A DNA stretch of 63,946 nucleotides, filler included, from Neolecta irregularis DAH-3 (Eukaryota), in assembly GCA_001929475.1 (NCBI GenBank). It is 8 parts of 8 records of this genome, joined end to end, with 100 filler letters (N's around TTAATTAATTAA, not from the genome) between each part and the next. Parts side by side here need not be neighbours in the genome. Positions count along the whole stretch, not along the records: positions 1 to 23,814 come from LXFE01003415.1; positions 23,915 to 27,122 come from LXFE01003431.1; positions 27,223 to 30,113 come from LXFE01000375.1; positions 30,214 to 31,629 come from LXFE01003439.1; positions 31,730 to 37,778 come from LXFE01000376.1; positions 37,879 to 49,483 come from LXFE01000377.1; positions 49,584 to 61,300 come from LXFE01003445.1; 1 more part is not named here. The stretch is one strand, 5' to 3'. The position numbers were made by a program, and so were the translations under genes. Each line of letters begins with the position of its first letter. Position 1 is the first letter of the stretch. Below are positions 1-63,946 of this stretch, one piece after another. The notes beneath the pieces are model-generated. The model saw only the letters and a list, made by a program, of their open reading frames with translations, was not told the origin of the DNA and searched no databases.

Positions 1-168
1 TATATGGGATCACTAAAGAAGATGTGGATTGGTTAATCCCTCACTGCCTTGTATGTCAGATGAATGTGTTGCATAGGTGGTGGTGAGGTTGGTGGAGGAT
101 GGTCACAGATTTGGTGGTGAAGTTGGGCGATTCCACAGGTGGGACGATTCCACAGGTGGGACAGAACA
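1..168 (+). mobile_element. Truncated integrase-type (possibly Ginger/Gin-like) transposon end
   Basis: Frame from nt 3 reads YGITKEDVDWLIPHCLVCQMN, resembling the second half of an integrase H2C2 zinc-binding domain, then stops. It is followed by a 17-bp tandem repeat (128-161) and an ...GGGACAGAACA end (TGT on the - strand). Family assignment is inference. Confidence 0.45.
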
Positions 169-336
169 CGTGTTTCATTATAACGAAACATACTCAACTG
201 GTGATTTATTTGCAGTTTTCACAGGTTAGGGTATGGACCTTCACATACGGTTGAATTGTTTATACATGTTTTTCATTACAACGAAATATGCTAGACTTTC
301 GAATTGATATTTTCTTTATTCGTATTATTTTACAGG

Positions 337-1479
337 TTATGGGTATGCACCCTCTTGTGCATTCGATTGAGCTATTTGTTCGTCTGACGGAATATCCAAT
401 GAAAATCCTACTCCAAATTTAGAAGCATTCTAAACATTAGCAAATATATGACGAAACGCAAACTTTGATATGATCGACTTCAGCACACATTTGTATTCCC
501 AAAGGCGGTAAAATCCTTCTTTCGAAAAACGCGCCGATTTTTCCATTGGAATCTACTTGGGCGCGATAACACGCCTGGCGATATTCATATTTCACTCCAA
601 CGGTGGTAATTCCCTCGATTTTAGGCGGGCCCATCATCATCATCATTCCTGACCCAGCTGCATTTCTAGCCGCTAGTTGGAATTCTACACCAGCTTCCAC
701 CCTCTCTGAAATTCTTTTCCAAAAGGTCATTGCGGCACCGCCTTTAGGACTAAATTGACCTGCGAAAATCGATGAGGGTGTGGAATATTTCGCGAAAAAT
801 GTGGGGATGAAGTCGTCGGGCACGTCTGTTGATTGTCGTGCCCAGGTACCCTCCATTCCCAAAGCCAGTTTGGGGGTGATTGATTGCAGGTAACTTGCCG
901 TAACCACACCTGTTGTTCGACGATCCAGTATAGAAAAGTTTACCAATTTAATGCTTGCGCTGGAAGATGAATTTGTAACGTCATGAGCAATATGTAAAAC
1001 TGGTTCTGATTCGCCGTCGTTGTTAAACTGTAGTTAATATGGGTTTATAGAGAATATTACTTGAGCTTGGATTTTCGTTTGGTGTCCTGGTTTTAAATTC
1101 ACAGATAGGATTCCTTGAAATGATTTCGTATTATCCATCATTCCTTGCATGAAGAGCTAACCGTGTTAATATTGCCCTTCTGAAAGATTACATTATCTTG
1201 GGCGTAAAGCGCGGTAAACCCGTACGGTGGTAGCGCTTTTTGGTCCATGGCCCATTGATGACTGAGGTGAAAGTTATTGCTATAAGACTTGGAAATGCTC
1301 GCTTTGAAGCCGGTGAAGGCAGACATATTGAGAAAGACATTTCTGGTGACTTCCTTTGAAATATCTTCTGTCTGACCGGGATTTGCAAGTTGAAGAGATT
1401 TGTGAATGTCAACGAGTGCCGAAAAGGGAGAGCGCCATGACTGTGTCGAAAAAGAGGCAGGATCAGGGAGCGTGGTCAT
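337..1479 (-). CDS. TOM40: Mitochondrial outer membrane translocase pore Tom40 (4 exons)
   Basis: LQLANPGQTEDISKEVTRNVFL, GVKYEYRQACYRAQVDSNGKI and C-terminal ASKFGVGFSL; three GT-AG introns of about 33-35 nt; stop TAA at 337-339. Confidence 0.95.
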
Positions 1480-1548
1480 GGTGTAGAGCAGACAGAAATT
1501 TTTACTGGCAACTCGGTCTGCCGGTCAGAGGTCTCCTCCCAACTTCAA

Positions 1549-3311
1549 ATGCTCCACCAGGTACCCAACTCTAATTGTACGCTGTCGAAACCGCCGCAGA
1601 TCGCACCGGCACAATTATACGAGACAGAAAGCGGCCGGTATGTGTTTTGCATGACTGCTAGAGCTCACCCACCAGACTTTTCCACGCCGGACGAATTGCC
1701 ATCTGCACAGGCATCTTGATCTTGTTCTGCCGCTAATACTCAGTCGGACTTCCCGCTCGAGGAAAAACGCACATCTCTGTCTCGCTCTGTCGGTATCTAC
1801 GATGGTATCGTCCGCGTTTCCGCGCTTCCCTGTATGACATTCCAGGCTCGGTGTCAAAACTGCAGTCTTCCATCTCGGCGACTATCGACGGGTCGTGTTA
1901 GAAGGCCAAGAATTACCTCCAGACTTCTTCTTCGTAAACACATCTGAGTCAACTACCAAACTCCGTGAAAATATCCGTGACCTATGCAGAAACGACATGA
2001 AAAAGTTTTATGAACAAGATAATGGACAAGTGGCCATTTACGATGCCGTAAATCCATCCGTCAAGGGACGCAAAAATCTAGTCAATTTCTTTCAAGCACA
2101 TAATGCCCAGGTTACCTTTTCTTCTTTTTTGTAAACTTGATAATTTACCAGGTTCTCTTCATCGAGTCGATTTGCGATAACGAGAAAATTATCGAAGCTA
2201 ATGTCCTCAGTGTCAAAATTTCATCACCAGATGTATATCTTTCTCTATTTTGGCGTCTGATTCGGCAAAGTATGTTGGTTGGCAACCTAAAGATGCGGTC
2301 AAAGATTACCTGCAACGGATTAATAACAAGATTCCTTATTTTGAGACAATCAAGGAGCCTGAATTGAATTATGTAAAGGTATACATCTTTATTTTGGTGT
2401 TTGCCAACTGTTTGTAGATAATTAATGTCAATGAACGGATGATTGTAAATAACCACCAAGCTGGATATCTTTGGGTAATTAATTCCTTGGTTGGGACGCG
2501 GTTACCCAATAGTCACGTATCGTTTTTTACTTGATGAATTTACATACTCAATATCGCAAACTCTACTTTGCGAGAGCAGGTAATTCTGAGGAGGAAAGCT
2601 CGTATAAAGCGGATACGCCACTAGACCTCCAGGGTCAGGAGTTTTCCCGTAGGTTAATGGCAACTCTGGTTGCGCACAGAAAAAAGGAACGACAAGATGC
2701 TTTATCCCAAGGCGACAATTCAGACGAACGAAGCCTTTCTGTTAGTATTTCTTTGTTGCTCCCAGTTGATTCTTAGATTTGGACATCTCCTAGAATAAAA
2801 AGCGTCCAAACAGCAGACGCTCTTAAAGAACAGGGATATAAAGTGCGCCAACGGCCGCAGTTAATGCCACTTAATCCCGGGGTACTGGAAATGATGACTC
2901 GCGAACAAGTCCGTGAAAAGTACCCTGAAGAAGTCGAGAAACATAAAAAGGACCCGTATCATCATCGTTTTCCCCGAGCCGAAGTAATTGCAATCATCAT
3001 CATCAAACCTGACAAATAGAGTTATCATGATGTTGCGGTTCGTCTTGAACCCGTGATTCTAGAAATGGAACGATCGTACGATGATTTACTGATAATTGCA
3101 CATGAAAGTGTATTGAGAGTATTATATGCATATTTGATGGGTGTCCCTGCAGATGTAATTACTATTCCCCAGATTAGCAAATTTTCGACTGACCAAGATA
3201 ATCTAGTCCATCCCGCAACTTGAATTTCCCCGAAATCAAATCATTGAAGTTATTCCGAACGCTTATCAAAATCAAGTGAAACATATATACATTGAAGGAG
3301 TCGACCCATGA
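1549..3311 (+). CDS. 6-phosphofructo-2-kinase/fructose-2,6-bisphosphatase family protein, YLR345W-like (about 12 exons)
   Basis: Spliced reading APAQLYETESGRLFHAGRIAICTVGLPARGKT (P-loop), QVAIYDAVN, SRIVFYLMNLH, HRFPRAESYHDV, IIAHESVLR; includes the GC-AG intron 1711-1743. Confidence 0.9.
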
Positions 3312-3361
3312 ATTCTCATTTGTATAGTCCAGTTACTTTTTATCTTTTTTGTTTTGCTTAA

Positions 3362-4374
3362 TTAATAATCGTCACGATGATGACGGTGTCGACTGCTTTT
3401 TTGTTGTTGTCTGGCTTCAGGAGAGTAATCTCTTTTGCGTTCGCGATGTTGTCGATGTGGGTCCTCTTGACGGGATGATTGATAGTAATCTTGGGATCTT
3501 GACTGTTTTTTCTCTCGAGTGTCGTCGTCTCGGGGTCGTTTCTCTCTATTTCCCTCGTCCCTGTGCCTTCTCTCTCGGCTATCGTCTCTATGCCTTCCCA
3601 CTCGGCTGTCACCATGGTGCATTCTCCCTCGATCGTCGTCCTTGTGTATTCTCTCCCGACTGTCATCTCGGTATCTTCTTCCTCGAGTGTCGTCCATATA
3701 CCTTCTGTCCTGATTGTCGTCGTCCCTTCTGCGTGAGCGTCTTTCTTTCTCGTCCCGTCGGGAATATTCAAGACCGCCTAATCCACCTCGAGTTCCATCT
3801 TGCCGTTCCGTCAATTCAGACTCGTCGATATTTTGTATGCGGTACCTGTGAAGTCCTCTACTTGTGATCAGTCATCTTGACGTCAACAGAATTACCCATG
3901 AAACCCCAATCCTTGGTTATCTTCTTCCTTCAACGTTTCATTTTCTAGGTCATCGTCTTTTTCTGTAGTCTTTATAGCTTTTGCAATTTCCTCTTGATCC
4001 ACGTTCCCTTCTTTCTTCCGGGTAACTTTAAACCCTCTACGAAATCAGTTTTGAGGGTCGCGAAATATGGATACAATGCTTCAGCGAGCGCATCTTCTTC
4101 CGCCTCCTTAATCTTTCGGATTTCTTCTCTTCGGATTTCTTCCTTGGAAAGATTGCCATCTTTTTTTTTATTAAACCATTCTAAATCCTTGCCTTTTTGC
4201 CAGCGTCCCATGGGTGCTTTGAGCTAGTCTCATCAACATTCGATAAACACAACTGGGGAATACCGAATGACCCAGGTAATTCTCACGATGTTTATCTTCT
4301 TTAATATCATCCCATTTGAATAATCCTTGGCCGCCGCGGTTCCCTCCCCGAACAGGCCCTTGTCGGAGATCCAT
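3362..4374 (-). CDS. MMTAG2/C1orf35-like protein (MMtag domain plus R/D/E/H-rich tail)
   Basis: [45 protein letters not shown] is the MMtag signature; 3 GT-AG introns. Confidence 0.88.
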
Positions 4375-4453
4375 TTGGTGGGTTGTAGTCAAAAGTCTCG
4401 CCAACTCGTGATGCAAAGATGTTTGTCTGCACCTCTCTACTTACAAACATGCT

Positions 4454-7299
4454 CTAATACTTTTCAGCCATGATCATGATCACCATTGAAGTCCACCCAG
4501 TGAATGGAAAGCTTCTTTGCCCTCTGCCAGTTTCTTGGTCATATTGTTCCCAGGCAAACCCCGTCCTCTCCCACTCATTAAAAATATTCTGAATCACGTT
4601 TTCCCTCAGTTCATTGTAAATCCTACTCGCAGTTTCGCGAAATGGCCCGTCTACGTCTATATAATTTTTCTTCAAACTCGACAAGGCGAGGAAATTAATG
4701 TTTATCCACACTGGACCTCTCCAGTAATTTTCACCCTGGGAAAAATGAGGGTCCTTTTTGGAGAGAGATCGCAGACCATAGGGGGACCAGATTTCCTCTG
4801 GATCGGACATGAATAACAAGATTGCCCCGAGATGGGGAGAATCTGCAGGCAAGAGGCCAAGAAGCATGGGAAAGAGTGAGAGGTAGCCTTTGTGACAAAC
4901 GAGGATGCTTTCTTCATATTCATCGATAGTTGAATCGCAATATGCCTGATCTTTTTCACTCCAATGAAGGTCTTACTATCAGCAAAAATATCCAGCAAGG
5001 ACAAATATTCAAACCATCGATATTTCGGATAATACTTTCTTCGATCTTTTTAAATTCCTCAACGTCGTCGCTTTGTCCCAATTTTTCAGCAATACGCATC
5101 AACATACGTGTAAACATTCCCATCCAGCTGATTAAATCGACGTGAAGTTCACCGATATGTGGGGGCTTGGCACGCGGGTAATCATCCAGGCCACTTGTAA
5201 AACAATGGTCTGGTGTTCTTCCACGCCATCGATATCCCTCCTTCAAACTAAACGCCTCTCGCTCCCAAGTTCTGATGTCGCCGATCTGTGATTTGCGGAA
5301 CCAATAGTAATGCTGTTTTAATTTTGGGTAGAGGGATTGCAAATATTCAGTAGCAAGGACGGGGTATTTGATATGTGCTGAAGATAGCGTCGACCATGGA
5401 ATCTGAGATTCCTCAAGAACTTGCTGACGTGAAGATTCAAACTCTTTTAGAAATCAGAACCCGATATAATGCAGGGAAATACCATATTCCATGGCCTGCT
5501 TTTCTTCTTTTTCTTTTTCTGCTTCATCGAGTTGTTGAAGGAATTGATTGACGGCCAAAATCAGCGTAGGCGGATTCGCATAATGGGGATATTGAATTTG
5601 AAATTCCGGCGGGACTTTACTTCTGGCTTCTTCACCCAGTATTTGTTCCCTCGCAATCCAACCATCTTGGTCCATCAATCCGAACCAACTCTTAATGATC
5701 TCCAAACTAATAATTAGGATTCAATGGTAATTCTACCCAAGGGAAAAAAACCTCAAATCAATGTCCCATAAACCAATAGGCAACAAATGGAATCCTTCAT
5801 CCCAATAAAACCCCCTTGGAAAGAACGGCCTCGAAGGAATACTCGTGAATAATTCCTTCTCTTCCGCTCGTTTACTGTCGCCTCCATCAACTCCTTCCCC
5901 AGCTCTTGCCTGCTCCCAAAATTCTTCTTCTTCGTCATCGTCAATAATCTTACCAACAAGGGAATCTCCGTGAAAATATCCGATTCCGCCAATTAGATTT
6001 GAAAAAAGAGATTGTGCGAATTGGCGGTAGGAAAGTGACGTATATGGTTCCTTCAACGGAAATGTTTTCTCAAAATGGTCTTTGAATGAGAAATCAAGAT
6101 GCTCAAGCTGGTTATCGAGGCGTTTAGCTATAAATTAAATCGAGACAGGTAGAGCATAACTTACAAGTCATACGTTGCTCGCCAAACGAGAGTGAACTGT
6201 ACAGAATATCAAACTAGTAAAAGCGATTAGTGGATCGGCAAGGAGAAAGAAGATACTTGAAACGAGCCCTGAAATGTCTTTTGTGTGAAGTGGAGATTAG
6301 CAAGGGGGTCTTTTTTGTTAGGAAGAGTGTATAGGATTGCAGCGGGCGGTAGTTTTTCCTTTCCATATCGTTTTTCAAGTCTTTGGAAGACAAAAGATAT
6401 CTCTGAGAATAAGAGATCTAATTTCTCAGCATGAGCAGCAGGAAAGCAGATACCCTTGGCCTTCCAAATGACGTTCCCGGGTACTTGTATTGAGGCAAAT
6501 TGCGTGTTTTGCAAGTTGACAAGCTTGGAACTGTCGTGTTGGGGTTGCGGGTACTTGTTACTATCAGGGCCTGTAGTGATTTCAAACGAAAAGTCTCCAA
6601 GTATAGGAGCCGATCCGACGATTTCCACGGGTCCCTCGATACCCTTTCTCATCAACTGGGATACCAACGCAAAGAGGCAACATTGGAGTTACCAGCAGAT
6701 GTAATTTCGAGATTTCCTAAGCCTTCTAGACCGGCGTAGAAAAACACAGTCGTTTTGCGATGGTGGGATAAAGGGTTAAAAAATATCGTACAGAGAGGGA
6801 ATACCATTATCTCGAGGTGTTCCACGGACCCTAAGCGCCCAATGGCCTCCTGAATTGGTTGGCAACCACATGAGTAAAGATGAGATACCTCTAGATCCAC
6901 CAGAAACTTTGACAAATTCAGTTTCAATATCAACACCCATTCCTACATCTCGGATCCTCTGTATTCCCCCTGTTCTCGGATCAAATTCGTCCCATCCATA
7001 GCCCAGGATATCATGACTCTGTTCACAAGTATGTCGAATGTCTAGGTCTGATCAATACGAGACTCAATCTGCACTGTACCGTTAATGCTTCCCATGTCGT
7101 CAACATTGGCCCACATTATTCCAGTCAACAGGCTTTTGGGAATTCGGGGGCGGAAGCCTGCGTATAACTGAGGGCGATAGGGACCCCATAGCAACGAATC
7201 GTTTTGTGCCTTGGCGACTGCAGACAACAATGACTCTGTGGACAAATGCTGCTGAGCTATCACAAGGGCCGAGAACAACAAAACCCAGATGCAACTCAT
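4454..7299 (-). CDS. CWH41: Mannosyl-oligosaccharide glucosidase I (GH63)
   Basis: SLLWGPYRPQLY, LFTSIPSRPFFPRGFYWDEGFH, GWIAREQILGEEARSKVP, SGLDDYPR, ENYWRGPVW, FTGWT; about 10 introns, one ending in AT (6804-6768). Confidence 0.95.
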
Positions 7300-7510
7300 C
7301 CGACTGGCAATCAATGATGGAAAGATGTCAAGTTTCTGTACCAGGTCTCACAAACGAAAATCGCGGGCTGGAACAAGAAAGTAAAAGGGCTAGAACATGC
7401 AGAGTATAGTTAATGTATACTGTGAAATATGAAATGTGTATAAAAGGCGGAGAAAGTGGGGGGTTGCTCAATTGTGTCTCGGTCCAAGAATCACCCAACA
7501 ATAACCGGTT

Positions 7511-8337
7511 ATGTCGGCGGACGCCCCCTCGACCCCACTATCCTCTCTCTGTACTCCATCCTCTTTTTTAGACTATAAAGACTCATCATATCCAGCCTTT
7601 ACACATATTTATTACAATCCTGAAGATCCTGTTTCTCTTGCCTTGGCATGGTTGTCGTTACTCCCGATGGTGCTTTTGGTCATTTACGCGACGTTGTGTT
7701 ATTCACGGCGCGAAGTAGAGTATTTTTTCGTAATGGGCGGACAATTGGTTTGCGAATGTTTGAACTGGGGATTAAAAAGACTGATTAAGGAGAGCCGGCC
7801 CAAGCGTATGAATTTCTTTTCCCTCGATTGTGTTGATTGGGCAGCGATGATAGGGAAGGGATATGGAATGCCAAGTAGCCATGCACAGTTTATGACGTAC
7901 ATTGCAGTTTACTTTTCGTTATGGATTTCGGTGAAGTATGCTAGCAACGTAGAAGGTTCAGGATGACAGGGGCAGGTCGTCCAGATCGGTTCCTCGCAAA
8001 GTCATCGATGTGTCGATTGCGCTAGTGGCTGCGGGGATGGTTTGTTGGTCACGGTATGATCTTTGTATGGCGGGCTGACAGGAGAATCTATCTCAGTTAC
8101 CATACACCCAAACAAGTAATTGCGGGAGCAACAGCAGGGGCACTGTTTGGATGGATGTGGTATATGGTAGTACAAGCAACTCGCAGTGTCGGGCTTGTGG
8201 ATTTGGTTCTCTCTCGTTCGTTGGCAAAGACGTTGCTCATTAAAGATATGATACAGCATCGGGATGCGATAAAGGAAGAGTGGCTTGAGTTTCAGAGATA
8301 TCGAAGATCTCAAAAGCCCAGGAATCTGCGGATATAG
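7511..8337 (+). CDS. CAX4: Dolichyldiphosphatase (PAP2 family)
   Basis: LKRLIKESRP, GYGMPSSHAQF and SRIYLSYHT PAP2 motifs with hydrophobic segments; 4 introns. Confidence 0.92.
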
Positions 8338-8704
8338 ACAAAATATCGGAATAATAGAATAGTACTAATATTCATTTGATGCAGGAAGACGATGTTGATC
8401 CAGGTCTTTGCTATGACGGCAGACCGCCTTTCGATTTTCTCTCCGTACTTGTTGGCAGGGTTGACGTCCAGGGTCCGAGGCAGAGATCCATAGTCGAACA
8501 AGATCCGTGGTGCGACCAGTGCAAATGCAAATGCACCCAGATTCGCCCTCTGTAAACAGGCAAATGTCGGAAAGTGACTTGCAGAGCACAGGCCTCAGGC
8601 ATGTACCACATCCCATTGTCCCTTAATTAACTACTATGACCAACCCTCCTAATTTGGTGCCATACCACCAAGTCACCCCGACCGCCTTTCCCACAACCTT
8701 CCTC

Positions 8705-9267
8705 ATGCCTCCGAAGCTCTCAAGTATTCTCTTCTTGCCGTCTTCTTCATCCTAATGTACAGCTACAATCTCGTCCACTAAGAAGGCCCAGGTCGCCAAA
8801 AAGGCTGCCCTCAAGGGTACTCATGCGAAAAAGGCCCTCAAGGTCCGCACTTCCACCACCTTTAGGCGCCCAAAGACTCTCCGTTTACCCAGAAAACCCA
8901 GAGTCGCTAGAAAAAGCGTCCAGCACCTGCCCCGTCTCGACCATTTCAGAATTCTCGTCTCCCCTCTCAACACAGAGTCCGCCATGAAAAAAATAGAAGA
9001 AAACAATACTCTAGTGTTCATCGTCGACATCAAGGCAAACAAGAGACAAATAAAAGAAGCTATCAAAAAGATGTATGATGTCGAGGCCCTCAGAATCAAT
9101 ACCCTCATCCGGTATCTCCCCATTCCACCCCCGGCTCACCCTAGGCCCGATGGAACCAAAAAGGCATACATAAAGCTCACTCCTGATGTAGACGCTCTCG
9201 ATGTGGCAAACAAGGAAAGTTTTCCTTCTCATTTCCATTATTGATCCTCTAGATTGGTTTTATTTAG
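8705..9267 (+). CDS. RPL25: 60S ribosomal protein uL23 (L25)
   Basis: [47 protein letters not shown]; the conserved end DVANKIGFI* requires a GA-AG intron at 9215-9252. Confidence 0.96.
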
Positions 9268-9467
9268 ATACATAACCTATATCATTCGCCATTTCCTTTC
9301 TCCTCCATTGTCATAAGATGTGACTTTCACCAAACATCAACCCTTGATATATCGCTATCTCCAGCAGTTCTATATTCCTATCCTTCCCTCCAATGCAATG
9401 CAAAAGAATTATCCCAGAGCCACAACAAATATCAATACACTCTCTTCATCGAATCCAGTTTTTCAAT

Positions 9468-9708
9468 TCAGGGTTTCCCCGCCGCACAGTCTTTACAAAA
9501 TCCCCTTGGAACTTTATCATTATCACCGCATGCCATCTACAGAGCATACCGTGAGTGCAGTTGCGACAGCCTGCCGTTCTGCATTTATATAATGGATTCT
9601 TTGCCCATTCTGCGCGCTCTGCGTCCGACATGTCTGAATCGTCAACCGGCGTTTGTTGGGATATCGCAAGTAGACCTAAGTGGGACCTCTCTTGTGGGCC
9701 AAGGCCAT
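9468..9708 (-). CDS. Putative 49-aa C4 zinc-finger microprotein (copy A)
   Basis: Exons 9708-9687, 9633-9550 and 9511-9468 joined by GT-AG introns (53 and 38 nt) give MALAHKRDMSDAERAEWAKNPLYKCRTAGCRNCTHVPRGFCKDCAAGKP. ATG in AAATGG context; TATATAAA about 180 nt upstream. It could instead start at 9631. Confidence 0.55.
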
Positions 9709-10530
9709 TTATTTATGATCTCTGCCCTTGGCTTAATAACTGAATACCTGCTTGCGGACCCTTTCCGAAGCATCCAACGTGGAACGAGTTAGACCACTCA
9801 CCCACAATATTCGTTCAAGAACAAACTGCTCGGGATTTCCGTCCTGCTTGAGGACTTACACGTGCAATACATTAAATAAATTCTTTATATATTCTTAGAT
9901 TTGCTATTGTACTATTGCAGAGAGGAAACAGCTATCGAGGCCTATAATAGCTAGGTGAGCACCCCTGGTCGTCTACGTCATCCTGGAGTCTGGCGTCCTC
10001 GAGATCCGCTATCCTCGAAAGTTCGTCACTGCTTTTCCATACATCCAGCCGGAAAAACTCCTCTGGTCGGTATGCCTGCACCGCAAGCTGAAGTCTCGAA
10101 GCTCAGCGGGGGGCACATCCACTGGTTCGGCCTTGCCATCCCATGACCTCATCCCTCAGTGCTGGACACTAGAAAAGGTGACTAGCATACGCACAGCACA
10201 CCACGATAGCATAATAGCCTCTGAATTCAACCCATTTCGGTCCTAATTGAATATTACAAATAGCACAATAATAGTAATCGCCCTACAGGTTTATTTTCAG
10301 TAGCCAAGTGCTTCCCCTCGTCTCTCCGAGGCTGATCCTTGATCGTATACCCGAGAACCGGTGTCGCGCCGTCCATTTATGTTTAATTTACGCCGTATGG
10401 TCAATTCTCTAATTTATCTATGCATCAGGCACCACACCTAGATGGAGGGAGCGTCAGGAATGTTTCCGGCAGATCTTGCAGCAGTTACTTCGTCCCGTCC
10501 TCCTCACTGTCGTTCATATACACTGTCAAG

Positions 10531-11650
10531 ATGCGGTCGTTTCTTCTTTTGGCATCTGTTATTTCTTTAGGTTTGGGTCAAATTCTGGGTTTTTCTTGCC
10601 ACGTGTCAATTTGTGCTTATGCAGTAGACGATGACATATCGACTACAGCATCTACAGATAACAGCTTGGCGCCCGCTACGATGACTGCAAGTAGTTCTTC
10701 TTGGCCTTAACCTCGGTTTGACCCAGCCGGATCGAAACGATCATGGCAGTCGCGCCAGGAACGGCACATGATTCCCTCAAGCACAAAACAAGCAATTTCT
10801 TCAAACTCTTTACTACTGGCGTGCCGGCCTTGCAGCTTGGGTTCACGAATGGAACGGTGTATGCGTCGTATTGTTATCTGAGCGTTCCACCCAATGGCAG
10901 GAATTTGACGGTTGTACAGTCTGTCACGCCAGGGTAGACTCAAACTTGGTTTCTGTCTGCAGATTCTACAATCGGATTTCCTGGATTGGGGACATCTGCT
11001 TATTTGTTCTTTGGGTGCCCGTTTGCTGCAGGATATGATTTGGCTGCGTATCTACCAGGGACATCTTCCACTCCCGGATGTATCGCAGCTCAACTCGTCA
11101 GTGCTCGAAAAAACCAGTAGCATATCTACTTCCACATCTGCTGCACATACTTCGATTATTCCAAACGTCAACCCTTCGATATCTAATCCCGGTTATATCA
11201 ATGTCGTCGGCGGAACTCGAATCTATTCCAATGGCACAACTATGGCATATCCTAACGGCAGAAACATTACAATCACGACGGGTATTCAACTGGTTGTTTG
11301 CGCCGATGGAATCCATTGCCAAATCTCTTCAAGCACAACCTCTTTGTCACCATTATATACAGTCAACTGTGTCTCCATGAACGCTTGCACATACACCAGC
11401 AAGCGCCATCACCCGTAACCTGTTTTCGACCGTCTCGTTTTTGTCATCACCTACTAATACTTTCCCAGCTACCTCGGCTAGTAATGTTACTACAATTACA
11501 AGCATGACCGTCTTGCCGAGCTCTAGGAGAACTCCATCGACGACTGCCAAACCCGGCCCTACCAGTTCCGCCTATAAACGGCCCGTAGCCATCGCTGCTT
11601 CAGTCATTCTATTATTCGTCGTCATTATATACGTGGCAATTTGCTTTTGA
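10531..11650 (+). CDS. Putative secreted/cell-surface Ser/Thr-rich glycoprotein with C-terminal hydrophobic anchor; internal exon structure unresolved
   Basis: Signal-peptide-like MRSFLLLASVISLGLG, S/T-rich blocks, several N-x-T sites and C-terminal VAIAASVILLFVVIIYVAICF; several intron-like breaks. Confidence 0.55.
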
Positions 11651-12422
11651 ACCGATTACCTTTCCAGCTAACCCTAATCCTCATCCTTGTCTGGCCCCGC
11701 TAGACTATCTCCCTGTACAGAATCCCTTATCACTTACCCTTGAAATTTCAATTCTGCCGTCGAGGTACTATACTATTATTGTAATATTCACGAGATTCGG
11801 TTACTCCAATGATATTCTTTTCGTGCTAAAAAACTTGCTTTCCAAATTTACCGTGTCATGATAAAATATTTAACGTCACTCTTTTAAACCCTTGGTATCT
11901 CAATTTTCGCGCAGGTCACCTGCTCAAGCCAAGAAAAAACGAGCTCGTGTTGAAATTGGGGTGTCATGATATCACCCGGTGTCCTTGGGGTAATTCCGAC
12001 TTCATTCCTCTGATGAAACTTGAAGAGGAAATCTTGTAACTGCGAATCTGGTCCGAAGTAGAAAACGCGCAATTGGGTGTCCTCATCCAGTATCAAAGAG
12101 GACAAGTCGAGCTTTAACCCACGAATTTAAGTTTTTTTTAACCCAGAGAATGAATGCTTTATGAAAATCAAAGGTAATAATCCAGAATTTGTAACCCGCG
12201 TTAATATCATACAAAAAATACCCATTCCTGTTTCCATTCAAAGAATTATCAGTACGTCTTGCGACTGTATCAAATCAATGAAACCCGAATGGCGAGAAGA
12301 AAGCAGTAACAATGAATGCGAAAAAAACTCCCCGGTCATTTAAATATTCGATACAGTACGCCGTCGCTGGCGTCTCTCTTGAACAGTCACTCAAGTTCAA
12401 CAATCTCTAGGGTGTTGGCTTA

Positions 12423-12622
12423 TCAAAAGGTCAAACGCGGAATTCCCGTACCAACTTCTTCTTCTGGATCTTTCCTTCCAGCCTGCTTGCATGAATCGCA
12501 TATCTAAAGATCCATCAGTGGGTGCCAAGGGGGAAAAAAGGGGGTGTCTGGAATACCGTCCACTTGACAGGAACGATCTTGCCGCATCCCGGGATTTTAC
12601 AGATGTACCGTTGCTCAACCAT
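12423..12622 (-). CDS. Putative 48-aa C4 zinc-finger microprotein (copy B)
   Basis: Exons 12622-12557 and 12503-12423 joined by a 53-nt GT-AG intron with CTGAT branch give MVEQRYICKIPGCGKIVPVKWTICDSCKQAGRKDPEEEVGTGIPRLTF. Confidence 0.6.
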
Positions 12623-13563
12623 ACTGATGGATGTGATAGAGAATTTGAATAAGTTTAATTCGCGGAATGGAAATGGCGAATTTTTTGCGAATGAAGAGAA
12701 TCCAAGAGCAGGAAAGGAATGAGGGCTTATAAAACATGCCAACCGGGCGGGGTTCCATACCCGCCCGCCAGAAGCTTGAATTACGGGTCGAATGATGACT
12801 CGGTGCCTTTTGACAAGCTGAGCTCGGACTGCAATCTAGCCATCGCTAGCTTCAGTAAGGCTGTCACACAACCCAACGATTTCTTGATTGAATCGGCACA
12901 AGTTGTTTCAACTTGAATGACTTTAATTCCGATTTTTAGAGCCTAGGCAAAGCATTAGTTTTGTTAAATGAGGGGATTTTACGGGATTTCCCTGAGTTTA
13001 AAGATCGTTGATCGCCTGTGTTGCTCATTTCCTATCCGCTATCTTTTTCTTTGTTGTTTTGCTTGCTCGTTCTCCCCCTTGTGTGGGGTTTCAGGGGACA
13101 TTCCAGTGACGTGCGAAATGTCGCGATATCAACTGGGCCGTACCAGATTGGTGATCTCACCGCTGATCAGTCTCAAACTTAATCAATCTACCAAACACTT
13201 GTTTTTTCCACTCGGGGGTTGACAAGTTGGAGGGATTCCCTATAGCCTATGCAAGCAAGTTTCTTTTTGTTTTCAATAAAAATTTGGAAATACAAATTAG
13301 AGCCGCGTTGAGCTAATTACCAAGTTGCCCACCGGCCCGGTCGAGGACTACAATCAGCTGACAAGCTATTATTGAGAGCTTCTATAAATGATCGAATTTC
13401 ATAAAAGTCATTTATAACATTAATAAAGTTTGCATTGGGAGCACGCAACTTGGCACGGTCGTGGCGTGGCGTAAAGAGGAATTGGCAATTATCTAAAAGA
13501 CAATGAAACTATTTGAATGCTCAAACCGTTTTTCCTTATCGTGGCCACGTCTAGCCCAATTTG

Positions 13564-16435
13564 TTATCTCTGTGTCTCTCCCATTTCTTCACGTTTCTCG
13601 CATTTGTCTTCTTGCATGAATATATCTTCGTTATCATGTTGCACAGACATCTGTGCAATCTGCTCCTCGAAAAAATCTCGTTCAAGTTTGGTATGGTATC
13701 CAAGCGCTTTCATTCCACTAGGATATCGACGAACGTTGTATCCTTCGATTACTGCTCTCAAAGCATGCTCTTGAGGCTAAATCCTGTAAACTTGGTCGCA
13801 AAATATTTGCGCTTACCAAAGCATCATCAATGTCAGCTTCAACATCCAGCCCTGAAAGCCAATCTTCTCTCAAATCAGGCCGGCAATGCAAATATATAGA
13901 GGTGATTACTCGCATATTGCTTGACCTCCATTTCCGTCCACAGTAAGGGATTTGACCTTTAGTAATTTTGAGAACATATAACCGCAAGTCATCTTGTGCA
14001 ACTTTCAAGGGCTTTCTGAGGATTTGCTGGTAAAGGGTTAGCCAAAAGCCTTTTGGGATAAAGGGATACCCAGGATTTGTACTGGACAAGGATCAGATTA
14101 CGATGTGCCTTTTTTTTCACCAACTTTTGCAAAATACGAAGAAAATTGATCGATGTAAAGAATAGCCGAGATGAGTATTCGGTAATGAGAGTTTGGTCCT
14201 CATCGGTAGTGGATGGAGTGATGGCGATACCACCATTTGGTTTGAGGAGCTCTGGTTCAGATTGTTGTGGATTAATTGGAGAGTGACAATTCTGTGAATG
14301 ATTGCTACAAACCTGAAAAAAACTGTTGGTCAGTATAATCTTTGGAAATGGGTGATTACTTGGACTCTTTCATCTCGCATGTTTCTATAATCGAAGTCGA
14401 CAAGTCTTGAAGACCAAAGACTTTAAGTAACAGTAAAGGACATCTTGAATCAACAAGAAGTTGGCTTAAGAACTCAAATTTGAGAACATCTCGTGATTAG
14501 CCTCAGTCGAATAATTTTGCAAACGTGAAACTCGAAACCACTTCAAGAGAAGGAGGATAATCCCAGATATTGCTTTCATTGTAACTTCTCTTGTCCGAAT
14601 GTCATCAATTTCATCCAACGTCAAGCGTCCTTGGCTTTCTCCGCCTTCTTCGGCATCTATGTGATCAGATGAAGCACTCCTCATAAGTAGATACCTTCTT
14701 GAATTGGGCTCAATTGAGGAACATTGACTGCTGCCAAAAGCACTTTCAGCAAGACCACAACACAACTTTGCAAATGCGGAAGACTCGACTTCTGCAAACT
14801 TAAAAAGAAAAAGCTGAGAGTTGACGCACATAAGTTTCTTCAACTATGCGTAGCTTTATTGCTTCAGGGGAGTCGTCCTTATTCTCCGATTCATCGTCCA
14901 CAGGATCAATCCATCCTCTTTCAGTTTTCAGAAAGATATCTTGCTCTTTCCAAAGTTGAAAAGTGGCCAGTGACATATTGAGGCGACTATGAAACAGCTC
15001 TCCGGCTTCTTTGATACTAAATGGAATCGATTCATTGATTTCGTCGGTGATTGGAAATAAAAACGGCATATTCTGGTCAGTTTGGAAACTTTGTTTCTTG
15101 AGTTTCGGCGAGTTAGAGGGAGAGGGTGCAGCTGACGGCATAGGTGTAGCAAGATAGGTATTATTCAGGAGAGGCAGTTCTTTGGGTCGTGAAGCATAAT
15201 CAGTATAGGATGGCGTAATAGTGGTTGCGTCAAAGTCGATAGGTAGACAAGGGGGTGGGGGTTGACAGGACGGATATTTTGAAATGACTTCTTGGCGATA
15301 AATGTGATAATCGAGAGGGGATGCGGTTATGATGTCTTTGGGAAGTTCCTGAGGCAGACCTGCTCGTCGCCGTGCATACTCTTTAGTCTTTAAAAGTTCT
15401 GTGCGCCCACCGAGCATGGCGAGAATGGTCTTCCATAATACCAGGAATATCTGTAAAATGAGGGAGAGTGGGATATAATGCTTGCCTGTCGAACTGGATA
15501 ATCTGTCCCCGACTTCCATCGTAATATGCCCACCATTTCTATAAAGTATGGGAGTATTGCAGGCTGTAACGCATCTGGCAGCATCAGCAAACTGGAGCAT
15601 CTATATGTGTACACAATCCATCTCGAAAACTTTGGTCTGTCCTGAGTACTTCGAGCATAAAGTACATAACGGTAAGGTGCAAGACCATTTCTAGTCGGCA
15701 CGAGCTACGCTTCTGGGAAGCTTCTTGAGAGAAATCGTCTTCTTCTGTAGCACTATGGTAAGGGTCTATACATGGTAGAGTAGTTCGATACCTTTCCCAG
15801 AAGATTTCGCATGTGTTTCTAAAGGACTGATAAGTCTTGTAAAAAACGGATCGACTGTGAAAATGTCTAGCGTTCTCCGTGATCCAATGAAACTGATGCT
15901 CTGGTGCCGTTGACTCGCCAAACACGCCTGAGACCTAAATATATGCCCTGCAGCCAGAATCTGTACCACCGACGACATATAACAGAAGCATGCCGGCATG
16001 GATTCTATCTGCCTGTTCTGACGACTGCAACTGTTGCAAGAGATCGTCGATGTAGCTGGAGCGGGTGTCTATGGAGCTCTTTGACCAGACTAGCGTGTTG
16101 GGATGTGTAGGAAAGGGGTGAGTACCTCCATATCTGCCTTCGTATTCCTGCTTTGCTTCCAAGAGGATCTCGTTGTCTCCATAGCTGAACCATTCTTGCA
16201 GTTCGGCCTTGAGGCTGTCGGTGTCCTCGTACTTGTAGGCGTAAAGAGGCAGCTGTCCGTTCAGCGCCTAGGTTGTTGCACCTCGGGCTACCTTTGGCCG
16301 CGGAGTCTGGGCGACGAGTCTCCGCAGCTGGCCCAGCGTGAGCGAGTCGCGGAGTGTGTCTGGGTCGCCAGCAGCATCGAACAGCGGGGCATTTGCATTC
16401 TGGATCACAGCCCGCAGGCCGTTGGTGCCGTTCAT
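13564..16435 (-). CDS. FAR11: STRIPAK subunit Far11/STRIP (N1221-like)
   Basis: [91 protein letters not shown]; about 12 introns including GC-AG 15485-15451. Confidence 0.93.
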
Positions 16436-16513
16436 GGATGGCTGTGTCACGTGATGGCACGCTGGTGGTGGAGCGAGGTGGTGAGCAGCGGGGCGGCGGG
16501 ACAGCGTCTGCCC

Positions 16514-16606
16514 ATGCTGCACAACCAGGGCTACTATACGCCCGACACCTGGACCAGGAATACCGCGCAGCAGCAGCAGCAGCAGGCAGTGCATGCCGCA
16601 CATGCA

Positions 16607-16640
<34 letters not shown>

Positions 16641-17603
16641 AGCCTGGCGCGGCGGACGACAAAAAGATCTATGCGTGGATCGGCGAGCTCGTGGCGGGCG
16701 GGCAAAAGGAAACTGCGCTGCTCGAGCTGAGCAAGAAGCGCGAACACTTTGCGGATCTGGCGCTGGTGCTGTGGAACTCGTTTGGCAGGCTTTGCGGGTG
16801 GCTGCTGCTGACTGTTGCAGGCGTCATGACGAGTCTGCTGCAGGAAATCCTCAGTGTGTATCCGCTGCTCAGCCCGCCCAATCTCGGCGCACACTCCAGC
16901 AACCGCGTCTGCAACGCCCTTGCCCTGCTGCAGTGCGTCGCCTCCCATCCAGAAACACGCAGCGCCTTCCTCAACGGTAGACGCCCCCGCCTTTTCTTTT
17001 CTTTTTCCCCCGCTGACCACCCGCAAGCCCACATCCCGCTCTTTCTCTATCCGTTCCTCAACACTACCTCCAAAACTAGACCCTTTGAGTATCTCCGTCT
17101 CACCTCTCTCGGCGTCATCGGCGCCCTCGTCAAAAACGACAGCGCAGAAGTCATCTCCTTCCTTCTTTCCACAGAAATAATCCCTCTCTGTCTTCGAATC
17201 ATGGAGACCGGATCAGAGCTTTCCAAGACCGTCGCCATCTTTATCGTGCAGAAAATACTCCTAGACGACATGGGCTTGGAGTATATATGTGCTACCTACG
17301 AACGATTCTATGCCGTCGGAACAGTCCTGAGCACCATGGTCCAGCAACTGATTCAAAACCAGGCCGTTAGGCTCTTAAAACATGTCGTTCGATGCTACCT
17401 CCGACTGAGCGACAACCCCAGGTATATTATTGTAGAATATCCTCGATTCATATTTTAGAGCCCGAGAAGCATTACGTCAATGTCTGCCAGAACCACTCAG
17501 AGACGCCACGTTCAGTCAGGTTCTCAAGGATGACATTGGAACAAAACGCTGCCTCGCCCAATTACTCTTGAATCTATCTGACCAGGTGGTGAACGAGAAT
17601 TAG
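16514..17603 (+). CDS. CAF40: CCR4-NOT subunit Rcd1/Caf40/CNOT9
   Basis: [50 protein letters not shown]; 3 introns (first is GC-AG, 16785-16820); N-terminal polyQ. Confidence 0.96.
16568..16642 (+). repeat. CAG/CAA microsatellite encoding polyglutamine in Caf40
   Basis: Two CAG-rich tracts encoding Q6 and Q11. Confidence 0.9.
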
Positions 17604-18161
17604 CTCATCGTCTACATATTAGAGGTGTAGTCTGTTGTCGCACATTATGTATGAAATTGGGGGCATCGCTGTTCATTGGTGGGGGGTGTTCTTTGGCATC
17701 TGAAAAACTGTACTTGTTTCTTATTTCTTCCTTGTTTTGTAGATACAGGTAGCATCATACAGTAGCGAGAGAGTCGGAGGCAAAATTTGATACCCATATT
17801 AATCAAATAGTAGCTGCTTGGCTGCGTTCACCATAACCCCTGTGAATGAGCCTATGGGCAATGGCCACACCTGCTACTAAGCGAAAAATGACTCTGGTGC
17901 ATATTTTAAAAAACAAAAGGGTGCATTGCACGCACTGATATCCTGGAAATTGTTTTACCATACCATAGTCTCTCCAAAAATCCGGACTAATATCTAGCAC
18001 TTTGACTAGATCTTCGTTTCACGAAGGTTTCAAGATCCATGGTGACACAAAGGCTCGGGGAAGCAAAAAGTATATAAACCGTGCCGTATCATAGGTACTT
18101 CTCGTTAATCAACCTTTATTCATTTTGCCCAGGCGGTTATATCTCGTTCCCTCTTGCAACA

Positions 18162-18942
18162 ATGCTCTTCAATATGATTTTTCTCGCCCTGGTGGCATCT
18201 TTCTCAATGGCTAGTAAGCATACAAGGCCGGGTCCCAAGTTGATCATGCAGTTCCTGTATCTCCAGTAAAACCTACCTCTGTTTCATCTGCACTTTCTCC
18301 TTCCGTGACTTTGACTTCTCAAGGGGGACTTCCTGCAGACATCAACAACCCTACTGACGGAACAGGTATGTAATTTCTCTTTTGGGGATTCTGAAAATAG
18401 ATACCGTAAAACCGCACTGCCCCAGAAAAGTTGGGGGGTTGTTATTCGGGATTGGTCAAGATCAAGGTCAATACTTGTCCTTGAGAGACGATAAATTTCC
18501 CAAATGTGTCGCCTTGGGGTCCGCAAAGGAGGGTTGCATTGACAGTCTTGATAAGGAAACTGGAACCGCGAAAGTCACTATTAAAGGCGAGAACCAAGTT
18601 CAACGGCGTGACATTCAAAAGGCTGAACAAGTCTCGAAGGCGTGTGATATTGTTCTTGTTGCTGGTGAGTATGTTTCCTGTGGGGATATGTTTCTTTTCG
18701 CGGTACCCACCCAAGTGGAAAAAGGAGCGGTTCCTCTTGGCGTTTCGGAAGTTGGCAAGAATGGTCCTAAGGAAACCGAGTTTTCTCCCGGGGAAGGAAG
18801 TCAATTTACTAGCGACGAATTGGGTGATAAGGAGGTCCCTGCGGATACCAAAGAGCCGGCTGCAATTCCCGTTGAATCGAAAGAAACCAAGTTAGAGCCT
18901 GAAGCAAAAGGGCAGGCAGGCTTGGATCCCCTCGACGGATAG
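18162..18942 (+). CDS. Orphan small secreted protein (Cys-containing core, acidic tail)
   Basis: TATATAAA at 18071; signal peptide MLFNMIFLALVASFSMA; two clean GT-AG introns (GTAAGC, GTATGT) join it in frame to the 18382-18942 ORF. Confidence 0.7.
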
Positions 18943-19075
18943 AAAGTATCCGTAGCAAGGGAAGGAGGTCATTAGTGTTTAGGAGTATACATTGAGTTTG
19001 CAGGTCATAAAATTGAAAACGGTGGTTGATTGAATACACCAAATTTTTCCTCAATTACGTGCCAACATTGATAGA

Positions 19076-19370
19076 ATGCTCAATTTGTCATCCCAATCCC
19101 GAGTATGCTTTATACTACTGAATATGGAGTGACCGCTGCTTTAGGCCCGTATTACTCGTTTGATCGACGTGGCTCGATTTGCAGTTCATTATGGATATAT
19201 ACCAGCTATCATCCTAATTGGTAATAATACTCATCGTATCAGAAACGTCGACTGATTAAATACAGGGACTCTTCGAGCTGAATCCAGACCGAATTTATTC
19301 AAGTAACTCGCTCAGGTGGAGAAAATATTTCGTTGACATGAATAGACTTCTTAATCCGATTGCCCAATAA
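19076..19370 (+). CDS. TOM7: Tom7 (54 aa, 4 exons; absent from the ORF track)
   Basis: Spliced MLNLSSQSRARITRLIDVARFAVHYGYIPAIILIGTLRAESRPNLFKLLNPIAQ matches the Tom7 HYGYIP..L.G..LLNP signature. Confidence 0.92.
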
Positions 19371-19512
19371 GTGGACCATTGTTTTTGAGATATTAGATTA
19401 GGAAGGAGAGGTCCCTGTATTTTCTTTTTTTAATAATCTTCTGGGAGATGAGTATAAGCATTCTTTTGAAGATGTCGGCTTTTTGATTCTCAACCATCTC
19501 AGTACCTACCTT

Positions 19513-19922
19513 ATGGATCCCAACGATGATCTTGCCCATGCAGAATTAATATCCTCGATAAATAGCATTCTGTCCAAGCTGCTTGAATTACGTCCACAAA
19601 TCTTGGAAACCTTGCAAGCCTTGTAAGTTTGAAAGACACCGGGATTACCTAATCCACTTTCAGAGAATCGTCTCAACTCCCCCCCGAATCAGCTATTCAA
19701 CAACGAACAGACTTCATCGAGGCAAGCATCAGAGCAATTTTAGAAGAAGCGATAGCCACGGGAGTTGCGGCACTGCCTCTTGATGTCGATTTGAACGCGT
19801 TGGGGATGGACGGATTAATTCAAAGTCAAATTGATGGAGCAGTAGAAGCCCACAGACAAGAAGAAAGTATACGGAAGAAGGCACTAGATGCAAAGAGACT
19901 CATTTTAAATATATCAAGGTAA
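19513..19922 (+). CDS. Hypothetical helical protein (about 120 aa, 2 exons)
   Basis: MDPNDDLAHAELISSINSILSKLLELRPQILETLQAL joined through a GTAAGT..CTAAT..CAG intron to ESSQLPPESAIQQRTDFIEASIRAILEEAIATGVAALP...NISR*. Family not recognised. Confidence 0.65.
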
Positions 19923-20015
19923 AAAGGTTCATGTTACGACTTGTGATGAAGCAAGGATAAACAGACATGACAAACTATCATACAATCTTATTATGTGTTT
20001 TTTTGACCTTTTGCA

Positions 20016-20980
20016 TTACCCAACCAACTGAAAATTACCACTCAATATCATTTTTTTCAGCTCCGAGATCTGTGCTTGCTGAGCAGCTCCCAAGCTCGCA
20101 ATTTGCTCCTCTTTTAATCCCATGATTTGCGTGACTACTTCCTGACCCAAGTTAATTTTTCACAAATGAATAAGAAATACCCTCGACAGCTGTGGCAAAG
20201 CTGCAGGTTGAGCTTGTTGTTGCTGCTGAACTGGTTGCTGGGGAGGTTGTTGAGATGTTTGACCGACACTCTTTACAACAGACTGTAACACATTGGGATG
20301 AACGAGATTCATCATTAATAAGGCTTGGAACACGGCATAAGCAAGCTGCGGATTCGTGCATAAAAATTGGGAAGCTTGATCTGGGGACACCATAGCAATC
20401 TGTTTTAGCTGGGCAATAATTTCAATGAGTTGGGGAGGAGAAAATGAAGAAAGAGTCCGCTTAATTGCATCCATTGCAGTTTCCCCGGGATTAGGAGCGG
20501 TTCCGGGTGGCTGTTGTAACTGTGGTTGTTTCTGCTGAGGGGCTTCACGGGCTGACTTTGCAGTTTCATTATCAGCATAATCAACTCGTAGCTGTCGGCC
20601 ATTTATATCATAGTTGTTGAGATTTCGAACGGCAGATGCGGCGGTTTCAGGATCTGGGTCATGTTAGGTGGGATCTGTTAGAAGCATACCGTGATATTCG
20701 CAGAACCCGTAGCCTTTGCCTTTTCCAGTATCTCGGTCAAATAAAAGCCTAAAGATGTTAGCATTTGTCTTTTAACATGCTCTGAACCGAAAATTAGCTA
20801 CGGGGCCAACCTCTGCGATTTAATAAACACTGCACTCGTTTCAAGGATACCATACCGTTAAAAATATCAGTCAATTGTTGCTCAGTTAAATCATAGGGAA
20901 TGTTGCCAACTAAAAATCCATATTAGATTCCAGACATAGAGGGAGATTTCTGTACCGAAAACTACTTTTAGCCGTGACAT
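20016..20980 (-). CDS. RNA15: Cleavage/polyadenylation factor Rna15/CstF-64
   Basis: RRM VVFVGNIPYD..FDRDTGKGKGYGFCEY..SAVRNLN; hinge NPQLAYAVFQALLMM; C-terminal domain; 5 introns. Confidence 0.93.
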
Positions 20981-21361
20981 GGAGTTTTTGGATGTGGATT
21001 TCTACCTCCATTAATCTCAAATGCCATTTCCTATCGAGCTTTTCACAGGAGAAATAAACGCAATACATATACATACAAAATGATTTCAAATGGGTTTAAA
21101 GAAACAATACTATGACATTTTAATGTTAAAAATGATGCAGATGCAGCCAAGATCCTGAAGAACCCTGTATACCTCTGCTTTGGATTTTATATCAGGAAAT
21201 CGATTAATTATATAAATCCTATAATTCTTGGCCTATAAAAACACGAAATTCTCGCTATTGGACTAGCGGAATTATTTTGTCGTGAGTCTCAACGTCATGG
21301 CTAAACGACACTGTCTTCGAGAACGATTTTCCCTGGTATCCAGGCAATAAAATGATACAAG

Positions 21362-22318
21362 ATGAGCGATGATGAGAAGAATAAAATATTTGAGAATGAG
21401 GTAGACGACGATGCTAGTCAATTCGAATCTCCAACCAAGAAACCATTGTCTTCGTTCGCTAATATGCTTGACTTGGATGCCTTCAAATATACCTCAAATA
21501 GTCATAGATCAANNNNNNNNNNCGAGAATGAGGTAGACGACGATGCTAGTCAATTCGAATCTCCAACCAAGAAACCACTGTCTTCGTTCGCTAATATGCT
21601 TGACTTGGATGCCTTCAAATATACCTCAAATAGTCATAGATCAACTCGTTCTACCTCTCAAATTCGACTAAACCGCAACTCTACCCCTAAATCTTCATCG
21701 CCATACGCTAAATCTCCTCGAAAATCGCCTCGCAACTATGCTGCTCCACAGGTTTATGCCCACCTTCCCCAATCAGTTCCCGATATCATTGCGCCCAACC
21801 TGCACCTTTTAATAATCGGGTTAAATCCTGGTGTCGCAACGGCCAAAGCGGGGCATGTTTTCTCAGGTCCGAATAATCACTTTTGGCCATTGTTGTACGA
21901 AAGTGGAATTACACCTGTACAGTTGCATCCCTCTGAAGATAGGAGATTACTAGATTATGGATGCGGTGTCACAAATATAATAGATCGACCAACTACTGAA
22001 GCTTCAGAATTGTCTAAAACGGAATTAGTAGAAGCTGTACCGAGACTCTTTCAAAAGATCAAATTGTACCAGCCTAAATCGATTTGTGTTTTGGGAAAGA
22101 GTATCTGGGACGCGATTGAGAAGCACGAAAGTGGACGGTACCCCGGGAAGGATTTTCGGTATGGCTGGCAACGAGATATTGACAGAGTTGGAGTTTTCGT
22201 GATAATGAGTACTAGTGGAAGAGTTGCCTGTTACAAGAAGCAAGATAAGTTGAATCTTTTTTTGGAGATGGCTGCTTGGTTAAACAAGGAACGGCAAAAA
22301 GAACAAGGCCCCATATAA
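21362..22318 (+). CDS. thp1: Mismatch-specific uracil/thymine DNA glycosylase (TDG/MUG/Thp1)
   Basis: IIGLNPG, GHVFSGPNNHFW and MSTSG motifs; the 5' part is duplicated across a 10-N gap. Confidence 0.92.
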   Translation: MSDDEKNKIFENEVDDDASQFESPTKKPLSSFANMLDLDAFKYTSNSHRSXXXXENEVDDDASQFESPTKKPLSSFANMLDLDAFKYTSNSHRSTRSTSQIRLNRNSTPKSSSPYAKSPRKSPRNYAAPQVYAHLPQSVPDIIAPNLHLLIIGLNPGVATAKAGHVFSGPNNHFWPLLYESGITPVQLHPSEDRRLLDYGCGVTNIIDRPTTEASELSKTELVEAVPRLFQKIKLYQPKSICVLGKSIWDAIEKHESGRYPGKDFRYGWQRDIDRVGVFVIMSTSGRVACYKKQDKLNLFLEMAAWLNKERQKEQGPI

Positions 22319-22613
22319 ATCAATCAATGGTAACCAACATGAAAATAGTGTCCCGGTAAGGGTGCCTGCAAGGTATCGGGAAAGAACACGAAAGGGGAAT
22401 CAGACTGCCAAGGTTTCTCGAAAGCAAATAGTGCAGACAGATAGATACAAGCACACTGTACTAAAGATGTTTCACAGCCCATATAGCATTTCATGACCGC
22501 CTAAAACACATATTCTAAAGACAAAAAAGGAGACCACATCAGTTTATGAACTACCCGTCGTGAACTAAACCTAGAAACAAGGTGCGCGCAACCAAATGAG
22601 GGGTTGAAAGGAT

Positions 22614-23755
22614 CTACTGCGCGTCACTTAGGAGAAACTCTATTGCTCCTTGAACGCTTCCTCCGCTTCTCCTTAGGGCAGCTACATTTCTATCGAATTC
22701 GCAAAAACCCATGTCGTTTAGTTGGCGTAGTTGTGATTCATAACGTTCTTCTGGAGGCCGATTGTCGACTGGCCCGCCGAATGTACCTCCTTCGAGTAAA
22801 CTTTGAAGATTTGGCAGGGAGAAATTTTGGGGGCCGAGGTTTGGAGCACCGGCGGGAACTTCGGTTCCCGGGGTGGACATGGCGAGTATTTGACGCATGA
22901 ATGCAGGGTCAAGGCCGCCGAGGTTTGGAAGGCGGGGAAGATTTTGAGATTGCTCGTTTGGTGGTGCTGGTGCTGTTGCTGTTGCTGTTGGTGATGTGGT
23001 TGTAGTTGTAGTTGCTGTTGCTGTAGAGTCTGGATCTGGGGGTTGATTGACGACGCCTGGGGCCGGAAAGGCAGCCCGCATTTGATCGGGGCCACCCATT
23101 GCCGACTCGAACTGGCTCATCTGGCGGAGGACATTTGGGTCAAACAGCATATTCCGAAAGTTTTCGTTCTGCAGGAGATTGCGCATGTGGGGGGGCAGGC
23201 CTGCGCTGTGGATCAGATGGTCGACAAAGGCTGGGTCTGAGAGCATAGCGTTCATGGACTCTCTGAAACCGGGTTGGGTGGCCATTTCTTCCAGGTTTTC
23301 TGAACCTCCGCCAAAGGACAGCCCGCCGTCGGGGCCGAAAGCCTCGCGGGAGGGCATTGGCAGGTTGTAGCCGGCATAGCGGGCGCCGGTGAGGGCGGCA
23401 AAGGGGTTTGCGCTGCCCTGGCCGGACTGGATGTTGGCCGAGCTGGGGACGGCGGCGGCGGCGGCGGCGGGCTCGTGCTGGGCGGCGGCCCTGACCATGT
23501 GGATGGTGTGGCCCGACTTGATCTTGCGGCGTGAGTACAGACACGGCGCAGGCGCACCTTGTAGGAGGCGAGCGAGTCGTCGTCCTTGAGCACGCGGCCC
23601 GAGTAGATGAGCCGCTGCCGGTCGGCGGGATACGCAGGGTCGCGCGCGGCGATCAGCGCCTTGAGATCGAGGACCGTCTTTGCGGCATCGATGGCGACGG
23701 GGATCTTGGTGTCGTGGGGCGCCTTGATCGAAAGGCTGAGCAGCTCGGCAGACAT
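22614..23755 (-). CDS. DSK2: Ubiquilin (UBL-STI1-UBA)
   Basis: QRLIYSGRVLKD..YKIKSGHTIHMV (one 35-nt intron), LTGARYAG, PPEERYESQLRQLNDMGF..NVAALRRSGGSVQGAIEFLL. Confidence 0.95.
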
Positions 23756-23814
23756 GGGCGGGCGGGGCGGGAGGAGCGGGCGGGCGGAGGGCAGGCTGGC
23801 CCGCGCGGCCCAAA

Positions 23815-23914
23815 NNNNNNNNNNNNNNNNNNNNNNNNNNNNNNNNNNNNNNNNNNNNTTAATTAATTAANNNNNNNNNNNNNNNNNNNNNNNNNNNNNN
23901 NNNNNNNNNNNNNN
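23815..23914. other. Artificial contig linker (N44-TTAATTAATTAA-N44); also at 27123-27222, 30114-30213, 31630-31729, 37779-37878, 49484-49583 and 61301-61400
   Basis: Identical 100-nt spacer with stops in all six frames, repeated 7 times. Confidence 0.97.
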
Positions 23915-24074
23915 AGGCGGGACTAGCGAGGCGGGCGAGTCGGGCAGGACGAGTGAGGCGGGCGGGACAGGCGGGACGAGCGAGTCGGGCGGGTGAGAAG
24001 GGAGAGGCGGCAGAGTCGGGCGGGCGAGTCGGGCGAGTCGGGAGAGGCAGGAGAGTCTGGCGGGCGAGATGCGA

Positions 24075-24130
24075 GAGGCGGGAGAGGCGGGAGAGGCGGG
24101 AGAGGCGGGAGAGGCGGGAGAGGCGGGAGA
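24075..24130 (+). repeat. 9-bp tandem repeat (GAGGCGGGA) x6, hAT subterminal
   Basis: Directly visible perfect array. Confidence 0.9.
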
Positions 24131-24202
24131 GCTGCTCTAAATAGTATTTCTAATATCAAATGAAAAAGCCGTCTTGGCCCATGGTACAACACTGAGAAGA
24201 AC

Positions 24203-26551
24203 TCACTTAAAGTCTACATCATACCACCAATTCTTCAAGCATTGAGTTGCTTCAATCGTATCCTCACTCATCCTATTCTTTTGTTGTGTAATCAGCAGCT
24301 TTGCAAGACTGAATATGCGCTCACATTCAGCTGCCATAGCTGGGATGGAGAGTAGGTCGTACGCCATATGGGTGAGCTGTGGGTATTCAGCTTCATGATC
24401 TCTCCACCATTGTAGAATATTATCAACTCGTTTCGGGACAAGTGCAATGTAGGATTCATATTCATCAATAGAGGGAGTTGGTTCGTAGTAATCGGCTGGA
24501 GTGAGAAAGGCTTCAAAGGCATCTAATTCGTGTGTGGTAGCTGTACTGGTTTGGGTTTGACGAGGTTCAATATCGCTGCTTTTCCAATTCTCTTCATAGA
24601 ATACTTGCACGGCCTTTTTGGCTGACTCAACCCATTCCTGATTGGTTGCCCAACATCGTTCTATATATCGCCAGCTGTGGCCTGGGTTGAGTACTAATGA
24701 GGAGATGTAAACAGGAGACTCATCAGTCAGATTGTAATACTTGTCCAGCTTCTGCCAAGCATTGTTGATAGCCATTCGGAAGTGTTTACAACAGTCTTCA
24801 GAGAGGTCTGTTGGAGGCAGCGATAGAGTAGGAGGAAGAGTATGTTTTCGATGTTGTCTTGTGGGTGTTGAGTTGGTGACATCAGGAGTAGTGGAATAAT
24901 CGCGATATCTTATCTTGAGATCTTCAAGATGTTCAAGGATGAATTCAATGTTAGGTAGAACCTCCCAAATGGCTCCATGATGGCCTTGTTCAGCTCTGCT
25001 TTGGTGACGCATTGTAGAATCATAAAACGGCTTCAACATCTCTGCTATCTCAGTAAGAAGCAACCAATCATCTTGACTCAAATGATCTTCCCTAGGTACT
25101 CGCTTGTATACTTCTCTCTCAACCTCACATCTGGCAATGAAACTATCAATTTCATGTCTCTTCTGCAGCGCTCGTGTAAGCATTTTGTAGGTTGAGTTCC
25201 ACCGTGTATCATTATCCTGCAGAACTTGTAGATTCTTTGTATCATGGTTCAACATAGATGTGGAGTCTTCCACCTCGAGGTTTGATATCTTGATGAATAG
25301 CTCTCTACGCTGAGGAGTTCGCCTTATAAAAACGACAATATTATGCAGTTTCCCAATAGGCCCGTGTCGTCTCCAAAGTTCAAGAGTCTCTCGTTCCCGT
25401 CCAAGTGTAGTGTTTGTATCTAGCTCCACCTCAAATGTGTCAGCATTCTTCCCAAATAAGAGTGCTTTGGCAGTGAGATTCAATACATGTCCCCAACAAC
25501 GTAATCTTCGTTCTTTAATCTCTCGAGATGTAACTTGAGGGTTGAGGTATTGAAGGAAGGTACGAAGGCAGGTATCATTGGACTTGGCATTGTCGATATT
25601 GAAGAACCCCACACGTGCCCAAGTTATCTCATAATCAATAGAAATTTGAATTAGGAGTTGGGCCATATTCTCGCCTGAATGAGATCCTTGGAGGCGACGC
25701 ATTCCTATTAATCGTGTTTTGACAATGTGTGATTGGTCCAAGTAGTGAGCGACTACTGCCATAATAGTTAGTTGGTTAGGTGAGGTCCAAAGGTCAAATG
25801 ACAGGTGGATTCGACTGAGAGATTTCTTTATCTCTACTTTAATTTCTTCTGAAGTAGTTTGAAATTCCTTCACTAACCAGTTCCGTATGGTATCACCACT
25901 TTGGGGAAGGAGGCTACCAATATCAGGTGACGCGATCGCCAAGAGCTTCCTGAATAGCTTATTTTCAACGGCAGTAGTAGATACATTTGCATCAACCATC
26001 CATCTCAATAAAACTGACTTGAAGCTCTCTGCTCTTAATTTCACAATCGGGTTACAAGTTATGGCTCTTCTTTGCATATCAAGCACACTTGTTGGGTGAC
26101 GTTTTGATGGCGGATTCTGCTCCTTATCCTTCCCATGTTCATAGAGTTGATGTTTGTTTTGTAAGTGGCTGATGGAATTGGATGTAGCCTCTGCTGCATA
26201 TAGTGTGAACAAATGCCTTGTATCACATCTATCACAGCTCCAAAAAGTCTTATCTTTCTTTCCTGATGTGTTGATTTCAAGGAGATAGGTCCCGTATTTC
26301 TTAATCCATGAAGTTCGTTTCCGTTTTTTATGTAAGTGATCTTCTTTGATAAACTTCCTTTGGCCAATCAAAATGTGAGGTAATTTGTTAAATGTGCTAT
26401 TCTCGGTAAGGTTTGACAGGTCGATATTTGATTGTTCGGCAATTGAGGTTGCTTGGTGGAGGTTTGAAAGGGCATTTATATTCAAGGAGCTGGATGGGGA
26501 GGATATGTAGGCTTGACAGGATGTCACAGAGTCGGTATCATCATCAACCAT
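24203..26551 (-). CDS. hAT transposase (about 782 aa, uninterrupted)
   Basis: BED-like finger (WSCDRC..HLQNKH), SFDLWTS, IDNAKSND, RCWGHVLNL, TRWNSTY, dimerisation domain WWRDHEAEYPQL..LSIPAMAAECERIFS. Confidence 0.93.
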   Translation of the reverse strand: MVDDDTDSVTSCQAYISSPSSSLNINALSNLHQATSIAEQSNIDLSNLTENSTFNKLPHILIGQRKFIKEDHLHKKRKRTSWIKKYGTYLLEINTSGKKDKTFWSCDRCDTRHLFTLYAAEATSNSISHLQNKHQLYEHGKDKEQNPPSKRHPTSVLDMQRRAITCNPIVKLRAESFKSVLLRWMVDANVSTTAVENKLFRKLLAIASPDIGSLLPQSGDTIRNWLVKEFQTTSEEIKVEIKKSLSRIHLSFDLWTSPNQLTIMAVVAHYLDQSHIVKTRLIGMRRLQGSHSGENMAQLLIQISIDYEITWARVGFFNIDNAKSNDTCLRTFLQYLNPQVTSREIKERRLRCWGHVLNLTAKALLFGKNADTFEVELDTNTTLGRERETLELWRRHGPIGKLHNIVVFIRRTPQRRELFIKISNLEVEDSTSMLNHDTKNLQVLQDNDTRWNSTYKMLTRALQKRHEIDSFIARCEVEREVYKRVPREDHLSQDDWLLLTEIAEMLKPFYDSTMRHQSRAEQGHHGAIWEVLPNIEFILEHLEDLKIRYRDYSTTPDVTNSTPTRQHRKHTLPPTLSLPPTDLSEDCCKHFRMAINNAWQKLDKYYNLTDESPVYISSLVLNPGHSWRYIERCWATNQEWVESAKKAVQVFYEENWKSSDIEPRQTQTSTATTHELDAFEAFLTPADYYEPTPSIDEYESYIALVPKRVDNILQWWRDHEAEYPQLTHMAYDLLSIPAMAAECERIFSLAKLLITQQKNRMSEDTIEATQCLKNWWYDVDFK

Positions 26552-27222
26552 TGTGATAATAATGCTGATGATTGCTGTAGGGCTTAAATAATAACAGTGA
26601 AGCTCATTGGTGATAATGAGAGGTGTGGTAATAACCTCCCACTGACCCGCCCTACCTGTCTGTCCCACCCACCCACCTTTCCCATCTGTTGCACTTGCGC
26701 ACCCAATTCTCCCTTCCTGGCCACTCACCTTCCCCATCTGTCCCACCTGCCTGCCCGCCCTTCCCGTCTGCCCTACTCGAGCGCCTGACTCTCCTGTCCC
26801 GCCTGCCCGCCTTTCCAGTCCAACCCACTCGCCTGCCCTCACTTCCCATCCGTTCGTCCCACCCATCCGCCTTTCCAGTCTGTCCCACTGGCGTACCCGA
26901 CTCTCCCATCCCGGCAGCCCGCCTTTGCAGTCCGTCCCACCCGACTGCCCTCACTTCCTGTCCCCACCCTCCCGCCTTTCCCTTATGTCCTACTCACGCA
27001 CCCGCCTCTCCCGTCCAAGCCGCCTGCCTCTCCTATCCCAGCTTGCCCAACTCACCCGTCCCGCTGTAAACGTATTTTGCGGTTACGCTTATCAGTGTTA
27101 TGTGAAGTTAACCAAACTTGCTNNNNNNNNNNNNNNNNNNNNNNNNNNNNNNNNNNNNNNNNNNNNTTAATTAATTAANNNNNNNNNNNNNNNNNNNNNN
27201 NNNNNNNNNNNNNNNNNNNNNN

Positions 27223-30023
27223 CCCCGCCCGCCCAGGCTCGCCCGCCCCGCCGCCCGCAGACGCAAACCCCCCCGCCGCGCAAAATCCGCAAAAGACCTG
27301 CCCGTCCCCAGCTCAAAACTGCTCCACGTCATGGTCGACGCCATCCCCGTCCACGTCTACACCGCCTCCCCGCTCACCGGCCACATCACCTGGGCAAACG
27401 CCCGCTGCCTCTCCTACCGCGGCGCCACCCCCCAGGAGTTCCTCGCCTCCTCCGCAGAGCCCATCCACCCAGACGACTACGACACCTACACCGCCCACTG
27501 GACCGCCGCAATCCGCAAGGGCGAGACCTTTTCCCGCGCCGTCCGTCTCCGCAGATTCGACCACCAGTACCGCTGGTTCCTCACGAAAGCCGTGCCCCTC
27601 CGCGACCACAAAGGCGCCACCGTCCAGTACTTTGGCACCTCGATCGACATCCACGATCAGAAAATCGCGGAGCAAAATGCCGCAAAGCAGGCAGAGATCC
27701 AGGCCTCTGAGCTAAAATACCGCTCCCTGGCAGAAGCCTGTCCGCAGATCGTGTTTGCCGCCACCAGTTCTCGCGGAATAACCTATACCAACACCCACTG
27801 GACGAGATACTCTGGCCAGTCGTTCGAGGAAGCCATTGGCCTTGGCTTCCTCGGCCGTGTCCACCCCTCAGACAGAGGAAAATGCCTCCTTCCGTCCGGC
27901 TCTGAGAACGGCCCGTTTTCAATGGAACTGCTGCTTCAAAGCTCCCCTGGCGAGTTTCGTTGGTTCCTTGTCACTCGAATCTGTGTCGAGCGTCACGACG
28001 ATGGCGAAGGCGATCTTTGGTTCGGCACATGTTCAGATATCAATGAACATAAACTCGTTGAACAGAAACTAAAAGAAGCAAACGAAGCTATTCAAAAAAG
28101 CATGGAGAGCAAAAGTAGGTTTTTGAGTAACATGTCTCATGAGATACGGACTCCGTTGAGTGGGATAGCTGGAATGGCCACGTTTCTATTGGATACACAA
28201 TTGACTGTTGAACAATTGGATTACGCGCACACTATCCAGCATTCTGCAGGAGCTCTGATGGCTGTCATCAACGAGTACCTCTTTCCAATAATCAGGCTAA
28301 CCCTAGTATCCTCGATCTATCCAAAGTAGAAGCCGGAATGATGAGAATCGAGTATTCTGCGTTGCTTGTTCGAGGCATGATTGACGACGCCCATGAAGTC
28401 TTGTCGACAATCGCCATGGCCAAAAACCTCGATTTAAACTACGTCGTTGAAGAAAATGTGCCGAATTTGGTATACGGAGACGGCTTTCGTTTGAGACAGG
28501 TCTTGTTGAATATCATTGGCGTGCGTCGATTATCGTTTACAAGCTTATCTTAGAATGCGATAAAGTTTACAGCTCATGGAGAAGTTTTTACGAGATGTTT
28601 TGTAAAAAAGGAAAGTCCTGTTGAGCCTGGATACGTCAAGCTTTCATTCACCATAGTCGACACTGGGCCTGGTATTACAATTATTTTCGCTGCTGATCTT
28701 AGGATTTGATGAGCAAGATAAACAGGTAATGTTTAAACCGTTTTCACAGGTAGATGCTTCGTCTACGAGAGCACACGGTGGATCTGGACTTGGATTGGTT
28801 ATTTCAAAAAGGTTGGTCGAGTTGCATGGTGGTACGATGCAATGTTCAAGCGTCAAAGGGTTTGGCTCGACTTTTGCATTTTGCGCAAAATTCAAATTAC
28901 AACAGCCTACTCAAGCAAACGATTACTTTAACCCCAATTTGTCGTCGTCGTCGTCATCGTCGTCCTCTGCTCCATCGCCGTCTGTTCATGAATTATCTGC
29001 TTCGTCAACGTATAGTAGTGTCGCACCACCTGAACCAATCCACACTAAATCCTCTAATAAAAATCAAATGTATCAAGGATCACCAAAACAATACACCGTA
29101 TTAATCATTTCACAAAATTATTACGCAAGAGTAGCTATTGATCATCATATCCGTCTTACTGCCCCTGTTCAAATTCCAATCACGGTAAGCGCCGCCGAAG
29201 ATATCGCTACGGCACTAAAGTTTCTCGCATCAGGGGACTTTTCGCATGTAGTCGTAAATTTCAGTCAAGCCAAAGACACCGTGTCGATAATGGAACAACT
29301 AGTCGAAAAGAGCGATACGATATTACTGGTAATCACGACTCCTCTCCAACGATCGAGTATCTTGCAATTAGCAAGCGACTACGAACCTCGATTTTCAAAT
29401 CGTCTTCATTTCCTGTTTAAATTGGTTAAACCAAGTAAATTCAGCGCCGTGTTTGATCCATGTGCCCAACGAGACTCCAGCACCGACTTGAAAATGAAGA
29501 GTGCAAATCAAGTAGTCGCCTCCCAACGACGCGTCTTTGAACAAATGAGGGAAAAATTAAATGGAAAGGAATTTAAAGTCTTGCTTGTGGAAGACAACCT
29601 CGTCAATCAAAAAGTGCTGTTAAAGTTCTTGGACAGAGTCGGCATGCAGGTAGAAACTGCAAACGACGGCCAAGAATGTATCGAAATATTCACATGTCAC
29701 CCGCCAAACTTTTTTCAGCTCATCTTGGTACGCCAATATTAAGGTTTTCTGATTTATAGTGTGATCTTCATATGCCGAGAAAAGATGGATTTCAAGCTTG
29801 TTTGGAAATTAGAGAATGGGAAAAGAAGAATTTGGTCCCTGAATACTCTCCAATTCCAATCGTGGCGCTGAGTGCAAATGTGATGTCTGATGTCGCAGAA
29901 CGTTGCGCAATCGCTGGTTTCACTTCATATATAAGTAAACCAATCAACTTTGAAACATTAAAAGGTTTATTCTCCGAATTTACTTGTTAATTTATAGATG
30001 TGGTTCTAGGGTTAATTTTGTAG
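27223..30023 (+). CDS. Hybrid histidine kinase (PAS/PAC x2+, HisKA, HATPase, receiver); 5' end lost in gap
   Basis: IHPDD/VHPSD PAS motifs, [14 protein letters not shown]-box, N/G boxes (DTGPG, GGSGLGL), [21 protein letters not shown]; 5 introns. Confidence 0.93.
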
Positions 30024-30213
30024 ACGGTCTACAAATCTTTCCGGGTCTATCTACTTGTTTGGATTTTTTTGGTCTCTTGCCTCGGGGGGGGGGGGTTTCA
30101 TTCTTGTTTTTTTNNNNNNNNNNNNNNNNNNNNNNNNNNNNNNNNNNNNNNNNNNNNTTAATTAATTAANNNNNNNNNNNNNNNNNNNNNNNNNNNNNNN
30201 NNNNNNNNNNNNN

Positions 30214-30325
30214 GGATTTCTAATAACAGGAGTATACCTAGTGCGGGGATTTCTAATAACAGGAGTATACCTAGTGCGGAACTTCTAATAACAGGGAGTA
30301 TACCTAACCTAAGTGCGGGAACTTG
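30214..30325 (+). repeat. Tandem repeat of about 33 bp (about 3 copies)
   Basis: TTCTAATAACAGGAGTATACCTAGTGCGG repeated and degenerating rightward; abuts a gap. Confidence 0.8.
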
Positions 30326-31081
30326 GTTAGGTATGCGTAATCGTGCAGGTTAATATACTCCAATATTGAATGTCCCCAATATTGATAACATCTTCACGTG
30401 TGTTAACGGCTTATGTCCTTACAGCCAACGTCGACAAAAGAGGTGCCTGCTGGGTTTGTAGCTTGTTTCCAGCTGGTTCTACTTGAGCAAGTCTCAACAA
30501 CTGGGTCTTTCACGATCCCCTTGCCCTGCATTTGGTTGAAATGTCGTTAAACATGGTACATTTCATCGGAAACTTTCATACAACACGAACGAATGGCAAA
30601 AATGTTATGGCCAGCATTCTTTCGCACTCTCTACTTTTGCTTCGTCAAGGCCAATCCCTAACTCGAGATATTTAAACTCGGATCGGCCTACGAACCTGAG
30701 ATTTTGTTGATTTGACAAGTTTTTGGCTTGCTCAAGCTCGGACGCCGAGCAAAAAGGTGTATAAGAAGAGCTTTGGAAACATCATGAAATAGAGGTTGAG
30801 AAAAAAGCATGATACATAAAGAACCCTTAATCAGCATGGGAACAGGCTAACGTACAAAAGGCCGAGGCCGTGAGTCGGTGGATTACCAGAGGGTAAAGTT
30901 TCGCCGGCTCTGAGCCGAATCCGAGACATATGTCAGCCTCTATAATCAGTATGCATCTTCAATACATGTTTCTACGCCGTTCATTGTCTCGGTCTCGTTG
31001 CATGTTAGTTCACATGATATATCCGTACTCACTTGCGACTTGAAGCTCGGCATAAAAATATGAGCATATTTCTTGTTGCGT

Positions 31082-31112
31082 AGAATTCTATCACGCAGCG
31101 TGATAGAATTCT
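31082..31112. repeat. Perfect inverted repeat with 15-bp arms and 1-nt spacer
   Basis: AGAATTCTATCACGC-A-GCGTGATAGAATTCT. Confidence 0.9.
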
Positions 31113-31729
31113 GAATGGGGAAACGATGGGTCAGACGGCCGCGATGAGATTCAAACGACTGACAACTGTTTTAATTGTTTCAATACTCAGATCGAATCGT
31201 CTCGCTTCATGGTATCGTAAACCTGTAAGGCATCTTTCTCCGATACATAATCATAGGAAAGTCTCAGTTCTCNNNNNNNNNNTGTTTTAATTGTTTCAAT
31301 ACTCAGATCGATCATGGTATCGTAAACCTGTAAGGCATCTTTCTCCGATACATAATCATAGGAAAGTCTCAGTTCTCAAACTGTTTCTTGCGGTGGTCTC
31401 ATATGCCCACCAAAATTTTATTCATGAACCAAGACCCCAAATGTCTCGCCCTTTTCAGGTTTCATAACCTGTTTCAAATATTGACGTCGCGTGCAGAACG
31501 AGTCAATATCTATTTTAGAGCTCACATGTCTTTGAAACATATTCCGGATACGGTGAGGTAATTTGACTCATTTCTTCTGAATCAGTGGAAATATGTTTCC
31601 CTTTCCGACAAAATTCTGCAAATGAGACGNNNNNNNNNNNNNNNNNNNNNNNNNNNNNNNNNNNNNNNNNNNNTTAATTAATTAANNNNNNNNNNNNNNN
31701 NNNNNNNNNNNNNNNNNNNNNNNNNNNNN

Positions 31730-33019
31730 TTTCAAGCGATAGTCGAGCCCGTTTCTCTGAGCGTGTATCCTCATATTGCTCCTCTCCAAACTTTCTTTTC
31801 TCAAGCGTACGGACAAACTCGGGGTTTAAAAGTCTCTTGATAGCGGGATGAATGTTTATCGGATTAAACACATCATTTGCGAATTCCCCAAGTAGGCTCT
31901 TTTTCAATAGTTTGTTGGTCGAGCTTAGATAAATGGGCTCGCGAGTGATGCTTGAAGTATCTCGAAGCTGGGTAGATATCACCCGCGCAGAGATTTCAAT
32001 GTTGCTGTCGACTATCGCCTTTCTCCGTCTAGGAGCAGCTCGCGGTGTTTTGCTTGGAGATGAAGGTAGAGCTTCTGATTGTGGTGGTAACGAGCTGGCT
32101 CTGGCGGATAGCGCGGGAGTACCTCCATGTGGAATGTCGAGTGGAAGGTCAAAGTAGTCTGCGCCGGGAGTTTCTGTATGTCAGCGGGAAACTGGAAAAT
32201 TTTATACCAAGTGGTGATCCAACTCGTGGAGTAAGCAGAGTTTCACCGTCCATGATTCCAGTGTCACCTCCGACATCCATGGGTGTAAGTTCTCGGGTTT
32301 GCTGATGGTGGAATGAAAGTTGAGGTATGTCTTCCATCCCAAAATCAAGCACGAGTGGCTCCTCGTCGCCTTGATCTTTTGCAAGTGGATCATCTTCATC
32401 CTCACGGTGAAAAGAAAACTCTTCTGCTAGCGAGCGAGGAGGTGCTGCATCTCGTCCGATTTCGATAGAAATAGAATCATCCTGTTGAGTTGAACTTTCG
32501 AGAGGTAGATCAAGTGATTTGTCAAACTCGAGATCAAAATCTCTGGTTTCGGTAAGCATACATTAACGAGCGTACGGTAAAATGGGATCGAGACGTAAAA
32601 CATCCACAGCTGTCATGGTATCTTTCATTGTAAAGTTTGCTCTCATCTCGGTATGTTCCAAATCCACGTTCCCCGGGCGGAATGCCTGTAAATATTCAGC
32701 CACATCTCTTCCGAATGGTACCATCTTGATTCTCATTAAAGCTTCATTACAGTCTTCCAATAGATATCGTGCCTTTCGAGAATAAATGCGCACAACGCCG
32801 AGAAGAAGTTGGCCGCTGAGACGAAGAGCCATGGGAGCATCTTCCTGGTCTACAATTGCGCCGATGCTTTTCTGAATATTGGTTTGCAGAGTCTGAGATT
32901 TCGAGAGCTTGCGCTCCATGTGTGCGGCAAGCCATACCCTGGCCAGGGGACCCTATACACTGAGATCCTCCATAGAGAGCAATCACCTTCTTTTGCAGAA
33001 TGAGGTCTGAATAAAACAT
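31730..33019 (-). CDS. RAD21: Cohesin kleisin Rad21/Scc1 (3' end lost in gap)
   Basis: MFYSDLILQKK|GPLARVWLAAHMERKLSK..MALRLSGQLLLGVVRIYSRKARYLLEDC; SIEIGRDA separase-type site. Confidence 0.94.
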
Positions 33020-33047
33020 GGTGGAAGAAGACAGCGATCACGCCCGG

Positions 33048-33067
33048 CGCGCGTAAAAGAAACGCGT
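33048..33067. promoter_or_regulatory. MCB-like (MluI cell-cycle box) elements upstream of RAD21
   Basis: ACGCGT at 33062-33067 plus a second CGCGT core at about 33050, within 50 bp of the ATG; yeast kleisin genes are MBF targets. Confidence 0.55.
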
Positions 33068-33406
33068 AAACAAATTGCAGAAAAATCAATTTGGTGCATT
33101 TGTTATCTACATATTTACATTCATCGACATTAACCGCTGTGCTCCAATCAGATATATTCCCTGGGCAGCAACATTTCTAGCCGCCAACATACTTCCAATA
33201 AACACAAAAAAACCCGTGCGAGAAATGACTTTCATGTGACCGATAGGTTGCGCGAGATAATGAAGCGTTGATTGCGTATTGAAGCGTAAAGTACCCTCGC
33301 GTGCCACGAGGACAGTGCCTAGCAATAAATAAATATTGAAGCGAAAGGTGGCGGTTATATAAGAAGCGAGAAAGGCGTATATCACAAATCTACATGTCCC
33401 ATCCAT

Positions 33407-34183
33407 TTATACCATTTTGATTCGTCCGTCGAGGACAAACGGGCGGACGTGCTCATACCCAATTAAGAAAATGGAATCTTTTTTCAGTGAGACATCATCG
33501 TTTCTGAAATTAGTATCTCAAGTAGCAAAAGATACCCAAACTTGATATCTCCGCAATTTTCCACGATTTTGCAGAATACCGAGGTCGAGAGATCTGGTTC
33601 ATCGACCATGCTGAGCCCCCCCGCTGAGTCATCTAGTCTCTGGAGTTTTGCCGGGAATTGTCTGAGGAAGCTTGCGTCGAGGTGCATTGAAGAGATTTGA
33701 ATATGACTGATGTCAGTGGATGTTTACGATAAAGGTACCGCCGGAGGTACGCCTGCTCGTTCATCGTCATGTATGCTTTATACTGGGCATTCCGTGTATA
33801 GTGGATAGGGAATTTATCTATCTGCCGTAAATAAACGGTTATGGGGGAGCGTGCCTTGTACAATCTAGTCCGGAGATAACTCCGCAGAATATATTTTATC
33901 CTTTCGACTTCTGTTTGCAGTACAACGAGTCCAATATTATTCTTTCCTTGGTCCATCTCGCGCTCTATGAGTTCGACCTGATGTTAGTAGACTGCAGAGA
34001 TATGTGTACTTGTTGACGTATCTGGTCCATCACGGCGTCTACTTGGACGTCTTTGCCGGGTAGAAGCTCGGGCGTCATTCTCTCTGCGATCCAAGCATTG
34101 TGTACGGTCATTATATCTGACTCTGGTTCAGTTGGAGGTTCTATCAGGTCTTGTTCCATAGAATCATCCATATAATCACTCAT
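33407..34183 (-). CDS. SLD5: GINS subunit Sld5
   Basis: AWIAERMTPELL, LQTEVERIKYILRSYLRTRLYK|IDKF, SMVDEPDL..VF; 4 introns including GC-AG 33854-33822. Confidence 0.93.
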
Positions 34184-34230
34184 CTTGATTTGATATTGTT
34201 GCCGAGTCGTCCAGATGAATCCAACACCCG

Positions 34231-35543
34231 ATGCCTCCAAAACGTAAAAAAGAAACACCAGAAACCACCCGCAAAAAAGCAAAGAAACCAGATAAAGCGT
34301 TAACTGCGCAAACAATGAACTTGTCCAGATATATCGGAGCCCATGTATCTGCTTCCGGCGGCGTGCAAAACTCTGTGCTTGGTTCAATTCGCATTGGGCA
34401 AGATATTCCGTTATCAAATTAACGCGTCTAGGGCGAATGCATTCGCTTTATTCCTAAAGTCACAGAGGAAATGGGTATCGCCCGCGTTGAAAGATACAGA
34501 TATCGCTCAATTCAAAATACTTGCTAAAGAACACGGGTTTACGATGATACTACCCCATGGATCCTACCTCGTCAACCTCGCCAATCCGCAGGAGGAAATG
34601 AGGGAAAAGAGTTACGCTTGTTTTATCGACGATTTGCGACGCTGCGAAGCGCTTGGAATTAAATATTATAATTTCCAGTGAGTTTTGGTTTGGATTGGAA
34701 TTGATCAGAGTCCGGGGAGTAATGTGAACCGCGAAGAGGGCGTGAAATTTCTTGCGGGGAATCTGAATAGAGCGCACAGGGAGACGTCGAGTGTAGTTCT
34801 TGTTGTCGAGAATATGGTACCGTTGCGGTGGTTCGGGTTAATACTTAGGCTGGCCAAGGGAATATTCTCGGAGGTAAATTCGAGGAATTGCGAGATATAA
34901 TAGCTAATGTTGACGGTTACACTTTGTTGCGTCTCGAGGCTGAAAGATAGACAAGAGCCGGGTTGGTGTGTGTCTCGATACATGCCATATGTTTGCCTTT
35001 GGCTATGATATCGTTTCTCAGTACGACAAGGTGATGTCTGACTTTGACGAAATTGTTGGCAGAAGATATTTGGCGGCGTTTCATTTAAATGATTCCAAAG
35101 CTGCGTGCGGTGATAAGCGGGACCTTCACGCGAATATCGGTATCCGCGTTGGTGATGGGTGTTGACGGGAGCAGGAGTGGGATATATTGGACTGGAACCC
35201 TTTCGCAAACTGATGAATGACGAGCGGTCAATTGGGATTCCCATGATTTTGGAAACGCCTCAAGAAGACGAACAGGTTTGGGCTGATGAAATAAAGTTGT
35301 TGGAAAGTCTAATTGGCAAACAAGCTGATGATCCAACAGTTGTCGCGGTCCGTCATTGTCTTGCTTGACTGACTTTAGAAAGCAAAAGAACTGAGTAAAA
35401 GCGGGTTAAAGGATCGCCAGGCGCAGAAAGTGAAAGCGGACAAGAAGAAAATCCGGTTGTCGCGGTTCGTCATTGTCTTGCTTGACTGAGTTTAGAAGCG
35501 GTTAGATGCCGAGACGACTTCCGAGAATGAAGAATTAAATTGA
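34231..35543 (+). CDS. APN1: AP endonuclease (endonuclease IV family); stop at 35505 or 35543 depending on the last splice
   Basis: [51 protein letters not shown]; includes GC-AG intron 34398-34431. Confidence 0.94.
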
Positions 35544-35594
35544 TATCGTGTAGGATGTTACATATCAAATCTGATTACATGTTTCTATATACAT

Positions 35595-37525
35595 TCACTT
35601 TTCATCGATAACGACCATGCCAGCAACGCAAGCAGACATGAGCGTAGCGATGGCCCCACAGACCAAAGCGGAAAAGGCAATTTTTGCAAAATCCGCTCTG
35701 CGAGCAGGGGCGATTTGTCCGAGGACGCCAATCTGAGTGCCTAGGGAGCCTAAATTTGCGAATCCGCAGAGAGCATATGTCTATTGTTAATTGTGCGGGA
35801 TGATCGGTATACGGCTATGATTCGGCCTCGATCAGAGATATGTGCATAGTCTGGATCTTTGCTTAGCATGGAGAATGCAACGAATTCGTTTTGGATGAGT
35901 TTTGTGCCGATGAGTTTGCCTACGAGGAATAGTTCGTTTCGAGGGGTGCCGAGGAGAAAGGCGACGGGGTAACAGATGTAGCCCATTAGTAGTCCAAGGG
36001 ATAGATTGGGGACGTTAAAGTACTGACCAAACCATCCGAGGAGGCCGTCGATGAGAGCGACAAGGGCGATGATGACGAGGAGATTTGCGAGGATCATGCC
36101 GGCGACTTGCAAACCGAGCCAGGCGCCGTCAGCGAAAGCGTGAAGGGCATTAGCTTTGTTTTGCTCCTCGTCGTGGGGGATGACTATTGTTCCCTTTGTG
36201 AGGGATTCTTCTGTTTCCGGGTAGCGCAGTTTGGAAACGGCCAAGGATGATGGGATTGACATGACGCTGTTTGTTAGAGAGAATGACAGGGGGGGTACCA
36301 GGACGAGATAAGTGCTTGCGGAGAAATGCCAAAGGAAATGTAAGCGATGAGGACGCTAGGGTTAGCTCGAGTTGCGAATGAACCTACGATCCAGCGATGG
36401 TGGCGAAACCCGAGCACATTATTTGGTGGATCTCGGACTTTGTCATGTGAGGGACAAAAGGTCGAATGAGGACAGCAGACTCGCCCTGGCCGATGAAGGG
36501 GGATGCGGCGGCGGCAACGGCTTCAGCACCAGAGACGTTCATTGTCCAGAAGAAAAAGGACGCGAATTTTCCTATAAACCATTGGAGGACGCCCTGGGGT
36601 TATTGGGGGAGAGAGCGGATGGTACCCAGTAGTATAAGAGCTGAACGAGAGCGATGAAGAAAATGATTGGGGGCAAGACGCCGATCAGGAACCAGGGGAT
36701 TTTTGGGACGGATGGATCTGTGAGGAAGGCCGTTCCATGATTGGCAAAGGACAAGAGCTGGCGAGCGAGCAGGGAGATAAAGTTGAAGATGTCGTAGCCG
36801 ACAGCAGTTCGAAGGACAAAGAGGGCAATAAGGAATTGGACGAGCATGCCGACGATTACAGTTTGCCAGTTGATGGCCTTTCTGTTTGTGCTTGTAGCCC
36901 AGAGACAGAATAGGAAGACGAGGAGACCAAAGATAGAGATGGCGCGGTTTGAGCGGCTGTTGTTTGCGGTTGTCTCGCTGGCCATTGTGCCGACGATGAC
37001 GACGGCAAGGGTAGCGAGGGCGCCGAGGATGGATCGAAGGTGGTGGGGGATCAGGGGCAGAGCGAGGAGGGCAGTGTTTGACCAGGCGCAGCGCAAGGGA
37101 CTGGGAGTGAGCGGGAGCAGATCAGAGCATACGCGGAGAGGAGCGAGGCGGGCAGGTGGAAGAAGAGGAGACGCAGAGTGACTGAGAGGTAGAGGAGAAA
37201 GGGAACGACCCAGTTCTTGTCGTTGCGGTGGAGCAGGAGAGCTGTGATCCACCAACTGGCGGGGTTAGTGGGTTTGAGGGGGGACCAACGCAGTGGCGAT
37301 GAGCCAGAAGAGGACGTGGAATGCGATGCGGTAGTGTGCGTAGAAGAGGGAGAGGGGGCCTAGGGCCGAGATGTCTGGATCGGTTGAAACGACAGAGGCG
37401 ACTTTCATATCATCTGGACCTGCAGCGGTGTCTGCATCAGAAAGGGGCGTGGTGTCTGCAGCGGCGTCTGAAAGGGGAGCGGTGTTTCCGTGCAGAGGCA
37501 GCAGGGTGGCATCTGCAGAGTGCAT
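35595..37525 (-). CDS. CNT1: Concentrative nucleoside transporter (CNT/SLC28)
   Basis: [66 protein letters not shown]; 6 introns. Confidence 0.93.
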
Positions 37526-37694
37526 GGCGGAGCAGGGAGCAGGAAGAAAGGCGGGTGTCTTAAAATGCCGGCAGGTTTCACAGCCATATTATTTTTTCGC
37601 AGCGATCCGGATTTTCCCTTGTCTAGGTGTGAATTGGATGGGAATTGTATCCAATGTAATAAATAGATAAGAATGATAGAATAGATATGAAGAT

Positions 37695-37755
37695 GAGATG
37701 CGATGAGATAGAGATGAGATAGAGATGAGATAGAGATGAGATAGAGATGAAGATC
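37695..37755 (+). repeat. GAGATAGAGAT 11-bp purine-rich tandem repeat
   Basis: About 4 copies visible next to a gap. Confidence 0.8.
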
Positions 37756-38340
37756 TGATTAACAGATGAATAGATGAANNNNNNNNNNNNNNNNNNNNNN
37801 NNNNNNNNNNNNNNNNNNNNNNTTAATTAATTAANNNNNNNNNNNNNNNNNNNNNNNNNNNNNNNNNNNNNNNNNNNNCTAGGCTCCGCTGCTCTCCGTA
37901 CTCTACTGCTCCTTTCCGCCTATAAAGCCGTGCTCCTCCCGTACCCACCTCGTACTCCCGTCTACGTACCCACCCATCTTCCGCGTGCGCCATGGCAAAC
38001 ATCGGCTTCCGCCCGCGCAGAAGCTCNNNNNNNNNNGATTTGCGCTGCAGCTGCCTGGAACGGCGTGGCGCGCAGGCCAAAGAGGGCAGGCGCAGTGCCG
38101 GAACCGGAACCTGGGCGATCGGCGGGCGGGCGGGCTACTAAAAGCCTCCCGTTGCCCCCGCTTGCAGCCATGACCTGTCTCCCCTGACTCTGGCCGCCTC
38201 CACCACCACAGAACACGTCTGCTTCTCCTAGGCTCCGCTGCTCTCCGTACTCTACTGCTCCTTTCCGCCTATAAAGCCGTGCTCCTCCCGTACTCACCTT
38301 CTACGTACTTCTACGTACCCACCCATCTTCCGCGTGCGCC

Positions 38341-38787
38341 ATGGCAAACATCGGCTTCCGCCCGCGCAGAAGCTCCGGCAGCCAGCCGTCGTCGGCATCG
38401 CCTGGCCAGCGGTGGTCGCTGCACTCGGGCTCAGACAGTACGGATCGCCTGTGCCAGCGCCGCAAAGCCAGCCTGCCGCCCGCCGCCGACTCGAGCCTCC
38501 GCCAGAGCGACAGTTTTGCCAGAGGCTCCTCCGAAGCGCCCCGCCCGCCCCAGCGCTTCTCCATCGACGCCGCAAACCTGCCCGGCCGCCGTCTCTGGTC
38601 CTCGCACAAACCACCAGCCCTCCCGCAGCCCTCCTTCAAAATCCACTGCTCCCCCGTCCCGCGCAAGTCCTCGCCCAGGCAGCGCTGGAGATCCTTCTGC
38701 CTGTGGGCCCAGATCACATGGTGCCGCTTCATCACCCGCATAAAAAATTCCCTGAGAAAGCTTGCCGCAAAGATTCATAAGCGTTGA
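38341..38787 (+). CDS. Hypothetical Ser/Arg/Pro-rich protein (148 aa)
   Basis: GCCATGG start about 70 nt after TATAAAG, C-ending codon bias; no family recognised, and GC-rich DNA gives spurious ORFs. Confidence 0.4.
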   Translation: MANIGFRPRRSSGSQPSSASPGQRWSLHSGSDSTDRLCQRRKASLPPAADSSLRQSDSFARGSSEAPRPPQRFSIDAANLPGRRLWSSHKPPALPQPSFKIHCSPVPRKSSPRQRWRSFCLWAQITWCRFITRIKNSLRKLAAKIHKR

Positions 38788-39199
38788 TGCCCGGGTCTCG
38801 TCCCGCTGTTTGGCGACTGGGATACATGGACTGACTCTGCTTTTATTTATTCCGTTTGTGCATAGTTGTCGTGGTGTTTGTTGTCATGGCATGTGTTGGA
38901 ATTGGGGGCGTTGGAACCCGTCGTCTTTTCAGTGGTTCTGGTTGGCAATGATTGGATGTATTCATTCTTATGAACCTCATGGCAGTTGCATGACGTTGAT
39001 CCGATGAGATGGTTCTCATTGTGCAGCAGTAGCCCGGCCAGGCCCTAATTATACATCCGGCAGAGCGGCCTCCCTTCTGCTGCTTCTGGGTCCGTAACCT
39101 CTATTACATCTTGCCCGTCTGTTTTGTTCCGTGTGGCGCCTAAAAACTCCCATCCTTCCCTTTTCCAATCCGTATATTGATTACTATCGTCCCTATTGC

Positions 39200-40619
39200 A
39201 TGTCTACAAAGCGCATCGTCACAGTCAGTCGGTCAGACGGAGACCAAGACCAGTGGCCAACAAACACCCACAAGGCTGTAGCTCCCGACGGTACACTGCT
39301 ACAGCCTCACTCACCCTCACCTATTTTTACAGGTACATACGATTACTTTAGACAAGTAGAACCAGATGAGCCAAAAGATCTGTTATGGAGGAGAAAATGT
39401 GCAGAGTTTCTATGTCAAAAAGGCCATCATGTGTCTGAGAGTAAGTACACAATTCCCCGCTTGGATTTTATTGACCGTAACACAGATGTCATAATGAACG
39501 AACTACCGAAAAATTACAAGCTCTATGAACAAGTAAAATTCAGTTCCACCTCTTCAAAACCCCGGACAGACGTCTACTTGTTTGGTATTGGCGCTTTAAA
39601 CTGCAGGGCTAATGAATCGAGGCCATCCAACAGGTCGCCGATTTCGCTCACCTAACGAGTTCAACGATCATTTGTTTTGGCTTGCATGCTCGGCGACATA
39701 CGATAGATCGTCCTGTGAATGTTGTTGTTGCAGAAATGGAGGAAAACGCCCAAGGAGTCATGGAAAAAAAACTCCCCCAAAGAAAATTGATCGTGATAAT
39801 GCCGCCGTGAAAGAAAGACTCGCGGATACACGTCCTGGCGCTCCGTTATTTCGACTCGGGGAGATTGCTTGGCTGGTGGCTGAACAAGACGATACTTGCA
39901 GGCCTTGTCGGATAGTCGATCGACACTTGGACCCAAATATCTCGTATACGATAGCAGATCTAGCTGGCCTACAACATGAACAGACTGTCGATCAATCGAG
40001 GCTTGTGCCCTGGGTATCTCGTCGAGCAGATTCAAATTCACCCAACAAGTCAATACAAAAAGCACTACAGATATCATCCTCATATTCCTTATTTCAAAAA
40101 ATTGACGATGAACCAGACCCAAAATTTCGGAAATTTGCAGGGATTTACATCGGCCCCGACAAAATCTGGGTTCAAGATCTCGTTCGAATTGAAGCTGAAG
40201 AAGCTGGTCACACCGAGGAATTGATGTACGTTACATCGCTTGGAGTAACCAACGACAACGAAGTGGTTTTAAACGGAGATGTATTTACTCGGGAGAAATT
40301 TGTGTCAGGATATATGGCAACTCGTATTCTTGATCAAAAAGTTCTTGTAGAGGCAGAGAAATTAGGCATAAAATGGACACAGAGAAACGGTCGAGATGCT
40401 TCGGGTCCTCATGTCATGCAATGCCATATGATGGATGTAAAAGGTCGTTGGTTTCCTTCGACATTTCCTGCTGTGATGGATCAACCTGATTCGTATCAAC
40501 GGACGGGAAATAGAGAGGATGCATTCAAATTTGAACACTGCATTCCTCTCAAAAGGCCGCCATCGCAAGATCTAGGCGGTGAGAGTGGACATGGAGAAAA
40601 AACTCCTCGGATCGAATGA
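39200..40619 (+). CDS. clr2: Cryptic loci regulator Clr2 (SHREC silencing subunit)
   Basis: SDG..WP, LPKNYKLYE..RTDVYLF|GHPTGRRFRSPNEF..HLFWL..CECCCC, FRLGEIAW, GIYIGPDKIWVQDLVRI, GRWF; 3 introns. Confidence 0.88.
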
Positions 40620-42007
40620 TATACCTGTTACATATTATAGATACTTGCTAAATATTCAAATCGCTTTACTCAATAACTTGCTTCGACCCGCCCAAGATCC
40701 TATATTGTAAAGGCTGATTCGTCTGGCTTTGACTTTTATCATGATGAAGCAATAATAAACCCAAAGTTTGTTTAACAATAGGTGTCTCAGATACCACATA
40801 TGAAACATATACAGTCCAACATCATTCACAAAGCTTTTATTAATCGAGTCAAGTCTAGTCATTTTCGAAATGCTCATGTGTTATGATGTCACTGTTATAC
40901 ATAATCGCAAAAGGTAAGGATTACGGCAGTTCTAAGCGCAAGCCCCGTACGTCACCTGTACTTGTTTCTTCCGACTTCAAAGAGGAATACGCAAAGTAGA
41001 CGTCATGCCAGTTAGGACGAGTTTTCAGCCATTCTCTTTAGCCCGAATTTTATGAAAGATATGACGCATTGTAGCTTCATCACCCAAAAAATATTGATTA
41101 AAAGTTTGGTACTAGAACAAATATTATTTGTATCCTTGCAGCAATTAACCCTGTCCTAACTCTTACAGAGCTTGAGTATTCTTTCTTGGGAAATTCAATT
41201 TTGGCTGCCCTCTCCAAGTGTATACCAAGGGAAAGATTGACTCACCCGTTCTATTAAATCAATCATTATGCAATATCTGCAAGGATTGCTGATGACATGG
41301 GATTACAAAGAGTAACTGCTTTGTCCGACATGTCATGCTGGATTCATGGTGCTGATGGCTAATATACTTTACATCTTGACTTGTGTTCCATTGTGCTCGA
41401 GTCATATGGTTGGTTAAATGGTGGTTGATATAAAGATTTGTAAACAGAGTTAAAGTTGCGGCTAGAGAGAGTCCGTCCTAAGCTCTGGAATCTGAAAAAG
41501 GAGAAGAGGGGAAGGGTGTGTATTCTTGTTCTGAGGATGACAATCAATTGGTATGACGATGATGCATTGTTATCTCATTGAAGAGAATGAGGGGCAGAAT
41601 GCTATCCTAAATACCTGCAGAACCCAAGGAGTAGTAGATAAAAAAAGGAAACTAAACCAAGATCCAATTGTTTGTGATGACTCGGATACTCTTAAGAAAA
41701 ACAGAACCAACGTAGGAAGCAGAACTTGAGCTGAGGTGGATAGGACAGCAGGTCAGGGAACGAGTGACGTAGAGTCTCGCGGAAAATTCAGAGTGGTGTC
41801 GTATTTGGTGAAATTCTCAATTTCGTGATTCTCTACGACAAACAAGCTTCGCGAGAATTTCCTTGCTAGTCGTGGTGCTAAATTGGGATGCCACAAAGTG
41901 ACATCTTGGTGCGGACACGTAAATCAATGAATAGTATTTCTATTTATCTCAGAATAATTGAATCGTTAAAGTTCATAAACATTAAGAGTCTAAACCCAGA
42001 ATATATG

Positions 42008-42620
42008 CTATTGTTGAGTATCCCAAGCAATGTTGACTCGCAACATATGGGCTACCGATCTTGTAAAGTGGGTCGAGTAGACGTTGTGACTCAATAGAGG
42101 GCCCAAGAGTTTCCAGAAAAAGTGCCTGCAACCTGACCCCTTTGACTTGAAAGACTCTTCTTCGGGAAGCTGCTTTGAAAAGGAGTCTGTTGGTGAGTCG
42201 TCGTACGAGATTCGGCGATGCAGGCCGTATATTGATCCGACTGCGCTGGGCGATGGAATTGGCGGCGTGCCTTTGTTGGATGACACAACAACGAGACCAC
42301 ACGACTTTTCGAGCTGGCTGAGTTTGAGGATGCGGTATAATGGTGATGCATAGCGGATCTTTTTGAGAGTCTTTTTGCAGTCAGACAGGGATTGAGGCAG
42401 CTCAAACCAAATCTCTTTGTGTTGCATCCTCCCAGCGTTCCCACGCACTGGCCAAACGGGATTCCAACCCATAGTAATGCGCGTGAATAAACGGAATTGG
42501 CACGTCGCATTCATACAGCGCCTTGAGATCGAGTTCGCCGTCGCGGCCCCTGAAATCATGCCATGTAGCGCGTTTGTACCGGGCAAATGAGTCGCGCGAG
42601 GATACATTGGCAGTGAGCAT
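42008..42620 (-). CDS. Hypothetical protein divergent from HIS4
   Basis: ORF MLTANVSSRDSFARY..DATQRDL joins in frame, via a GT..CTGAC..AAG intron of about 37 nt, to TLKKIRYASPLYRILKL..; family not recognised. Confidence 0.5.
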
Positions 42621-42731
42621 GGAGTGCAACTAGGGCGGTGGACAGCAATTTATACATAATCGCCAAGTGCCCTCGATCGATGCCGCATTCGAATTACGTG
42701 GAGGTTTGAACCACTTTGAACACACTCCACC

Positions 42732-45470
42732 ATGACTAGGAGTATTCCGCTCCTCCCGCTGGTTGCCATAGACACGAGCGAGGAAAAAAGTCTCGCCCGC
42801 CAGGAATTCGGCTATTTGGGCCATGTATTAGTCAAAGCGTCTATACAGAATATCGACCAGGTCCGCAAGTGGACCTGGTACCACGCGAGATCAGTTGACG
42901 TGATTGTCGACGTAACCACCATTGATCATGAACAAATCCGCGCTGTGTTGGACTCTGCAGCCGCAAAGTGCATTGTCGCAAAAGAGCAGCTCGAGCTGCT
43001 CGCGGACATTCATCCGAAGCGACTGGTGCTGTCCACCACCTTAGCCGTCGCGGCTTCAGATGAACTAGATCATCTCAAAGGACAGATCGGAGGGATCTAT
43101 GTCGAGCCTTGTGTCGACTCGGCTTTTGACCCGTCCCAGCTGGCAACTGCTTCGCAAAAGGTCTCGCACTATTCATCGCCTTGGGGCGGCATGTACCACT
43201 TTTTTCTCGCCATTCCGGGATCATCGGTACCAGTCAAGCTTGCGGAAACAATTAAACACTTGTCTGCCCTCAAGATTGTCCCAGTGGTAGCCTCCCACCA
43301 TCTAACGACATCGCCCGCCGATGAACCCAACTGCTACTCCATTGCCGCTGCCTATCTCGTCAATCTCAAGACCGACCGGCCGGATGGCTTGTTCACCACC
43401 GTTGTCGCCGACGAGGCCGGGCACGCCCTCGGTGTTGTATATTCCAGCGAACAAAGTATTGCCGAAAGCATTCGCCTAGGAAAAGGGGTGTACCATTCGC
43501 GGAAAAGGGGATTATGGCACAAAGGCGCCAGTAGTGGTGACGAACAAGAATTGCTTCGAATCGATACCGACTGCGACGGCGATTGCCTTCGCTTCACTGT
43601 TCGCCAAGTAGGTCATGGTATCTCTAAAACACTCGCTAGCCGCCTCACAAAAAGGGTTCTGTCACCTCAAAACTGCTACCTGCTTTGGCCAACTTAGAGG
43701 TCTTGCTCATCTCGAAAAAGTCCTCAAGTCTCGACTAGAATCCGCACCACCTCATTCTTATACAGCAAGACTCTTTTCTGACCAAGACCTCCTCCGCGCA
43801 AAAATCTTGGAAGAAGCGGAAGAACTCTGCGATGCCAAGACAAAAGATGAGGTCATTTGGGAAACCGCCGATCTCATCTATTTTGCATTAACAAAATGCA
43901 TATCGAGAGGTGTCTCTCTCGTTGACGTGGAAAGACAGCTCGATGTAATGTCTCTCAAAGTAACGCGTCGCCCAGGGAACGCAAAACCAAAGCAACCTGA
44001 ATCAAAGTCTGAAACCGAGCCAAAGTCTGATGAATTACAACAAGCTGGGACTTGCTATGGATCTCAAAATAACTCCCGAATCAAAATGTTGCATTATGAA
44101 TCCAAAGATCTGTCTCCCCGTGAAATACAATGCCTGCTTCGTCGGCCTGTGCAGAATACCGACAAAATCATGTCCATAGTCAAACCTATAGTTGATGCCG
44201 TAAAATCCGATGGAGACGCAGCCCTTGTCGAGTTTACTGCGAAATTCGATAAAGTCCATCTTAAATGCCCCGTTCTCAACGCCCCATTTCATGAAAACTT
44301 GATGCAACTTCCAAAAGAAACATCCGAAGCAATCGACCTGGCGTTCAACAATGTTAAAAAATTCCATACTGCTCAATTAGAGCTGAAACCAATGGTTGTC
44401 AATATTCTTCCGGGTGTCACCTGCTCTCGATTTGCAAGGCCAATTGACCGGGTTGGGTTGTACGTTCCCGGCGGAACTGCCGTGCTTCCATCGACTGCAA
44501 TCCATCTCGGAGTACCTGCATTTGTTGCAGGCTGTGAAACCATCATTATCGCCTCCCCGCCTAGGCAAGATGGAACAGTATCTCCAGAGATCGTATATGT
44601 GGCTCACAAAATTGGTGCAAAAGCTATACTGTTGGCTGGAGGAGCTCAGGCAATCGCTGCGTTAACATATGGAACTGAAACTGTACCCAAAATTGACAAA
44701 ATATTCGGGCCAGGAAATCAGTTTGTCACTGCAGCAAAGATGCTTGTCCAAAACGACAATTCTGCCTTAGTTTCAATTGATATGCCTGCCGGACCATCTG
44801 AAGTTCTCGTGGGTACCGAATAAGATCCAAAGACTAAATCAATAGGTCATCGCAGATTCTTCGGCAAAGCCAAAGTTCATTGCATCAGATTTACTTTCTC
44901 AAGCCGAACACGGCCCAGATTCTCAGGTTGTTTTAGTAGCAGTAGGTCTTTCTGCATCTCAACTCGAAGAAATTGAAATTGAAATTCACAAACAGGCGAA
45001 TCGATTGCCCCGACTCGATATCGTTCGTAAATCAATTGCGCATTCATTTACATACTCTGTTGACACAGTCGAGGAAGCAATAGATTTCAGTAATTCATAC
45101 GCGCCTGAACATCTAATTCTTCAAGTTGACAATGCACAAAATTTGGTTAAGAAAGTAAAAAATGCGGGCAGTGTATTTGTTGGAAATTGGAGTCCCGAGT
45201 CCTGTGGTGACTACGCATCTGGAACAAACCATGTATATTCTCAATCTCTTTTCTTTGTACTAATTCTAGACACTTCCTACTTATGGATTTGCCCGAGTTT
45301 ATTCCGGAGTCAATACTGCAAGTTTTATGAAACATATTACCAGTCAACAGCTGACGAAAAATGGATTAAAGGAAATCGGGCAAGCCGTGATGACGTTGGC
45401 TAGAGTCGAAGGATTAGAAGCTCATAGAGAGGCCGTTCGAGTGAGATTTGAAGATTCAGATGAAGAATAA
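42732..45470 (+). CDS. HIS4: Trifunctional histidine biosynthesis protein (PRA-CH, PRA-PH, histidinol dehydrogenase)
   Basis: [79 protein letters not shown]; 3 introns. Confidence 0.97.
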
Positions 45471-45579
45471 CGTACCGCGATATGTAATTGTATATGTAAC
45501 GGTTTAAAACATAAATCTTTGATCCTGAGTACTGAGATCACCAGATACTCCCGAAACCTCCCCAGACTTCGCCAAAAAA

Positions 45580-46120
45580 ATGAGCTCATCAGGCTCACAA
45601 CGATATGCACAAGAACTGCCTCCAGAAAGCGGCTATCCTGCCGTCCAATATAAAGTATAAGAGCCTTTATCTATCTCAGGCGTTAATTGATGAAGAGAAA
45701 CCTCCCCTCATGGGGTCCTCGACCTGGAATACTTTTTCTAGGAATGCTTGCAATCTGCGGTATTGGTTTTTGGCGCTACGGTCAAGGGCAAAATGAAAGA
45801 AGGTATTCTTCTATATGGACCAGAATTAACAAGGACAGAGAACTTGCAAGAGAAAAACAGTGGTCCAGATTACATTTACTTCCCCTTCTCCAAGCCGAAG
45901 CCGATCGAAGAAAAGCCAAATGGATTTATAACGTCAAACTAAAAGAAGAATTATTAGCTCCTGAAGCAAGGAGAATTAAAGTTTACAACACTGATCGGTA
46001 ATTTTGAAGTTTTTGACGTAGATTGACTTAAGATATGCCACACCGAAAGCTTTCCCATTTTCTCCAGAGTGGGATTTTGAGATGGATCCTAGCCTTCTGA
46101 ACCCAATAAAGAACGGATAA
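45580..46120 (+). CDS. Complex I accessory subunit NDUFA13/GRIM-19
   Basis: QELPPESGYPAVQYK|RNLPSWG, TM helix, RELAREKQWSRLHLLPLLQAEADR; 3 introns. Confidence 0.9.
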
Positions 46121-46375
46121 GATAAATCGGGAGAGGCGTTTGTTCACGATTCTGTATTACGAGATATACGAATGCATTTTTCAGGTAAAATCCACTCTTT
46201 CAACTTCCAGCCTTGGCAAATATCTGGCCAAGAAATATTTTCTGAATGGATCACTGCATAAAATTTGATATGAATGTTTGTTCTTTGTAAAAATGAGAAG
46301 CTACTCCATTGCTCCAATGTGCCTCCATTTGAAACTAGAGCCACAAGATATTAGAATGCAAAATAAAACAGAGAA

Positions 46376-48666
46376 TTATGAAACGACACATTGAAAGTCA
46401 CAAACTTCGTCAATGATGCTTTTCTCATCAAATGCAGTTTCAGATGATCCCTTTATTCGCAACTTTTGAATTCCCAAACCTTCATGCCACCAGCTTAAAA
46501 TCTGATCTTTGCATTCCGTACGACCAGACGATACCTCGATTTCAATATTTCTTTTAAAATGAAAATCCGGAATATAAAGTGTACTAAGTCCGACTTTCTC
46601 AAATGGCTGGAAATCAAAGGTAAACGTGATATTTCGTAGGTCGAACGAATAACCTAGTGGTTCACCTGCCGTGAGAATCGGGCTAGGTCGAGCAAACGCG
46701 ACGAAGGCTCTAGCTCCACTAGCTATTTCATTCATTGGAGAAAGAGACAACTGAGACATGGAATTAATCGAGGCGGTATCTGATGATTCTTTCATATTGT
46801 CGGACGACCAAACAGAGACATCTTCGCCGTTGAAGCCATCTCCCCATTTGTGGGAATTCTTGGGGGCTTAGATGAACCCTTTTTAAGAGAGCTTACGGTT
46901 GCACAGTACGTCCAAAAGGTGTAATTAAGCATTGCACCTTCAAGGGCAAAATTATTCGCATCCATAGCTTTGATTTGACTTGAGTAATTACCGTTATCGT
47001 ATGCTGCCTTGCCATCCATATCAAATGGAATACCAATTTCACTTAAAAGACAGGGCGTATTGCCAATATTTTCAAGGCCTTCTTTTTTAATTGCTACTAG
47101 TTGGTCACAGAAACAGTTTCTTGGCGAATTAGAGAAGGATCAGAGATAACATAAATACCTGATGGCTTTTTCACCAACCCGGATAGCCAGCAGGGGGGAC
47201 AAATATCTCCCACGGAGAAAACCGATGGTGTCTATATTGAAATAGGGGTTCCTATTTTATTAGTTTGGGGGGCGATATATGAATCACCATGATTTGTTCA
47301 TGAGCGTTAGTCCGTCGTAGAAATGAGGAGAATAGACAATTCTCGACAAATTCTCATCTTTGAGAACTGGTGGAACGGCTAGGACCGGGGGTTGTATAAA
47401 TATAATTGCCTGTTTATGAACTTGTCTGATTGAGCCGAGAAACTTTTTAAAATATGGGTTAAAGAAGATTTCGAGAAACGAAGCATTATCGATTTTCGTA
47501 CCATCTTTCATCTGGGAGAAGTAATCCGGAATGAGACAGGCCAGAGTAATTGGATCCCAAATTCCTTGTTGTGCCCAAATACACTCTCCAAGTTTCCACC
47601 CGGGATCTCGTTTCCATCCATATCTGGAATCATCGTAGGAAGGATCTACCCAGGCTATTGTTCCAGCCGGATCTATCAGCTTTGTTCCGATCTTTCGAGT
47701 ACCAAACGAAGTAAATTTGAAAACGTCAACAGTTGCTGGGAAGCCCATTCCGGTGATCATTGCTTGGAATGCCGTAGGACAGGTTCCTTTCCGCAGGTGC
47801 TGCGTAGATGGAATTATTGTGACGTCTGCGTGACCGATTAAACCTTCATGGGCTTCATTCAACGTCTCCCAGCCAATCACGCAAGAGTCTTCCAAGTCAC
47901 CTGCTTCGACTATTTTCCTTGCCATATATTGCATAGCATTGAAGAAGTGGTCTTGTAAATAGTCTTGGATGTTGACTCCATCAACGATACAGTTCGGGGT
48001 AAATTCACGACCACCAAAAAACATCGTGAATAGCGTGAAACAAGCGAGTCTATGGTAATTCGTTGACCATATCATTGCTGGAAAGTTTTCGGGTTCAGGC
48101 AAAATATTATGTACAAGAGCTGCCTCTGTATCAAGGAAATTCCTTGGATTGAAGCCTGCGAGATAAACAGTCCACAACGGTGCTCCTGAGCCACCAAAGA
48201 ATCGAGACCACTGGTAGTTAATAAATGCTTTGAAAACAAAACGGGAAATACCACATCCTGGTGGGGATCCATAAAAACCCAGAAGCCGTGTTCTTTGCAT
48301 TTTCGTAGAACCGCGATCGTGAAATCGATATATTCGTCATCATATTTGTCCCTGCTGAATCAGCCGATGGAATAACAGAACAACGTACGGTCCGGCATGT
48401 TCCACGGCCTCCCAAGTGACAAGGTATCGCAGAACATTAAATCCCCAACTCTTGATCCTCGCAAGATGTCCGTCTGCAGACTCTAAAGAAAAAGGTCGGC
48501 CAACGAACGACAACTTATCGCCTTCAAAGAAATGATGCGATTCCTGAGTCGGGACATTTGGCGAATATGGAAATTTGGTATCTGCCGCGAGATTCAGGCC
48601 TCGGAGAGTCAAAACATGCTCATCATGATGAAAATGCGGTCCTGAGATCTCAAGAAAAGGGGTCAT
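46376..48666 (-). CDS. GH5 subfamily 12 endoglycoceramidase-related / steryl-beta-glucosidase (Egh1-like)
   Basis: LRGLNL, SFVGRPF, TWEAVEHAGP, MDPHQDVWSRF.GGSGAP, ETLNE (acid/base), SEIGIPFDM (nucleophile); 5 introns. Confidence 0.92.
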
Positions 48667-48959
48667 GATTTTTGGAGAGGATGAAAAAAGAGAAGCTTTG
48701 ATCAACTAGGTGTTGTCCAGTCGCTGCGATATCAATTATCTATCCTTGTCGCATAATGTCTGGATATATTAATAATGAGTATTGTATCATTAATAACTTT
48801 AGCATAAAAAGGCTTGTAATTTGAACTGATATGGATGTTCCATCCGAGGGTCAAGGGACTCGCTCATAACACCAATGCATACTTTGAAGAAATATCTAGG
48901 TAGTCATCTAGCAGATTTATATACGAGACGTCTCCGCACGCGGTCAGCCAAACCAACAT

Positions 48960-49255
48960 GTTTCTACATTTAACTTTGAAGAACTAGGTTATTGGATTGG
49001 TGTCAACAAGCTAAGCAAGAATTGGTTATTGAACAGCAGAAATCGGTCTCCAGGACAAGAAGGCAAGGAAAAGGGCATCAAGTGACCCAAATACCAGATT
49101 TGCCAATATTGAAAATATTCAATGTGCAATTGATGAAGTAACTCAACAAAGGGAAAATTCGTAGCTAGAGCACCAGAATTAGAAGCTAAAAAACAGCAAA
49201 GGCATTAGAAAGAGCTAGTATTGATAGCTAGCTGCATGTTTGAATGGCAGAAAAC
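48960..49255 (+). mobile_element. Degenerate Fot1/pogo-like transposase C-terminal relic
   Basis: KKARKRASSDPNTRFANIENI followed by SCMFEWQ resembles fungal Fot1-family C-termini; stops and frameshifts present. Recognised from memory only. Confidence 0.5.
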
Positions 49256-49583
49256 CTTTGAATAGAACGTTGGGGAGACAAATATATGTGTCGTGCAAAT
49301 TCTTTTTTGGTGGAAAGGTCCGGGTGGTGGCCGTTTCATCGCCGCTGAGCTTGGGGTTATTTTTCCATTTGACAAGGAATTCTCTGCCAGTGTTCCTAAT
49401 CGACTAGACCAGAGGTCCTTCGGCCGCCTGTCTCTCCTGCCTTGCCCGTCTCTCCCGTTTCGCCCATCCCTCCCGCCCCTCCCNNNNNNNNNNNNNNNNN
49501 NNNNNNNNNNNNNNNNNNNNNNNNNNNTTAATTAATTAANNNNNNNNNNNNNNNNNNNNNNNNNNNNNNNNNNNNNNNNNNNN

Positions 49584-52500
49584 GCTGCCAGCGCCTCACT
49601 CGCAGCGCCGCTGGTGCAGCTGCACCTCGACGTGCACGGCCAGCTGTCCGGCCTCGCACTGCACGCAAATCTGCTCGCACTGCCCCTCCGCGCCCCCGGC
49701 TGCCGCTCCTTCCACGTCTTCTACTACCTGCTCGCCGGCGCTACCCCGCAGGAGCGCCAGTTCCTCGTGCTGCTGCCGCCTCACGAATACGCCTATCTCG
49801 CCCAGTCGGGCGCCTATGCCAACCCCGACCCCGCAAAGGACGACGCCGCAAACGCCGACGACCTCAGAGCCGCCCTCAAGTCAATCGGCATCAAGGGCAA
49901 GAAGCTGCAGAGCATCTACCAGATCCTCTCCGGCATCCTGCTCCTGGGCAACGTCAAGATCGCAAACGGCTTCCTGCAAAACGAAGCCGTCCTCGAAGAA
50001 GTCGCCAGCTTGTTCGAGATCGAGCCGGATCGCTTTGCAAAGTTTCTCCACAATGAGCATGTTCGCGATGCCCTCGCTTTGACAATATACGCAAGTCTGT
50101 GGGGCTGGATCGTCAACCTAGTCAACCTCAAGCTCAAACCCGTCGAAGAAACCCAAGCCGTAGTCTCGGTCCTCGAGGTCCCTGCAGCAAACGGCAGCTT
50201 CTGGAAAGCTTATGCTGGCGAAAGAATTCAAAATGAAGTCTTCAAACATGTCTTTACCAATTCGTGCGGTTTAAATAAAGAAATGATCGACGACGGCCTG
50301 GATATCGGAGGTGACATCAAGATCTCGTCCGAGTGCATCGATCTGCTCGAGGAAATCAAAGCAACTCTTGGCCAGGGTGTCTATTCCGGAAACCCGCTGT
50401 ACAAAGACACTGCTGCTGGCTTTGAAGTCACTCATGCCTGCGGACAGCAAAAATACCTCAGAAGCGAGTTCATCGAGTCTCCCACTTTGTTGCCAGAAAT
50501 AGTAGTTCAGGCGGATGAAGGCTCGCTTTTCCGTGATCTTCCAACCCCAAAATTGCGCTCAACAATGGCCGATGAATCGATACAAGTAGTCATGGACATC
50601 ATTGAATCAGCCCGAATGTGGAATGTCGTATGCCTCGATCGGGGAAATTCGTGGGACGCTGCTTATGTTGGCCAACAAGTCCGGTCGTGGTACCTTTGCG
50701 AATGGATCACACGAAAGCGATTTGCAGATTACACCTGTGAATTTCCCCATGCTGAATTTCAAGATCAGTACGCGCCACTATTACAAGGTAATCTCATGGA
50801 GTCGTACCTTTCCTATCGCGGTTTATCCCGCGGTGATGTCAGCGTCGGACGAGAAAGAGTCTGGATGAACGAATCTAGCTGGACACTGCTCGAGGAAGAA
50901 CTCGACTATATTGTCGGCGATTTCGCAGCTTCAACTTCTAATGCAACCCAAAGTTTGCGACGTCCAGAAACGCTCGGAACAGACTCAAGGAGTGCATATC
51001 TCGGTGCGGCCATGCCTACCCGCAACGCAAGCCGTGAAGGCCTTCTCAGGAATATGGCCGATTACGACAAAACTCCCGCCATGTATGACGACAAAGATGT
51101 CGAGCAAGGCAAGTCAGGCAACGTTGTCCAAGAACTACGGACCTCCTTCTCTCGGAGATTCTGGGTCTTTATCACTTGGTCTTGTACATGGTGGATACCC
51201 GCATTCGTCTTGACTCACATCGGAAGAATGAAGCGGCCCGATGTTCGCATGGCCTGGAGAGAGAAGGTGACGCTGTGTATTTTGATTTTCCTCCTTGACG
51301 CCTTTATTATATTTTACATTGTTTTCTTTGGACCTCTTCTTTGTCCGGAATGGGATAAAGTTTGGAATGCCAAGGAAGTCGGCTATCATCAAGGCGACAA
51401 CGATTTCTGGGTCAGTGTTCGTGGTCAAGTTTACGATATTTCCAAATTTTGGCGTCTTCAACATTCTGATACGAACGCGGAAACAACCGCTAGTAACATG
51501 CAACAATTCGCGGGATTGGATTTAACTCCATACTTTCCAGTGCCATTAACGGTAGGATGTCCTGGACTTGTAAAAGATTCCTCAATATTGTTACAGTTCA
51601 ATGACACAATCATCGATTCTTCCGCAGTTCACAATAGTGGCCCACTTCAACAACCTGTTCAAGCCTCTGCCCTGCACGATATAAACTGGTATCCAAACAC
51701 ATTCTTACCCAAAATGAAAACATTTCAAAAAGGCGACCTCGTCGTCGCAAAAAACGAAATCGAATCCCAAGGTCTGGATAATAACAAATACTGGGCCACC
51801 ATCGATAATCATCTCTACGATCTTTCAGATTACTTTTATACCCAGCAAATGTTTGCTGGTGCCGCTTCATACTCCTTCCTGGACTCTAGTGTCGAATCGT
51901 TATTTAAAAACAACCCTGGTGGCGATATTACAGCCGCGTGGAACAACCCTTCAACGATGAACGAGACTGCGCGTACCAACAACTTCAACTGCATAAAGAA
52001 TGTATTCTCTGCAGGTCGTGTCGATTTCAGAAAGTCTGCTCGTTGCCAAGCAAATAATTACATTCTCCTCGGATTCACCATCCTCCTATGTTCCGTCATT
52101 CTTTCAAAATTCTTGGCAGCACTACAATTTGGCTCCAAGAAGCGCCCCGCAATGCAAGATAAGTTTGTCATCTGCCAAATACCAGCATATACTGAAGGAG
52201 AAGACCAGCTGCGCAAGTCGATTGACTCGCTAACCTCTTTGAAATATCATGACCAGCGAAAGTTGCTTTTTATCGTCTGTGATGGTATGATTACTGGCAG
52301 AGGCAATGATCGGCCTACACCACGAATCGTTCTTGATATTCTTGGAGTTGATCCAAAGATAGAACCTCCCGCTCTGCCATTCAAGGTATCTTGTAATGCT
52401 ACTCGACCTAATTACATAGTCTGTCGCGGAAGGATCGAAACAGCTAAATTATGGCAAGGTTTACTCTGGTCTCTACGAATACGAGGGTCGCGTTATCCCG

Positions 52501-53891
52501 TTCCTAGTAGTTGTCAAAGTGGGCGCAAACGAGAAATTTAAACCCGGCAATCGAGGAAAACGAGACAGTCAAGTTATTGTATTCAACTTTTTAAACCGCC
52601 TGTTGCACAAATCTCCAATGACGCCGCTCGAACTCGAAGTATATCACCAGATCAACAATGTGATCGGAGTCAATCCCGATTTCTACGAGTTTCTCCTGAC
52701 GGTGGACGCCGATACAGAGGTCACTGAAGATTCCCTCAACCAATTGGTGGCTGCTTGTGCAAATGACAAATCCATCATAGGCATTTGCGGTGAAACAAGC
52801 TTGCAAAATGAAGATAATTCCTGGTGGACAATGATTCAGGTATACGAGTATTACATTTCTCACCATCTCGCAAAAGCTTTTGAAAGTCTATTTGGCAGTG
52901 TCACTTGTTTGCCAGGATGGTAAACCTTTCCCCTCACTTCAACTTACCCTTAGTTTTTCAATGTACCGTATCAAGAACGATAGAGGCCATCCCATCATTT
53001 GTTCCAGTAGAATCATTGAAGAGTATGCCGATAACCATGTTGATACATTGCACAAGAAAAATTTACTCTCCCTCGGCGAAGACCGATTCTTGACTACGCT
53101 CATGATGAAACACTTTCCAACGATGAAAATGAAATTCGCACCTGATGCATATGCAAAGACTGCTGCTCCAGAAACTTGGGGGGTATTGTTATCTCAGCGT
53201 CGTCGATGGATCAATTCTACCATCCACAACCTAATGGAACTCTGCACCCTCCAAGAGCTCTGTAGTATTTGTTGCTTCTCGATGCGATTTGTGGTATTGA
53301 TTGACCTTTTTGGAACTTTAACATTACCCGCGACGGTTGTATATCTCGGTTATCTAATTTATAGAGTCTCTTCAGGTGGGGGAAGCTTTCCTTTGATTTC
53401 GGTCATTATGTTGGCAGCAGTATATGGACTCCAGGCTATCATCTTCTTGCTCAGGCGACAGTGGCAACATGTAAATGTTCCAACTTGCATACATTCTAAC
53501 TTTGAGATCGGCTGGATGATTATTTATTTACTTGCGTATCCTGTATATTCATTCGCGTTGCCTGTGTATTCGGTATCCTACTCTCTACACTTGTTCTGAC
53601 AACCAGTTCTGGAAGATGGATGATTTTTCTTGGGGAGACACTCGCCGAACCATTGATGAAAAGGCCGGCAAGAAGCTGGTCGTTCAAGAGGAAGGCGACT
53701 TTGATGATTCGATGATCCCGATGAAAACTTGGGATGAATACAACCACGAACTCTTGAATGAAGATATTAGAGCTGAGAGTGTTGCTTCTGGACAAGCCGG
53801 GACTCATTCTAGAATGTCCAGTCATGCAGAATCGGAAATAGGCTCACCCTCATGGTATGGAGGAGCAAGCTTGAAGCGGTATATGGGATAG
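49584..53891 (+). CDS. Chitin synthase with degenerate myosin-motor-like and cytochrome-b5-like domains (class VII/V type); 5' end lost in gap
   Basis: [12 protein letters not shown] myosin-like segment, [38 protein letters not shown] and QRRRW motifs. Confidence 0.94.
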
Positions 53892-53967
53892 TTGGGAATA
53901 TCCTAAGCAGGCTCTACATTGGAATAATGAGAGGGTGTATTGTTTATTTTTCATGAAATTAAATTCC

Positions 53968-54120
53968 CTTATCTATCTCGGATGTAACCCTTTATCTATC
54001 TCGGATGGTATCGAACTCCCTTTCTATCTCGGATGTAACCCTTTATCTATCTCGGATGGTATTGAACTCCCTTTCTATCTCGGATGGTATCGAACTCCAT
54101 TTTACTCAATCTCGGATGGT
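53968..54120 (+). repeat. Compound tandem repeat (ATCTCGGATG core x6; 51-bp higher-order unit)
   Basis: TATCTCGGATGTAACCCT alternates with TATCTCGGATGGTAT(C/T)GAACTCC; the last core overlaps the TPA1 stop region. Confidence 0.85.
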
Positions 54121-55595
54121 ACCTCTTCGAAATCGAACTGTCCAAAGATATCCCATTTACAGCAAAGTGCCAGACTACTAACATATTTCGTAAAACCAAG
54201 CAACCCGGCGTCTCTCATGACTATAGTTAATACATTAAATTCTGGAGTTTGGTTGTGCAAAATCCCCCCTGCGCCAGACTGATAAACGGAAGGGTCACTT
54301 TCTCCTTCATCATCAGTCATATACACCTGATACCCGCCCATATTCCCACTTTCCCACCCTTCAGAGGGTGTAAGATCGAGTACAACTTCGACCAGAGTAT
54401 TACTCTCACTCGTAGCTAATGTATAATCAAGACCAGGCCGGAATTTCCTTGCCAGAACATTGTTTGTCGTGATTTCAAGTCCTGTCACTTCTCGAAGCCA
54501 TATTGTAAAAGCTTTAGAGGTGAATACTTTGACCAAATCTGAGGCGAAATGATCGAAATCATTGCGTTGATAGAGATAACGATGCTTCGTAGGCGGTGTG
54601 GCAGTAGACCAAGGTTTGATTAGGTTTCCTTCTTCAACAATCTTCATTTTCATTGCCTGAGCAATTTCTTCATTGAGGAATCCATCAATGCGAATAATAC
54701 TGTCGTCGCAGAATCTACTGCAGAGTTTTTGTTTAGAATCTTCTAATAACAGAACGTCATTGATCCAATTTTCCAAGGCTAGCTCCGATTCAACACATTG
54801 CTCAAATGTTGGCTTTGGCTCGTCTAGTGCTCCTCGTTCCCTGATTGAATTCAGCGAACTCCCAAAGGTTTCTTCTTTAGGCCCATGGAACCAGCCACTG
54901 ATCGCCATTCGATCTTGATCTACCAGTATCTCCTCGACATCATGAAACGATTTACCCGGTGTCACTGAAAAAAGGCAGATTCGGTTCCACAAGGGCGAGA
55001 TTGTCTTGCACCACATGGTTTCCGGATGCCCATGCGTGACAGTATCGTACAGTCTCAAGGCACCACCGTACTCCGGCTTCCAATCCTGGGCAAGGTACAA
55101 AATATAGCTGACCTTTCTAGTTCCGATCACATCGTCGTGGGTCAACAAGTGGCAGCCTTTCGAGTATAAATTGATGCTCATATCCACGGAATCATTCAAT
55201 TCACCACAAGAAGTGATAGTCTGGACAAATTCACGAAACTGGGACGAGTAGAGGGCGGCCCGTAGTTTTAGTAGCGCGGGGAGCTTTTGCGCGTCTGCGA
55301 CAGACAGAGCTGAAAGATTCGCGAGGTCGACGGTTTGCCCGACTCTATAAATGTCTGTTTCCTTGGATTCAAAGGTTATGTGAGTAAGAACTTCTTTTTT
55401 GGCCGCAGCCAACAAGGTGGGGTTCGCGAGTGAGTCGATTACACAGTGCTTGAACCTGGAATTAGCAAGGCTCACATCAGCCGTAGCGTAATACGGCACC
55501 GATGCGGCGTACAGAGCCGCCCGTGAATCCGCAGACTGCAGCAGCCCAGGGGAAAATGCCTCAGCCGTGGAGAGAGGCGGCGGCGACGGCGACAT
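54102..55595 (-). CDS. TPA1: uS12 prolyl hydroxylase Tpa1/Ofd1 (2OG-Fe(II) dioxygenase)
   Basis: KETDIY..QT.DLANL, HLLTHDDVIG, YGGALRL, SFHDVEE, ISGWFH, ARKFRPGLDYTLA; one in-frame 39-nt intron. Confidence 0.94.
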   Translation of the reverse strand: MSPSPPPLSTAEAFSPGLLQSADSRAALYAASVPYYATADVSLANSRFKHCVIDSLANPTLLAAAKKEVLTHITFESKETDIYRVGQTVDLANLSALSVADAQKLPALLKLRAALYSSQFREFVQTITSCGELNDSVDMSINLYSKGCHLLTHDDVIGTRKVSYILYLAQDWKPEYGGALRLYDTVTHGHPETMWCKTISPLWNRICLFSVTPGKSFHDVEEILVDQDRMAISGWFHGPKEETFGSSLNSIRERGALDEPKPTFEQCVESELALENWINDVLLLEDSKQKLCSRFCDDSIIRIDGFLNEEIAQAMKMKIVEEGNLIKPWSTATPPTKHRYLYQRNDFDHFASDLVKVFTSKAFTIWLREVTGLEITTNNVLARKFRPGLDYTLATSESNTLVEVVLDLTPSEGWESGNMGGYQVYMTDDEGESDPSVYQSGAGGILHNQTPEFNVLTIVMRDAGLLGFTKYVSSLALCCKWDIFGQFDFEEVPSEIE

Positions 55596-55750
55596 ACCGT
55601 TTAGTGATCCGGCTTGGTGGAAATAATAAAAAGTAAAAACTGTTTCATACCGACTCATGATATCTACATGAACACATAAACTCCATTATTGACCTACTAC
55701 AACCACCATAAATCCCAGAGAAATTCTCCCATTATGCTCCTTAAGTAACA

Positions 55751-58700
55751 TCAACGTCGAGCAGCGCTTCCTGAGACCCGGTGGCCCTGCTTGTCTTTCG
55801 TTGTAATCATCTCTCTAGGCTTTTTAAAACACAGAAAATGAGTCTAATTCATCTTAGCAGAAACAAGGAGAGCATGCCTACCGAAGTCGATTTTCTACTG
55901 CTCACAAGAACTTTCTTAACGTTGGCCAACTCCGCTGTCAGGTCTTCGTTCAGAGTGGGCCCAATCTGGTACGCTTGTTCGATAGTCTGGTATATCATCT
56001 GGAGTGTATCTGAAGCCTTTTGAGAGACATAGTAGTTTAGGGTTTGATGGAAGAATTCGACTTCAAGTGTAGCTTGTAACATACCTCCCATTCCGAATGA
56101 AAGGACTTTTCGAAAGCATTGGAGAATCTCGTGAGTCAAGTGTTCTAATAAGAACTGCAAAACACGCTGAACCAAGCTAGGAGTAACAGTGGAAACTTGC
56201 GAGTGGACCAAAACTAGGGAGAATAGTGCTTCAAACACGTACGAGCGAACTTCTAAGACAAATTAATCTTTATTTATAGAGAGCGTTACCAGTCGGTTTA
56301 CCCATTTCCAGCCAATCGACTAATGGCCTTAGTATGCCGGAGCGAACTGTTTCAGCGATAGCAGACATTTTTCTCTTTGTGAATTCGTGAAATAATTTAA
56401 CATCTAGCTGTTGTAGTGAGCTGTTTAGCGTTTTGATGTCGTCTGTCATGCTAATAACCGTAGCATTCTCAAACTGATTAATTAATTTGGGAATAATATT
56501 GTTTTTCAAGAGCGCAATATTGCTTATGGCCAACAGGATACGAGTTTCCTAGAATCGGTTTGATTTCTAGTGAAGACATACCGACTCTGAGATATCAACT
56601 CTACGCTCATCGCCTACGATGGCGAGATCCAATCGACTTGAAGATCGAGGTTCCACTGCATTTGTTGCGAGGGCAAGCTTGTAAACACTCTCAAATGCAA
56701 CGTACAACGAGCCAAGAAACTGTGACTTGAGAAATGCCACCAAGGATGGCGACGGAGGTGCCTAAAGTAAATAATCGTAGTGAATAGTAGACAGGTACCA
56801 CAACTGTATTCAAAGCGGGATGTTTGCTTCCCTCTGCAACTACGACAGCCTTTTGCAGACCGGCTACGACTCGTCTTTCAAACGCATGGAATTTGGCAGG
56901 GAATTCTGTAACGTCCGGATCGTCCTTTGCACGAATCCAATCTTCGAGCAAGCGCGCTTGTTTGGCATCTAGGTGTTTAAAGATATATTCGTCACTGCTT
57001 ATTTTACCTCTTTGCCAAGCTTGACATATGGCTCTGGTGCACCGATCTCTCACCTTGGAAATCATTGACCGATAGAGTTCTATAACATGGGGTGTGGGTT
57101 TAAGCGCAGCAATTTCCATAGCCATATCTGCGAGACTATTGAGCAAGGCGGGAAGAACGATCGTGGCACCAACAACAGAGGCGTGAGGTGGAAGAAACGC
57201 AAATTCAGTAGGCATTGGAACGGAACCTGTTGTCGCTTCCTCTTCCTCCTCCTGAATTGAAGGTATCTCGGCAGTCGGTAAAGCAATAGGTGGATTACAA
57301 AATATCTCACTGATGGTATTCGCGAGAAGAAGTAATAAATCTTCTGCCATCGATTGACACCGAAGCGTCTCTTTTTCCGTCAACTTGTGATGTTTTTTTG
57401 ATCTCGCTTGGGGCCCAAGGGGAAGAGACTATGATATGAGTACGCATCTTTGGGTGACCCACTATTTGAGCTCTGCCTTGTACGAATGTCATGGCTGTTT
57501 TCCAAAAATCGATGGGACCTCGAGCCAAAGACTTTGTGATCTCTCGTACCATTTCTGTAACCGCGTCCCACATGTTATTGATTGGTAAGGGATCAAATTT
57601 TGCAACATTGGATTTTCGAGATGCTAACAAGAGATACGCGGTGACATCTTCATTAGACGGAGTCCTTCGTGTCAAGAGCTTCTGTCGAATCGCTAAACTG
57701 TTAGAGATTACGACTTGAGGGCATACTTTCAATGTTAATTCGATGTTTATTGGTCACATCTTTAATTTTTTGCGTCAGATGGGAATACTGAGCTTGAAGG
57801 AAAAACCAAATAGGATTGTCATTGATGCCCAGTTCCAGGAGTGTTCTATGTGTGAGTGTTTGCGGAAATTCAGGATATACCCAATAATCCTGAGATGTTC
57901 TGCATTGCTTCGTGTAGGATCTCGAAGTCTAGTCCATAAGGTTTCGGTAAAGTTGCCAGTGACACGTTCTACTTCTCCCCAGACTTTTTCAAACACCCGT
58001 CTCTGACTATTGCCGGAAGGAAACCGAGAGACATCTTGCTTGTACTCCTCGAATAACATTTCGCCCTTTTGGTATTCCCGAACAAAAGCTGCGTGATCGT
58101 TCTAGAGGCCGTCAAATAACAAAAGAACTAGGAATAGATATACTTTCGCCGCATGTCCCATTAATGAAGGGGGCATATTAAAAAAGGATTTGTAGCGTTC
58201 AAGGACTGACAAAGCAGCCCGTAGACGATCGGCTTTTGTTTTATTCTCCAAAATCGGCTGAAAAATAAGGTTTGCATTGGCTTTGGCATCTGAAAAATCA
58301 TTAGATAAAGGCACTGAGCGTCTCTAACCGGCTATGATATTCTTAAGCGGACCCACTCCATAATCCTTCTCCCTATTCAAAGTGGCGGCCCGCATTTCGT
58401 TGTAAACAGTATCAATGGTTGTCTTTGCGGTGACAAATCGATCAAAGTTGTTTTCAACAAGACCTCGCAGGGCTTCTGATCGCAGATCGATCGACCTGTT
58501 TAGTATCTCTAATCCTTGCTCTAATTCCAGAAATGTAGAGTCTGAATGAACGTCCCGTAAATAATCTCTCGGGGAGAAGTTCTTGGAAGATATTGTATAT
58601 TTTGCGCCTTCTCGTGTTAACAAAGTGGCCGAAAAAGGGTTGTCAGTACGCAAGTCAAGCTGTTTGTCTACGGGCAAGCCCTTGAGACGGAGAATCCTAA

Positions 58701-58953
58701 CATTTAGCAGAGAACATTGGAATATCGCATGCTCCATCGGACTTTCTATATCGCCCAGAGGATCGGGCTCGTTACTGGACAAAGTCTCACCATCTATTGG
58801 GCCTCCAGCCAAGCCAAGAGGAAAGCCGTTTTTGCGACCGTCGCCGAGATCATTCTGTGCGCTTGTCGGATCCTGCCAAAGATCTGGTTCCAAATTGTTG
58901 ATCCGATAGAATTTGAATAGCGCATTCGCCTGCTCGGGGTCGTGGATGTCCAT
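55751..58953 (-). CDS. SEC5: Exocyst subunit Sec5/EXOC2
   Basis: EPDPLG, SSKNFSP..YLRDVH, LVENNFDRFV.AK.TID, FGMGGMLQATLEVEF; about 12 introns including GC-AG 58732-58697. Confidence 0.93.
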
Positions 58954-59029
58954 CAGTCTGGGACCTATTTGTTGGTGTGGGGTCACGATAGCGATAAGTC
59001 ACGGAAAGATATAAACCATCGCACTCCTC

Positions 59030-60141
59030 ATGGCCGAAGAGATCCCAGACGATTGTTGGAGCCTGGTACACGATGCGCATTGCCACCCAACAGATTCCAT
59101 GGGGTCTATAGAAAAGATATCCGAGATGAAGACTCAGACACTCTGCATTATGGCCACGCACTCCACGGATCAGCAGCTGGTAGCCGAGACAGTTGACCGT
59201 TTTCCCGAGAAAGTAATCGCAAGCTTTGGGCTGCACGTTCGCAATTGCCCGAATTGGTCTTACGAAATAGACACCCGTGGTTTACTCACATGTATTACAT
59301 TGACTCTCCGCCGGAGTCGAAATTAGCGCACTACAACCAAATACTCCAACCTAGTCCCGATGACAAATTCATAGACATGCTGCCTGCTCCAATATCCTTC
59401 CAAGAACACCTTGAAGAGATGAGACGAAATCTCAAGACATACCCATCGGCATTTGTGGGAGAAATTGGGTTGGATCGATCATTTCGAATCCCTCACCCTA
59501 CAGAGATGGGCAGGCATCCGAATCGGGGTGCGTTGACAAATTTCAGAGTAGACATGCAGCATCAAGCACGGATATTGGAGGCACAACTTACTCTTGCAGC
59601 CGAGTTGGATCGGTCTGTGAGCATCCATGGGGTACAGGCACACGGTGTTTTGTTTCAGACAGTGTCGAGCCTATGGAAAGGGTACGAACGGCCATCAAAA
59701 TCGAAGAGGCGGAAACAGAAGCAGCAACGACAGCATGATTTTGGGCAGGAAGATGGCAGAGAGAACATATCAAGAACCGTTCCATACCCCCGACGAATAT
59801 GTCTGCACAGCTATTCAGGGCCTGTTGAGCAAATTCGGATTTGGACGAGCGATTCTGTGCCATGCGAGGTATACTTTTCCTTTTCGACAACGATCAATGA
59901 GCGGAATGCCAGGTGGGCTGCTGTGGTGGAAGCTGTTCCGGCATCCCGGCTACTCGTGGAGAGCGATTGGCACGAGGCAGGTAAGGAGATGGAGAAATTG
60001 GAAGCAGCAGCGGTGCAGGCTCTTGCACAGATGCGCGCATGGCCGGTGCGTGTCGCGCTGCAGCAGCTAGCCACGAACTGGGCGCGGTTTGTTGGCAGTA
60101 CACGCGTTTCACAGTCATCATCCCAAGACCTCGAGGTATAA
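59030..60141 (+). CDS. TatD-family metallohydrolase (Scn1-like)
   Basis: DAHCHP, FGLHPWF (after GC-AG intron 59233-59270), VGEIGLD, SIHGVQAHG, CLHSYSG, LVESD. Confidence 0.92.
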
Positions 60142-61400
60142 CACGGGGGGTAATTTCCATTATTACGAGAAGGATTTGGGAGTACGAACTCGGGACCAAA
60201 AAAGGAGGGCGGGGTAATTGTCTTTAGATCGTGAGAGAGAGCAAAAAGGGGGGAATGCAAGGGTTTCTATTAAGCGACGGCGTGCTGGAATGACTGAGGC
60301 TACAGGCCAGGGAAAATTATTGTGAGTTAATAATGCGGGGAGGTTGAGGGAAGTTTGGATATAACTAAGGTCGACTTGGTCGCACAAGCCTGGTCGCACA
60401 CGTGCAGGTAGTAAGAAATAACTCGGATACATTTCAGGTCGCATGCAGAAGCGAGGGTCGTGACAATTGTAGGGCAGGTCGGATAAGGAAAACGAGGCAG
60501 AGTAGGCCTCTGCCTGAATTAATCGATGGACGGGTAATCCAGATCACTTGTTGGTGTCCCGTATTCGACCGAGCAAATACGTAGATTGTCTCAGCGGCTG
60601 CGGATGTAGTCTGTAGGAGGCAAGTAAAATAAGATTCTATCTTAAGTATTGTGTACTTGGCTAGGTATAGGAATCTGCTCCTTTTATACCTGCCGCCATA
60701 TTATCCGATGCCTACTTGTACGGTGCACCCTTGGGTGTATCCCTACCCGGGGCCAGCAGCCAGAGGCGATGAAACAAGACGCAATCTTCACAGCCGAAAC
60801 TCACCCACACCAACCAACCATCTATGGGATCTCCAATCTGGGGGCAACCACGGAAACAGAAGGGCGCTGTTAACGGGGACAGAACACAGCACACTCCTGT
60901 CGGGCAATTGCTATCATGCTAGGAAAAGGGGGCGAGATATGAAACATGGGCGCGATAGCCTGCAGGAGACAGGGTTCAAGAAACCCTAGCTTCTCGCGCA
61001 ACCCAATACTCTCCCGCATATACGACAATCCACCGCGTGCTCCTGGTTGAGGCTGTGTTGTCTAGTCCTTCTGATGCTGCTTGTGGAGAGCGAGGGCAGA
61101 AGCATGGGGCGTCTTCTTCGGCAGCATACACGCCAAGGGTGGTGTGCATGTGTGCCCGGCTGTGGCTGCCGCTTCCGGGTCAGCGCGCACGTGACCAGGC
61201 GGCACGCGCGTGAAGGAGCGGCCNNNNNNNNNNGCAGAAATAGTAGTTCAGGCGGATGAAGGCTCGCTTTTCCGTGATCTTCCAACCCCAAAATTGCGCT
61301 NNNNNNNNNNNNNNNNNNNNNNNNNNNNNNNNNNNNNNNNNNNNTTAATTAATTAANNNNNNNNNNNNNNNNNNNNNNNNNNNNNNNNNNNNNNNNNNNN

Positions 61401-61575
61401 GAATGAATTTGATATGGTAGCTGAAGTCCAATGAGTACCACTTCATCTTCTAAGATATTGATCACTCACATCAAGTAGCCCTGAGTGATGCAAGGAAGGC
61501 TACGTTCAGAATCATGTAAGGAGACATGTAGTACAGAAACACTTGTGCACGATTCTGATGGGATTGCGCCTATAT
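61401..61575 (+). repeat. 175-bp direct repeat of 63477-63651 (2 mismatches)
   Basis: Direct comparison of the two copies; the first is bounded by gaps on both sides. Confidence 0.85.
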
Positions 61576-62180
61576 NNNNNNNNNNCGGACCGAAATATGC
61601 CAAGTCTGTCGGTGATACATAATTGATCACATAATTTGCAATCGGCAAATCCGGGATGGCTTTACTTGTGCCATTTCTTGAGTCATGCGAGTAAGCACGG
61701 GTTACTCAGCGTTTGAGAGAAATCCCTTAAGCTTGATGTTGCCCATCCTGGGGCATTTTGGAAACTGCTGTTTGAGACTATGACTGCAGTTTCAAAAGTC
61801 TTGGCTTTCAGTGAGTGCATGTACTGAAGTGGCTAGCGGCCTTGAGACTAGGAGCACAAATAAGGCTTTACCTTTCATGTACAAATGTACTCCTACAACG
61901 TGACTGGAGAACGACGCCAGCTTCCAAGAGACTGCATATCTCATAAGGCCAGAACATGTGAGATGAACAAGTAGAAGCTGTCTTTGTGAATTCGGAATGG
62001 AATAGCCATGTGAACTGCATGCCCGCAAAAAACCGGGAATAAGGGATTGTTTCATGGTTTAAAACCAGTAAAAAACTTCGTCCTCCTTTGCTAAGACCAT
62101 TGCAAGGTCCTAATAGAATAGGCATACTAATGCTCAAAAATACAAGGTGATACACAATCACTTCATTATGCTATTTTGTT

Positions 62181-62967
62181 CTACGTCTTTGATTTCTTCA
62201 CTGCTGGTTCCTCGGGTTTCAGTCCGAAGCGCTCAGCCCGCTTTCTCGCCTTTTCAGCCTCGATGGGATCATGCAAAATTCCAGATGGAGGCTTCGAAGG
62301 GGTTGTTTTTTTTGCTGCTACAGGGGAAGAGTTCATTGTTTTCTCGGTTCCTGAAATATTACTTTGAATACAGGGCAAAATAATATACCAAACCTGGCTG
62401 CTCTTTCCATCGCTTTTTCCGCGTCACTTTTTGGTATTCCAAAACGCTCAGCGCGTTTTTTTCTCCGATCTTGTTCGAGTTCGGCAGTTGATTTGGCCTT
62501 CTCATTGGTTGCCGTTCCAGATTCCTGGGGTTTCGGGAATGAGTCTGAAATTTTATTGAATTTGAATCCAGATGGTTTTGAGATATTGTCTTTGGATTTC
62601 GAATTATCTGTAACAGACGAAGTTGGTCTTGACCGATTAACGAACGCCGCTATAAGAATGCGTACTTTGCCTCTACAAATGTCGAAGTGTCCTTGATCGA
62701 ATTGTTGGATTCCGTTTCCACATGTTCCTTTGCCTCGATGTATCTCTCTTCGTGTGTATCATCGTCAAAATCAAAGTCTTCATCAGGGGCAGCGAAATCG
62801 TCGAGCTGGGCACCTTTATGAACCTGCGCTGGAGAAACGCGGCCTCTCTTTCGATCATCCTGAGTCAGTCGAGCAATCAATTCATCCTTCTTTCCGGAAA
62901 TAGACAAAGAACGTCCCTGGAGTTTGTCTTTCAGATCCTGAACTTTGAGCTTCGAGTAGTCGGACAT
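62181..62967 (-). CDS. THO1: SAP-domain RNA-binding protein Tho1/Mlo1/SARNP
   Basis: MSDYSKLKVQDLKDKLQGRSLSISGKKDELIARL (SAP) and repeated RAERFG/RAARFG motifs. Confidence 0.88.
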
Positions 62968-63199
62968 GATGGATGTATGAATGAAATGCTGAGGACGGAG
63001 GTTGCACATACCAGATTATATGCACGTGTTTTCCTAGCGATGCCAAATAAGAGATATACACCCACATAGAGGAAAGTCATTATTACAGATAGTTGAAAAT
63101 ATTTCGGTAAACGTTGCAGATATCATTCCAAGAGTGAGTTATGTAAAAGTGTTGAAGCTTGGTTACAAATAAGAATAGGTTAAATTGCTAATCTAAGAT

Positions 63200-63400
63200 A
63201 AGTACTTGGACCTTAGAGCTCAGGTTAGATATGGCCTCTTTCTGTCTTTATATACTTCTAATCTAATTGCCCTTATATCATTCTATGCCACCAGCTGCAT
63301 TGGTAACATACACTCCGATTTAGTGAGGCAGGTGATATGCTTGAGCCTCTTCGATCTAAACTTCAGCCAGATATTATTGCAGCAACCAGTGCCAGCGAAG
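63200..63400 (+). mobile_element. Degenerate hAT dimerisation-domain relic
   Basis: FSEAGDMLEPLRSKLQPDIIAAT at 63319-63387, with frameshifted ATS upstream; GACCA/GACTG short repeats at 63682-63730. Confidence 0.6.
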
Positions 63401-63946
63401 CTGGGGGCACTGATTATTATGTCTATGGTCGCTATCGTACCATATACACCAATGGAAATGAATTCAACATAACCAAGAATGAATTTGATATGGTAGCTGA
63501 AGTCCAATGAGTACCACTTCATCTTCTAAGATATTGATCACTGACATCAAGTAGCCCTGAGTGATGCAAGGAAGGCTACGTTCAAAATCATGTAAGGAGA
63601 CATGTAGTACAGAAACACTTGTGCACGATTCTGATGGGATTGCGCCTATATAAATTGTTAATACAGGCAGCGTTCCTAATCGACTGGACCAGACCAGACT
63701 GGCATTTATTTCAGTCCAGACCGACCAGACCAAAGGCCAAGTTGTGTGCTCACCTTCAATATCTGCCCATTGTGTCCAGAAACCCTCCGGCGGGCGGGCG
63801 AGTGGCTCGAAGTTTTAGGGTTAGAATCAATTCACAGTTGAACAACTAACCAACGTATTCAAACGAAACAAGCACTATCGGGATCAGAATTTAAAGGCGA
63901 AACTAATAGTCTACCAACAAATTCAATACAAGAAAGTCAAAGGGGG

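Follow-up and report, generated by a model that had tools for sequence, protein, structure and literature searches.

GC-AG introns with apparent partial donor compensation in a window of the intron-rich Neolecta irregularis genome

Introns of the U2-type GC-AG class begin with GC, end with AG and carry an ordinary YTNAY branch site; the reference consensus of their donor is AG/GCAAGT, where the remaining donor positions (+3A, +5G and -1G) are stronger than average. Furthermore, they occupy sites at which other species have GT-AG introns. The candidates that we describe here from the ascomycete Neolecta irregularis DAH-3 resemble them in termini, branch site and intron positions, and apparently in donor strength as well. 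They differ in frequency, as they account for 4–5.5% of introns in one window, compared to about 1% in fungi on average (with 98.7% GT-AG; PMC7072748) and 1.85% in the hand-curated genome of Ganoderma lingzhi (PMC11590231). In addition, their compensation is partial, with the full GCAAGT in none of seven, and they are only 33–38 nt long.

A second known pattern links a high number of introns to weaker 5' splice sites (Irimia, Penny and Roy 2007, as cited in PMC8476143). N. irregularis has been reported to contain 4202 introns in 1211 orthologs, compared to 862 in S. pombe (PMC7940399). The Neolecta window is likewise intron-dense with degenerate GT donors, whereas the degeneracy goes further here in that even +5G is nearly uninformative (37 of 125 GT donors, as estimated from a self-trained gene finder and one validated gene). 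A third comparison is to Oikopleura dioica and Eurytemora affinis, for which frequent GA-AG introns and about 10% minor non-canonical sites have been reported (PMC7072748). Like Neolecta, these permissive systems combine a compact genome with short introns and an increased proportion of non-GT donors; however, only GC donors were verified in the Neolecta window. Lastly, U12-type introns are likewise a class rich in non-GT-AG termini. We rejected a U12-type reading, for which the criterion was a donor RTATCCTT together with the branch site TCCTTAAC, as this donor is absent from all seven Neolecta candidates. We rejected it for the frequent GTATC donors of the window as well, of which only 1 of 14 extends to GTATCCTT. 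We found no account of Neolecta splice sites in the literature. In the paper that describes the genome (PMC5309816), no word beginning with 'intron' or 'splic' occurs in the main text; the Supplementary Methods of that paper may bear on the matter.

The window, i.e. the whole stretch of DNA that was analysed (63,946 nucleotides, filler included), joins at least eight contigs of N. irregularis DAH-3 nuclear DNA by artificial linkers. Its exons match two named proteins of this strain with 100% identity. An earlier note on this DNA had proposed seven GC-AG introns. All seven GC..AG segments are present at the proposed coordinates, each 33–38 nt long, and they are spread over three contigs and thus over more than one locus:

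1711..1743, plus strand: GC-AG intron of the 6-phosphofructo-2-kinase (PFK2) gene; 33 nt, donor GCATCT, phase 1, with an in-frame TAA, directly before the P-loop VGLPARGKT
15451..15485, minus strand: GC-AG intron of the FAR11/STRIP gene (N1221 domain); 35 nt, donor GCAAGC, phase 0
16785..16820, plus strand: GC-AG intron of the CAF40/Rcd1 gene; 36 nt, donor GCAGGC, phase 1, in frame and stop-free
33822..33854, minus strand: GC-AG intron of the SLD5/GINS4 gene; 33 nt, donor GCACGC, phase 0, in frame and stop-free
34398..34431, plus strand: GC-AG intron of the APN1/endonuclease IV gene; 34 nt, donor GCAAGA, phase 2
58697..58732, minus strand: probable GC-AG intron in the poorly conserved N-terminal part of the SEC5 gene; 36 nt, donor GCATGC, phase 2, in frame and stop-free
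59233..59270, plus strand: probable GC-AG intron of a TatD-family hydrolase gene; 38 nt, donor GCACGT, phase 2

We infer the removal of these segments from the transcript from protein homology. Of the seven, the five introns in PFK2, FAR11, CAF40, SLD5 and APN1 are confirmed by sequence comparison, with boundaries that are exact to the residue according to homologs, PDB or Pfam, and no GT-AG alternative leaves the conserved protein intact; those in TatD and SEC5 are probable. The comparison set of ordinary introns comes from a self-trained gene finder run on the window, which yielded 125 GT-AG introns in 26 gene models. This gene finder is imperfect: it recovered 9 of the 11 true PFK2 introns and added three false ones, and when run with GT donors only it cuts into the PFK2 P-loop, FAR11 and APN1. 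Introns occur at about 3 per kb of coding sequence and are mostly 32–39 nt long.

For PFK2, there is only one way to place the named N. irregularis protein P0122 exactly on the window, and it uses the intron 1711-1743; the public annotation itself thus employs the GC donor at 1711. All eight other PFK2 homologs are contiguous over the junction LFHxGRIxIxxVGLPARGKT, the Pfam 6PF2K positions 19-41 come after the intron, and there are no frame-compatible GT-AG alternatives. The intron has the second-highest intron-signal score among 7365 GC..AG segments, and the highest belongs to the FAR11 intron. In FAR11, the Pfam N1221 match covers positions 183-215 in the upstream frame and 209-289 in the downstream frame, with the junction at Q211 and I212, where the alignment to human STRIP1 (7k36_I) is gapless (FPMKKVLLLLWK / FPMKKVLLLLWKTVL). 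A rival FAR11 GT-AG intron with the same acceptor (GTTCGA, 44 nt) was rejected, as it would delete VRQ. A PDB search with the upstream exon of FAR11 gave a single, unrelated match. In APN1, PDB 10nh_A follows the upstream frame over residues 33-62 and the downstream frame over residues 64-146, and the split codon supplies residue 63. The two exons thus join without gain or loss of a residue, and all seven GT-AG alternatives delete conserved residues.

The in-frame candidates might instead be retained as coding insertions, which the earlier note had named as a finding that would speak against it. The homologs rule this out for CAF40 and SLD5. The 12 amino acids of the CAF40 segment are missing from 11 of 13 aligned homologs, and the other two (P0003 and P0007) are read-through calls with an insertion of their own at the identical site; a tblastn search with P0012 supports the intron. 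Each of the eight GT-AG alternatives adds or deletes conserved residues, and the coding score of the segment lies at the 2.1 percentile. In SLD5, four spliced homologs (P0144-P0147) are gapless across RLYK/IDKH (or LEKY), and tblastn of P0144 places an 11-amino-acid gap precisely at 33822-33854. Furthermore, 11 read-through fragments run into an intron at this very phase-0 site, with V (GTN) straight after K; one of them is P0140, which is 87% identical. The fragments P0151 and P0154 have A (GCN) at the intron start, so that two other fungi apparently carry GCN there. The yeast SLD5 alignment extends into the intron (VYLRQ compared to LYLRQ), which we judged coincidental given the wider homolog set.

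Other fungi thus have introns at the SLD5 and CAF40 positions, and at the SLD5 site the donor of a close relative is GT, which suggests that these are old introns whose donor has drifted. These data also bear on the reading that the introns are of the GT-AG type and that the C at +2 arose from a sequencing or assembly error. The assembly is split into small contigs, and we found nothing direct that points to such errors. An error would have to have occurred seven times independently, each time from T to C and exactly at +2; in addition, the public annotation takes the GC donor in PFK2, and GCN is apparently also present at the homologous position of SLD5 in the two other fungi. We thus consider this explanation extremely improbable.

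The SEC5 and TatD candidates are supported by other kinds of evidence. Compared to 9036 exon windows, the coding score of the SEC5 segment 58697-58732 lies at the 0.3 percentile; the segment forms the deepest trough of its 672-nt ORF and has +3A, +5G and CTAAA 7 nt before the 3' end. The Pfam match of SEC5 begins 28 residues after the candidate site, which is covered by no homolog: a search for relatives returned only the organism's own protein, and a metagenome scan found one locus (L001, 48% identity), which aligns to residues 154-224 only, outside the site. In TatD, an intron is required, as Pfam TatD_DNase matches positions 2-69 in one frame and positions 71-251 in another. The motif G-x-H-P is conserved in the TatD family. 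The GC-AG choice yields GLHPWFTH and has CTTAC 8 nt before the 3' end, whereas the rival GT-AG intron at 59292-59326 yields GLHVRNC... and is without a branch motif near its 3' end. PDB searches with TatD gave no usable alignment.

It might be that the SEC5 segment is an unspliced coding insertion and that TatD uses 59292-59326, which would leave five GC-AG introns. The named public SEC5 protein (P0121) retains the 12 amino acids in question, as it contains HAIFQCSLLNVR, and the site lies outside the Pfam Sec5 match; for TatD, the total intrinsic score is 8.6 for the rival compared to 8.0 for the GC-AG intron, which we rated as equal. However, the SEC5 segment is the coding-score minimum of its ORF, and the TatD rival changes GLHP to GLHV and lacks the branch motif. 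The same public annotation mis-models the C-terminus of PFK2 and is thus no authority on SEC5. We therefore regard this combined reading as unlikely, and the public SEC5 model probably includes 12 spurious residues.

Considering all candidates, we are fairly confident that at least five of them, and probably all seven, are ordinary U2-type GC-AG introns in a window from an intron-rich ascomycete. Each carries C in place of T at intron position +2, within a 5' splice site that is otherwise above average (+3A, +5G and often -1G). All are of modal length, and in each a YTNAY-type branch motif precedes the 3' AG by a fixed 6-9 nt. Recognition by U1 and U6, together with that of the branch point and the 3' splice site, would still be sufficient, as in classical GC-AG compensation. 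The raised local share may then fit a genome where GT donors are nearly uninformative beyond GT, as expected in intron-rich species.

A different explanation had been favoured in the earlier note: a special permissive splicing regime, possibly with altered U1, U6 or Prp8, where introns are set mainly by length and branch point and where GC donors (as well as GA donors and GT-AT introns) are a by-product. Two observations in our data are consistent with such a regime. First, introns are tightly sized (median 37 nt, with 79% of the 125 GT-AG introns at 30-41 nt), and the branch motif keeps a short, constant spacing from the 3' end: YTNAY occurs 6-11 nt from it in 79 of 125 GT-AG introns. All seven GC candidates have YTNA at 6-9 nt, and six have the strict YTNAY. 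In the background of 7365 GC..AG segments, YTNAY at 6-11 nt from the 3' end is found in 567 (7.7%, compared to 6/7 candidates; P=1.4e-6) and YTNA in 15.4%. Second, GT donors are indeed degenerate, with an information content beyond GT of 0.32 bits at -1, 0.49 at +3, 0.05 at +5 and 0.37 at +6. Homologs, together with a named protein that maps exactly, confirm odd GT donors including GTTACC and GTACCC; among the ten GT introns of PFK2, whose weak donors are validated in this way, only two have +5G.

The GC donors, which had been described as uncompensated, appear in contrast to be the stronger ones. Although the full GCAAGT is found in none of them, +3A is present in 7/7 GC donors compared to 78/125 GT donors (p=0.04) and +5G in 6/7 compared to 37/125 (p=0.005), and the mean number of matches to the U1-complementary consensus over 7 positions is 3.9 compared to 2.8 (p=0.03). 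Of the other positions, -1G is likewise enriched in GC donors (5/7), but +4A is found in 2/7 and +6T in 2/7. These statistics are based on n=7, and the picking of GCA.G-like sites by eye in the initial reading may inflate them. That GC donors appear to be selectively stronger suggests that donor pairing still matters, which argues against a permissive regime. Furthermore, the non-GT calls of the gene finder that we inspected, i.e. three extra GC calls and the recurrent calls at 49817-49880 and 48706, were artefacts, the latter of masked linkers or merged genes, and weak donors are a general trend of intron-rich species (PMC8476143). An Rfam scan of the window gave no match, and hence no snRNA. 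We consider an altered splicing regime very unlikely and retain the reading of ordinary GC-AG introns with apparent partial compensation.

The GC-AG excess in the window, where the share had been put at about 5-6%, is suggestive. We count 5-7 GC-AG introns among about 125–130, and the raised share persists against the fungal average: the probability of the excess over 1% is P=0.010 for 5/130 and P=0.0004 for 7/130. When compared to 1.85%, it is P=0.011 for 7/130 but P=0.09 for 5/130, which is not significant. The exact 95% intervals are 1.3-8.7% and 2.2-10.8% for five and seven introns, respectively, and the sample consists of 5-7 events in one window that was flagged post hoc for looking unusual. 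The introns could thus be genuine while their count reflects sampling fluctuation and post-hoc selection, with an ordinary genome-wide share of 1-2%. The wide intervals, the flagging of the window and the 1.85% already seen in a hand-curated fungal genome (PMC11590231) are in line with this reading, whereas the P values for seven introns and their distribution over three contigs speak against it. In addition, more introns may be hidden, as in-frame GC-AG introns are hard to spot and the gene finder caught only 3/7. We regard fluctuation as a serious contender, at somewhat below even chances.

Automated signals do not single out GC donors. By signal score alone, only the PFK2 and FAR11 introns stand out, whereas five of the seven are not separable from the 488 GC..AG segments that score at least 4. 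When other donor dinucleotides were allowed, the gene finder made 1-8 calls per class (GC 6, AA 8, GA 8, AC 7, CA 6), such that GC is not distinguished from the control; its six GC calls comprise three of the seven candidates and three that are false upon inspection by eye. We also searched predicted exons for hidden in-frame introns, i.e. for segments with a low coding score and a branch motif. This search has low power; it found such segments with any start dinucleotide (1-8 per class), with GC at 3 of 651 and no enrichment.

As matters stand, we regard the raised GC-AG share as a difference in quantity within a known intron class and not as a new mechanism. A broader proposal, which we put forward tentatively and hold to be rather doubtful, is that throughout the N. 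irregularis genome about 4-5% of introns of about 35 nt start from GC donors and that the 5' site is nearly uninformative beyond GT, without a preference for +5G. This would be an extreme of fungal donor degeneracy, where recognition would rely chiefly on length and on a branch point 6-11 nt from the 3' AG, and co-evolved changes in U1, U6 or their partners might accompany it. At the GC-AG sites described here, gene models of the N. irregularis genome that allow only GT donors would be wrong. Should the raised GC-AG share and the near-absent preference for +5G extend to the whole genome, Neolecta would offer a useful natural setting in which to study the recognition of very short introns with a weak donor, and it would serve as an early-diverging ascomycete reference for splice-site evolution.

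All seven GC..AG segments that the earlier note had proposed as introns were found in the window where and as it had described them:

1711-1743, plus strand: GC-AG intron of PFK2 (exact mapping of P0122, homologs)
15451-15485, minus strand: GC-AG intron of FAR11 (Pfam N1221, human STRIP1)
16785-16820, plus strand: GC-AG intron of CAF40 (homolog alignment, tblastn)
33822-33854, minus strand: GC-AG intron of SLD5 (homolog set, tblastn of P0144)
34398-34431, plus strand: GC-AG intron of APN1 (alignment of PDB chain 10nh_A)
58697-58732, minus strand: candidate GC-AG intron of SEC5 (coding-score trough)
59233-59270, plus strand: candidate GC-AG intron of TatD (Pfam frame change)

On sequence homology, we regard five of the seven claimed introns as proven (PFK2, FAR11, CAF40, SLD5 and APN1), whereas those of TatD and SEC5 are probable only.

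The PFK2 segment contains an in-frame TAA. The named N. irregularis 6-phosphofructo-2-kinase P0122, retrieved with a PFK2 exon as query, maps to the window in a single solution that includes 1711-1743; thus, this GC-AG intron is already accepted in the public annotation. All eight homologs are contiguous across the junction of ...GRIAICT and VGLPARGKT, where a search for GT-AG alternatives found none. For FAR11, the Pfam N1221 positions are unbroken at the junction (Q = 211, I = 212), and human STRIP1 FPMKKVLLLLWK aligns gaplessly to the window's junction peptide. A rival GT-AG intron (GTTCGA, 44 nt, acceptor in common) would lose VRQ and is disfavoured. For APN1, residues 33-62 of 10nh_A match the upstream frame and residues 64-146 the downstream frame, which makes the junction contiguous to single-residue precision; all seven GT-AG alternatives remove conserved residues.

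The 12 residues encoded by the CAF40 segment are missing in 11 of 13 aligned homologs. The homologs P0003 and P0007, both gene calls that read through, each carry an insertion of their own at the identical site; tblastn agrees. All eight frame-compatible GT-AG alternatives disrupt the invariant WHSFGVM region. Two of the three CAF40 introns (36-nt GC-AG and 51-nt GT-AG) are in frame and stop-free, so that the gene (16094-17455, plus strand) reads as a single 454-aa ORF; P0003 and P0007 show that such read-through likewise occurs in metagenome gene calls from other fungi.

Yeast SLD5 (PDB) aligned into the SLD5 segment (VYLRQ vs LYLRQ), as if it were coding; the wider homolog set overrules this reading. 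From a search of 1.84 billion representatives, 20 hits were examined. Four are spliced or intronless and read K/IDKH, K/LEKY or similar without a gap, and 11 are read-through fragments whose insertion opens with V (GTN) directly after the same lysine, including P0140, an 87%-identical relative on a metagenome contig. Two open the insertion with A (GCN) and one more possible A case is ambiguous; the remaining entries are one further ambiguous and one unrelated hit. Furthermore, tblastn of the homolog P0144 leaves an 11-residue gap precisely at the segment. Judged from these homologs, the site is a conserved phase-0 intron position at which the window carries GC. In P0151 and P0154, read-through fragments of two other fungi, the homologous intron starts with Ala (GCN), not Val (GTN). 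GC donors may thus recur at this position.

For TatD, Pfam TatD_DNase positions 2-69 lie in one frame and 71-251 in another, and thus an intron is required. The GC-AG intron would give GLHPWFTH, and CTTAC lies 8 nt from its 3' end. Splicing at GT-AG 59292-59326 instead has a combined score on par (8.6 vs 8.0 for GC-AG), but lacks a branch motif near the 3' end and yields GLHV. The G-x-H-P motif is conserved in the TatD family, and partly for this reason we prefer the GC-AG intron. PDB searches gave nothing useful on this junction.

The SEC5 candidate lies 28 residues ahead of the first matched Pfam Sec5 position and is covered by none of the homologs retrieved. Among 9036 exon windows, its coding score ranks at the 0.3 percentile, and no part of its ORF scores lower. 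A long SEC5 exon retrieved a single relative, P0121 ('Exocyst complex component 2 [Neolecta irregularis DAH-3]'), in which 58697-58732 is kept as coding. Where the earlier note had asked if in-frame candidates are retained as coding, homologs reject this for CAF40 and SLD5, whereas the SEC5 segment is retained in the public protein. The exons of P0121 and P0122 are 100% identical to the window. The annotation that retains the SEC5 segment contains a demonstrable error at the C-terminus of PFK2: the last intron (3155-3206, plus strand) is not modelled in P0122, whose C-terminus consequently departs from all homologs. P0121 excises the in-frame segments 58608-58649 and 56969-57007 (minus strand) despite positive coding scores (0.008 and 0.013 per nt), yet leaves in the GC..AG segment, which scores low. 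The public gene models of N. irregularis seem to be in error at some sites.

Taken as a group, the seven candidates form a coherent class. YTNAY lies 6-11 nt from the 3' end in 6/7, compared to 567 of 7365 background GC..AG segments of 28-45 nt (7.7%, P=1.4e-6); the relaxed YTNA is found in 7/7 (background 15.4%). The earlier note had described the donors as uncompensated. Against this speaks the enrichment of +3A (7/7 vs 78/125 GT donors, p=0.04) and +5G (6/7 vs 37/125, p=0.005), although none of the seven has the full GCAAGT. In addition, -1G occurs in 5/7, and mean matches to CAG/..AAGT (7 positions) are 3.9 for GC and 2.8 for GT donors (p=0.03). U2-type GC-AG introns are classically compensated by greater strength at the remaining donor positions, and the enriched positions would be of this kind. 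None of the seven resembles a U12-type donor. Some results go against our reading. The signal score on its own separates only FAR11 and PFK2, and a scan of exons for hidden in-frame introns found no GC enrichment. When our gene finder was allowed other donor dinucleotides, GC was not favoured (6 calls vs AA 8, GA 8 and AC 7); its three GC calls outside the earlier list were false.

This gene finder, which we wrote ourselves, combines a periodic Markov coding model with explicit short introns. Trained on the window, it predicted 26 gene models that together contain 125 GT-AG introns. Their median length is 37 nt (5th-95th percentiles 32-62 nt; 79% at 30-41 nt), and 79/125 carry YTNAY with the A 6-11 nt from the 3' end. 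We confirm that GT donors are degenerate: information outside GT is 0.32 bits at -1, 0.49 at +3, 0.20 at +4, 0.05 at +5 and 0.37 at +6 (n=125), with +5G in just 37 donors. In PFK2, the finder recovered 9/11 true introns and added three false ones; it also fused adjacent genes and did not call TatD and CAF40. The weak consensus is nonetheless real, because 10 PFK2 GT introns were fixed by exact P0122 mapping and homolog continuity. Their donors (GTACCC, GTATGT, GTATCG, GTTACC, GTATAT, GTATAC, GTAATT, GTTAGT, GTAATT, GTAATT) validate odd forms such as GTTACC and have +5G in only 2/10. N. irregularis is intron-rich, with 4202 introns in 1211 orthologs vs 862 in S. pombe (PMC7940399), and weaker 5' splice sites are described for intron-rich species (PMC8476143). 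No published account of splice sites in Neolecta turned up in the literature searched, and in the genome paper (PMC5309816) no word of the main text begins with 'intron' or 'splic'. In a CstF-64-like gene, a predicted 38-nt intron (20813-20850, minus strand) starts with GTATCCTT, the U12-type donor word, whose extension is absent from the other 13 GTATC-type GT donors.

The window (G+C ~45%, no Rfam matches) contains seven spacers, each 44 N + TTAATTAATTAA + 44 N, which is an artificial six-frame-stop linker. At least eight contigs of N. irregularis are thus strung together in it, and adjacent pieces need not be neighbours in the genome. Two of the pieces, of 23,814 and 11,717 nt, match in length the contigs given for P0122 and P0121, respectively. 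The linkers truncate a chitin synthase (N-terminus), a hAT transposase and Rad21 (C-terminus).

23815-23914, 27123-27222, 30114-30213, 31630-31729, 37779-37878, 49484-49583, 61301-61400: artificial spacers
24206-26950, minus strand: 915-aa open frame with hAT-family C-terminal dimerisation domain (Pfam E=6e-20)
49536-53596, plus strand: chitin synthase with N-terminal myosin head and cytochrome b5 domain, class V/VII type

The 915-aa frame, probably a hAT DNA transposon, takes up the greater part of a 3.2-kb contig. The start of the chitin synthase is missing, as it falls in a linker.

Lastly, we estimated the local GC-AG share at 5-7 of ~125-130 introns, or 4-5.5%, in a window chosen post hoc and with an approximate denominator (exact 95% intervals 1.3-8.7% and 2.2-10.8%). 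For comparison, GT-AG averages 98.7% in fungi according to PMC7072748, and manual curation of a Ganoderma annotation put GC-AG at 1.85% (PMC11590231). Against 1%, the excess gives P=0.010 (5/130) or 0.0004 (7/130); against 1.85%, P=0.09 or 0.011. The share is raised within the window, though with five introns not significantly so against 1.85%. The spread of the seven candidates over three contigs helps the case a little. That the excess extends to the whole genome is plausible, not proven. Nothing in the window speaks for an altered spliceosome. As far as sequence can tell, at least five of the seven candidates, and probably all, are genuine GC-AG introns of the ordinary kind, in a genome whose introns are very short and whose GT donors are degenerate.

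Follow-up and report, generated by a model that had tools for sequence, protein, structure and literature searches.

An intron of the glucosidase I gene of Neolecta irregularis that ends in AT, and its possible relation to an altered Prp18 loop

Introduction

In the active site of the spliceosome, the first and the last G of an intron pair with each other. In Saccharomyces cerevisiae without Prp18, BG and HAU acceptors are activated, CAU and UAU are the best-used sites lacking a terminal G, and poly(U) promotes their use (PMC10711555). Deletion of the Prp18 loop (S187-I211) alone increased the use of CAU and AUG in the two genes tested, and both Prp18 and Slu7 are reported to be dispensable at short distances between branch point and acceptor (PMC10711555). 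In the yeast structure, this loop passes through Prp8 to the acceptor bases -3/-4, while A-2 forms a pair with the branch A, and G-1 does so with the first intron G (bioRxiv 10.1101/212811). The role of the conserved loop is described again in PMC8022279.

The intron of Neolecta irregularis described here resembles the yeast system in its UAU acceptor, its U-rich sequence, its closeness to the branch point and the apparent use of the major spliceosome, and two further ends in this genome, CUG and UGG, are BG sites also named for yeast without Prp18 (PMC10711555). In the yeast mutant, such sites are minor, cryptic and in competition with AG, whereas in Neolecta the site gives the cDNA form in a wild organism and is needed by the protein. 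Furthermore, Prp18 is absent or loop-deleted in the mutant, but present and naturally altered in Neolecta (PMC10711555).

GT-AT ends are a rare class known from both spliceosomes (PMC1557818). U2-type examples that share these ends with Neolecta have been reported for DGCR2 of human and mouse (PMC1557818), for 14 Drosophila introns (PMC4528330) and for Ganoderma. Each of the 14 Drosophila introns is accompanied by a similar alternative splice (PMC4528330), whereas Neolecta has no AG that would keep the protein, and in comparison with the 18 GT-AT introns of Ganoderma lingzhi (PMC11590231) Neolecta offers a candidate trans-acting cause. U12-type GT-AT introns (PMC1557818) have the same end dinucleotides and a loosely similar branch region. 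Unlike in those cases, minor snRNAs were not found in Neolecta, the donor is not U12-type, and the orthologous introns are U2-type. The human U2-dependent TG 3' splice sites also combine a non-AG end with the major spliceosome, but they are described as alternative sites that keep G at -1 and change -2, and the AT of Neolecta is the reverse (PMC2374985). In Fritillaria tunicates, parts of the spliceosome changed alongside the intron ends, as is suspected for Neolecta, but 95% of their introns escape GT/AG, compared with well under a few percent in Neolecta (PMC13326754). The Fritillaria changes, a duplicated U2AF and altered snRNA methylation, concern first-step recognition; in contrast, a second-step factor is suspected in Neolecta, where one U2AF35-like gene was seen (PMC13326754).

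A search of the open-access literature, judged by titles and the starts of abstracts, revealed no paper on Neolecta splice sites. What is new is that a conserved gene has an apparently obligatory GT-AT intron, shown by cDNA, and that its genome combines this with other putative non-AG ends and an altered fidelity factor.

Results

Excision of the intron from the glucosidase I transcript

The window, i.e., the whole stretch of DNA that was analyzed (63,946 nt, filler included), contains the glucosidase I gene CWH41 (Table 1). The locus is present in a single copy in the assembly G000 (14.18 Mb, 4542 contigs), six of six CWH41 exon pieces matched the Pfam families Glyco_hydro_63N / Glyco_hydro_63, and the homologue search returned a public gene model, P0001, named Neolecta irregularis glucosidase.

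Table 1. Coordinates of the glucosidase I features (window positions) and of two further introns with non-AG ends
Feature	Position	Strand	Basis or remark
Intron 3 of glucosidase I (CWH41/MOGS, GH63), 37 nt, phase 1, GT..AT	6768..6804	-	cDNA joint, unchanged DNA, blind model
Donor GTATTC	6799..6804	-	ordinary donor type in Neolecta; 18/910 predicted introns
Six-T run ahead of branch motif	6778..6783	-	sequence
Predicted branch motif TTAAC, branch A at 6776	6775..6779	-	motif shared by 37/910 predicted introns
Acceptor TAT (HAU class), 8 nt past predicted branch A	6768..6770	-	cDNA joint and sequence
Exon 3, 45 nt	6805..6849	-	cDNA
Exon 4, 86 nt, with conserved hydrophobic stretch of the GH63 N-terminal domain	6682..6767	-	cDNA and homologues
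First downstream AG, in frame (79-nt intron)	6726..6727	-	used by public model P0001; cDNA differs
Entire CWH41 coding region, 11 exons, 2451 nt, 816 aa	4454..7299	-	RNA-supported introns removed
Putative 37-nt GT..CTG intron, Aro8-like aminotransferase	L187:3220-3184 (G000:C3348)	minus	homology
Putative 38-nt GT..TGG intron, DEAD-box helicase	L171:928-891 (G000:C2803)	minus	homology

Two sequencing runs, X1 and X2, were compared with positions 3300-8300 of the window. The DNA run X1 gave a single contig across the whole 5 kb at a depth of 420, with no differing letter and no indel. Also at base 6768, where a C on the plus strand had been considered possible, it shows only the letter of the window. 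As X1 may be the source of the window, it rules out an assembly slip, but does not represent an independent individual. Run X2 is cDNA despite its label 'DNA?', as the introns are missing from it and none of its joints occurs in X1. It contains 17 joints, 15 of which were shown, namely 14 GT-AG introns of 31–45 nt and one GT..AT intron. At the latter joint (6767>6805, depth 133.7), 37 nt are skipped that have the ends AT..AC on the plus strand and GT..AT on the minus strand. The joint cannot slide by a single letter, and its short side comprises 44 letters. The coordinates of the X2 record sum exactly (684 = 684), so that no additional letters fit in, and a bin depth of 73.6 was seen, compared to 73.7 expected if the spliced contig alone is present. 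Taken together, the X2 joint and the coordinate arithmetic show that the removal of positions 6768-6804 from the transcript is precise. The GT-AT intron of CWH41 is thus real and confirmed to be cut out exactly at these positions. Its removal is apparently constitutive; X2 is one run that is available as contigs, which lose rarer forms and make only the joints of spliced molecules visible.

It would be extremely improbable that the joint is an artefact of reverse transcription or assembly or reflects a non-spliceosomal cut. It does come from a single run and a single contig, but the intron has no end repeats (slide 0) and no stable fold (-1.1 kcal/mol), its donor, branch motif, length and distance are normal, the frame is restored, and the codon position is the same as that of spliceosomal introns in other fungi. 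In addition, the intron 6804-6768 was chosen blind in both runs of a gene model that was neutral among non-AG ends. It is quite improbable, too, that the AT is a variant or an error of the DNA sample and that the individual behind the RNA carried an ordinary TAG. X1 may have been the source of the window, the sample of X2 (S2) carries another organism label and another sample code than S1, and the intron letters of S2 are not visible in spliced contigs. Against this, X1 shows no other letter at a depth of 420, and the X2 exons are identical to the window throughout the 5 kb, including a junction that is one codon short.

The sequence-only reading from which the analysis started had described this layout correctly, with the donor GT from 6804, TTAAC at 6779-6775 and TAT at 6770-6768. 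The in-frame TAA that the unspliced upstream frame was said to meet is present, no AG precedes the conserved stretch (the first one is found only at 6727-6726), and the cDNA has the proposed 37-nt GT..AT intron, with the frame restored and no other exon structure. Only the distance needs a qualification: counted from where the TTAAC motif stops, the TAT ends at 7 nt, as claimed, but counted from the predicted branch A it ends at 8 nt.

The need of the protein for this cut was evident from the alternatives. When the RNA-supported introns are taken out, i.e., the nine shown introns together with intron 1, which was positioned by coordinate arithmetic, the CWH41 frame has no internal stop over 816 aa. 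In-frame AGs downstream at 6726, 6723 and 6717 would make introns of 79, 82 or 88 nt. They were rejected as acceptors, as at least 14 residues including the conserved stretch would be lost and the cDNA form differs. P0001 takes the first of these AGs and lacks 14 residues, including columns that are kept in 100–103 of 119 homologues. The protein of the cDNA form aligns without this loss. Its junction loop is one residue short, with 17 residues in Neolecta; 115 of 119 homologues have 18 there, and no homologue has 17. The residue at the split codon is Ala in 101 of 115 homologues, and the next one is Pro (68) or Ser (25). A frameshift or a retained intron without splicing is ruled out by the cDNA joint. 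A-to-I editing was also rejected; the terminal T is not convertible to G, and editing of the branch TAA would lead to an out-of-frame end.

The model P0001 also merges glucosidase I with a downstream gene for an MMtag-domain protein (window 4427-4460 and 3361-4454, minus strand). Record 3 of X2 spans 4406-4876 unbroken, through the stop codon at 4454-4456, and the joining intron of P0001 is retained in it. The two look like separate genes.

The spliceosome that removes the intron

The minor snRNAs U11, U12, U4atac and U6atac had no match in G000 at E<=1 (filtered search, 40–50 candidates scored for each), while the search detected the major snRNAs U2 (twice) and U6 (once, with a normal ACAGAGA box). 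A scan of the window with Rfam gave no match. The U6 gene (L202:269-417 minus, G000:C1963) is itself split by a 44-nt GT-AG intron of spliceosomal type after the ACAGAGA region; the U6 gene of fission yeast likewise carries an intron after this region.

The donor of the GT-AT intron differs from the U12 donor RTATCCT at 2 of 7 positions and has T, not C, at +5; 8 of 15 neighbouring GT-AG donors match the U12 heptamer equally well or better, and GTATCC opens just 14 of 910 predicted introns. Among 16 introns, this one has the branch region most similar to TCCTTAAC, with 2 mismatches compared with 3–5 in the others. This motif is at the same time a common U2 motif in Neolecta. The loose likeness to U12 signals that had been noted is not supported for the donor, and for the branch region it is shared with an ordinary motif of this genome.

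Two types of acceptor had been proposed from the sequence, a minor-type one and one defined by the distance from the branch. The idea of a U12-type intron with non-canonical GT-AT ends can draw on the seven such cases of this known U12 class in human and mouse (PMC1557818), on the branch region, and on the division of G000 into 4542 contigs with only 40–50 candidates scored per RNA. It is opposed by the failure to find the four minor snRNAs in a search that did find U2 and an intron-split U6, by the donor without a C at +5, by the rarity of GTATCC, by the U2-type orthologous introns, and by two surveys in which the minor spliceosome is absent from Ascomycota (PMC10639083, PMC2396436). The U12 reading is largely refuted, and we regard it as very improbable. 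Donor class, branch motif, length and distance (with a predicted branch point) are usual for Neolecta. The intron is very probably a real U2-type intron and, as it lacks the terminal AG, is filed under the non-canonical U2-type class.

Distance of the acceptor from the branch point

Branch points were predicted by a simple rule in 16 introns with RNA support. These introns end 6–13 nt past the predicted branch A, most often at 8 nt (5/16), and 7 of 15 neighbouring GT-AG introns pass over an AG that starts 2–6 nt beyond it. The GT-AT intron has the highest pyrimidine (0.73) and U (0.49) content of the 16. A self-trained gene model, seeded with the 15 RNA-supported introns, was applied to 678 kb of G000 (22 contigs and the window), and it predicted ab initio 910 AG-ending introns with a median length of 37 nt. 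Among these predictions, 834 of 910 have a distance of 6–10 nt from the branch A, with the mode at 8 nt (267). The base at -3 was predicted to be T in 460, C in 255, A in 163 and G in 32 of the 910. AG introns end in AAG or GAG in 4 of the 15 cases with RNA support and in 195 of the 910 predicted ones, counts that stem from Neolecta alone. The -3 position, which the Prp18 loop normally adjoins, appears to be loose in Neolecta.

Several further properties of the introns were observed. The donors predicted ab initio in the 678 kb are degenerate (G at +5 in 43%, T at +4 in 50%), and about 7% of the predicted introns start with GC. One RNA-supported intron of 31 nt, at window 8054-8084 (plus strand), ends in GAG.

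The TAT of CWH41 occupies exactly the place of a TAG. The nearby alternative in-frame ends are CTT (distance 5) and CCC (distance 11). Since the TAT lies 8 nt past the predicted branch A, the commonest distance in the genome, the end of the GT-AT intron is likely to be defined by its position. The second of the two proposals, an acceptor defined by its distance from the branch, is therefore favoured, and the neighbouring introns that pass over near AGs agree with it.

Further introns with non-AG ends

In a scan of the same 678 kb for non-AG introns, the gene model was allowed to use any terminal dinucleotide for a flat penalty. Run one had the stricter penalty, and run two was confined to strong signals and introns of at most 50 nt. 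In run one, 10 of 924 introns were non-AG, including 6804-6768; the nine others show no excess of in-frame BG or HAT ends. A frame-controlled test of BG/HAT enrichment was negative, with 1 BG, 1 HAT and 18 other ends in frame and 9 BG, 2 AG and 29 other ends out of frame. Run two gave 8 non-AG introns among 937, i.e., the CWH41 intron, a GT..CTG intron, a GT..TGG intron, four introns with AG alternatives, and one that was discarded as false because it represents the end of a P450 gene.

The predicted GT..CTG intron splits the conserved DDPY-Y motif of an Aro8-like aminotransferase; the exons around it are exactly one residue apart in three of three Aro8 structures, and the AG alternatives cost at least 9 residues. 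The predicted GT..TGG intron in the DEAD-box helicase gene is located at a GG doublet and collinear with Pfam DEAD and two Has1 chains; AG-ending alternatives of 29–35 nt exist. Homology supports both as putative non-AG introns. A possible second GT-AT intron of 37 nt was noticed in an APC5-like gene (L146:6872-6908 plus, G000:C164). Its donor is strong, and so is its branch motif; a CAG that follows 12 nt later scores equally well, and the candidate yielded no structure match.

Thus, at least 3 of 937 predicted introns (0.3%, a lower bound) are seemingly obligatory non-AG introns. In Drosophila, 54 non-AG ends were reported for about 60,000 introns, 52 of them with a similar alternative splice (PMC4528330). 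The 18 GT-AT introns of Ganoderma lingzhi amount to 0.02%, and fungal classes of non-AG ends ordinarily to about 0.02–0.05% each (PMC11590231). It is rather likely that Neolecta has a genome-wide tolerance of non-AG ends beyond the ordinary fungal background.

The conserved loop of Prp18

Prp18 is encoded at one locus in G000 (L005:1203-1493 minus, G000:C702). Compared with yeast, the loop has kept its length of 25 residues, but the residues are altered, as is the start of helix 5. For comparison, 147 homologous matches were retrieved from 1.84 billion representatives; the counts leave aside the Neolecta protein, a repeat that is unrelated and a sequence that could not be anchored but has the W. 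The set is ranked by likeness, and very diverged proteins would be missing from it. All 144 anchored homologues have W in the column of yeast W193, where Neolecta has N, with a codon that differs at all three bases, and in a second search W was present in 31 of 31 named Prp18 homologues. Elsewhere in the loop, N190 is replaced by H (found in 0/144 homologues), position 199 is I (0/143), H203 is replaced by K (2/131) and R205 by K (1/128); four further columns were fixed by the alignment anchor. Altogether, 7 of 16 conserved loop columns are off consensus in Neolecta, compared with at most 2 in 87 of 91 full-domain homologues. Another homologue, P0260, also differs at 7 loop columns, yet it has retained the W. 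Outside the loop, the Neolecta protein differs at 6 of 28 conserved columns, a number reached by 12 of 91 homologues, and three of these six changes, including the D223 position, directly follow the loop. In the relatives Saitoella and Pneumocystis, the loop is intact.

Other factors close to the acceptor appeared ordinary. The alpha-finger of Prp8 is close to human in the region compared and the ACAGAGA box of U6 is normal, so that a change of Prp8 or U6 was rejected as the cause. A U2AF35-like gene with an ordinary first zinc finger is present, and so is Slu7, one exon of which was aligned to human without a clear anomaly. Besides intact pieces of Prp8 on C2136 and C2538, the genome contains several broken partial copies (L032, L034, L035, L036, L038, L039).

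The GT-AT acceptor is an HAU site (TAT) in the strongest U context of the 16 introns. From the coincidence of two oddities in one genome, we infer a link between the intron and Prp18, and a change of the loop could be a cause of the relaxed acceptor, with odds slightly below even. Alternatively, the CWH41 end might be an isolated, tolerated mutation, with an ordinary spliceosome that uses the TAT by distance, no AG being in reach, and with the Prp18 change unrelated or a by-product. In agreement with this, a low proportion of GT-AT introns is known from organisms with normal spliceosomes (PMC1557818, PMC4528330, PMC11590231), the branch distances of the predicted introns are tightly distributed, run one showed no BG/HAT enrichment, and Prp18 is described as dispensable at short distances (PMC10711555). 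Four observations speak against it. A similar alternative splice exists for each of the 14 GT-AT introns of Drosophila (PMC4528330), but no AG preserves the protein in CWH41. At least 3 of 937 predicted introns look like obligatory non-AG introns. The classes of these three introns (HAU, BG and BG) are those freed by the loss of Prp18. Lastly, Pneumocystis introns are short, and Pneumocystis nevertheless retains the Prp18 loop. On balance, we consider an isolated mutation unlikely.

Orthologous introns

Among 80 orthologous metagenome loci, none of which was seen to come from a close relative of Neolecta, 75 could be placed. Of these, 69 are intronless at the codon in question and 6 have a phase-1 GT-AG intron there. 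The six loci represent four distinct sequences from about three lineages, and the donors of their introns are GTAAC or GTAGG, i.e., U2-type. The comparison with MOGS/CWH41 orthologues that the sequence-only reading had recommended gave the same intron position in these six loci, with ordinary ends in all of them. Because U2-type GT-AG orthologues exist at the same codon and minor snRNAs were not found, the CWH41 intron would be an old U2-type intron that lost its AG. A single deletion of 3 nt over the old junction of AG and exon, removing the last G and the first two exon bases, could have created the AT end. It would account at once for the AT end and for the residue that is missing, and we somewhat favour this origin. 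A plain change from G to T together with a separate loss of a codon fits too, and the locus L059, which has TAG followed by CC, is compatible with it.

Discussion

The AT end is present in the genomic DNA, exactly the 37 nt of the intron are absent from the cDNA, and an intact glucosidase I results. The explanation that we propose is an intron of the U2 spliceosome with a TAT end that is set by its position and accepted through relaxed proofreading via the Prp18 loop, and that descends from an old GT-AG intron; as a whole, we give it a probability of roughly 0.6. The tiny intron would be defined by U1 and U2, and the first step would be carried by the U-rich body and the branch motif and would dispense with an AG. 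As the genome has a U2AF35 whose first zinc finger looks ordinary, this AG independence of the first step is an assumption. The cut would then be placed 6–10 nt beyond the branch A. Within this distance, the TAT would be the sole site to retain an A at -2, which in the yeast structure is the partner of the branch A, and its U would substitute for G opposite the first intron G, in a pairing that Roy et al. propose for HAU sites. Relaxed second-step proofreading could bring about a genome-wide tolerance of such ends, and the most likely route to this relaxation would be the conserved Prp18 loop, which is degenerate in Neolecta and whose yeast counterpart reaches into the active site next to the acceptor.

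The altered loop could also be a consequence. Because Prp18 and Slu7 are dispensable at short distances between branch point and acceptor, the decay of the loop may have come after the shrinkage of the introns rather than before; in either order, a drop in fidelity could have resulted. Tentatively, Neolecta could be regarded as the natural counterpart of the yeast prp18 loop deletion, with ends set by distance and constitutive BG/HAU acceptors in tens to hundreds of conserved genes.

One practical consequence is that public gene models of Neolecta are wrong at such acceptors, as exemplified by P0001 with its loss of 14 residues and its gene fusion. It is a standing question whether AG is kept almost without exception through chemistry or through proofreading. 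Neolecta makes this question testable, as one of its housekeeping genes depends on an AT end and its Prp18 loop has changed at positions that are otherwise constant between fungi and animals. If the explanation is true, Neolecta would be the first lineage known to us in which a relaxed acceptor code is linked to a change of a fidelity factor of the second step, and it may thus represent a natural case of relaxed proofreading of intron ends.

Follow-up and report, generated by a model that had tools for sequence, protein, structure and literature searches.

A probable GA-AG intron ahead of the last four codons of the uL23 (RPL25) gene in Neolecta irregularis

The last intron of a ribosomal protein gene in Neolecta irregularis raises the question of whether a spliceosome can remove an intron whose 5′ end reads GA instead of GT. 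The gene encodes uL23 (yeast name RPL25) and lies in the window, by which we mean the whole stretch of Neolecta irregularis DAH-3 DNA that was analysed (63,946 nt, filler included). The original prediction, made from the letters of this stretch, held that 38 nt near the end of the gene must be spliced from a GA donor if the protein is to end as uL23 does. We approached the question through the possible protein products, the ends of related proteins, the assembled contigs of public sequencing runs, the format of the surrounding introns and the corresponding position in relatives. On this evidence, uL23/RPL25 of Neolecta irregularis very probably has a GA-AG intron at 9215-9252 that is truly spliced out.

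The gene is on the plus strand and has four exons, which run from an ATG at 8705 to a stop codon at 9265-9267 (Table 1). When its second exon was translated (8765-9109), it matched both PF03939 (Ribosomal_L23eN; E 3.5e-20, 72.3 bits, cutoff 27) and PF00276 (Ribosomal_L23; E 8.4e-13, 49 bits, cutoff 30.8), and the presence of the two domains identifies the product as uL23 (eukaryotic L23a/L25). A protein search with exon 2 yielded 4481 proteins at E <= 0.001 among 4507 candidates, and the best 120 of the 4481 were used. Exon 2 is 100% identical, over its full length, to P0001 (177 aa, 60S ribosomal protein L25, Neolecta irregularis DAH-3), and the next match among these best 120 has 77% identity. 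No second near-identical uL23 protein was found among the 120 matches listed, and the 90% cluster of P0001 has one member. The upstream neighbour on the plus strand is a PAP2-family gene (7505-8334), and the ORFs opposite the RPL25 locus gave no Pfam match. Farther along, between 21513 and 61585, the window contains 19 runs of N, made up of 10-N runs and pairs of 44-N runs spaced 12 letters apart (the first pair at 23815-23858 and 23871-23914). The window is stitched from several contigs, so features that span runs of N are not real neighbours.

Table 1. Parts of the uL23/RPL25 gene and sites in its third intron. Positions count along the window; a slash marks an exon-intron boundary; X1 and X2 are the two public runs described in the text.
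Feature	Position	Strand	Description and basis
Exon 1	8705-8723	+	MPPKLS and first base of the next codon; X2 contig unbroken to 8723; start aligned with relatives
Intron 1	8724-8762	+	39 nt, GT..AG (GTATTC...CTAATGTACAG); absent from X2 contig (8723->8763)
Exon 2	8763-9111	+	Ribosomal_L23eN domain and start of Ribosomal_L23 domain (Pfam)
Intron 2	9112-9144	+	33 nt, GT..AG (GTATCT...GCTCACCCTAG); absent from X2 contig (9110->9144, cut +1)
Exon 3	9145-9214	+	X2 contig coverage; translation; alignment with relatives
Intron 3	9215-9252	+	38 nt, GA..AG; missing in X2 contig, kept in X1 DNA contig
5′ splice-site region AAG/GAAAGT	9212-9220	+	7/9 match to CAG/GTAAGT despite A at +2
Competing GT, AAA/GTTTTC	9219-9224	+	Donor of GenBank model P0001; 3/9 consensus match
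Candidate branch motif TTGAT	9241-9245	+	A at 9244, 8 nt before the last intron base; motif and spacing only
Exon 4, coding part ATT GGT TTT ATT TAG (IGFI and stop)	9253-9267	+	X2 contig runs from 9251/9253 past 9350

Following the codons GCA AAC AAG, the window reads GAAAGTTTTCC...ATTGATCCTCTAG and then ATT GGT TTT ATT TAG, which are exactly the letters that the original prediction had quoted for the intron and its flanks; read as an intron, the 38 nt are GAAAGT...TTGATCCTCTAG. We translated three models of this region and reproduced the three endings that had been foretold. Removing 9215-9252 by way of the GA donor gives a protein of 150 aa that ends in ANKIGFI, splicing from the GT at 9219 gives a protein of 154 aa that ends in ANKENWFYLDT, and leaving 9215-9252 unspliced gives a protein of 155 aa that ends in ESFPSHFHY, each followed by a stop. 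The further claim that the IGFI ending needs the GA donor also stands, because no GT-AG or GC-AG deletion yields IGFI. The same 38-nt deletion can otherwise be placed only at 9213-9250 (AG..CT) or 9214-9251 (GG..TA), and GA..AG is the only placement of the three that keeps both the G at +1 and the AG at the 3′ end. Around the GA donor, the nearest upstream GT is at 9203 (12 nt away) and the nearest downstream GT at 9219 (4 nt away); there is none 6 nt upstream.

A conserved hydrophobic tetrapeptide at the C-terminus (of the IGFI, IGYV or LAIV type) is obtained under the GA-AG model only. Among the best 120 of the 4481 proteins, 51 end in IG[FYILV][IVL] and 25 in L[ASGNT][ILV][IVL]; the remaining 44, which include P0001, are mostly truncated or run into introns. 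No relative among the 120 best proteins checked has an ending that resembles ENWFYLDT or ESFPSHFHY, and the product of the GA-AG model aligns end to end with 9 relatives.

A search of public runs for this locus found two matching runs, both from one study, with all sampled words present in run X1 and 0.66 of the words in run X2. We compared both runs over 8650-9350 as assembled contigs (Logan), which drop rare variants and show the presence of a form, not its proportion. The DNA contig of X1 (word depth 420.5) covers the whole of 8650-9350 unspliced, with no other letters and with A at 9216; X1 is possibly the source of the assembly itself, in which case this A is not independent DNA evidence. 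X2 is represented by a single contig of 1916 nt (word depth 402.5) that matches in four pieces, with 0 other letters and 0 gaps, and all three introns are missing from it. At the third joint the contig skips 38 nt (9212->9251), and 2 letters fit on either side, so that the joint equals 9214^9253 with 9215-9252 removed. The three possible placements of this joint are AG..CT, GG..TA and GA..AG, and 0 of the 3 are GT-AG or GC-AG. The depth of X2 in the bin 9226-9249 is 0. No contig from X2 has a 9218^9253 joint or a retained intron; minor isoforms, to which contigs are blind, may exist.

Over all 591 exon and flank positions compared, the X2 contig and the window do not differ; the contig follows the locus without a difference past the coding region, into 8650-8704 on one side and 9268-9350 on the other, and overruns both ends of the compared stretch. 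The record of X2 is marked 'DNA?', as is that of X1, the organism codes of the two differ and neither run is recorded as RNA. Because the X2 contig is identical to the locus DNA, lacks the three introns and continues into both flanks, we infer that it is derived from transcripts. According to the Neolecta genome paper, sequencing covered both the DNA and the RNA of fruiting bodies (PMC5309816). Given an RNA origin of X2, its contig displays exact excision of the segment with the exons joined, and a GA 5′ end together with an AG 3′ end is found in the DNA, both in the window and in the X1 contig, which are perhaps not independent of each other. The data supports the original proposal that this spliceosome accepts A at +2, as one contig joins 9214 to 9253 (with a 2-nt slide) and the DNA contig has A at 9216.

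A different interpretation of the same contigs would be that assembly or sequencing introduced the A at 9216 by mistake, or that alleles or strains differ there, and that the transcribed gene has an ordinary GT-AG intron. A spliced contig cannot show the letters of the intron that it has lost, the organism code of X2 is not that of X1 and the DNA support from the window and the X1 contig may amount to one read set, all of which would leave room for such an error or variant. However, the separate Logan assembly of X1 has the same letter, with no other letters at its word depth of 420.5, and the 591 identical positions of X2 speak against a diverged strain. We consider an error or a variant at 9216 to be improbable.

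We compared the GA intron with a local set of 17 GT-AG introns, consisting of 2 in RPL25 and 15 from the exact mapping of P0121 (glucosidase I), a second annotated Neolecta irregularis protein, which was placed letter for letter on the minus strand (16 exons, 3365-7299) with one GT-AG solution per intron; these 15 of the 17 are known from annotation only. The lengths fall between 33 and 45 nt in 16 of the 17 introns (one has 79 nt), and the median is 39. Position +3 is A in 14/17, +4 is T in 13/17 and +5 is G in 2/17, with GTAAGT appearing once; the local donor type is GTATyy, not GTAAGT. The introns end in TAG (10), CAG (4) or AAG (3). In 11/17, a distance of 7-13 nt separates a yTrAy motif (for example CTGAT, TTGAT or CTAAT) from the 3′ end; TTGAT is found at 8-10 nt in 3/17 and CTGAT in 4. 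By its motifs, the GA intron fits this local format, having 38 nt, 68% pyrimidine, TTGAT 8 nt from its end and a terminal TAG, and the earlier remark that its length and its TTGAT match those of neighbouring introns is borne out by the counts. Scored against the textbook consensus CAG/GTAAGT, which is not the local one, the GA site reaches 7 matches out of 9, the 17 local introns range from 3 to 7 (one of them at 7) and the GT at 9219 has 3.

We also searched the window for an excess of GA donors by joining ORFs. The first such census was uninformative (2,200-3,600 candidates per donor dinucleotide), its pairwise version was too noisy and a version with branch and YAG filters was still weak (61 candidates for GT versus 50-110 for other dinucleotides). 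When short candidates were counted by acceptor, GT had them at 28 of 82 acceptors versus 13-25 of 82 for the non-GT dinucleotides, with GA the lowest together with GG (13/82). Consequently, this crude census of the window detects no excess of GA donors, and nothing in it suggests a general tolerance of GA. An Rfam scan of the window gave 0 matches, and hence no snRNA gene.

The neighbouring gene P0121 has annotated GTTTTT and GTTTGA donors, and with GTT-type donors so close by, the GTTTTC at 9219 is weak, yet not implausible as a minor site. It is conceivable that a weak GA donor acts as a regulatory switch, whereby the use of GA (IGFI), the use of GT at 9219 (ENWFYLDT) and retention (ESFPSHFHY) tune the output of uL23; such a role would not be exclusive of GA-AG splicing. 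Each of the three products reaches a stop codon close by, and minor isoforms of this kind would go unseen in contigs. However, the GA-AG joint is the only one found for this intron in X2, which has a depth of 0 within the intron (bin 9226-9249), and neither alternative tail resembles the ending of any relative among the 120 best proteins. Moreover, the autoregulation of ribosomal proteins usually proceeds through a premature stop upstream of an exon junction (nonsense-mediated decay), whereas this is the last intron, located 12 coding nt before the stop, and its alternative products would probably contain no premature stop upstream of an exon junction. We assign a regulatory switch a low probability.

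If the X2 contig were itself DNA, originating from a processed RPL25 retrocopy or from contaminating cDNA, it would offer no evidence of current GA splicing. The label 'DNA?' on X2 and the fact that neither run is recorded as RNA agree with such an origin, but a retrocopy elsewhere would diverge past the ends of the transcript, and the X2 contig is identical to the locus on both flanks within 8650-9350. In addition, no second copy is annotated among the 120 matches listed, where the next match stands at 77%, and a retrocopy, too, would be the trace of an earlier splicing event at GA-AG termini (or at GT-AG termini, if they were such at the time). A DNA origin of the X2 contig is very improbable. 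Two further candidates were rejected on their own grounds: template switching by reverse transcriptase as the main cause, since the microhomology is 2 nt only and the spliced form is the sole one assembled, and A>I editing, which would give GG and not GU.

To place the intron among relatives, metagenome contigs were scanned with exon 2; a relative is encoded in 336 of the 584 stretches that matched, and of these 336 the best 80 were taken. The C-terminal region was readable in 77 of the best 80 loci, with L022, L026 and L042 left out. Coding runs directly to the stop in 67 of the 77 readable loci (63 have KLxxV-type ends and 4 have IGFI), and an intron at the Neolecta position, in phase 0 after ANK and before IGFI and the stop, is found in 10 (L027, L032, L033, L038, L039, L044, L054, L057, L060 and L077; 7 distinct sequences). 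All 10 of these introns are GT..AG, with lengths of 42-59 nt and 5′ ends that include GTACG, GTATG, GTAAG, GTGAA and GTAGC. A blastx comparison of 7 of the 10 intron-bearing loci with the 120 proteins gave Cryptococcus, Tremella, Ramaria, Hydnum and Hebeloma as the best named matches, all of which are Basidiomycota. The uL23 genes of this basidiomycete-like group share with Neolecta the position and phase of the intron and its shortness (42-59 nt), and differ from it in that their introns begin with GT (10/10), whereas the Neolecta copy begins with GA.

U12-type introns, which the minor spliceosome removes, are marked by an [AG]TATCCTT 5′ box and a branch box like TCCTTAAC. Removal by that spliceosome, or by a route outside any spliceosome, would suit the non-canonical termini but is hardly credible: the 5′ end GAAAGTTTT is unlike that 5′ box, a direct reading of the intron finds no such branch box, 10 relatives have ordinary GT-AG introns at the orthologous position, and in length, base composition, distance of TTGAT from the end and final TAG the intron agrees with the 17 local U2-type introns. 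The simplest history, and the likely one, is that of an old intron at the phase-0 boundary between ANK and IGFI, shared with relatives, in which T at +2 became A in the Neolecta lineage. Alternatively, introns may have been gained in parallel at the shared position in Neolecta and its relatives.

The gene models of this family were affected in several ways. P0001 ends in ANKENWFYLDT and differs from the GA-AG model only by a 23-aa N-terminal extension and by the ENWFYLDT tail; the GenBank model therefore used the GT at 9219, and the tail arose because the predictor allowed GT donors only. The public P0001 model has a wrong C-terminus, and the transcript-like contig gives the conserved IGFI. 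At its other end, P0001 starts at an upstream in-frame ATG at 8636 (8636-8704), which adds 23 residues (MTNPPNLVPYHQVTPTAFPTTFL) that are present in 0 of the 9 aligned relatives. The X2 contig covers 8636-8704 within the compared stretch (from 8650); the true start depends on the start of transcription, and the ATG at 8705 fits the relatives.

Comparable observations were made on other models. The uL23 models P0059, P0084, P0094 and P0104 end in ANKV, ANKACYCC or ANKVGFD, and these odd ends are read-through into a GT-starting intron at the boundary between ANK and IGFI. Thus, the last 12-nt coding exon of uL23 is often missed by annotation in other fungi too. Intron 2 follows NTLIR, and 14 of the 120 best database proteins stop exactly at NTL[IV]R, several others ending slightly further on with odd residues; this suggests that many fungi have an intron at the position of intron 2 and that gene calls on metagenome contigs, where they ignore introns, are regularly cut short by it. 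Separately, the glucosidase I model P0121 has 1102 aa, with an extra PF10159 between its glucosidase domains, and its named relatives have about 720-885 aa; the model may combine more than one gene or extend too far.

Returning to the GA-AG intron of RPL25, we propose a mechanism in which intron 3 would be removed constitutively, and perhaps efficiently, as a U2-type spliceosomal intron with GA instead of GU at its 5′ end. The 5′ splice site would be recognised through its whole 5′ region and not through GU. The conserved ends of U1 and U6 are predicted to pair exceptionally well with the sequence AAG/GAAAGU, so that the flanks of the GA may compensate for the A at +2, and extended pairing at -2, -1, +1 and +3 to +6 would set the register at GA. 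With its short, stereotyped length, a putative branch A near 9244 and its TAG end, the intron would then complete both catalytic steps. The resulting mRNA would encode a normal uL23 of 150 aa that ends in ANKIGFI.

The same base change at the same 5′ splice-site position (+2 U>A) was made in the 1980s in introns of yeast and mammals; these mutants reportedly passed the first step of splicing and were blocked at the second, leaving 'dead-end' lariat intermediates. Unlike those mutants, the Neolecta gene has ligated exons in the X2 contig, and the second-step block would be either absent or overcome. A natural counterpart exists in humans, as Brackenridge et al. in 2003 are said to have described GA-AG introns in FGFR genes. 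These are reportedly U2-type introns with A at +2 that are efficiently spliced in otherwise normal genes, with the context of the GA held responsible. The Neolecta intron differs from them in its length of 38 nt, in its location in a fungal ribosomal protein gene and in having no GT 6 nt upstream.

Larger numbers of GA-AG introns are reported in passages of one paper for Eurytemora affinis and Oikopleura dioica, with thousands of cases, amounting in one species to 3.2% of supported splice sites, and a variant U1 is proposed there (PMC7072748). According to the same passages, the GA donors of these animals have an upstream AG and a downstream A, which is also the Neolecta context (AAG/GAA); in contrast to their thousands of cases, Neolecta presents a single one, with no excess of GA in the crude census of the window. 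Among fungi, RNA-seq of Fusarium graminearum revealed 0.31% of introns with termini other than GT-AG and GC-AG; GA-AG is listed in this group, part of which was verified by Sanger sequencing (PMC3577648). Fusarium graminearum is, like Neolecta, a fungus with GA-AG splicing, although it belongs to another lineage (Pezizomycotina) and has introns of ordinary fungal length. The original prediction called GA donors very rare in fungi, in keeping with passages of both papers (PMC7072748, PMC3577648). GA-AG introns are already known elsewhere, and the one in Neolecta RPL25 is one more, not a new kind of system. Our literature search found no paper on this intron or on any non-canonical Neolecta intron, and the strings intron, splice, RNA-seq and transcriptom do not appear in the main text of the Neolecta genome paper; its supplements may hold details of gene models.

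A more far-reaching view, which we regard as rather unlikely, is that U at +2 is perhaps not strictly needed in Neolecta, with its introns of 33-45 nt and its degenerate GTATyy donor, when the 5′ region pairs well with U1 and U6. RPL25 could then be the first visible case of hidden GA-AG or other non-GT introns that have been masked by GT-AG-only prediction, possibly with a variant U1 or U6, or its intron could be a control point with a slow second step in an essential, highly expressed gene.

The Neolecta intron adds, from a fungus and from an essential ribosomal protein gene, an example in which exons are ligated despite a natural A at +2. Because relatives carry the same intron with GT, it allows a clean evolutionary comparison. 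As a compact natural substrate of 38 nt, it lends itself to studying how A at +2 is tolerated and what allows the second step to take place. It also speaks for calling splice junctions without regard to motif in fungi whose introns are very short.

Follow-up and report, generated by a model that had tools for sequence, protein, structure and literature searches.

The window, that is, the whole stretch of 63,946 nucleotides of Neolecta irregularis DAH-3 DNA that was analysed, holds an interval bounded by two conserved genes, the ribosomal protein L23/L25 gene RPL25 (8636..9244, plus strand, 3′ end approximate) and a FAR11/STRIP-like gene (N1221 and DUF3402; 13564..16435, minus strand). Inside this interval lies a putative surface-protein-like orphan gene (10531..11650, plus strand), in agreement with the surface-protein gene originally placed nearby, with a signal-peptide-like start, a Ser/Thr-rich stalk and a hydrophobic C-tail in an approximate exon structure; a shared-word search of database proteins of 180-2000 aa returned no homologue. 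The orphan separates two unannotated, predicted single-intron microgenes on the minus strand, gene A (9631-9468) and gene B (12622-12423). They had been described as encoding two proteins of about 48 aa and as lying 2.7 kb apart; the length is right for B (48 aa) but A encodes 41 aa, and the gap is 2.8 kb.

Exon 1 of gene A (9550..9631) provides the ATG, 27 codons and the first knuckle, Y-x-C-x3-G-C, and is followed by a 38-nt phase 1 intron (9512..9549, GTATGC...AAG, with a weak branch point) and by exon 2 (9468..9511), which adds G-F-C-x2-C, five further residues and the stop. In gene B, exon 1 (12557..12622) provides the ATG, 22 codons and the knuckle Y-x-C-x2-P-G-C, the intron (12504..12556) is 53 nt long and in phase 0, with a GTATTC donor, a pyrimidine run, a CTGAT branch and a TAG acceptor, and exon 2 (12423..12503) adds I-C-x2-C, a charged 21-residue tail and the stop. 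The junctions 9550^9511 and 12557^12503 are those of the original prediction, and both spliced ORFs, each C-x4-C-x10-C-x2-C, fit its consensus Y-x-C-x3-G-C-x5-V-x3-[FI]-C-x2-C without gaps. The statement that the finger is completed only by removal of an intron does not hold for A, whose unspliced frame is open over 61 codons (9446..9631) and takes a C-x2-H from the intron at spacer 8, giving C-x4-C-x8-C-x2-H; the intron of B contains an in-frame stop. Both products are basic, with eight Lys and Arg residues each against four (A) and six (B) Asp and Glu residues. Upstream on the same strand there are consensus matches, and no more than that, to TATA-like elements: a box about 110 nt before gene B (12727..12733), an AT-rich element about 85 nt before gene A (9710..9716) and a second one further upstream of A (9891-9886). 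A DNA repeat common to both genes was not found, and a search of Rfam gave no match.

In 20 introns taken from script-built models of neighbouring conserved genes, lengths range from 33 to 56 nt (median 39), the donor is GTAT in 12 and the acceptor AAG in 3; by this measure both introns, that of A and that of B, are ordinary for this genome. Among 89 sites at a compatible distance there were seven splice solutions, and a short ATG-led ORF together with a GTAT donor occurs only in A and B. When positions 9301-13560 were shuffled with dinucleotides preserved and searched with a loose Cys/His-finger pattern, a same-strand pair of spliced finger ORFs never arose (0/5000). With a probability of about 0.5, A and B would be a pair of genuine microgenes, each with one intron, that encode free-standing C4 finger modules and not ubiquitin receptors. 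The alternative, that one or both are non-functional, being chance ORFs or the decayed relics of a larger finger gene or mobile element, appears unlikely but has several points in its favour: a single spliced finger ORF arises in 103 of the 5000 shuffles (2%), the knuckle Y-x-C-x3-G-C by itself occurs genome-wide at chance level (57 sites vs 59 in the control), the searches that were run found no homologues of A or B, and the two genes differ in intron position. Against it stand the lack of such a pair in the shuffles, the fact that start codon, splice sites, all four ligands and stop codon are intact in both genes, and the lack of any KDZ CxC6 or WRKY19 match above the cut-off in the genome that could represent a donor element.

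The sequence supports the description of free-standing zinc-finger microgenes within an orphan-rich interval, with no shared words for either exon 1: neither unspliced A (compared with proteins of 33-107 aa) nor exon 1 of B read together with the adjoining frame (24-79 aa) shares words with a database protein. Pfam and PHROGs gave nothing below E 0.09 on the exons and unspliced frames. Sequence searches of the PDB led from B exon 1 to C2H2 fingers and from A exon 1 to a weak PHD match (E 0.66), both taken as generic knuckle likeness. In the Atlas, unspliced A had a first match of 0.89, with recognition below threshold, and EsV-1-7 as the nearest named cluster at 0.79. The full original consensus, searched as an unspliced DNA pattern that could not match intron-split fungal homologues, was found at 4 loci in viruses, 19 in metagenomes and 17 in prokaryotes, which by eye contained stops or were non-coding except for one 38-aa phage ORF with a different knuckle. 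Among the titles listed by the literature searches, none concerns these microproteins or a link between the HNH and A20 fingers, and PMC3417536 and PMC13550373 contributed nothing further; a transcript-based annotation table could list the genes.

A search for further copies with conserved cysteines had been proposed as a check, and none beyond A and B was seen among the matches examined in the assembly (4542 contigs). The splice-aware screen gave 97 matches at intron distance, of which 30 listed loci, 50 further stretches and the window were scanned, three more sites being covered by a separate screen; the unspliced screen gave 101, with 30 listed loci and 10 in-frame matches picked by eye examined; and a looser pattern gave 347, with 25 listed loci examined. 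For a match, these screens require that Gly precede the second Cys and that an intron ending in AG lie between the second Cys and the third. The best other candidate reached 12.8 bits, compared with 18.2 and 17.5 for A and B. One additional copy screen was dominated by triplet repeats. Of the proposed family these two are the members found, and their mutual homology is weak: as originally cautioned, the intron lies at different distances downstream of the second Cys codon (16 nt in A, 27 nt in B) and identity outside the cysteines is low (3/23 residues; p = 0.036, which is marginal).

In sequence, A and B come closest to the accessory finger at the N-terminus of phage HNH endonucleases (phrog_144), a finger whose pattern C-x3-G-C-x8-10-C-x2-[CH] both carry. 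It shares with them the C-x3-G-C knuckle, a spacer of 8-10 and a hydrophobic or aromatic residue ahead of C-x2-[CH], and is the finger of the Group 1 enzymes (Xu and Gupta 2013). An HMM was built from 23 fingers of phrog_144 genes chosen by family search, the family itself having been selected after a pattern search built on residues of A. Against shuffles with fixed cysteines, the scores were 12.4 bits for A (p 0.001) and 10.8 bits for B (p 0.003), which are low; with the lead positions fixed as well, p was about 0.01-0.04 (A 0.015-0.04; B 0.014-0.02). Broader pattern-picked sets gave no significance in cross-tests: p was 0.45 for A on the set picked with B, and 0.13 for B on the set picked with A. 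In 546 kb of the genome there were 80 spliced candidates with finger-like ORFs; among them A and B ranked first and second with a combined HMM and first and fourth with the family-picked set alone. The phage copies mostly differ from A and B in having spacer 8 and a terminal His, and likeness beyond the ligands is modest. In the family-picked fingers the final ligand is His in 23/23, the commonest form is C-x4-C-x8-C-x2-H (17/23) and spacer 10 occurs in just 2/23. Phages also have a four-Cys form with spacer 10 (8/10 distinct fingers), and the A/B spacing is present in open phage ORFs, both at HNH N-termini and in stand-alone ORFs of 51-90 aa. Unlike the phage finger, A and B are fungal, split by an intron and free of a nuclease domain; a whole phage HNH endonuclease was rejected, there being no fused HNH domain at the locus: the ORFs end 5 (A) and 21 (B) residues after the finger and the neighbours are RPL25, the orphan and FAR11. 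A PDB search with the phage-finger profile returned the N-terminus of the GVE2 HNH enzyme (E 2e-10; residues 1-38, disordered in PDB 5H0M) and next the A20 finger ZF7 (E 0.02). One study reports that a phage HNH enzyme from which the N-terminal zinc region had been deleted showed weaker activity and relaxed specificity (PMC3592412).

The name A20-like, given to the two fingers at the outset, has to be divided between fold and sequence. The A20 pattern is C-x2-4-C-x11-C-x2-C, with one atypical spacer-8 case mentioned (PMC9570247), and the spacer was 11 in 71/71 retrieved A20 fingers as opposed to 10 in A and B, as had been noted. Both lack the aromatic-Gly loop that follows the second Cys in 68/71 of these fingers and the aromatic residue or His that follows the last Cys in 62/71; they also stand alone. 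In common with A20 fingers (PF01754; TNFAIP3 ZF4/ZF7, ZFAND5, Rabex-5) there are the four cysteines, a Gly before the second and, in A, a Gly-aromatic pair before the third. A20-family membership was rejected on the spacer and the missing loop. In structure, the comparison was made for a phage finger used as proxy, which the Atlas places in unnamed clusters of 30-34 aa. In the first five Foldseek rows its AlphaFold model (pLDDT 86.5, helix 24-33) matched A20 ZF7/ZF4 (rmsd 1.0 Å over 32), and in the first four rows of VIA-align it matched fingers of A20 type; these matches are weak (Foldseek E 1.3-8.5; Z ≤ 3.9). Since it was the phage model that matched ZF7/ZF4, the name applies to the fold by proxy only, and section 3.3 of PMC12383448 states that random short Cys-rich peptides also yield confident models. 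By this proxy, A and B probably share the shape of the A20 finger; its ubiquitin-binding loop is missing in both. In A, the five residues past the last Cys leave little space for a helix. It is very improbable that the two are genuine fingers of A20 type that bind ubiquitin and serve as free adaptors for it: the proxy fold and the Gly-Phe before the third Cys of A (Gly-Tyr in ZF7) agree with it, and the low scores of a SAP/ZFAND-type A20 HMM (2.7 and 1.0 bits) are compatible with kinship because its seed misses the TNFAIP3 fingers as well, but the spacer, the missing loop and the missing last aromatic or His speak against it, as does the absence of a zf-A20 match above the cut-off in this genome, where WRKY19 and CxC6 gave none either. 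The Pfam A20 model was applied to unspliced frames only.

By spacing alone, A and B are identical to the RanBP2/NZF fingers (PF00641) and the ZC4H2 finger, and they could be RanBP2/NZF- or DZR-type zinc ribbons of two hairpins, akin to ZC4H2. According to PMC12383448, the RanBP2 pattern is C-x2-4-C-x10-C-x2-C, and its signature adds a Trp two positions ahead of the first Cys and an Asn four positions past the second. The Tyr of A and B occupies the Trp position and B reaches p 0.048 on a RanBP2 PSSM; at the two signature positions, however, A has Tyr and Thr and B has Tyr and Val, so that Trp and Asn are lacking, together with the Thr-Phe pair. ZC4H2, with its 10-residue spacer, likewise lacks the Trp and Asn of the RanBP2 family. 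HMMs of 46 RanBP2 and 25 Zn_Ribbon_1 fingers gave at most 5.9 bits (p 0.12-0.45), an exclusion that is partial because the RanBP2 set is biased to NZF fingers with a two-residue knuckle. The fold lists of the phage proxy contain no RanBP2-type entry, and such lists do not exclude families absent from them. The zinc-ribbon reading is rather improbable. Zn_Ribbon_1/DZR proper (C-x2-C-G-x8-[FY]-C-x2-C-G; 5.9 bits, p 0.12 for A and 3.2 bits, p 0.19 for B) was set aside, as A and B have a four-residue first knuckle and no final Gly. The WRKY19-like (PF24906) and EsV-1-7 (PF19114) fingers have the 4-10-2 spacing and C-x3-G-C-x-K of A and B, and each is matched by 8/34 phage fingers; B scores 10.5 bits on the WRKY19-like comparison (p 0.011) and A is not significant (p 0.15). 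They differ in a fourth ligand that is His (in 303/304 WRKY19-like fingers, whose seeds were collected with a His pattern), where A and B have Cys, and in that this ligand is usually followed by Gly-Gly and the fingers usually stand in tandem arrays.

The open frame of A also allows the gene to be read as mainly or partly intron-retained, with a 61-aa product, so that it would offer a choice between two second halves for its finger. Retention yields the commonest phrog_144 form and scores 13.7 bits on that HMM against 12.4 for spliced A, the branch point is weak, and read-through completes a finger in just 0.4% of shuffled introns. The spliced form with Gly-aromatic before the third Cys is harder still to obtain by chance, since it arose in 0/50,000 shuffles, the donor and length of the intron are typical, and the likeness between intron and exon 2 (12/21 nt at a 44-nt shift) merely ties with three other shifts; retention is accordingly an improbable reading. 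A far-reaching extension would unite the phage HNH, WRKY19/EsV-1-7 and A20 fingers in an undescribed clan with A and B as its first fungal stand-alone members and A as a splicing switch. Were this long shot true, the finger of A would be Cys4 with spacer 10 after splicing and Cys3His with spacer 8 when the intron is kept, two forms known from phage nucleases, and a protein of 41 or 61 residues would switch its ligand set.

Under the preferred reading of two real microgenes, each would encode a small, soluble product that lacks a signal sequence and amounts to scarcely more than one four-cysteine finger, in which the first knuckle (C-x3-G-C) and the C-x2-C that opens a short helix may hold one zinc, arranged as in A20 fingers and, as modelled, in the phage HNH finger. 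The missing aromatic-Gly loop and the basic charge point to a binding module with a role other than ubiquitin recognition: A and B may be free-standing modules for nucleic acid, as charge and analogy would suggest, or for an acidic protein surface, and could serve as adaptors or as competitors of a larger finger protein. As neighbours on one strand, they probably originate from an old local duplication.

The finding is a modest lead. If expressed, A and B would be genes missed by ORF callers and by the protein databases searched because every exon is shorter than 30 codons, and they would suggest that fungi rich in micro-introns have an overlooked layer of spliced microproteins. As tiny peptides that can be synthesised, they would also offer a test of whether a common fold underlies the unsolved phage HNH finger and the A20 finger that binds ubiquitin, and a means of asking for the binding partner of such a finger in its stand-alone form.

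Both spliced mini-gene models of the original prediction, on the minus strand of one contig in the 14.2 Mb assembly, hold when re-read from the sequence. The predicted 41-residue product of gene A is read from an ATG at 9631 to a stop at 9468 across a 38-nt intron (9549-9512). For gene B the span is 12622-12423, interrupted by a 53-nt intron (12556-12504), and the predicted product has 48 residues, so that the proposed length of about 48 aa applies to B only. The two lie on the same strand as proposed, at a distance of 2.8 kb rather than 2.7 kb. They share the ligand spacing C-x4-C-x10-C-x2-C, with Tyr at -2 from the first Cys, Gly at -1 and Val at +6 from the second Cys, and Phe or Ile at -1 from the third. 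An RPL25 gene lies on one side and a FAR11-like gene on the other; the names RPL25, FAR11 and CWH41 are our presumptive labels for Pfam matches or recognised sequences. Between A and B lies an orphan gene (10531-11650, plus strand) whose predicted product begins like a signal peptide and has a hydrophobic tail, and no functional tie of this surface-protein-like gene to A or B was found. The orphan carries the motif [FY]-[ST]-N-G-T...P-N-G-R-N-[LI]-T twice, at 10842/10890 and 11224/11251, which suggests an internal domain duplication; its plausible frames were joined by no AG-only gene model, and a homologue search found none. On another contig of the window, a long open hAT transposase-like frame of 915 codons occupies 24203-26950 (minus strand).

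The introns of A and B both fit the local pattern, as defined by 20 introns in script-made models of adjoining conserved genes (33-56 nt, median 39; GTAT start in 12 and AAG end in 3). A stop lies within intron B, whose CTGAT branch point is clear; that of intron A is weaker. TATA-like elements, by consensus match only, precede both genes, and their upstream regions have one exact 10-mer in common (9840-9831 and 12991-12982, minus strand), for which the chance expectation is about 0.15. Directly before the ATG of gene A, a branch-point-like TTGAC is followed by CAG (9642-9634, minus strand), a hint of a further exon upstream or of an intron in the 5' UTR; within 60 nt no good donor was found. 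In the glucosidase I (Glyco_hydro_63) gene, an intron donor at 6804 (minus strand) has its first AG at 79 nt and no frame-keeping AG acceptor that spares the next exon stretch; the best fit is a stretch of 37 nt (6804-6768) that closes with AT and has a branch-like TTAAC shortly before it, possibly another non-AG micro-intron.

Single-intron ORFs of 25-100 residues that begin with ATG and have a Cys/His finger, loosely defined, interrupted by the intron were counted: the real interval gave two, equal in ligand spacing; among 5000 dinucleotide shuffles, 103 gave one and none gave two on one strand. That A and B are non-functional ORFs is unlikely. The first half-motif, Y-x-C-x3-G-C, is at chance level genome-wide (57 versus 59 in the control). 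The 89 distance-compatible sites led to 7 splice solutions, of which only A and B combine a short ATG-led ORF with a GTAT donor, the others being Cys-rich or repetitive frames. As to the proposed family, own-genome screens over some of the candidate sites leave two known members, A and B. Spacing and neighbourhood are the basis of their proposed kinship; of the 23 residues other than the cysteines, 3 are identical (p 0.036), and the intron positions differ. The best other candidate, an unspliced intergenic 54-aa ORF (L499:2070-2234, plus strand, contig C3859) with C-x4-C-x11-C-x2-H, scores 12.8 bits on the phage-finger HMM described below and is not separated from chance. The screen also returned a metallothionein-like, Cys-rich ORF (L081, contig C971, about 4586-4730, plus strand).

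Splicing had been thought necessary to complete each finger, which is wrong for gene A: unspliced, it reads as 61 residues with C-x4-C-x8-C-x2-H. Shuffled versions of intron A complete a finger by read-through in 0.4% of trials, and shuffled DNA behind the read-through finger offers a spliced alternative in 0.6%, but never, in 50,000 trials, one whose third Cys follows Gly-aromatic. Since this spliced form was never obtained by shuffling, the spliced product of A has the better support. The retained form is a second isoform or else a 1-in-250 coincidence, and retention as the true reading of gene A has a poor chance. An origin of intron A by duplication was not supported beyond a tie.

Spliced peptides were scored within scripts against reference sets built from fetched sequences: 71 A20 fingers from 64 proteins, 46 RanBP2/NZF fingers and 25 Zn_Ribbon_1 fingers. 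On the three HMMs A and B reach at most 5.9 bits (p 0.12-0.45), the A20 seed profile being one that detects ZFAND5 and Rabex-5 and misses the TNFAIP3 fingers. All 71 A20 fingers have a spacer of 11, as does the pattern printed in PMC9570247, whereas A and B have 10. That the two are RanBP2-type ribbons, whose signature is given in PMC12383448 as W-x-C-x2,4-C-x3-N-x6-C-x2-C, is improbable. WRKY19-like repeats have the 4-10-2 spacing of A and B, and B scores 10.5 bits on them (p 0.011); unlike A and B, these repeats, seeded with a His pattern, end in His. A20/AN1 stress-associated-protein-like genes were also seen on giant-virus contigs (L240, L241).

The best link on offer, though a modest one, appears to be the N-terminal finger of phage HNH endonucleases. 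An A-derived pattern found 16 viral loci, 14 with open frames, 7 of those at an HNH N-terminus, and both HNH proteins scanned against PHROGs match phrog_144 (E about 1e-18); a B-derived pattern found 31 loci, 3 with stops, and 19 distinct open fingers, some of them at additional HNH N-termini or in ORFs of 51-90 residues. To avoid the circularity of such patterns, phrog_144 genes were taken by family search (30 loci, 151 genomes), and 23 fingers were extracted with Gly required beside the second Cys. Against Cys-fixed shuffles their HMM gives A 12.4 bits (p 0.001) and B 10.8 bits (p 0.003); fixing Gly, or every lead position, brings p to 0.014-0.04. In a ranking of 80 spliced candidates, drawn from 546 kb of this genome's DNA with enrichment for Cys patterns, A comes first and B fourth with this set; adding pattern-related phage fingers moves B up to second. 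Speaking against the link, cross-tests on broader pattern-picked sets did not reach significance (p 0.45 for A, 0.13 for B), and the last ligand is His in all 23 family-picked fingers but Cys in A and B.

Fold was compared through the phage finger as a proxy. A profile of 34 phage fingers matched the GVE2 HNH N-terminus in the PDB (E 2e-10), a region described in PMC5304195 as disordered in the crystal structure, then A20 ZF7 (E 0.02) and ZF4 (E 0.99); 8 of the 34 match WRKY19 and 8 match EsV-1-7. AlphaFold modelled one four-Cys, spacer-10 phage finger, neither A nor B, at pLDDT 86.5 with a helix starting at the third Cys, although PMC12383448 (section 3.3) reports confident models for random short Cys-rich peptides as well. 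With that model the scores are weak, but the top five Foldseek rows are A20 ZF7/ZF4 (E 1.3-8.5, rmsd 1.0 Å over 32 residues) and the top four VIA-align rows are A20-type fingers (Z 2.6-3.9). As the sequence search and both fold searches agree on the proxy, "A20-like" seems reasonable as a fold; as a sequence assignment it fails on spacer and loop. The phrog_144 HNH N-terminal finger at L444:310-429 and its relatives resemble A20 ZF7 by profile and predicted fold, a match absent from the literature searched; the structure of that finger is unsolved.

Ubiquitin binding by A and B is unlikely, and true ubiquitin receptors are very improbable. The aromatic-Gly loop of 68 of the 71 A20 fingers is absent from both, and the Rabex-5 finger contacts ubiquitin at a polar patch (PMC1832185). 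A stand-alone, intron-split, four-Cys fungal form was not found in the databases or literature searched. As a small Cys4/Cys3His finger, the module itself belongs to a class already known. Each peptide would bind one zinc, fold as a knuckle plus helix and sit inside the cell. PMC3592412 reports that a phage HNH nickase lacking its N-terminal zinc region has weaker activity and relaxed specificity, and that zinc-ribbon proteins are encoded adjacent to HNH genes. Because the A and B peptides are basic and this zinc region fits an accessory binding role, the favoured reading, at roughly even odds (about 0.5), is that A and B may be stand-alone modules that bind nucleic acid or an acidic surface on a protein.
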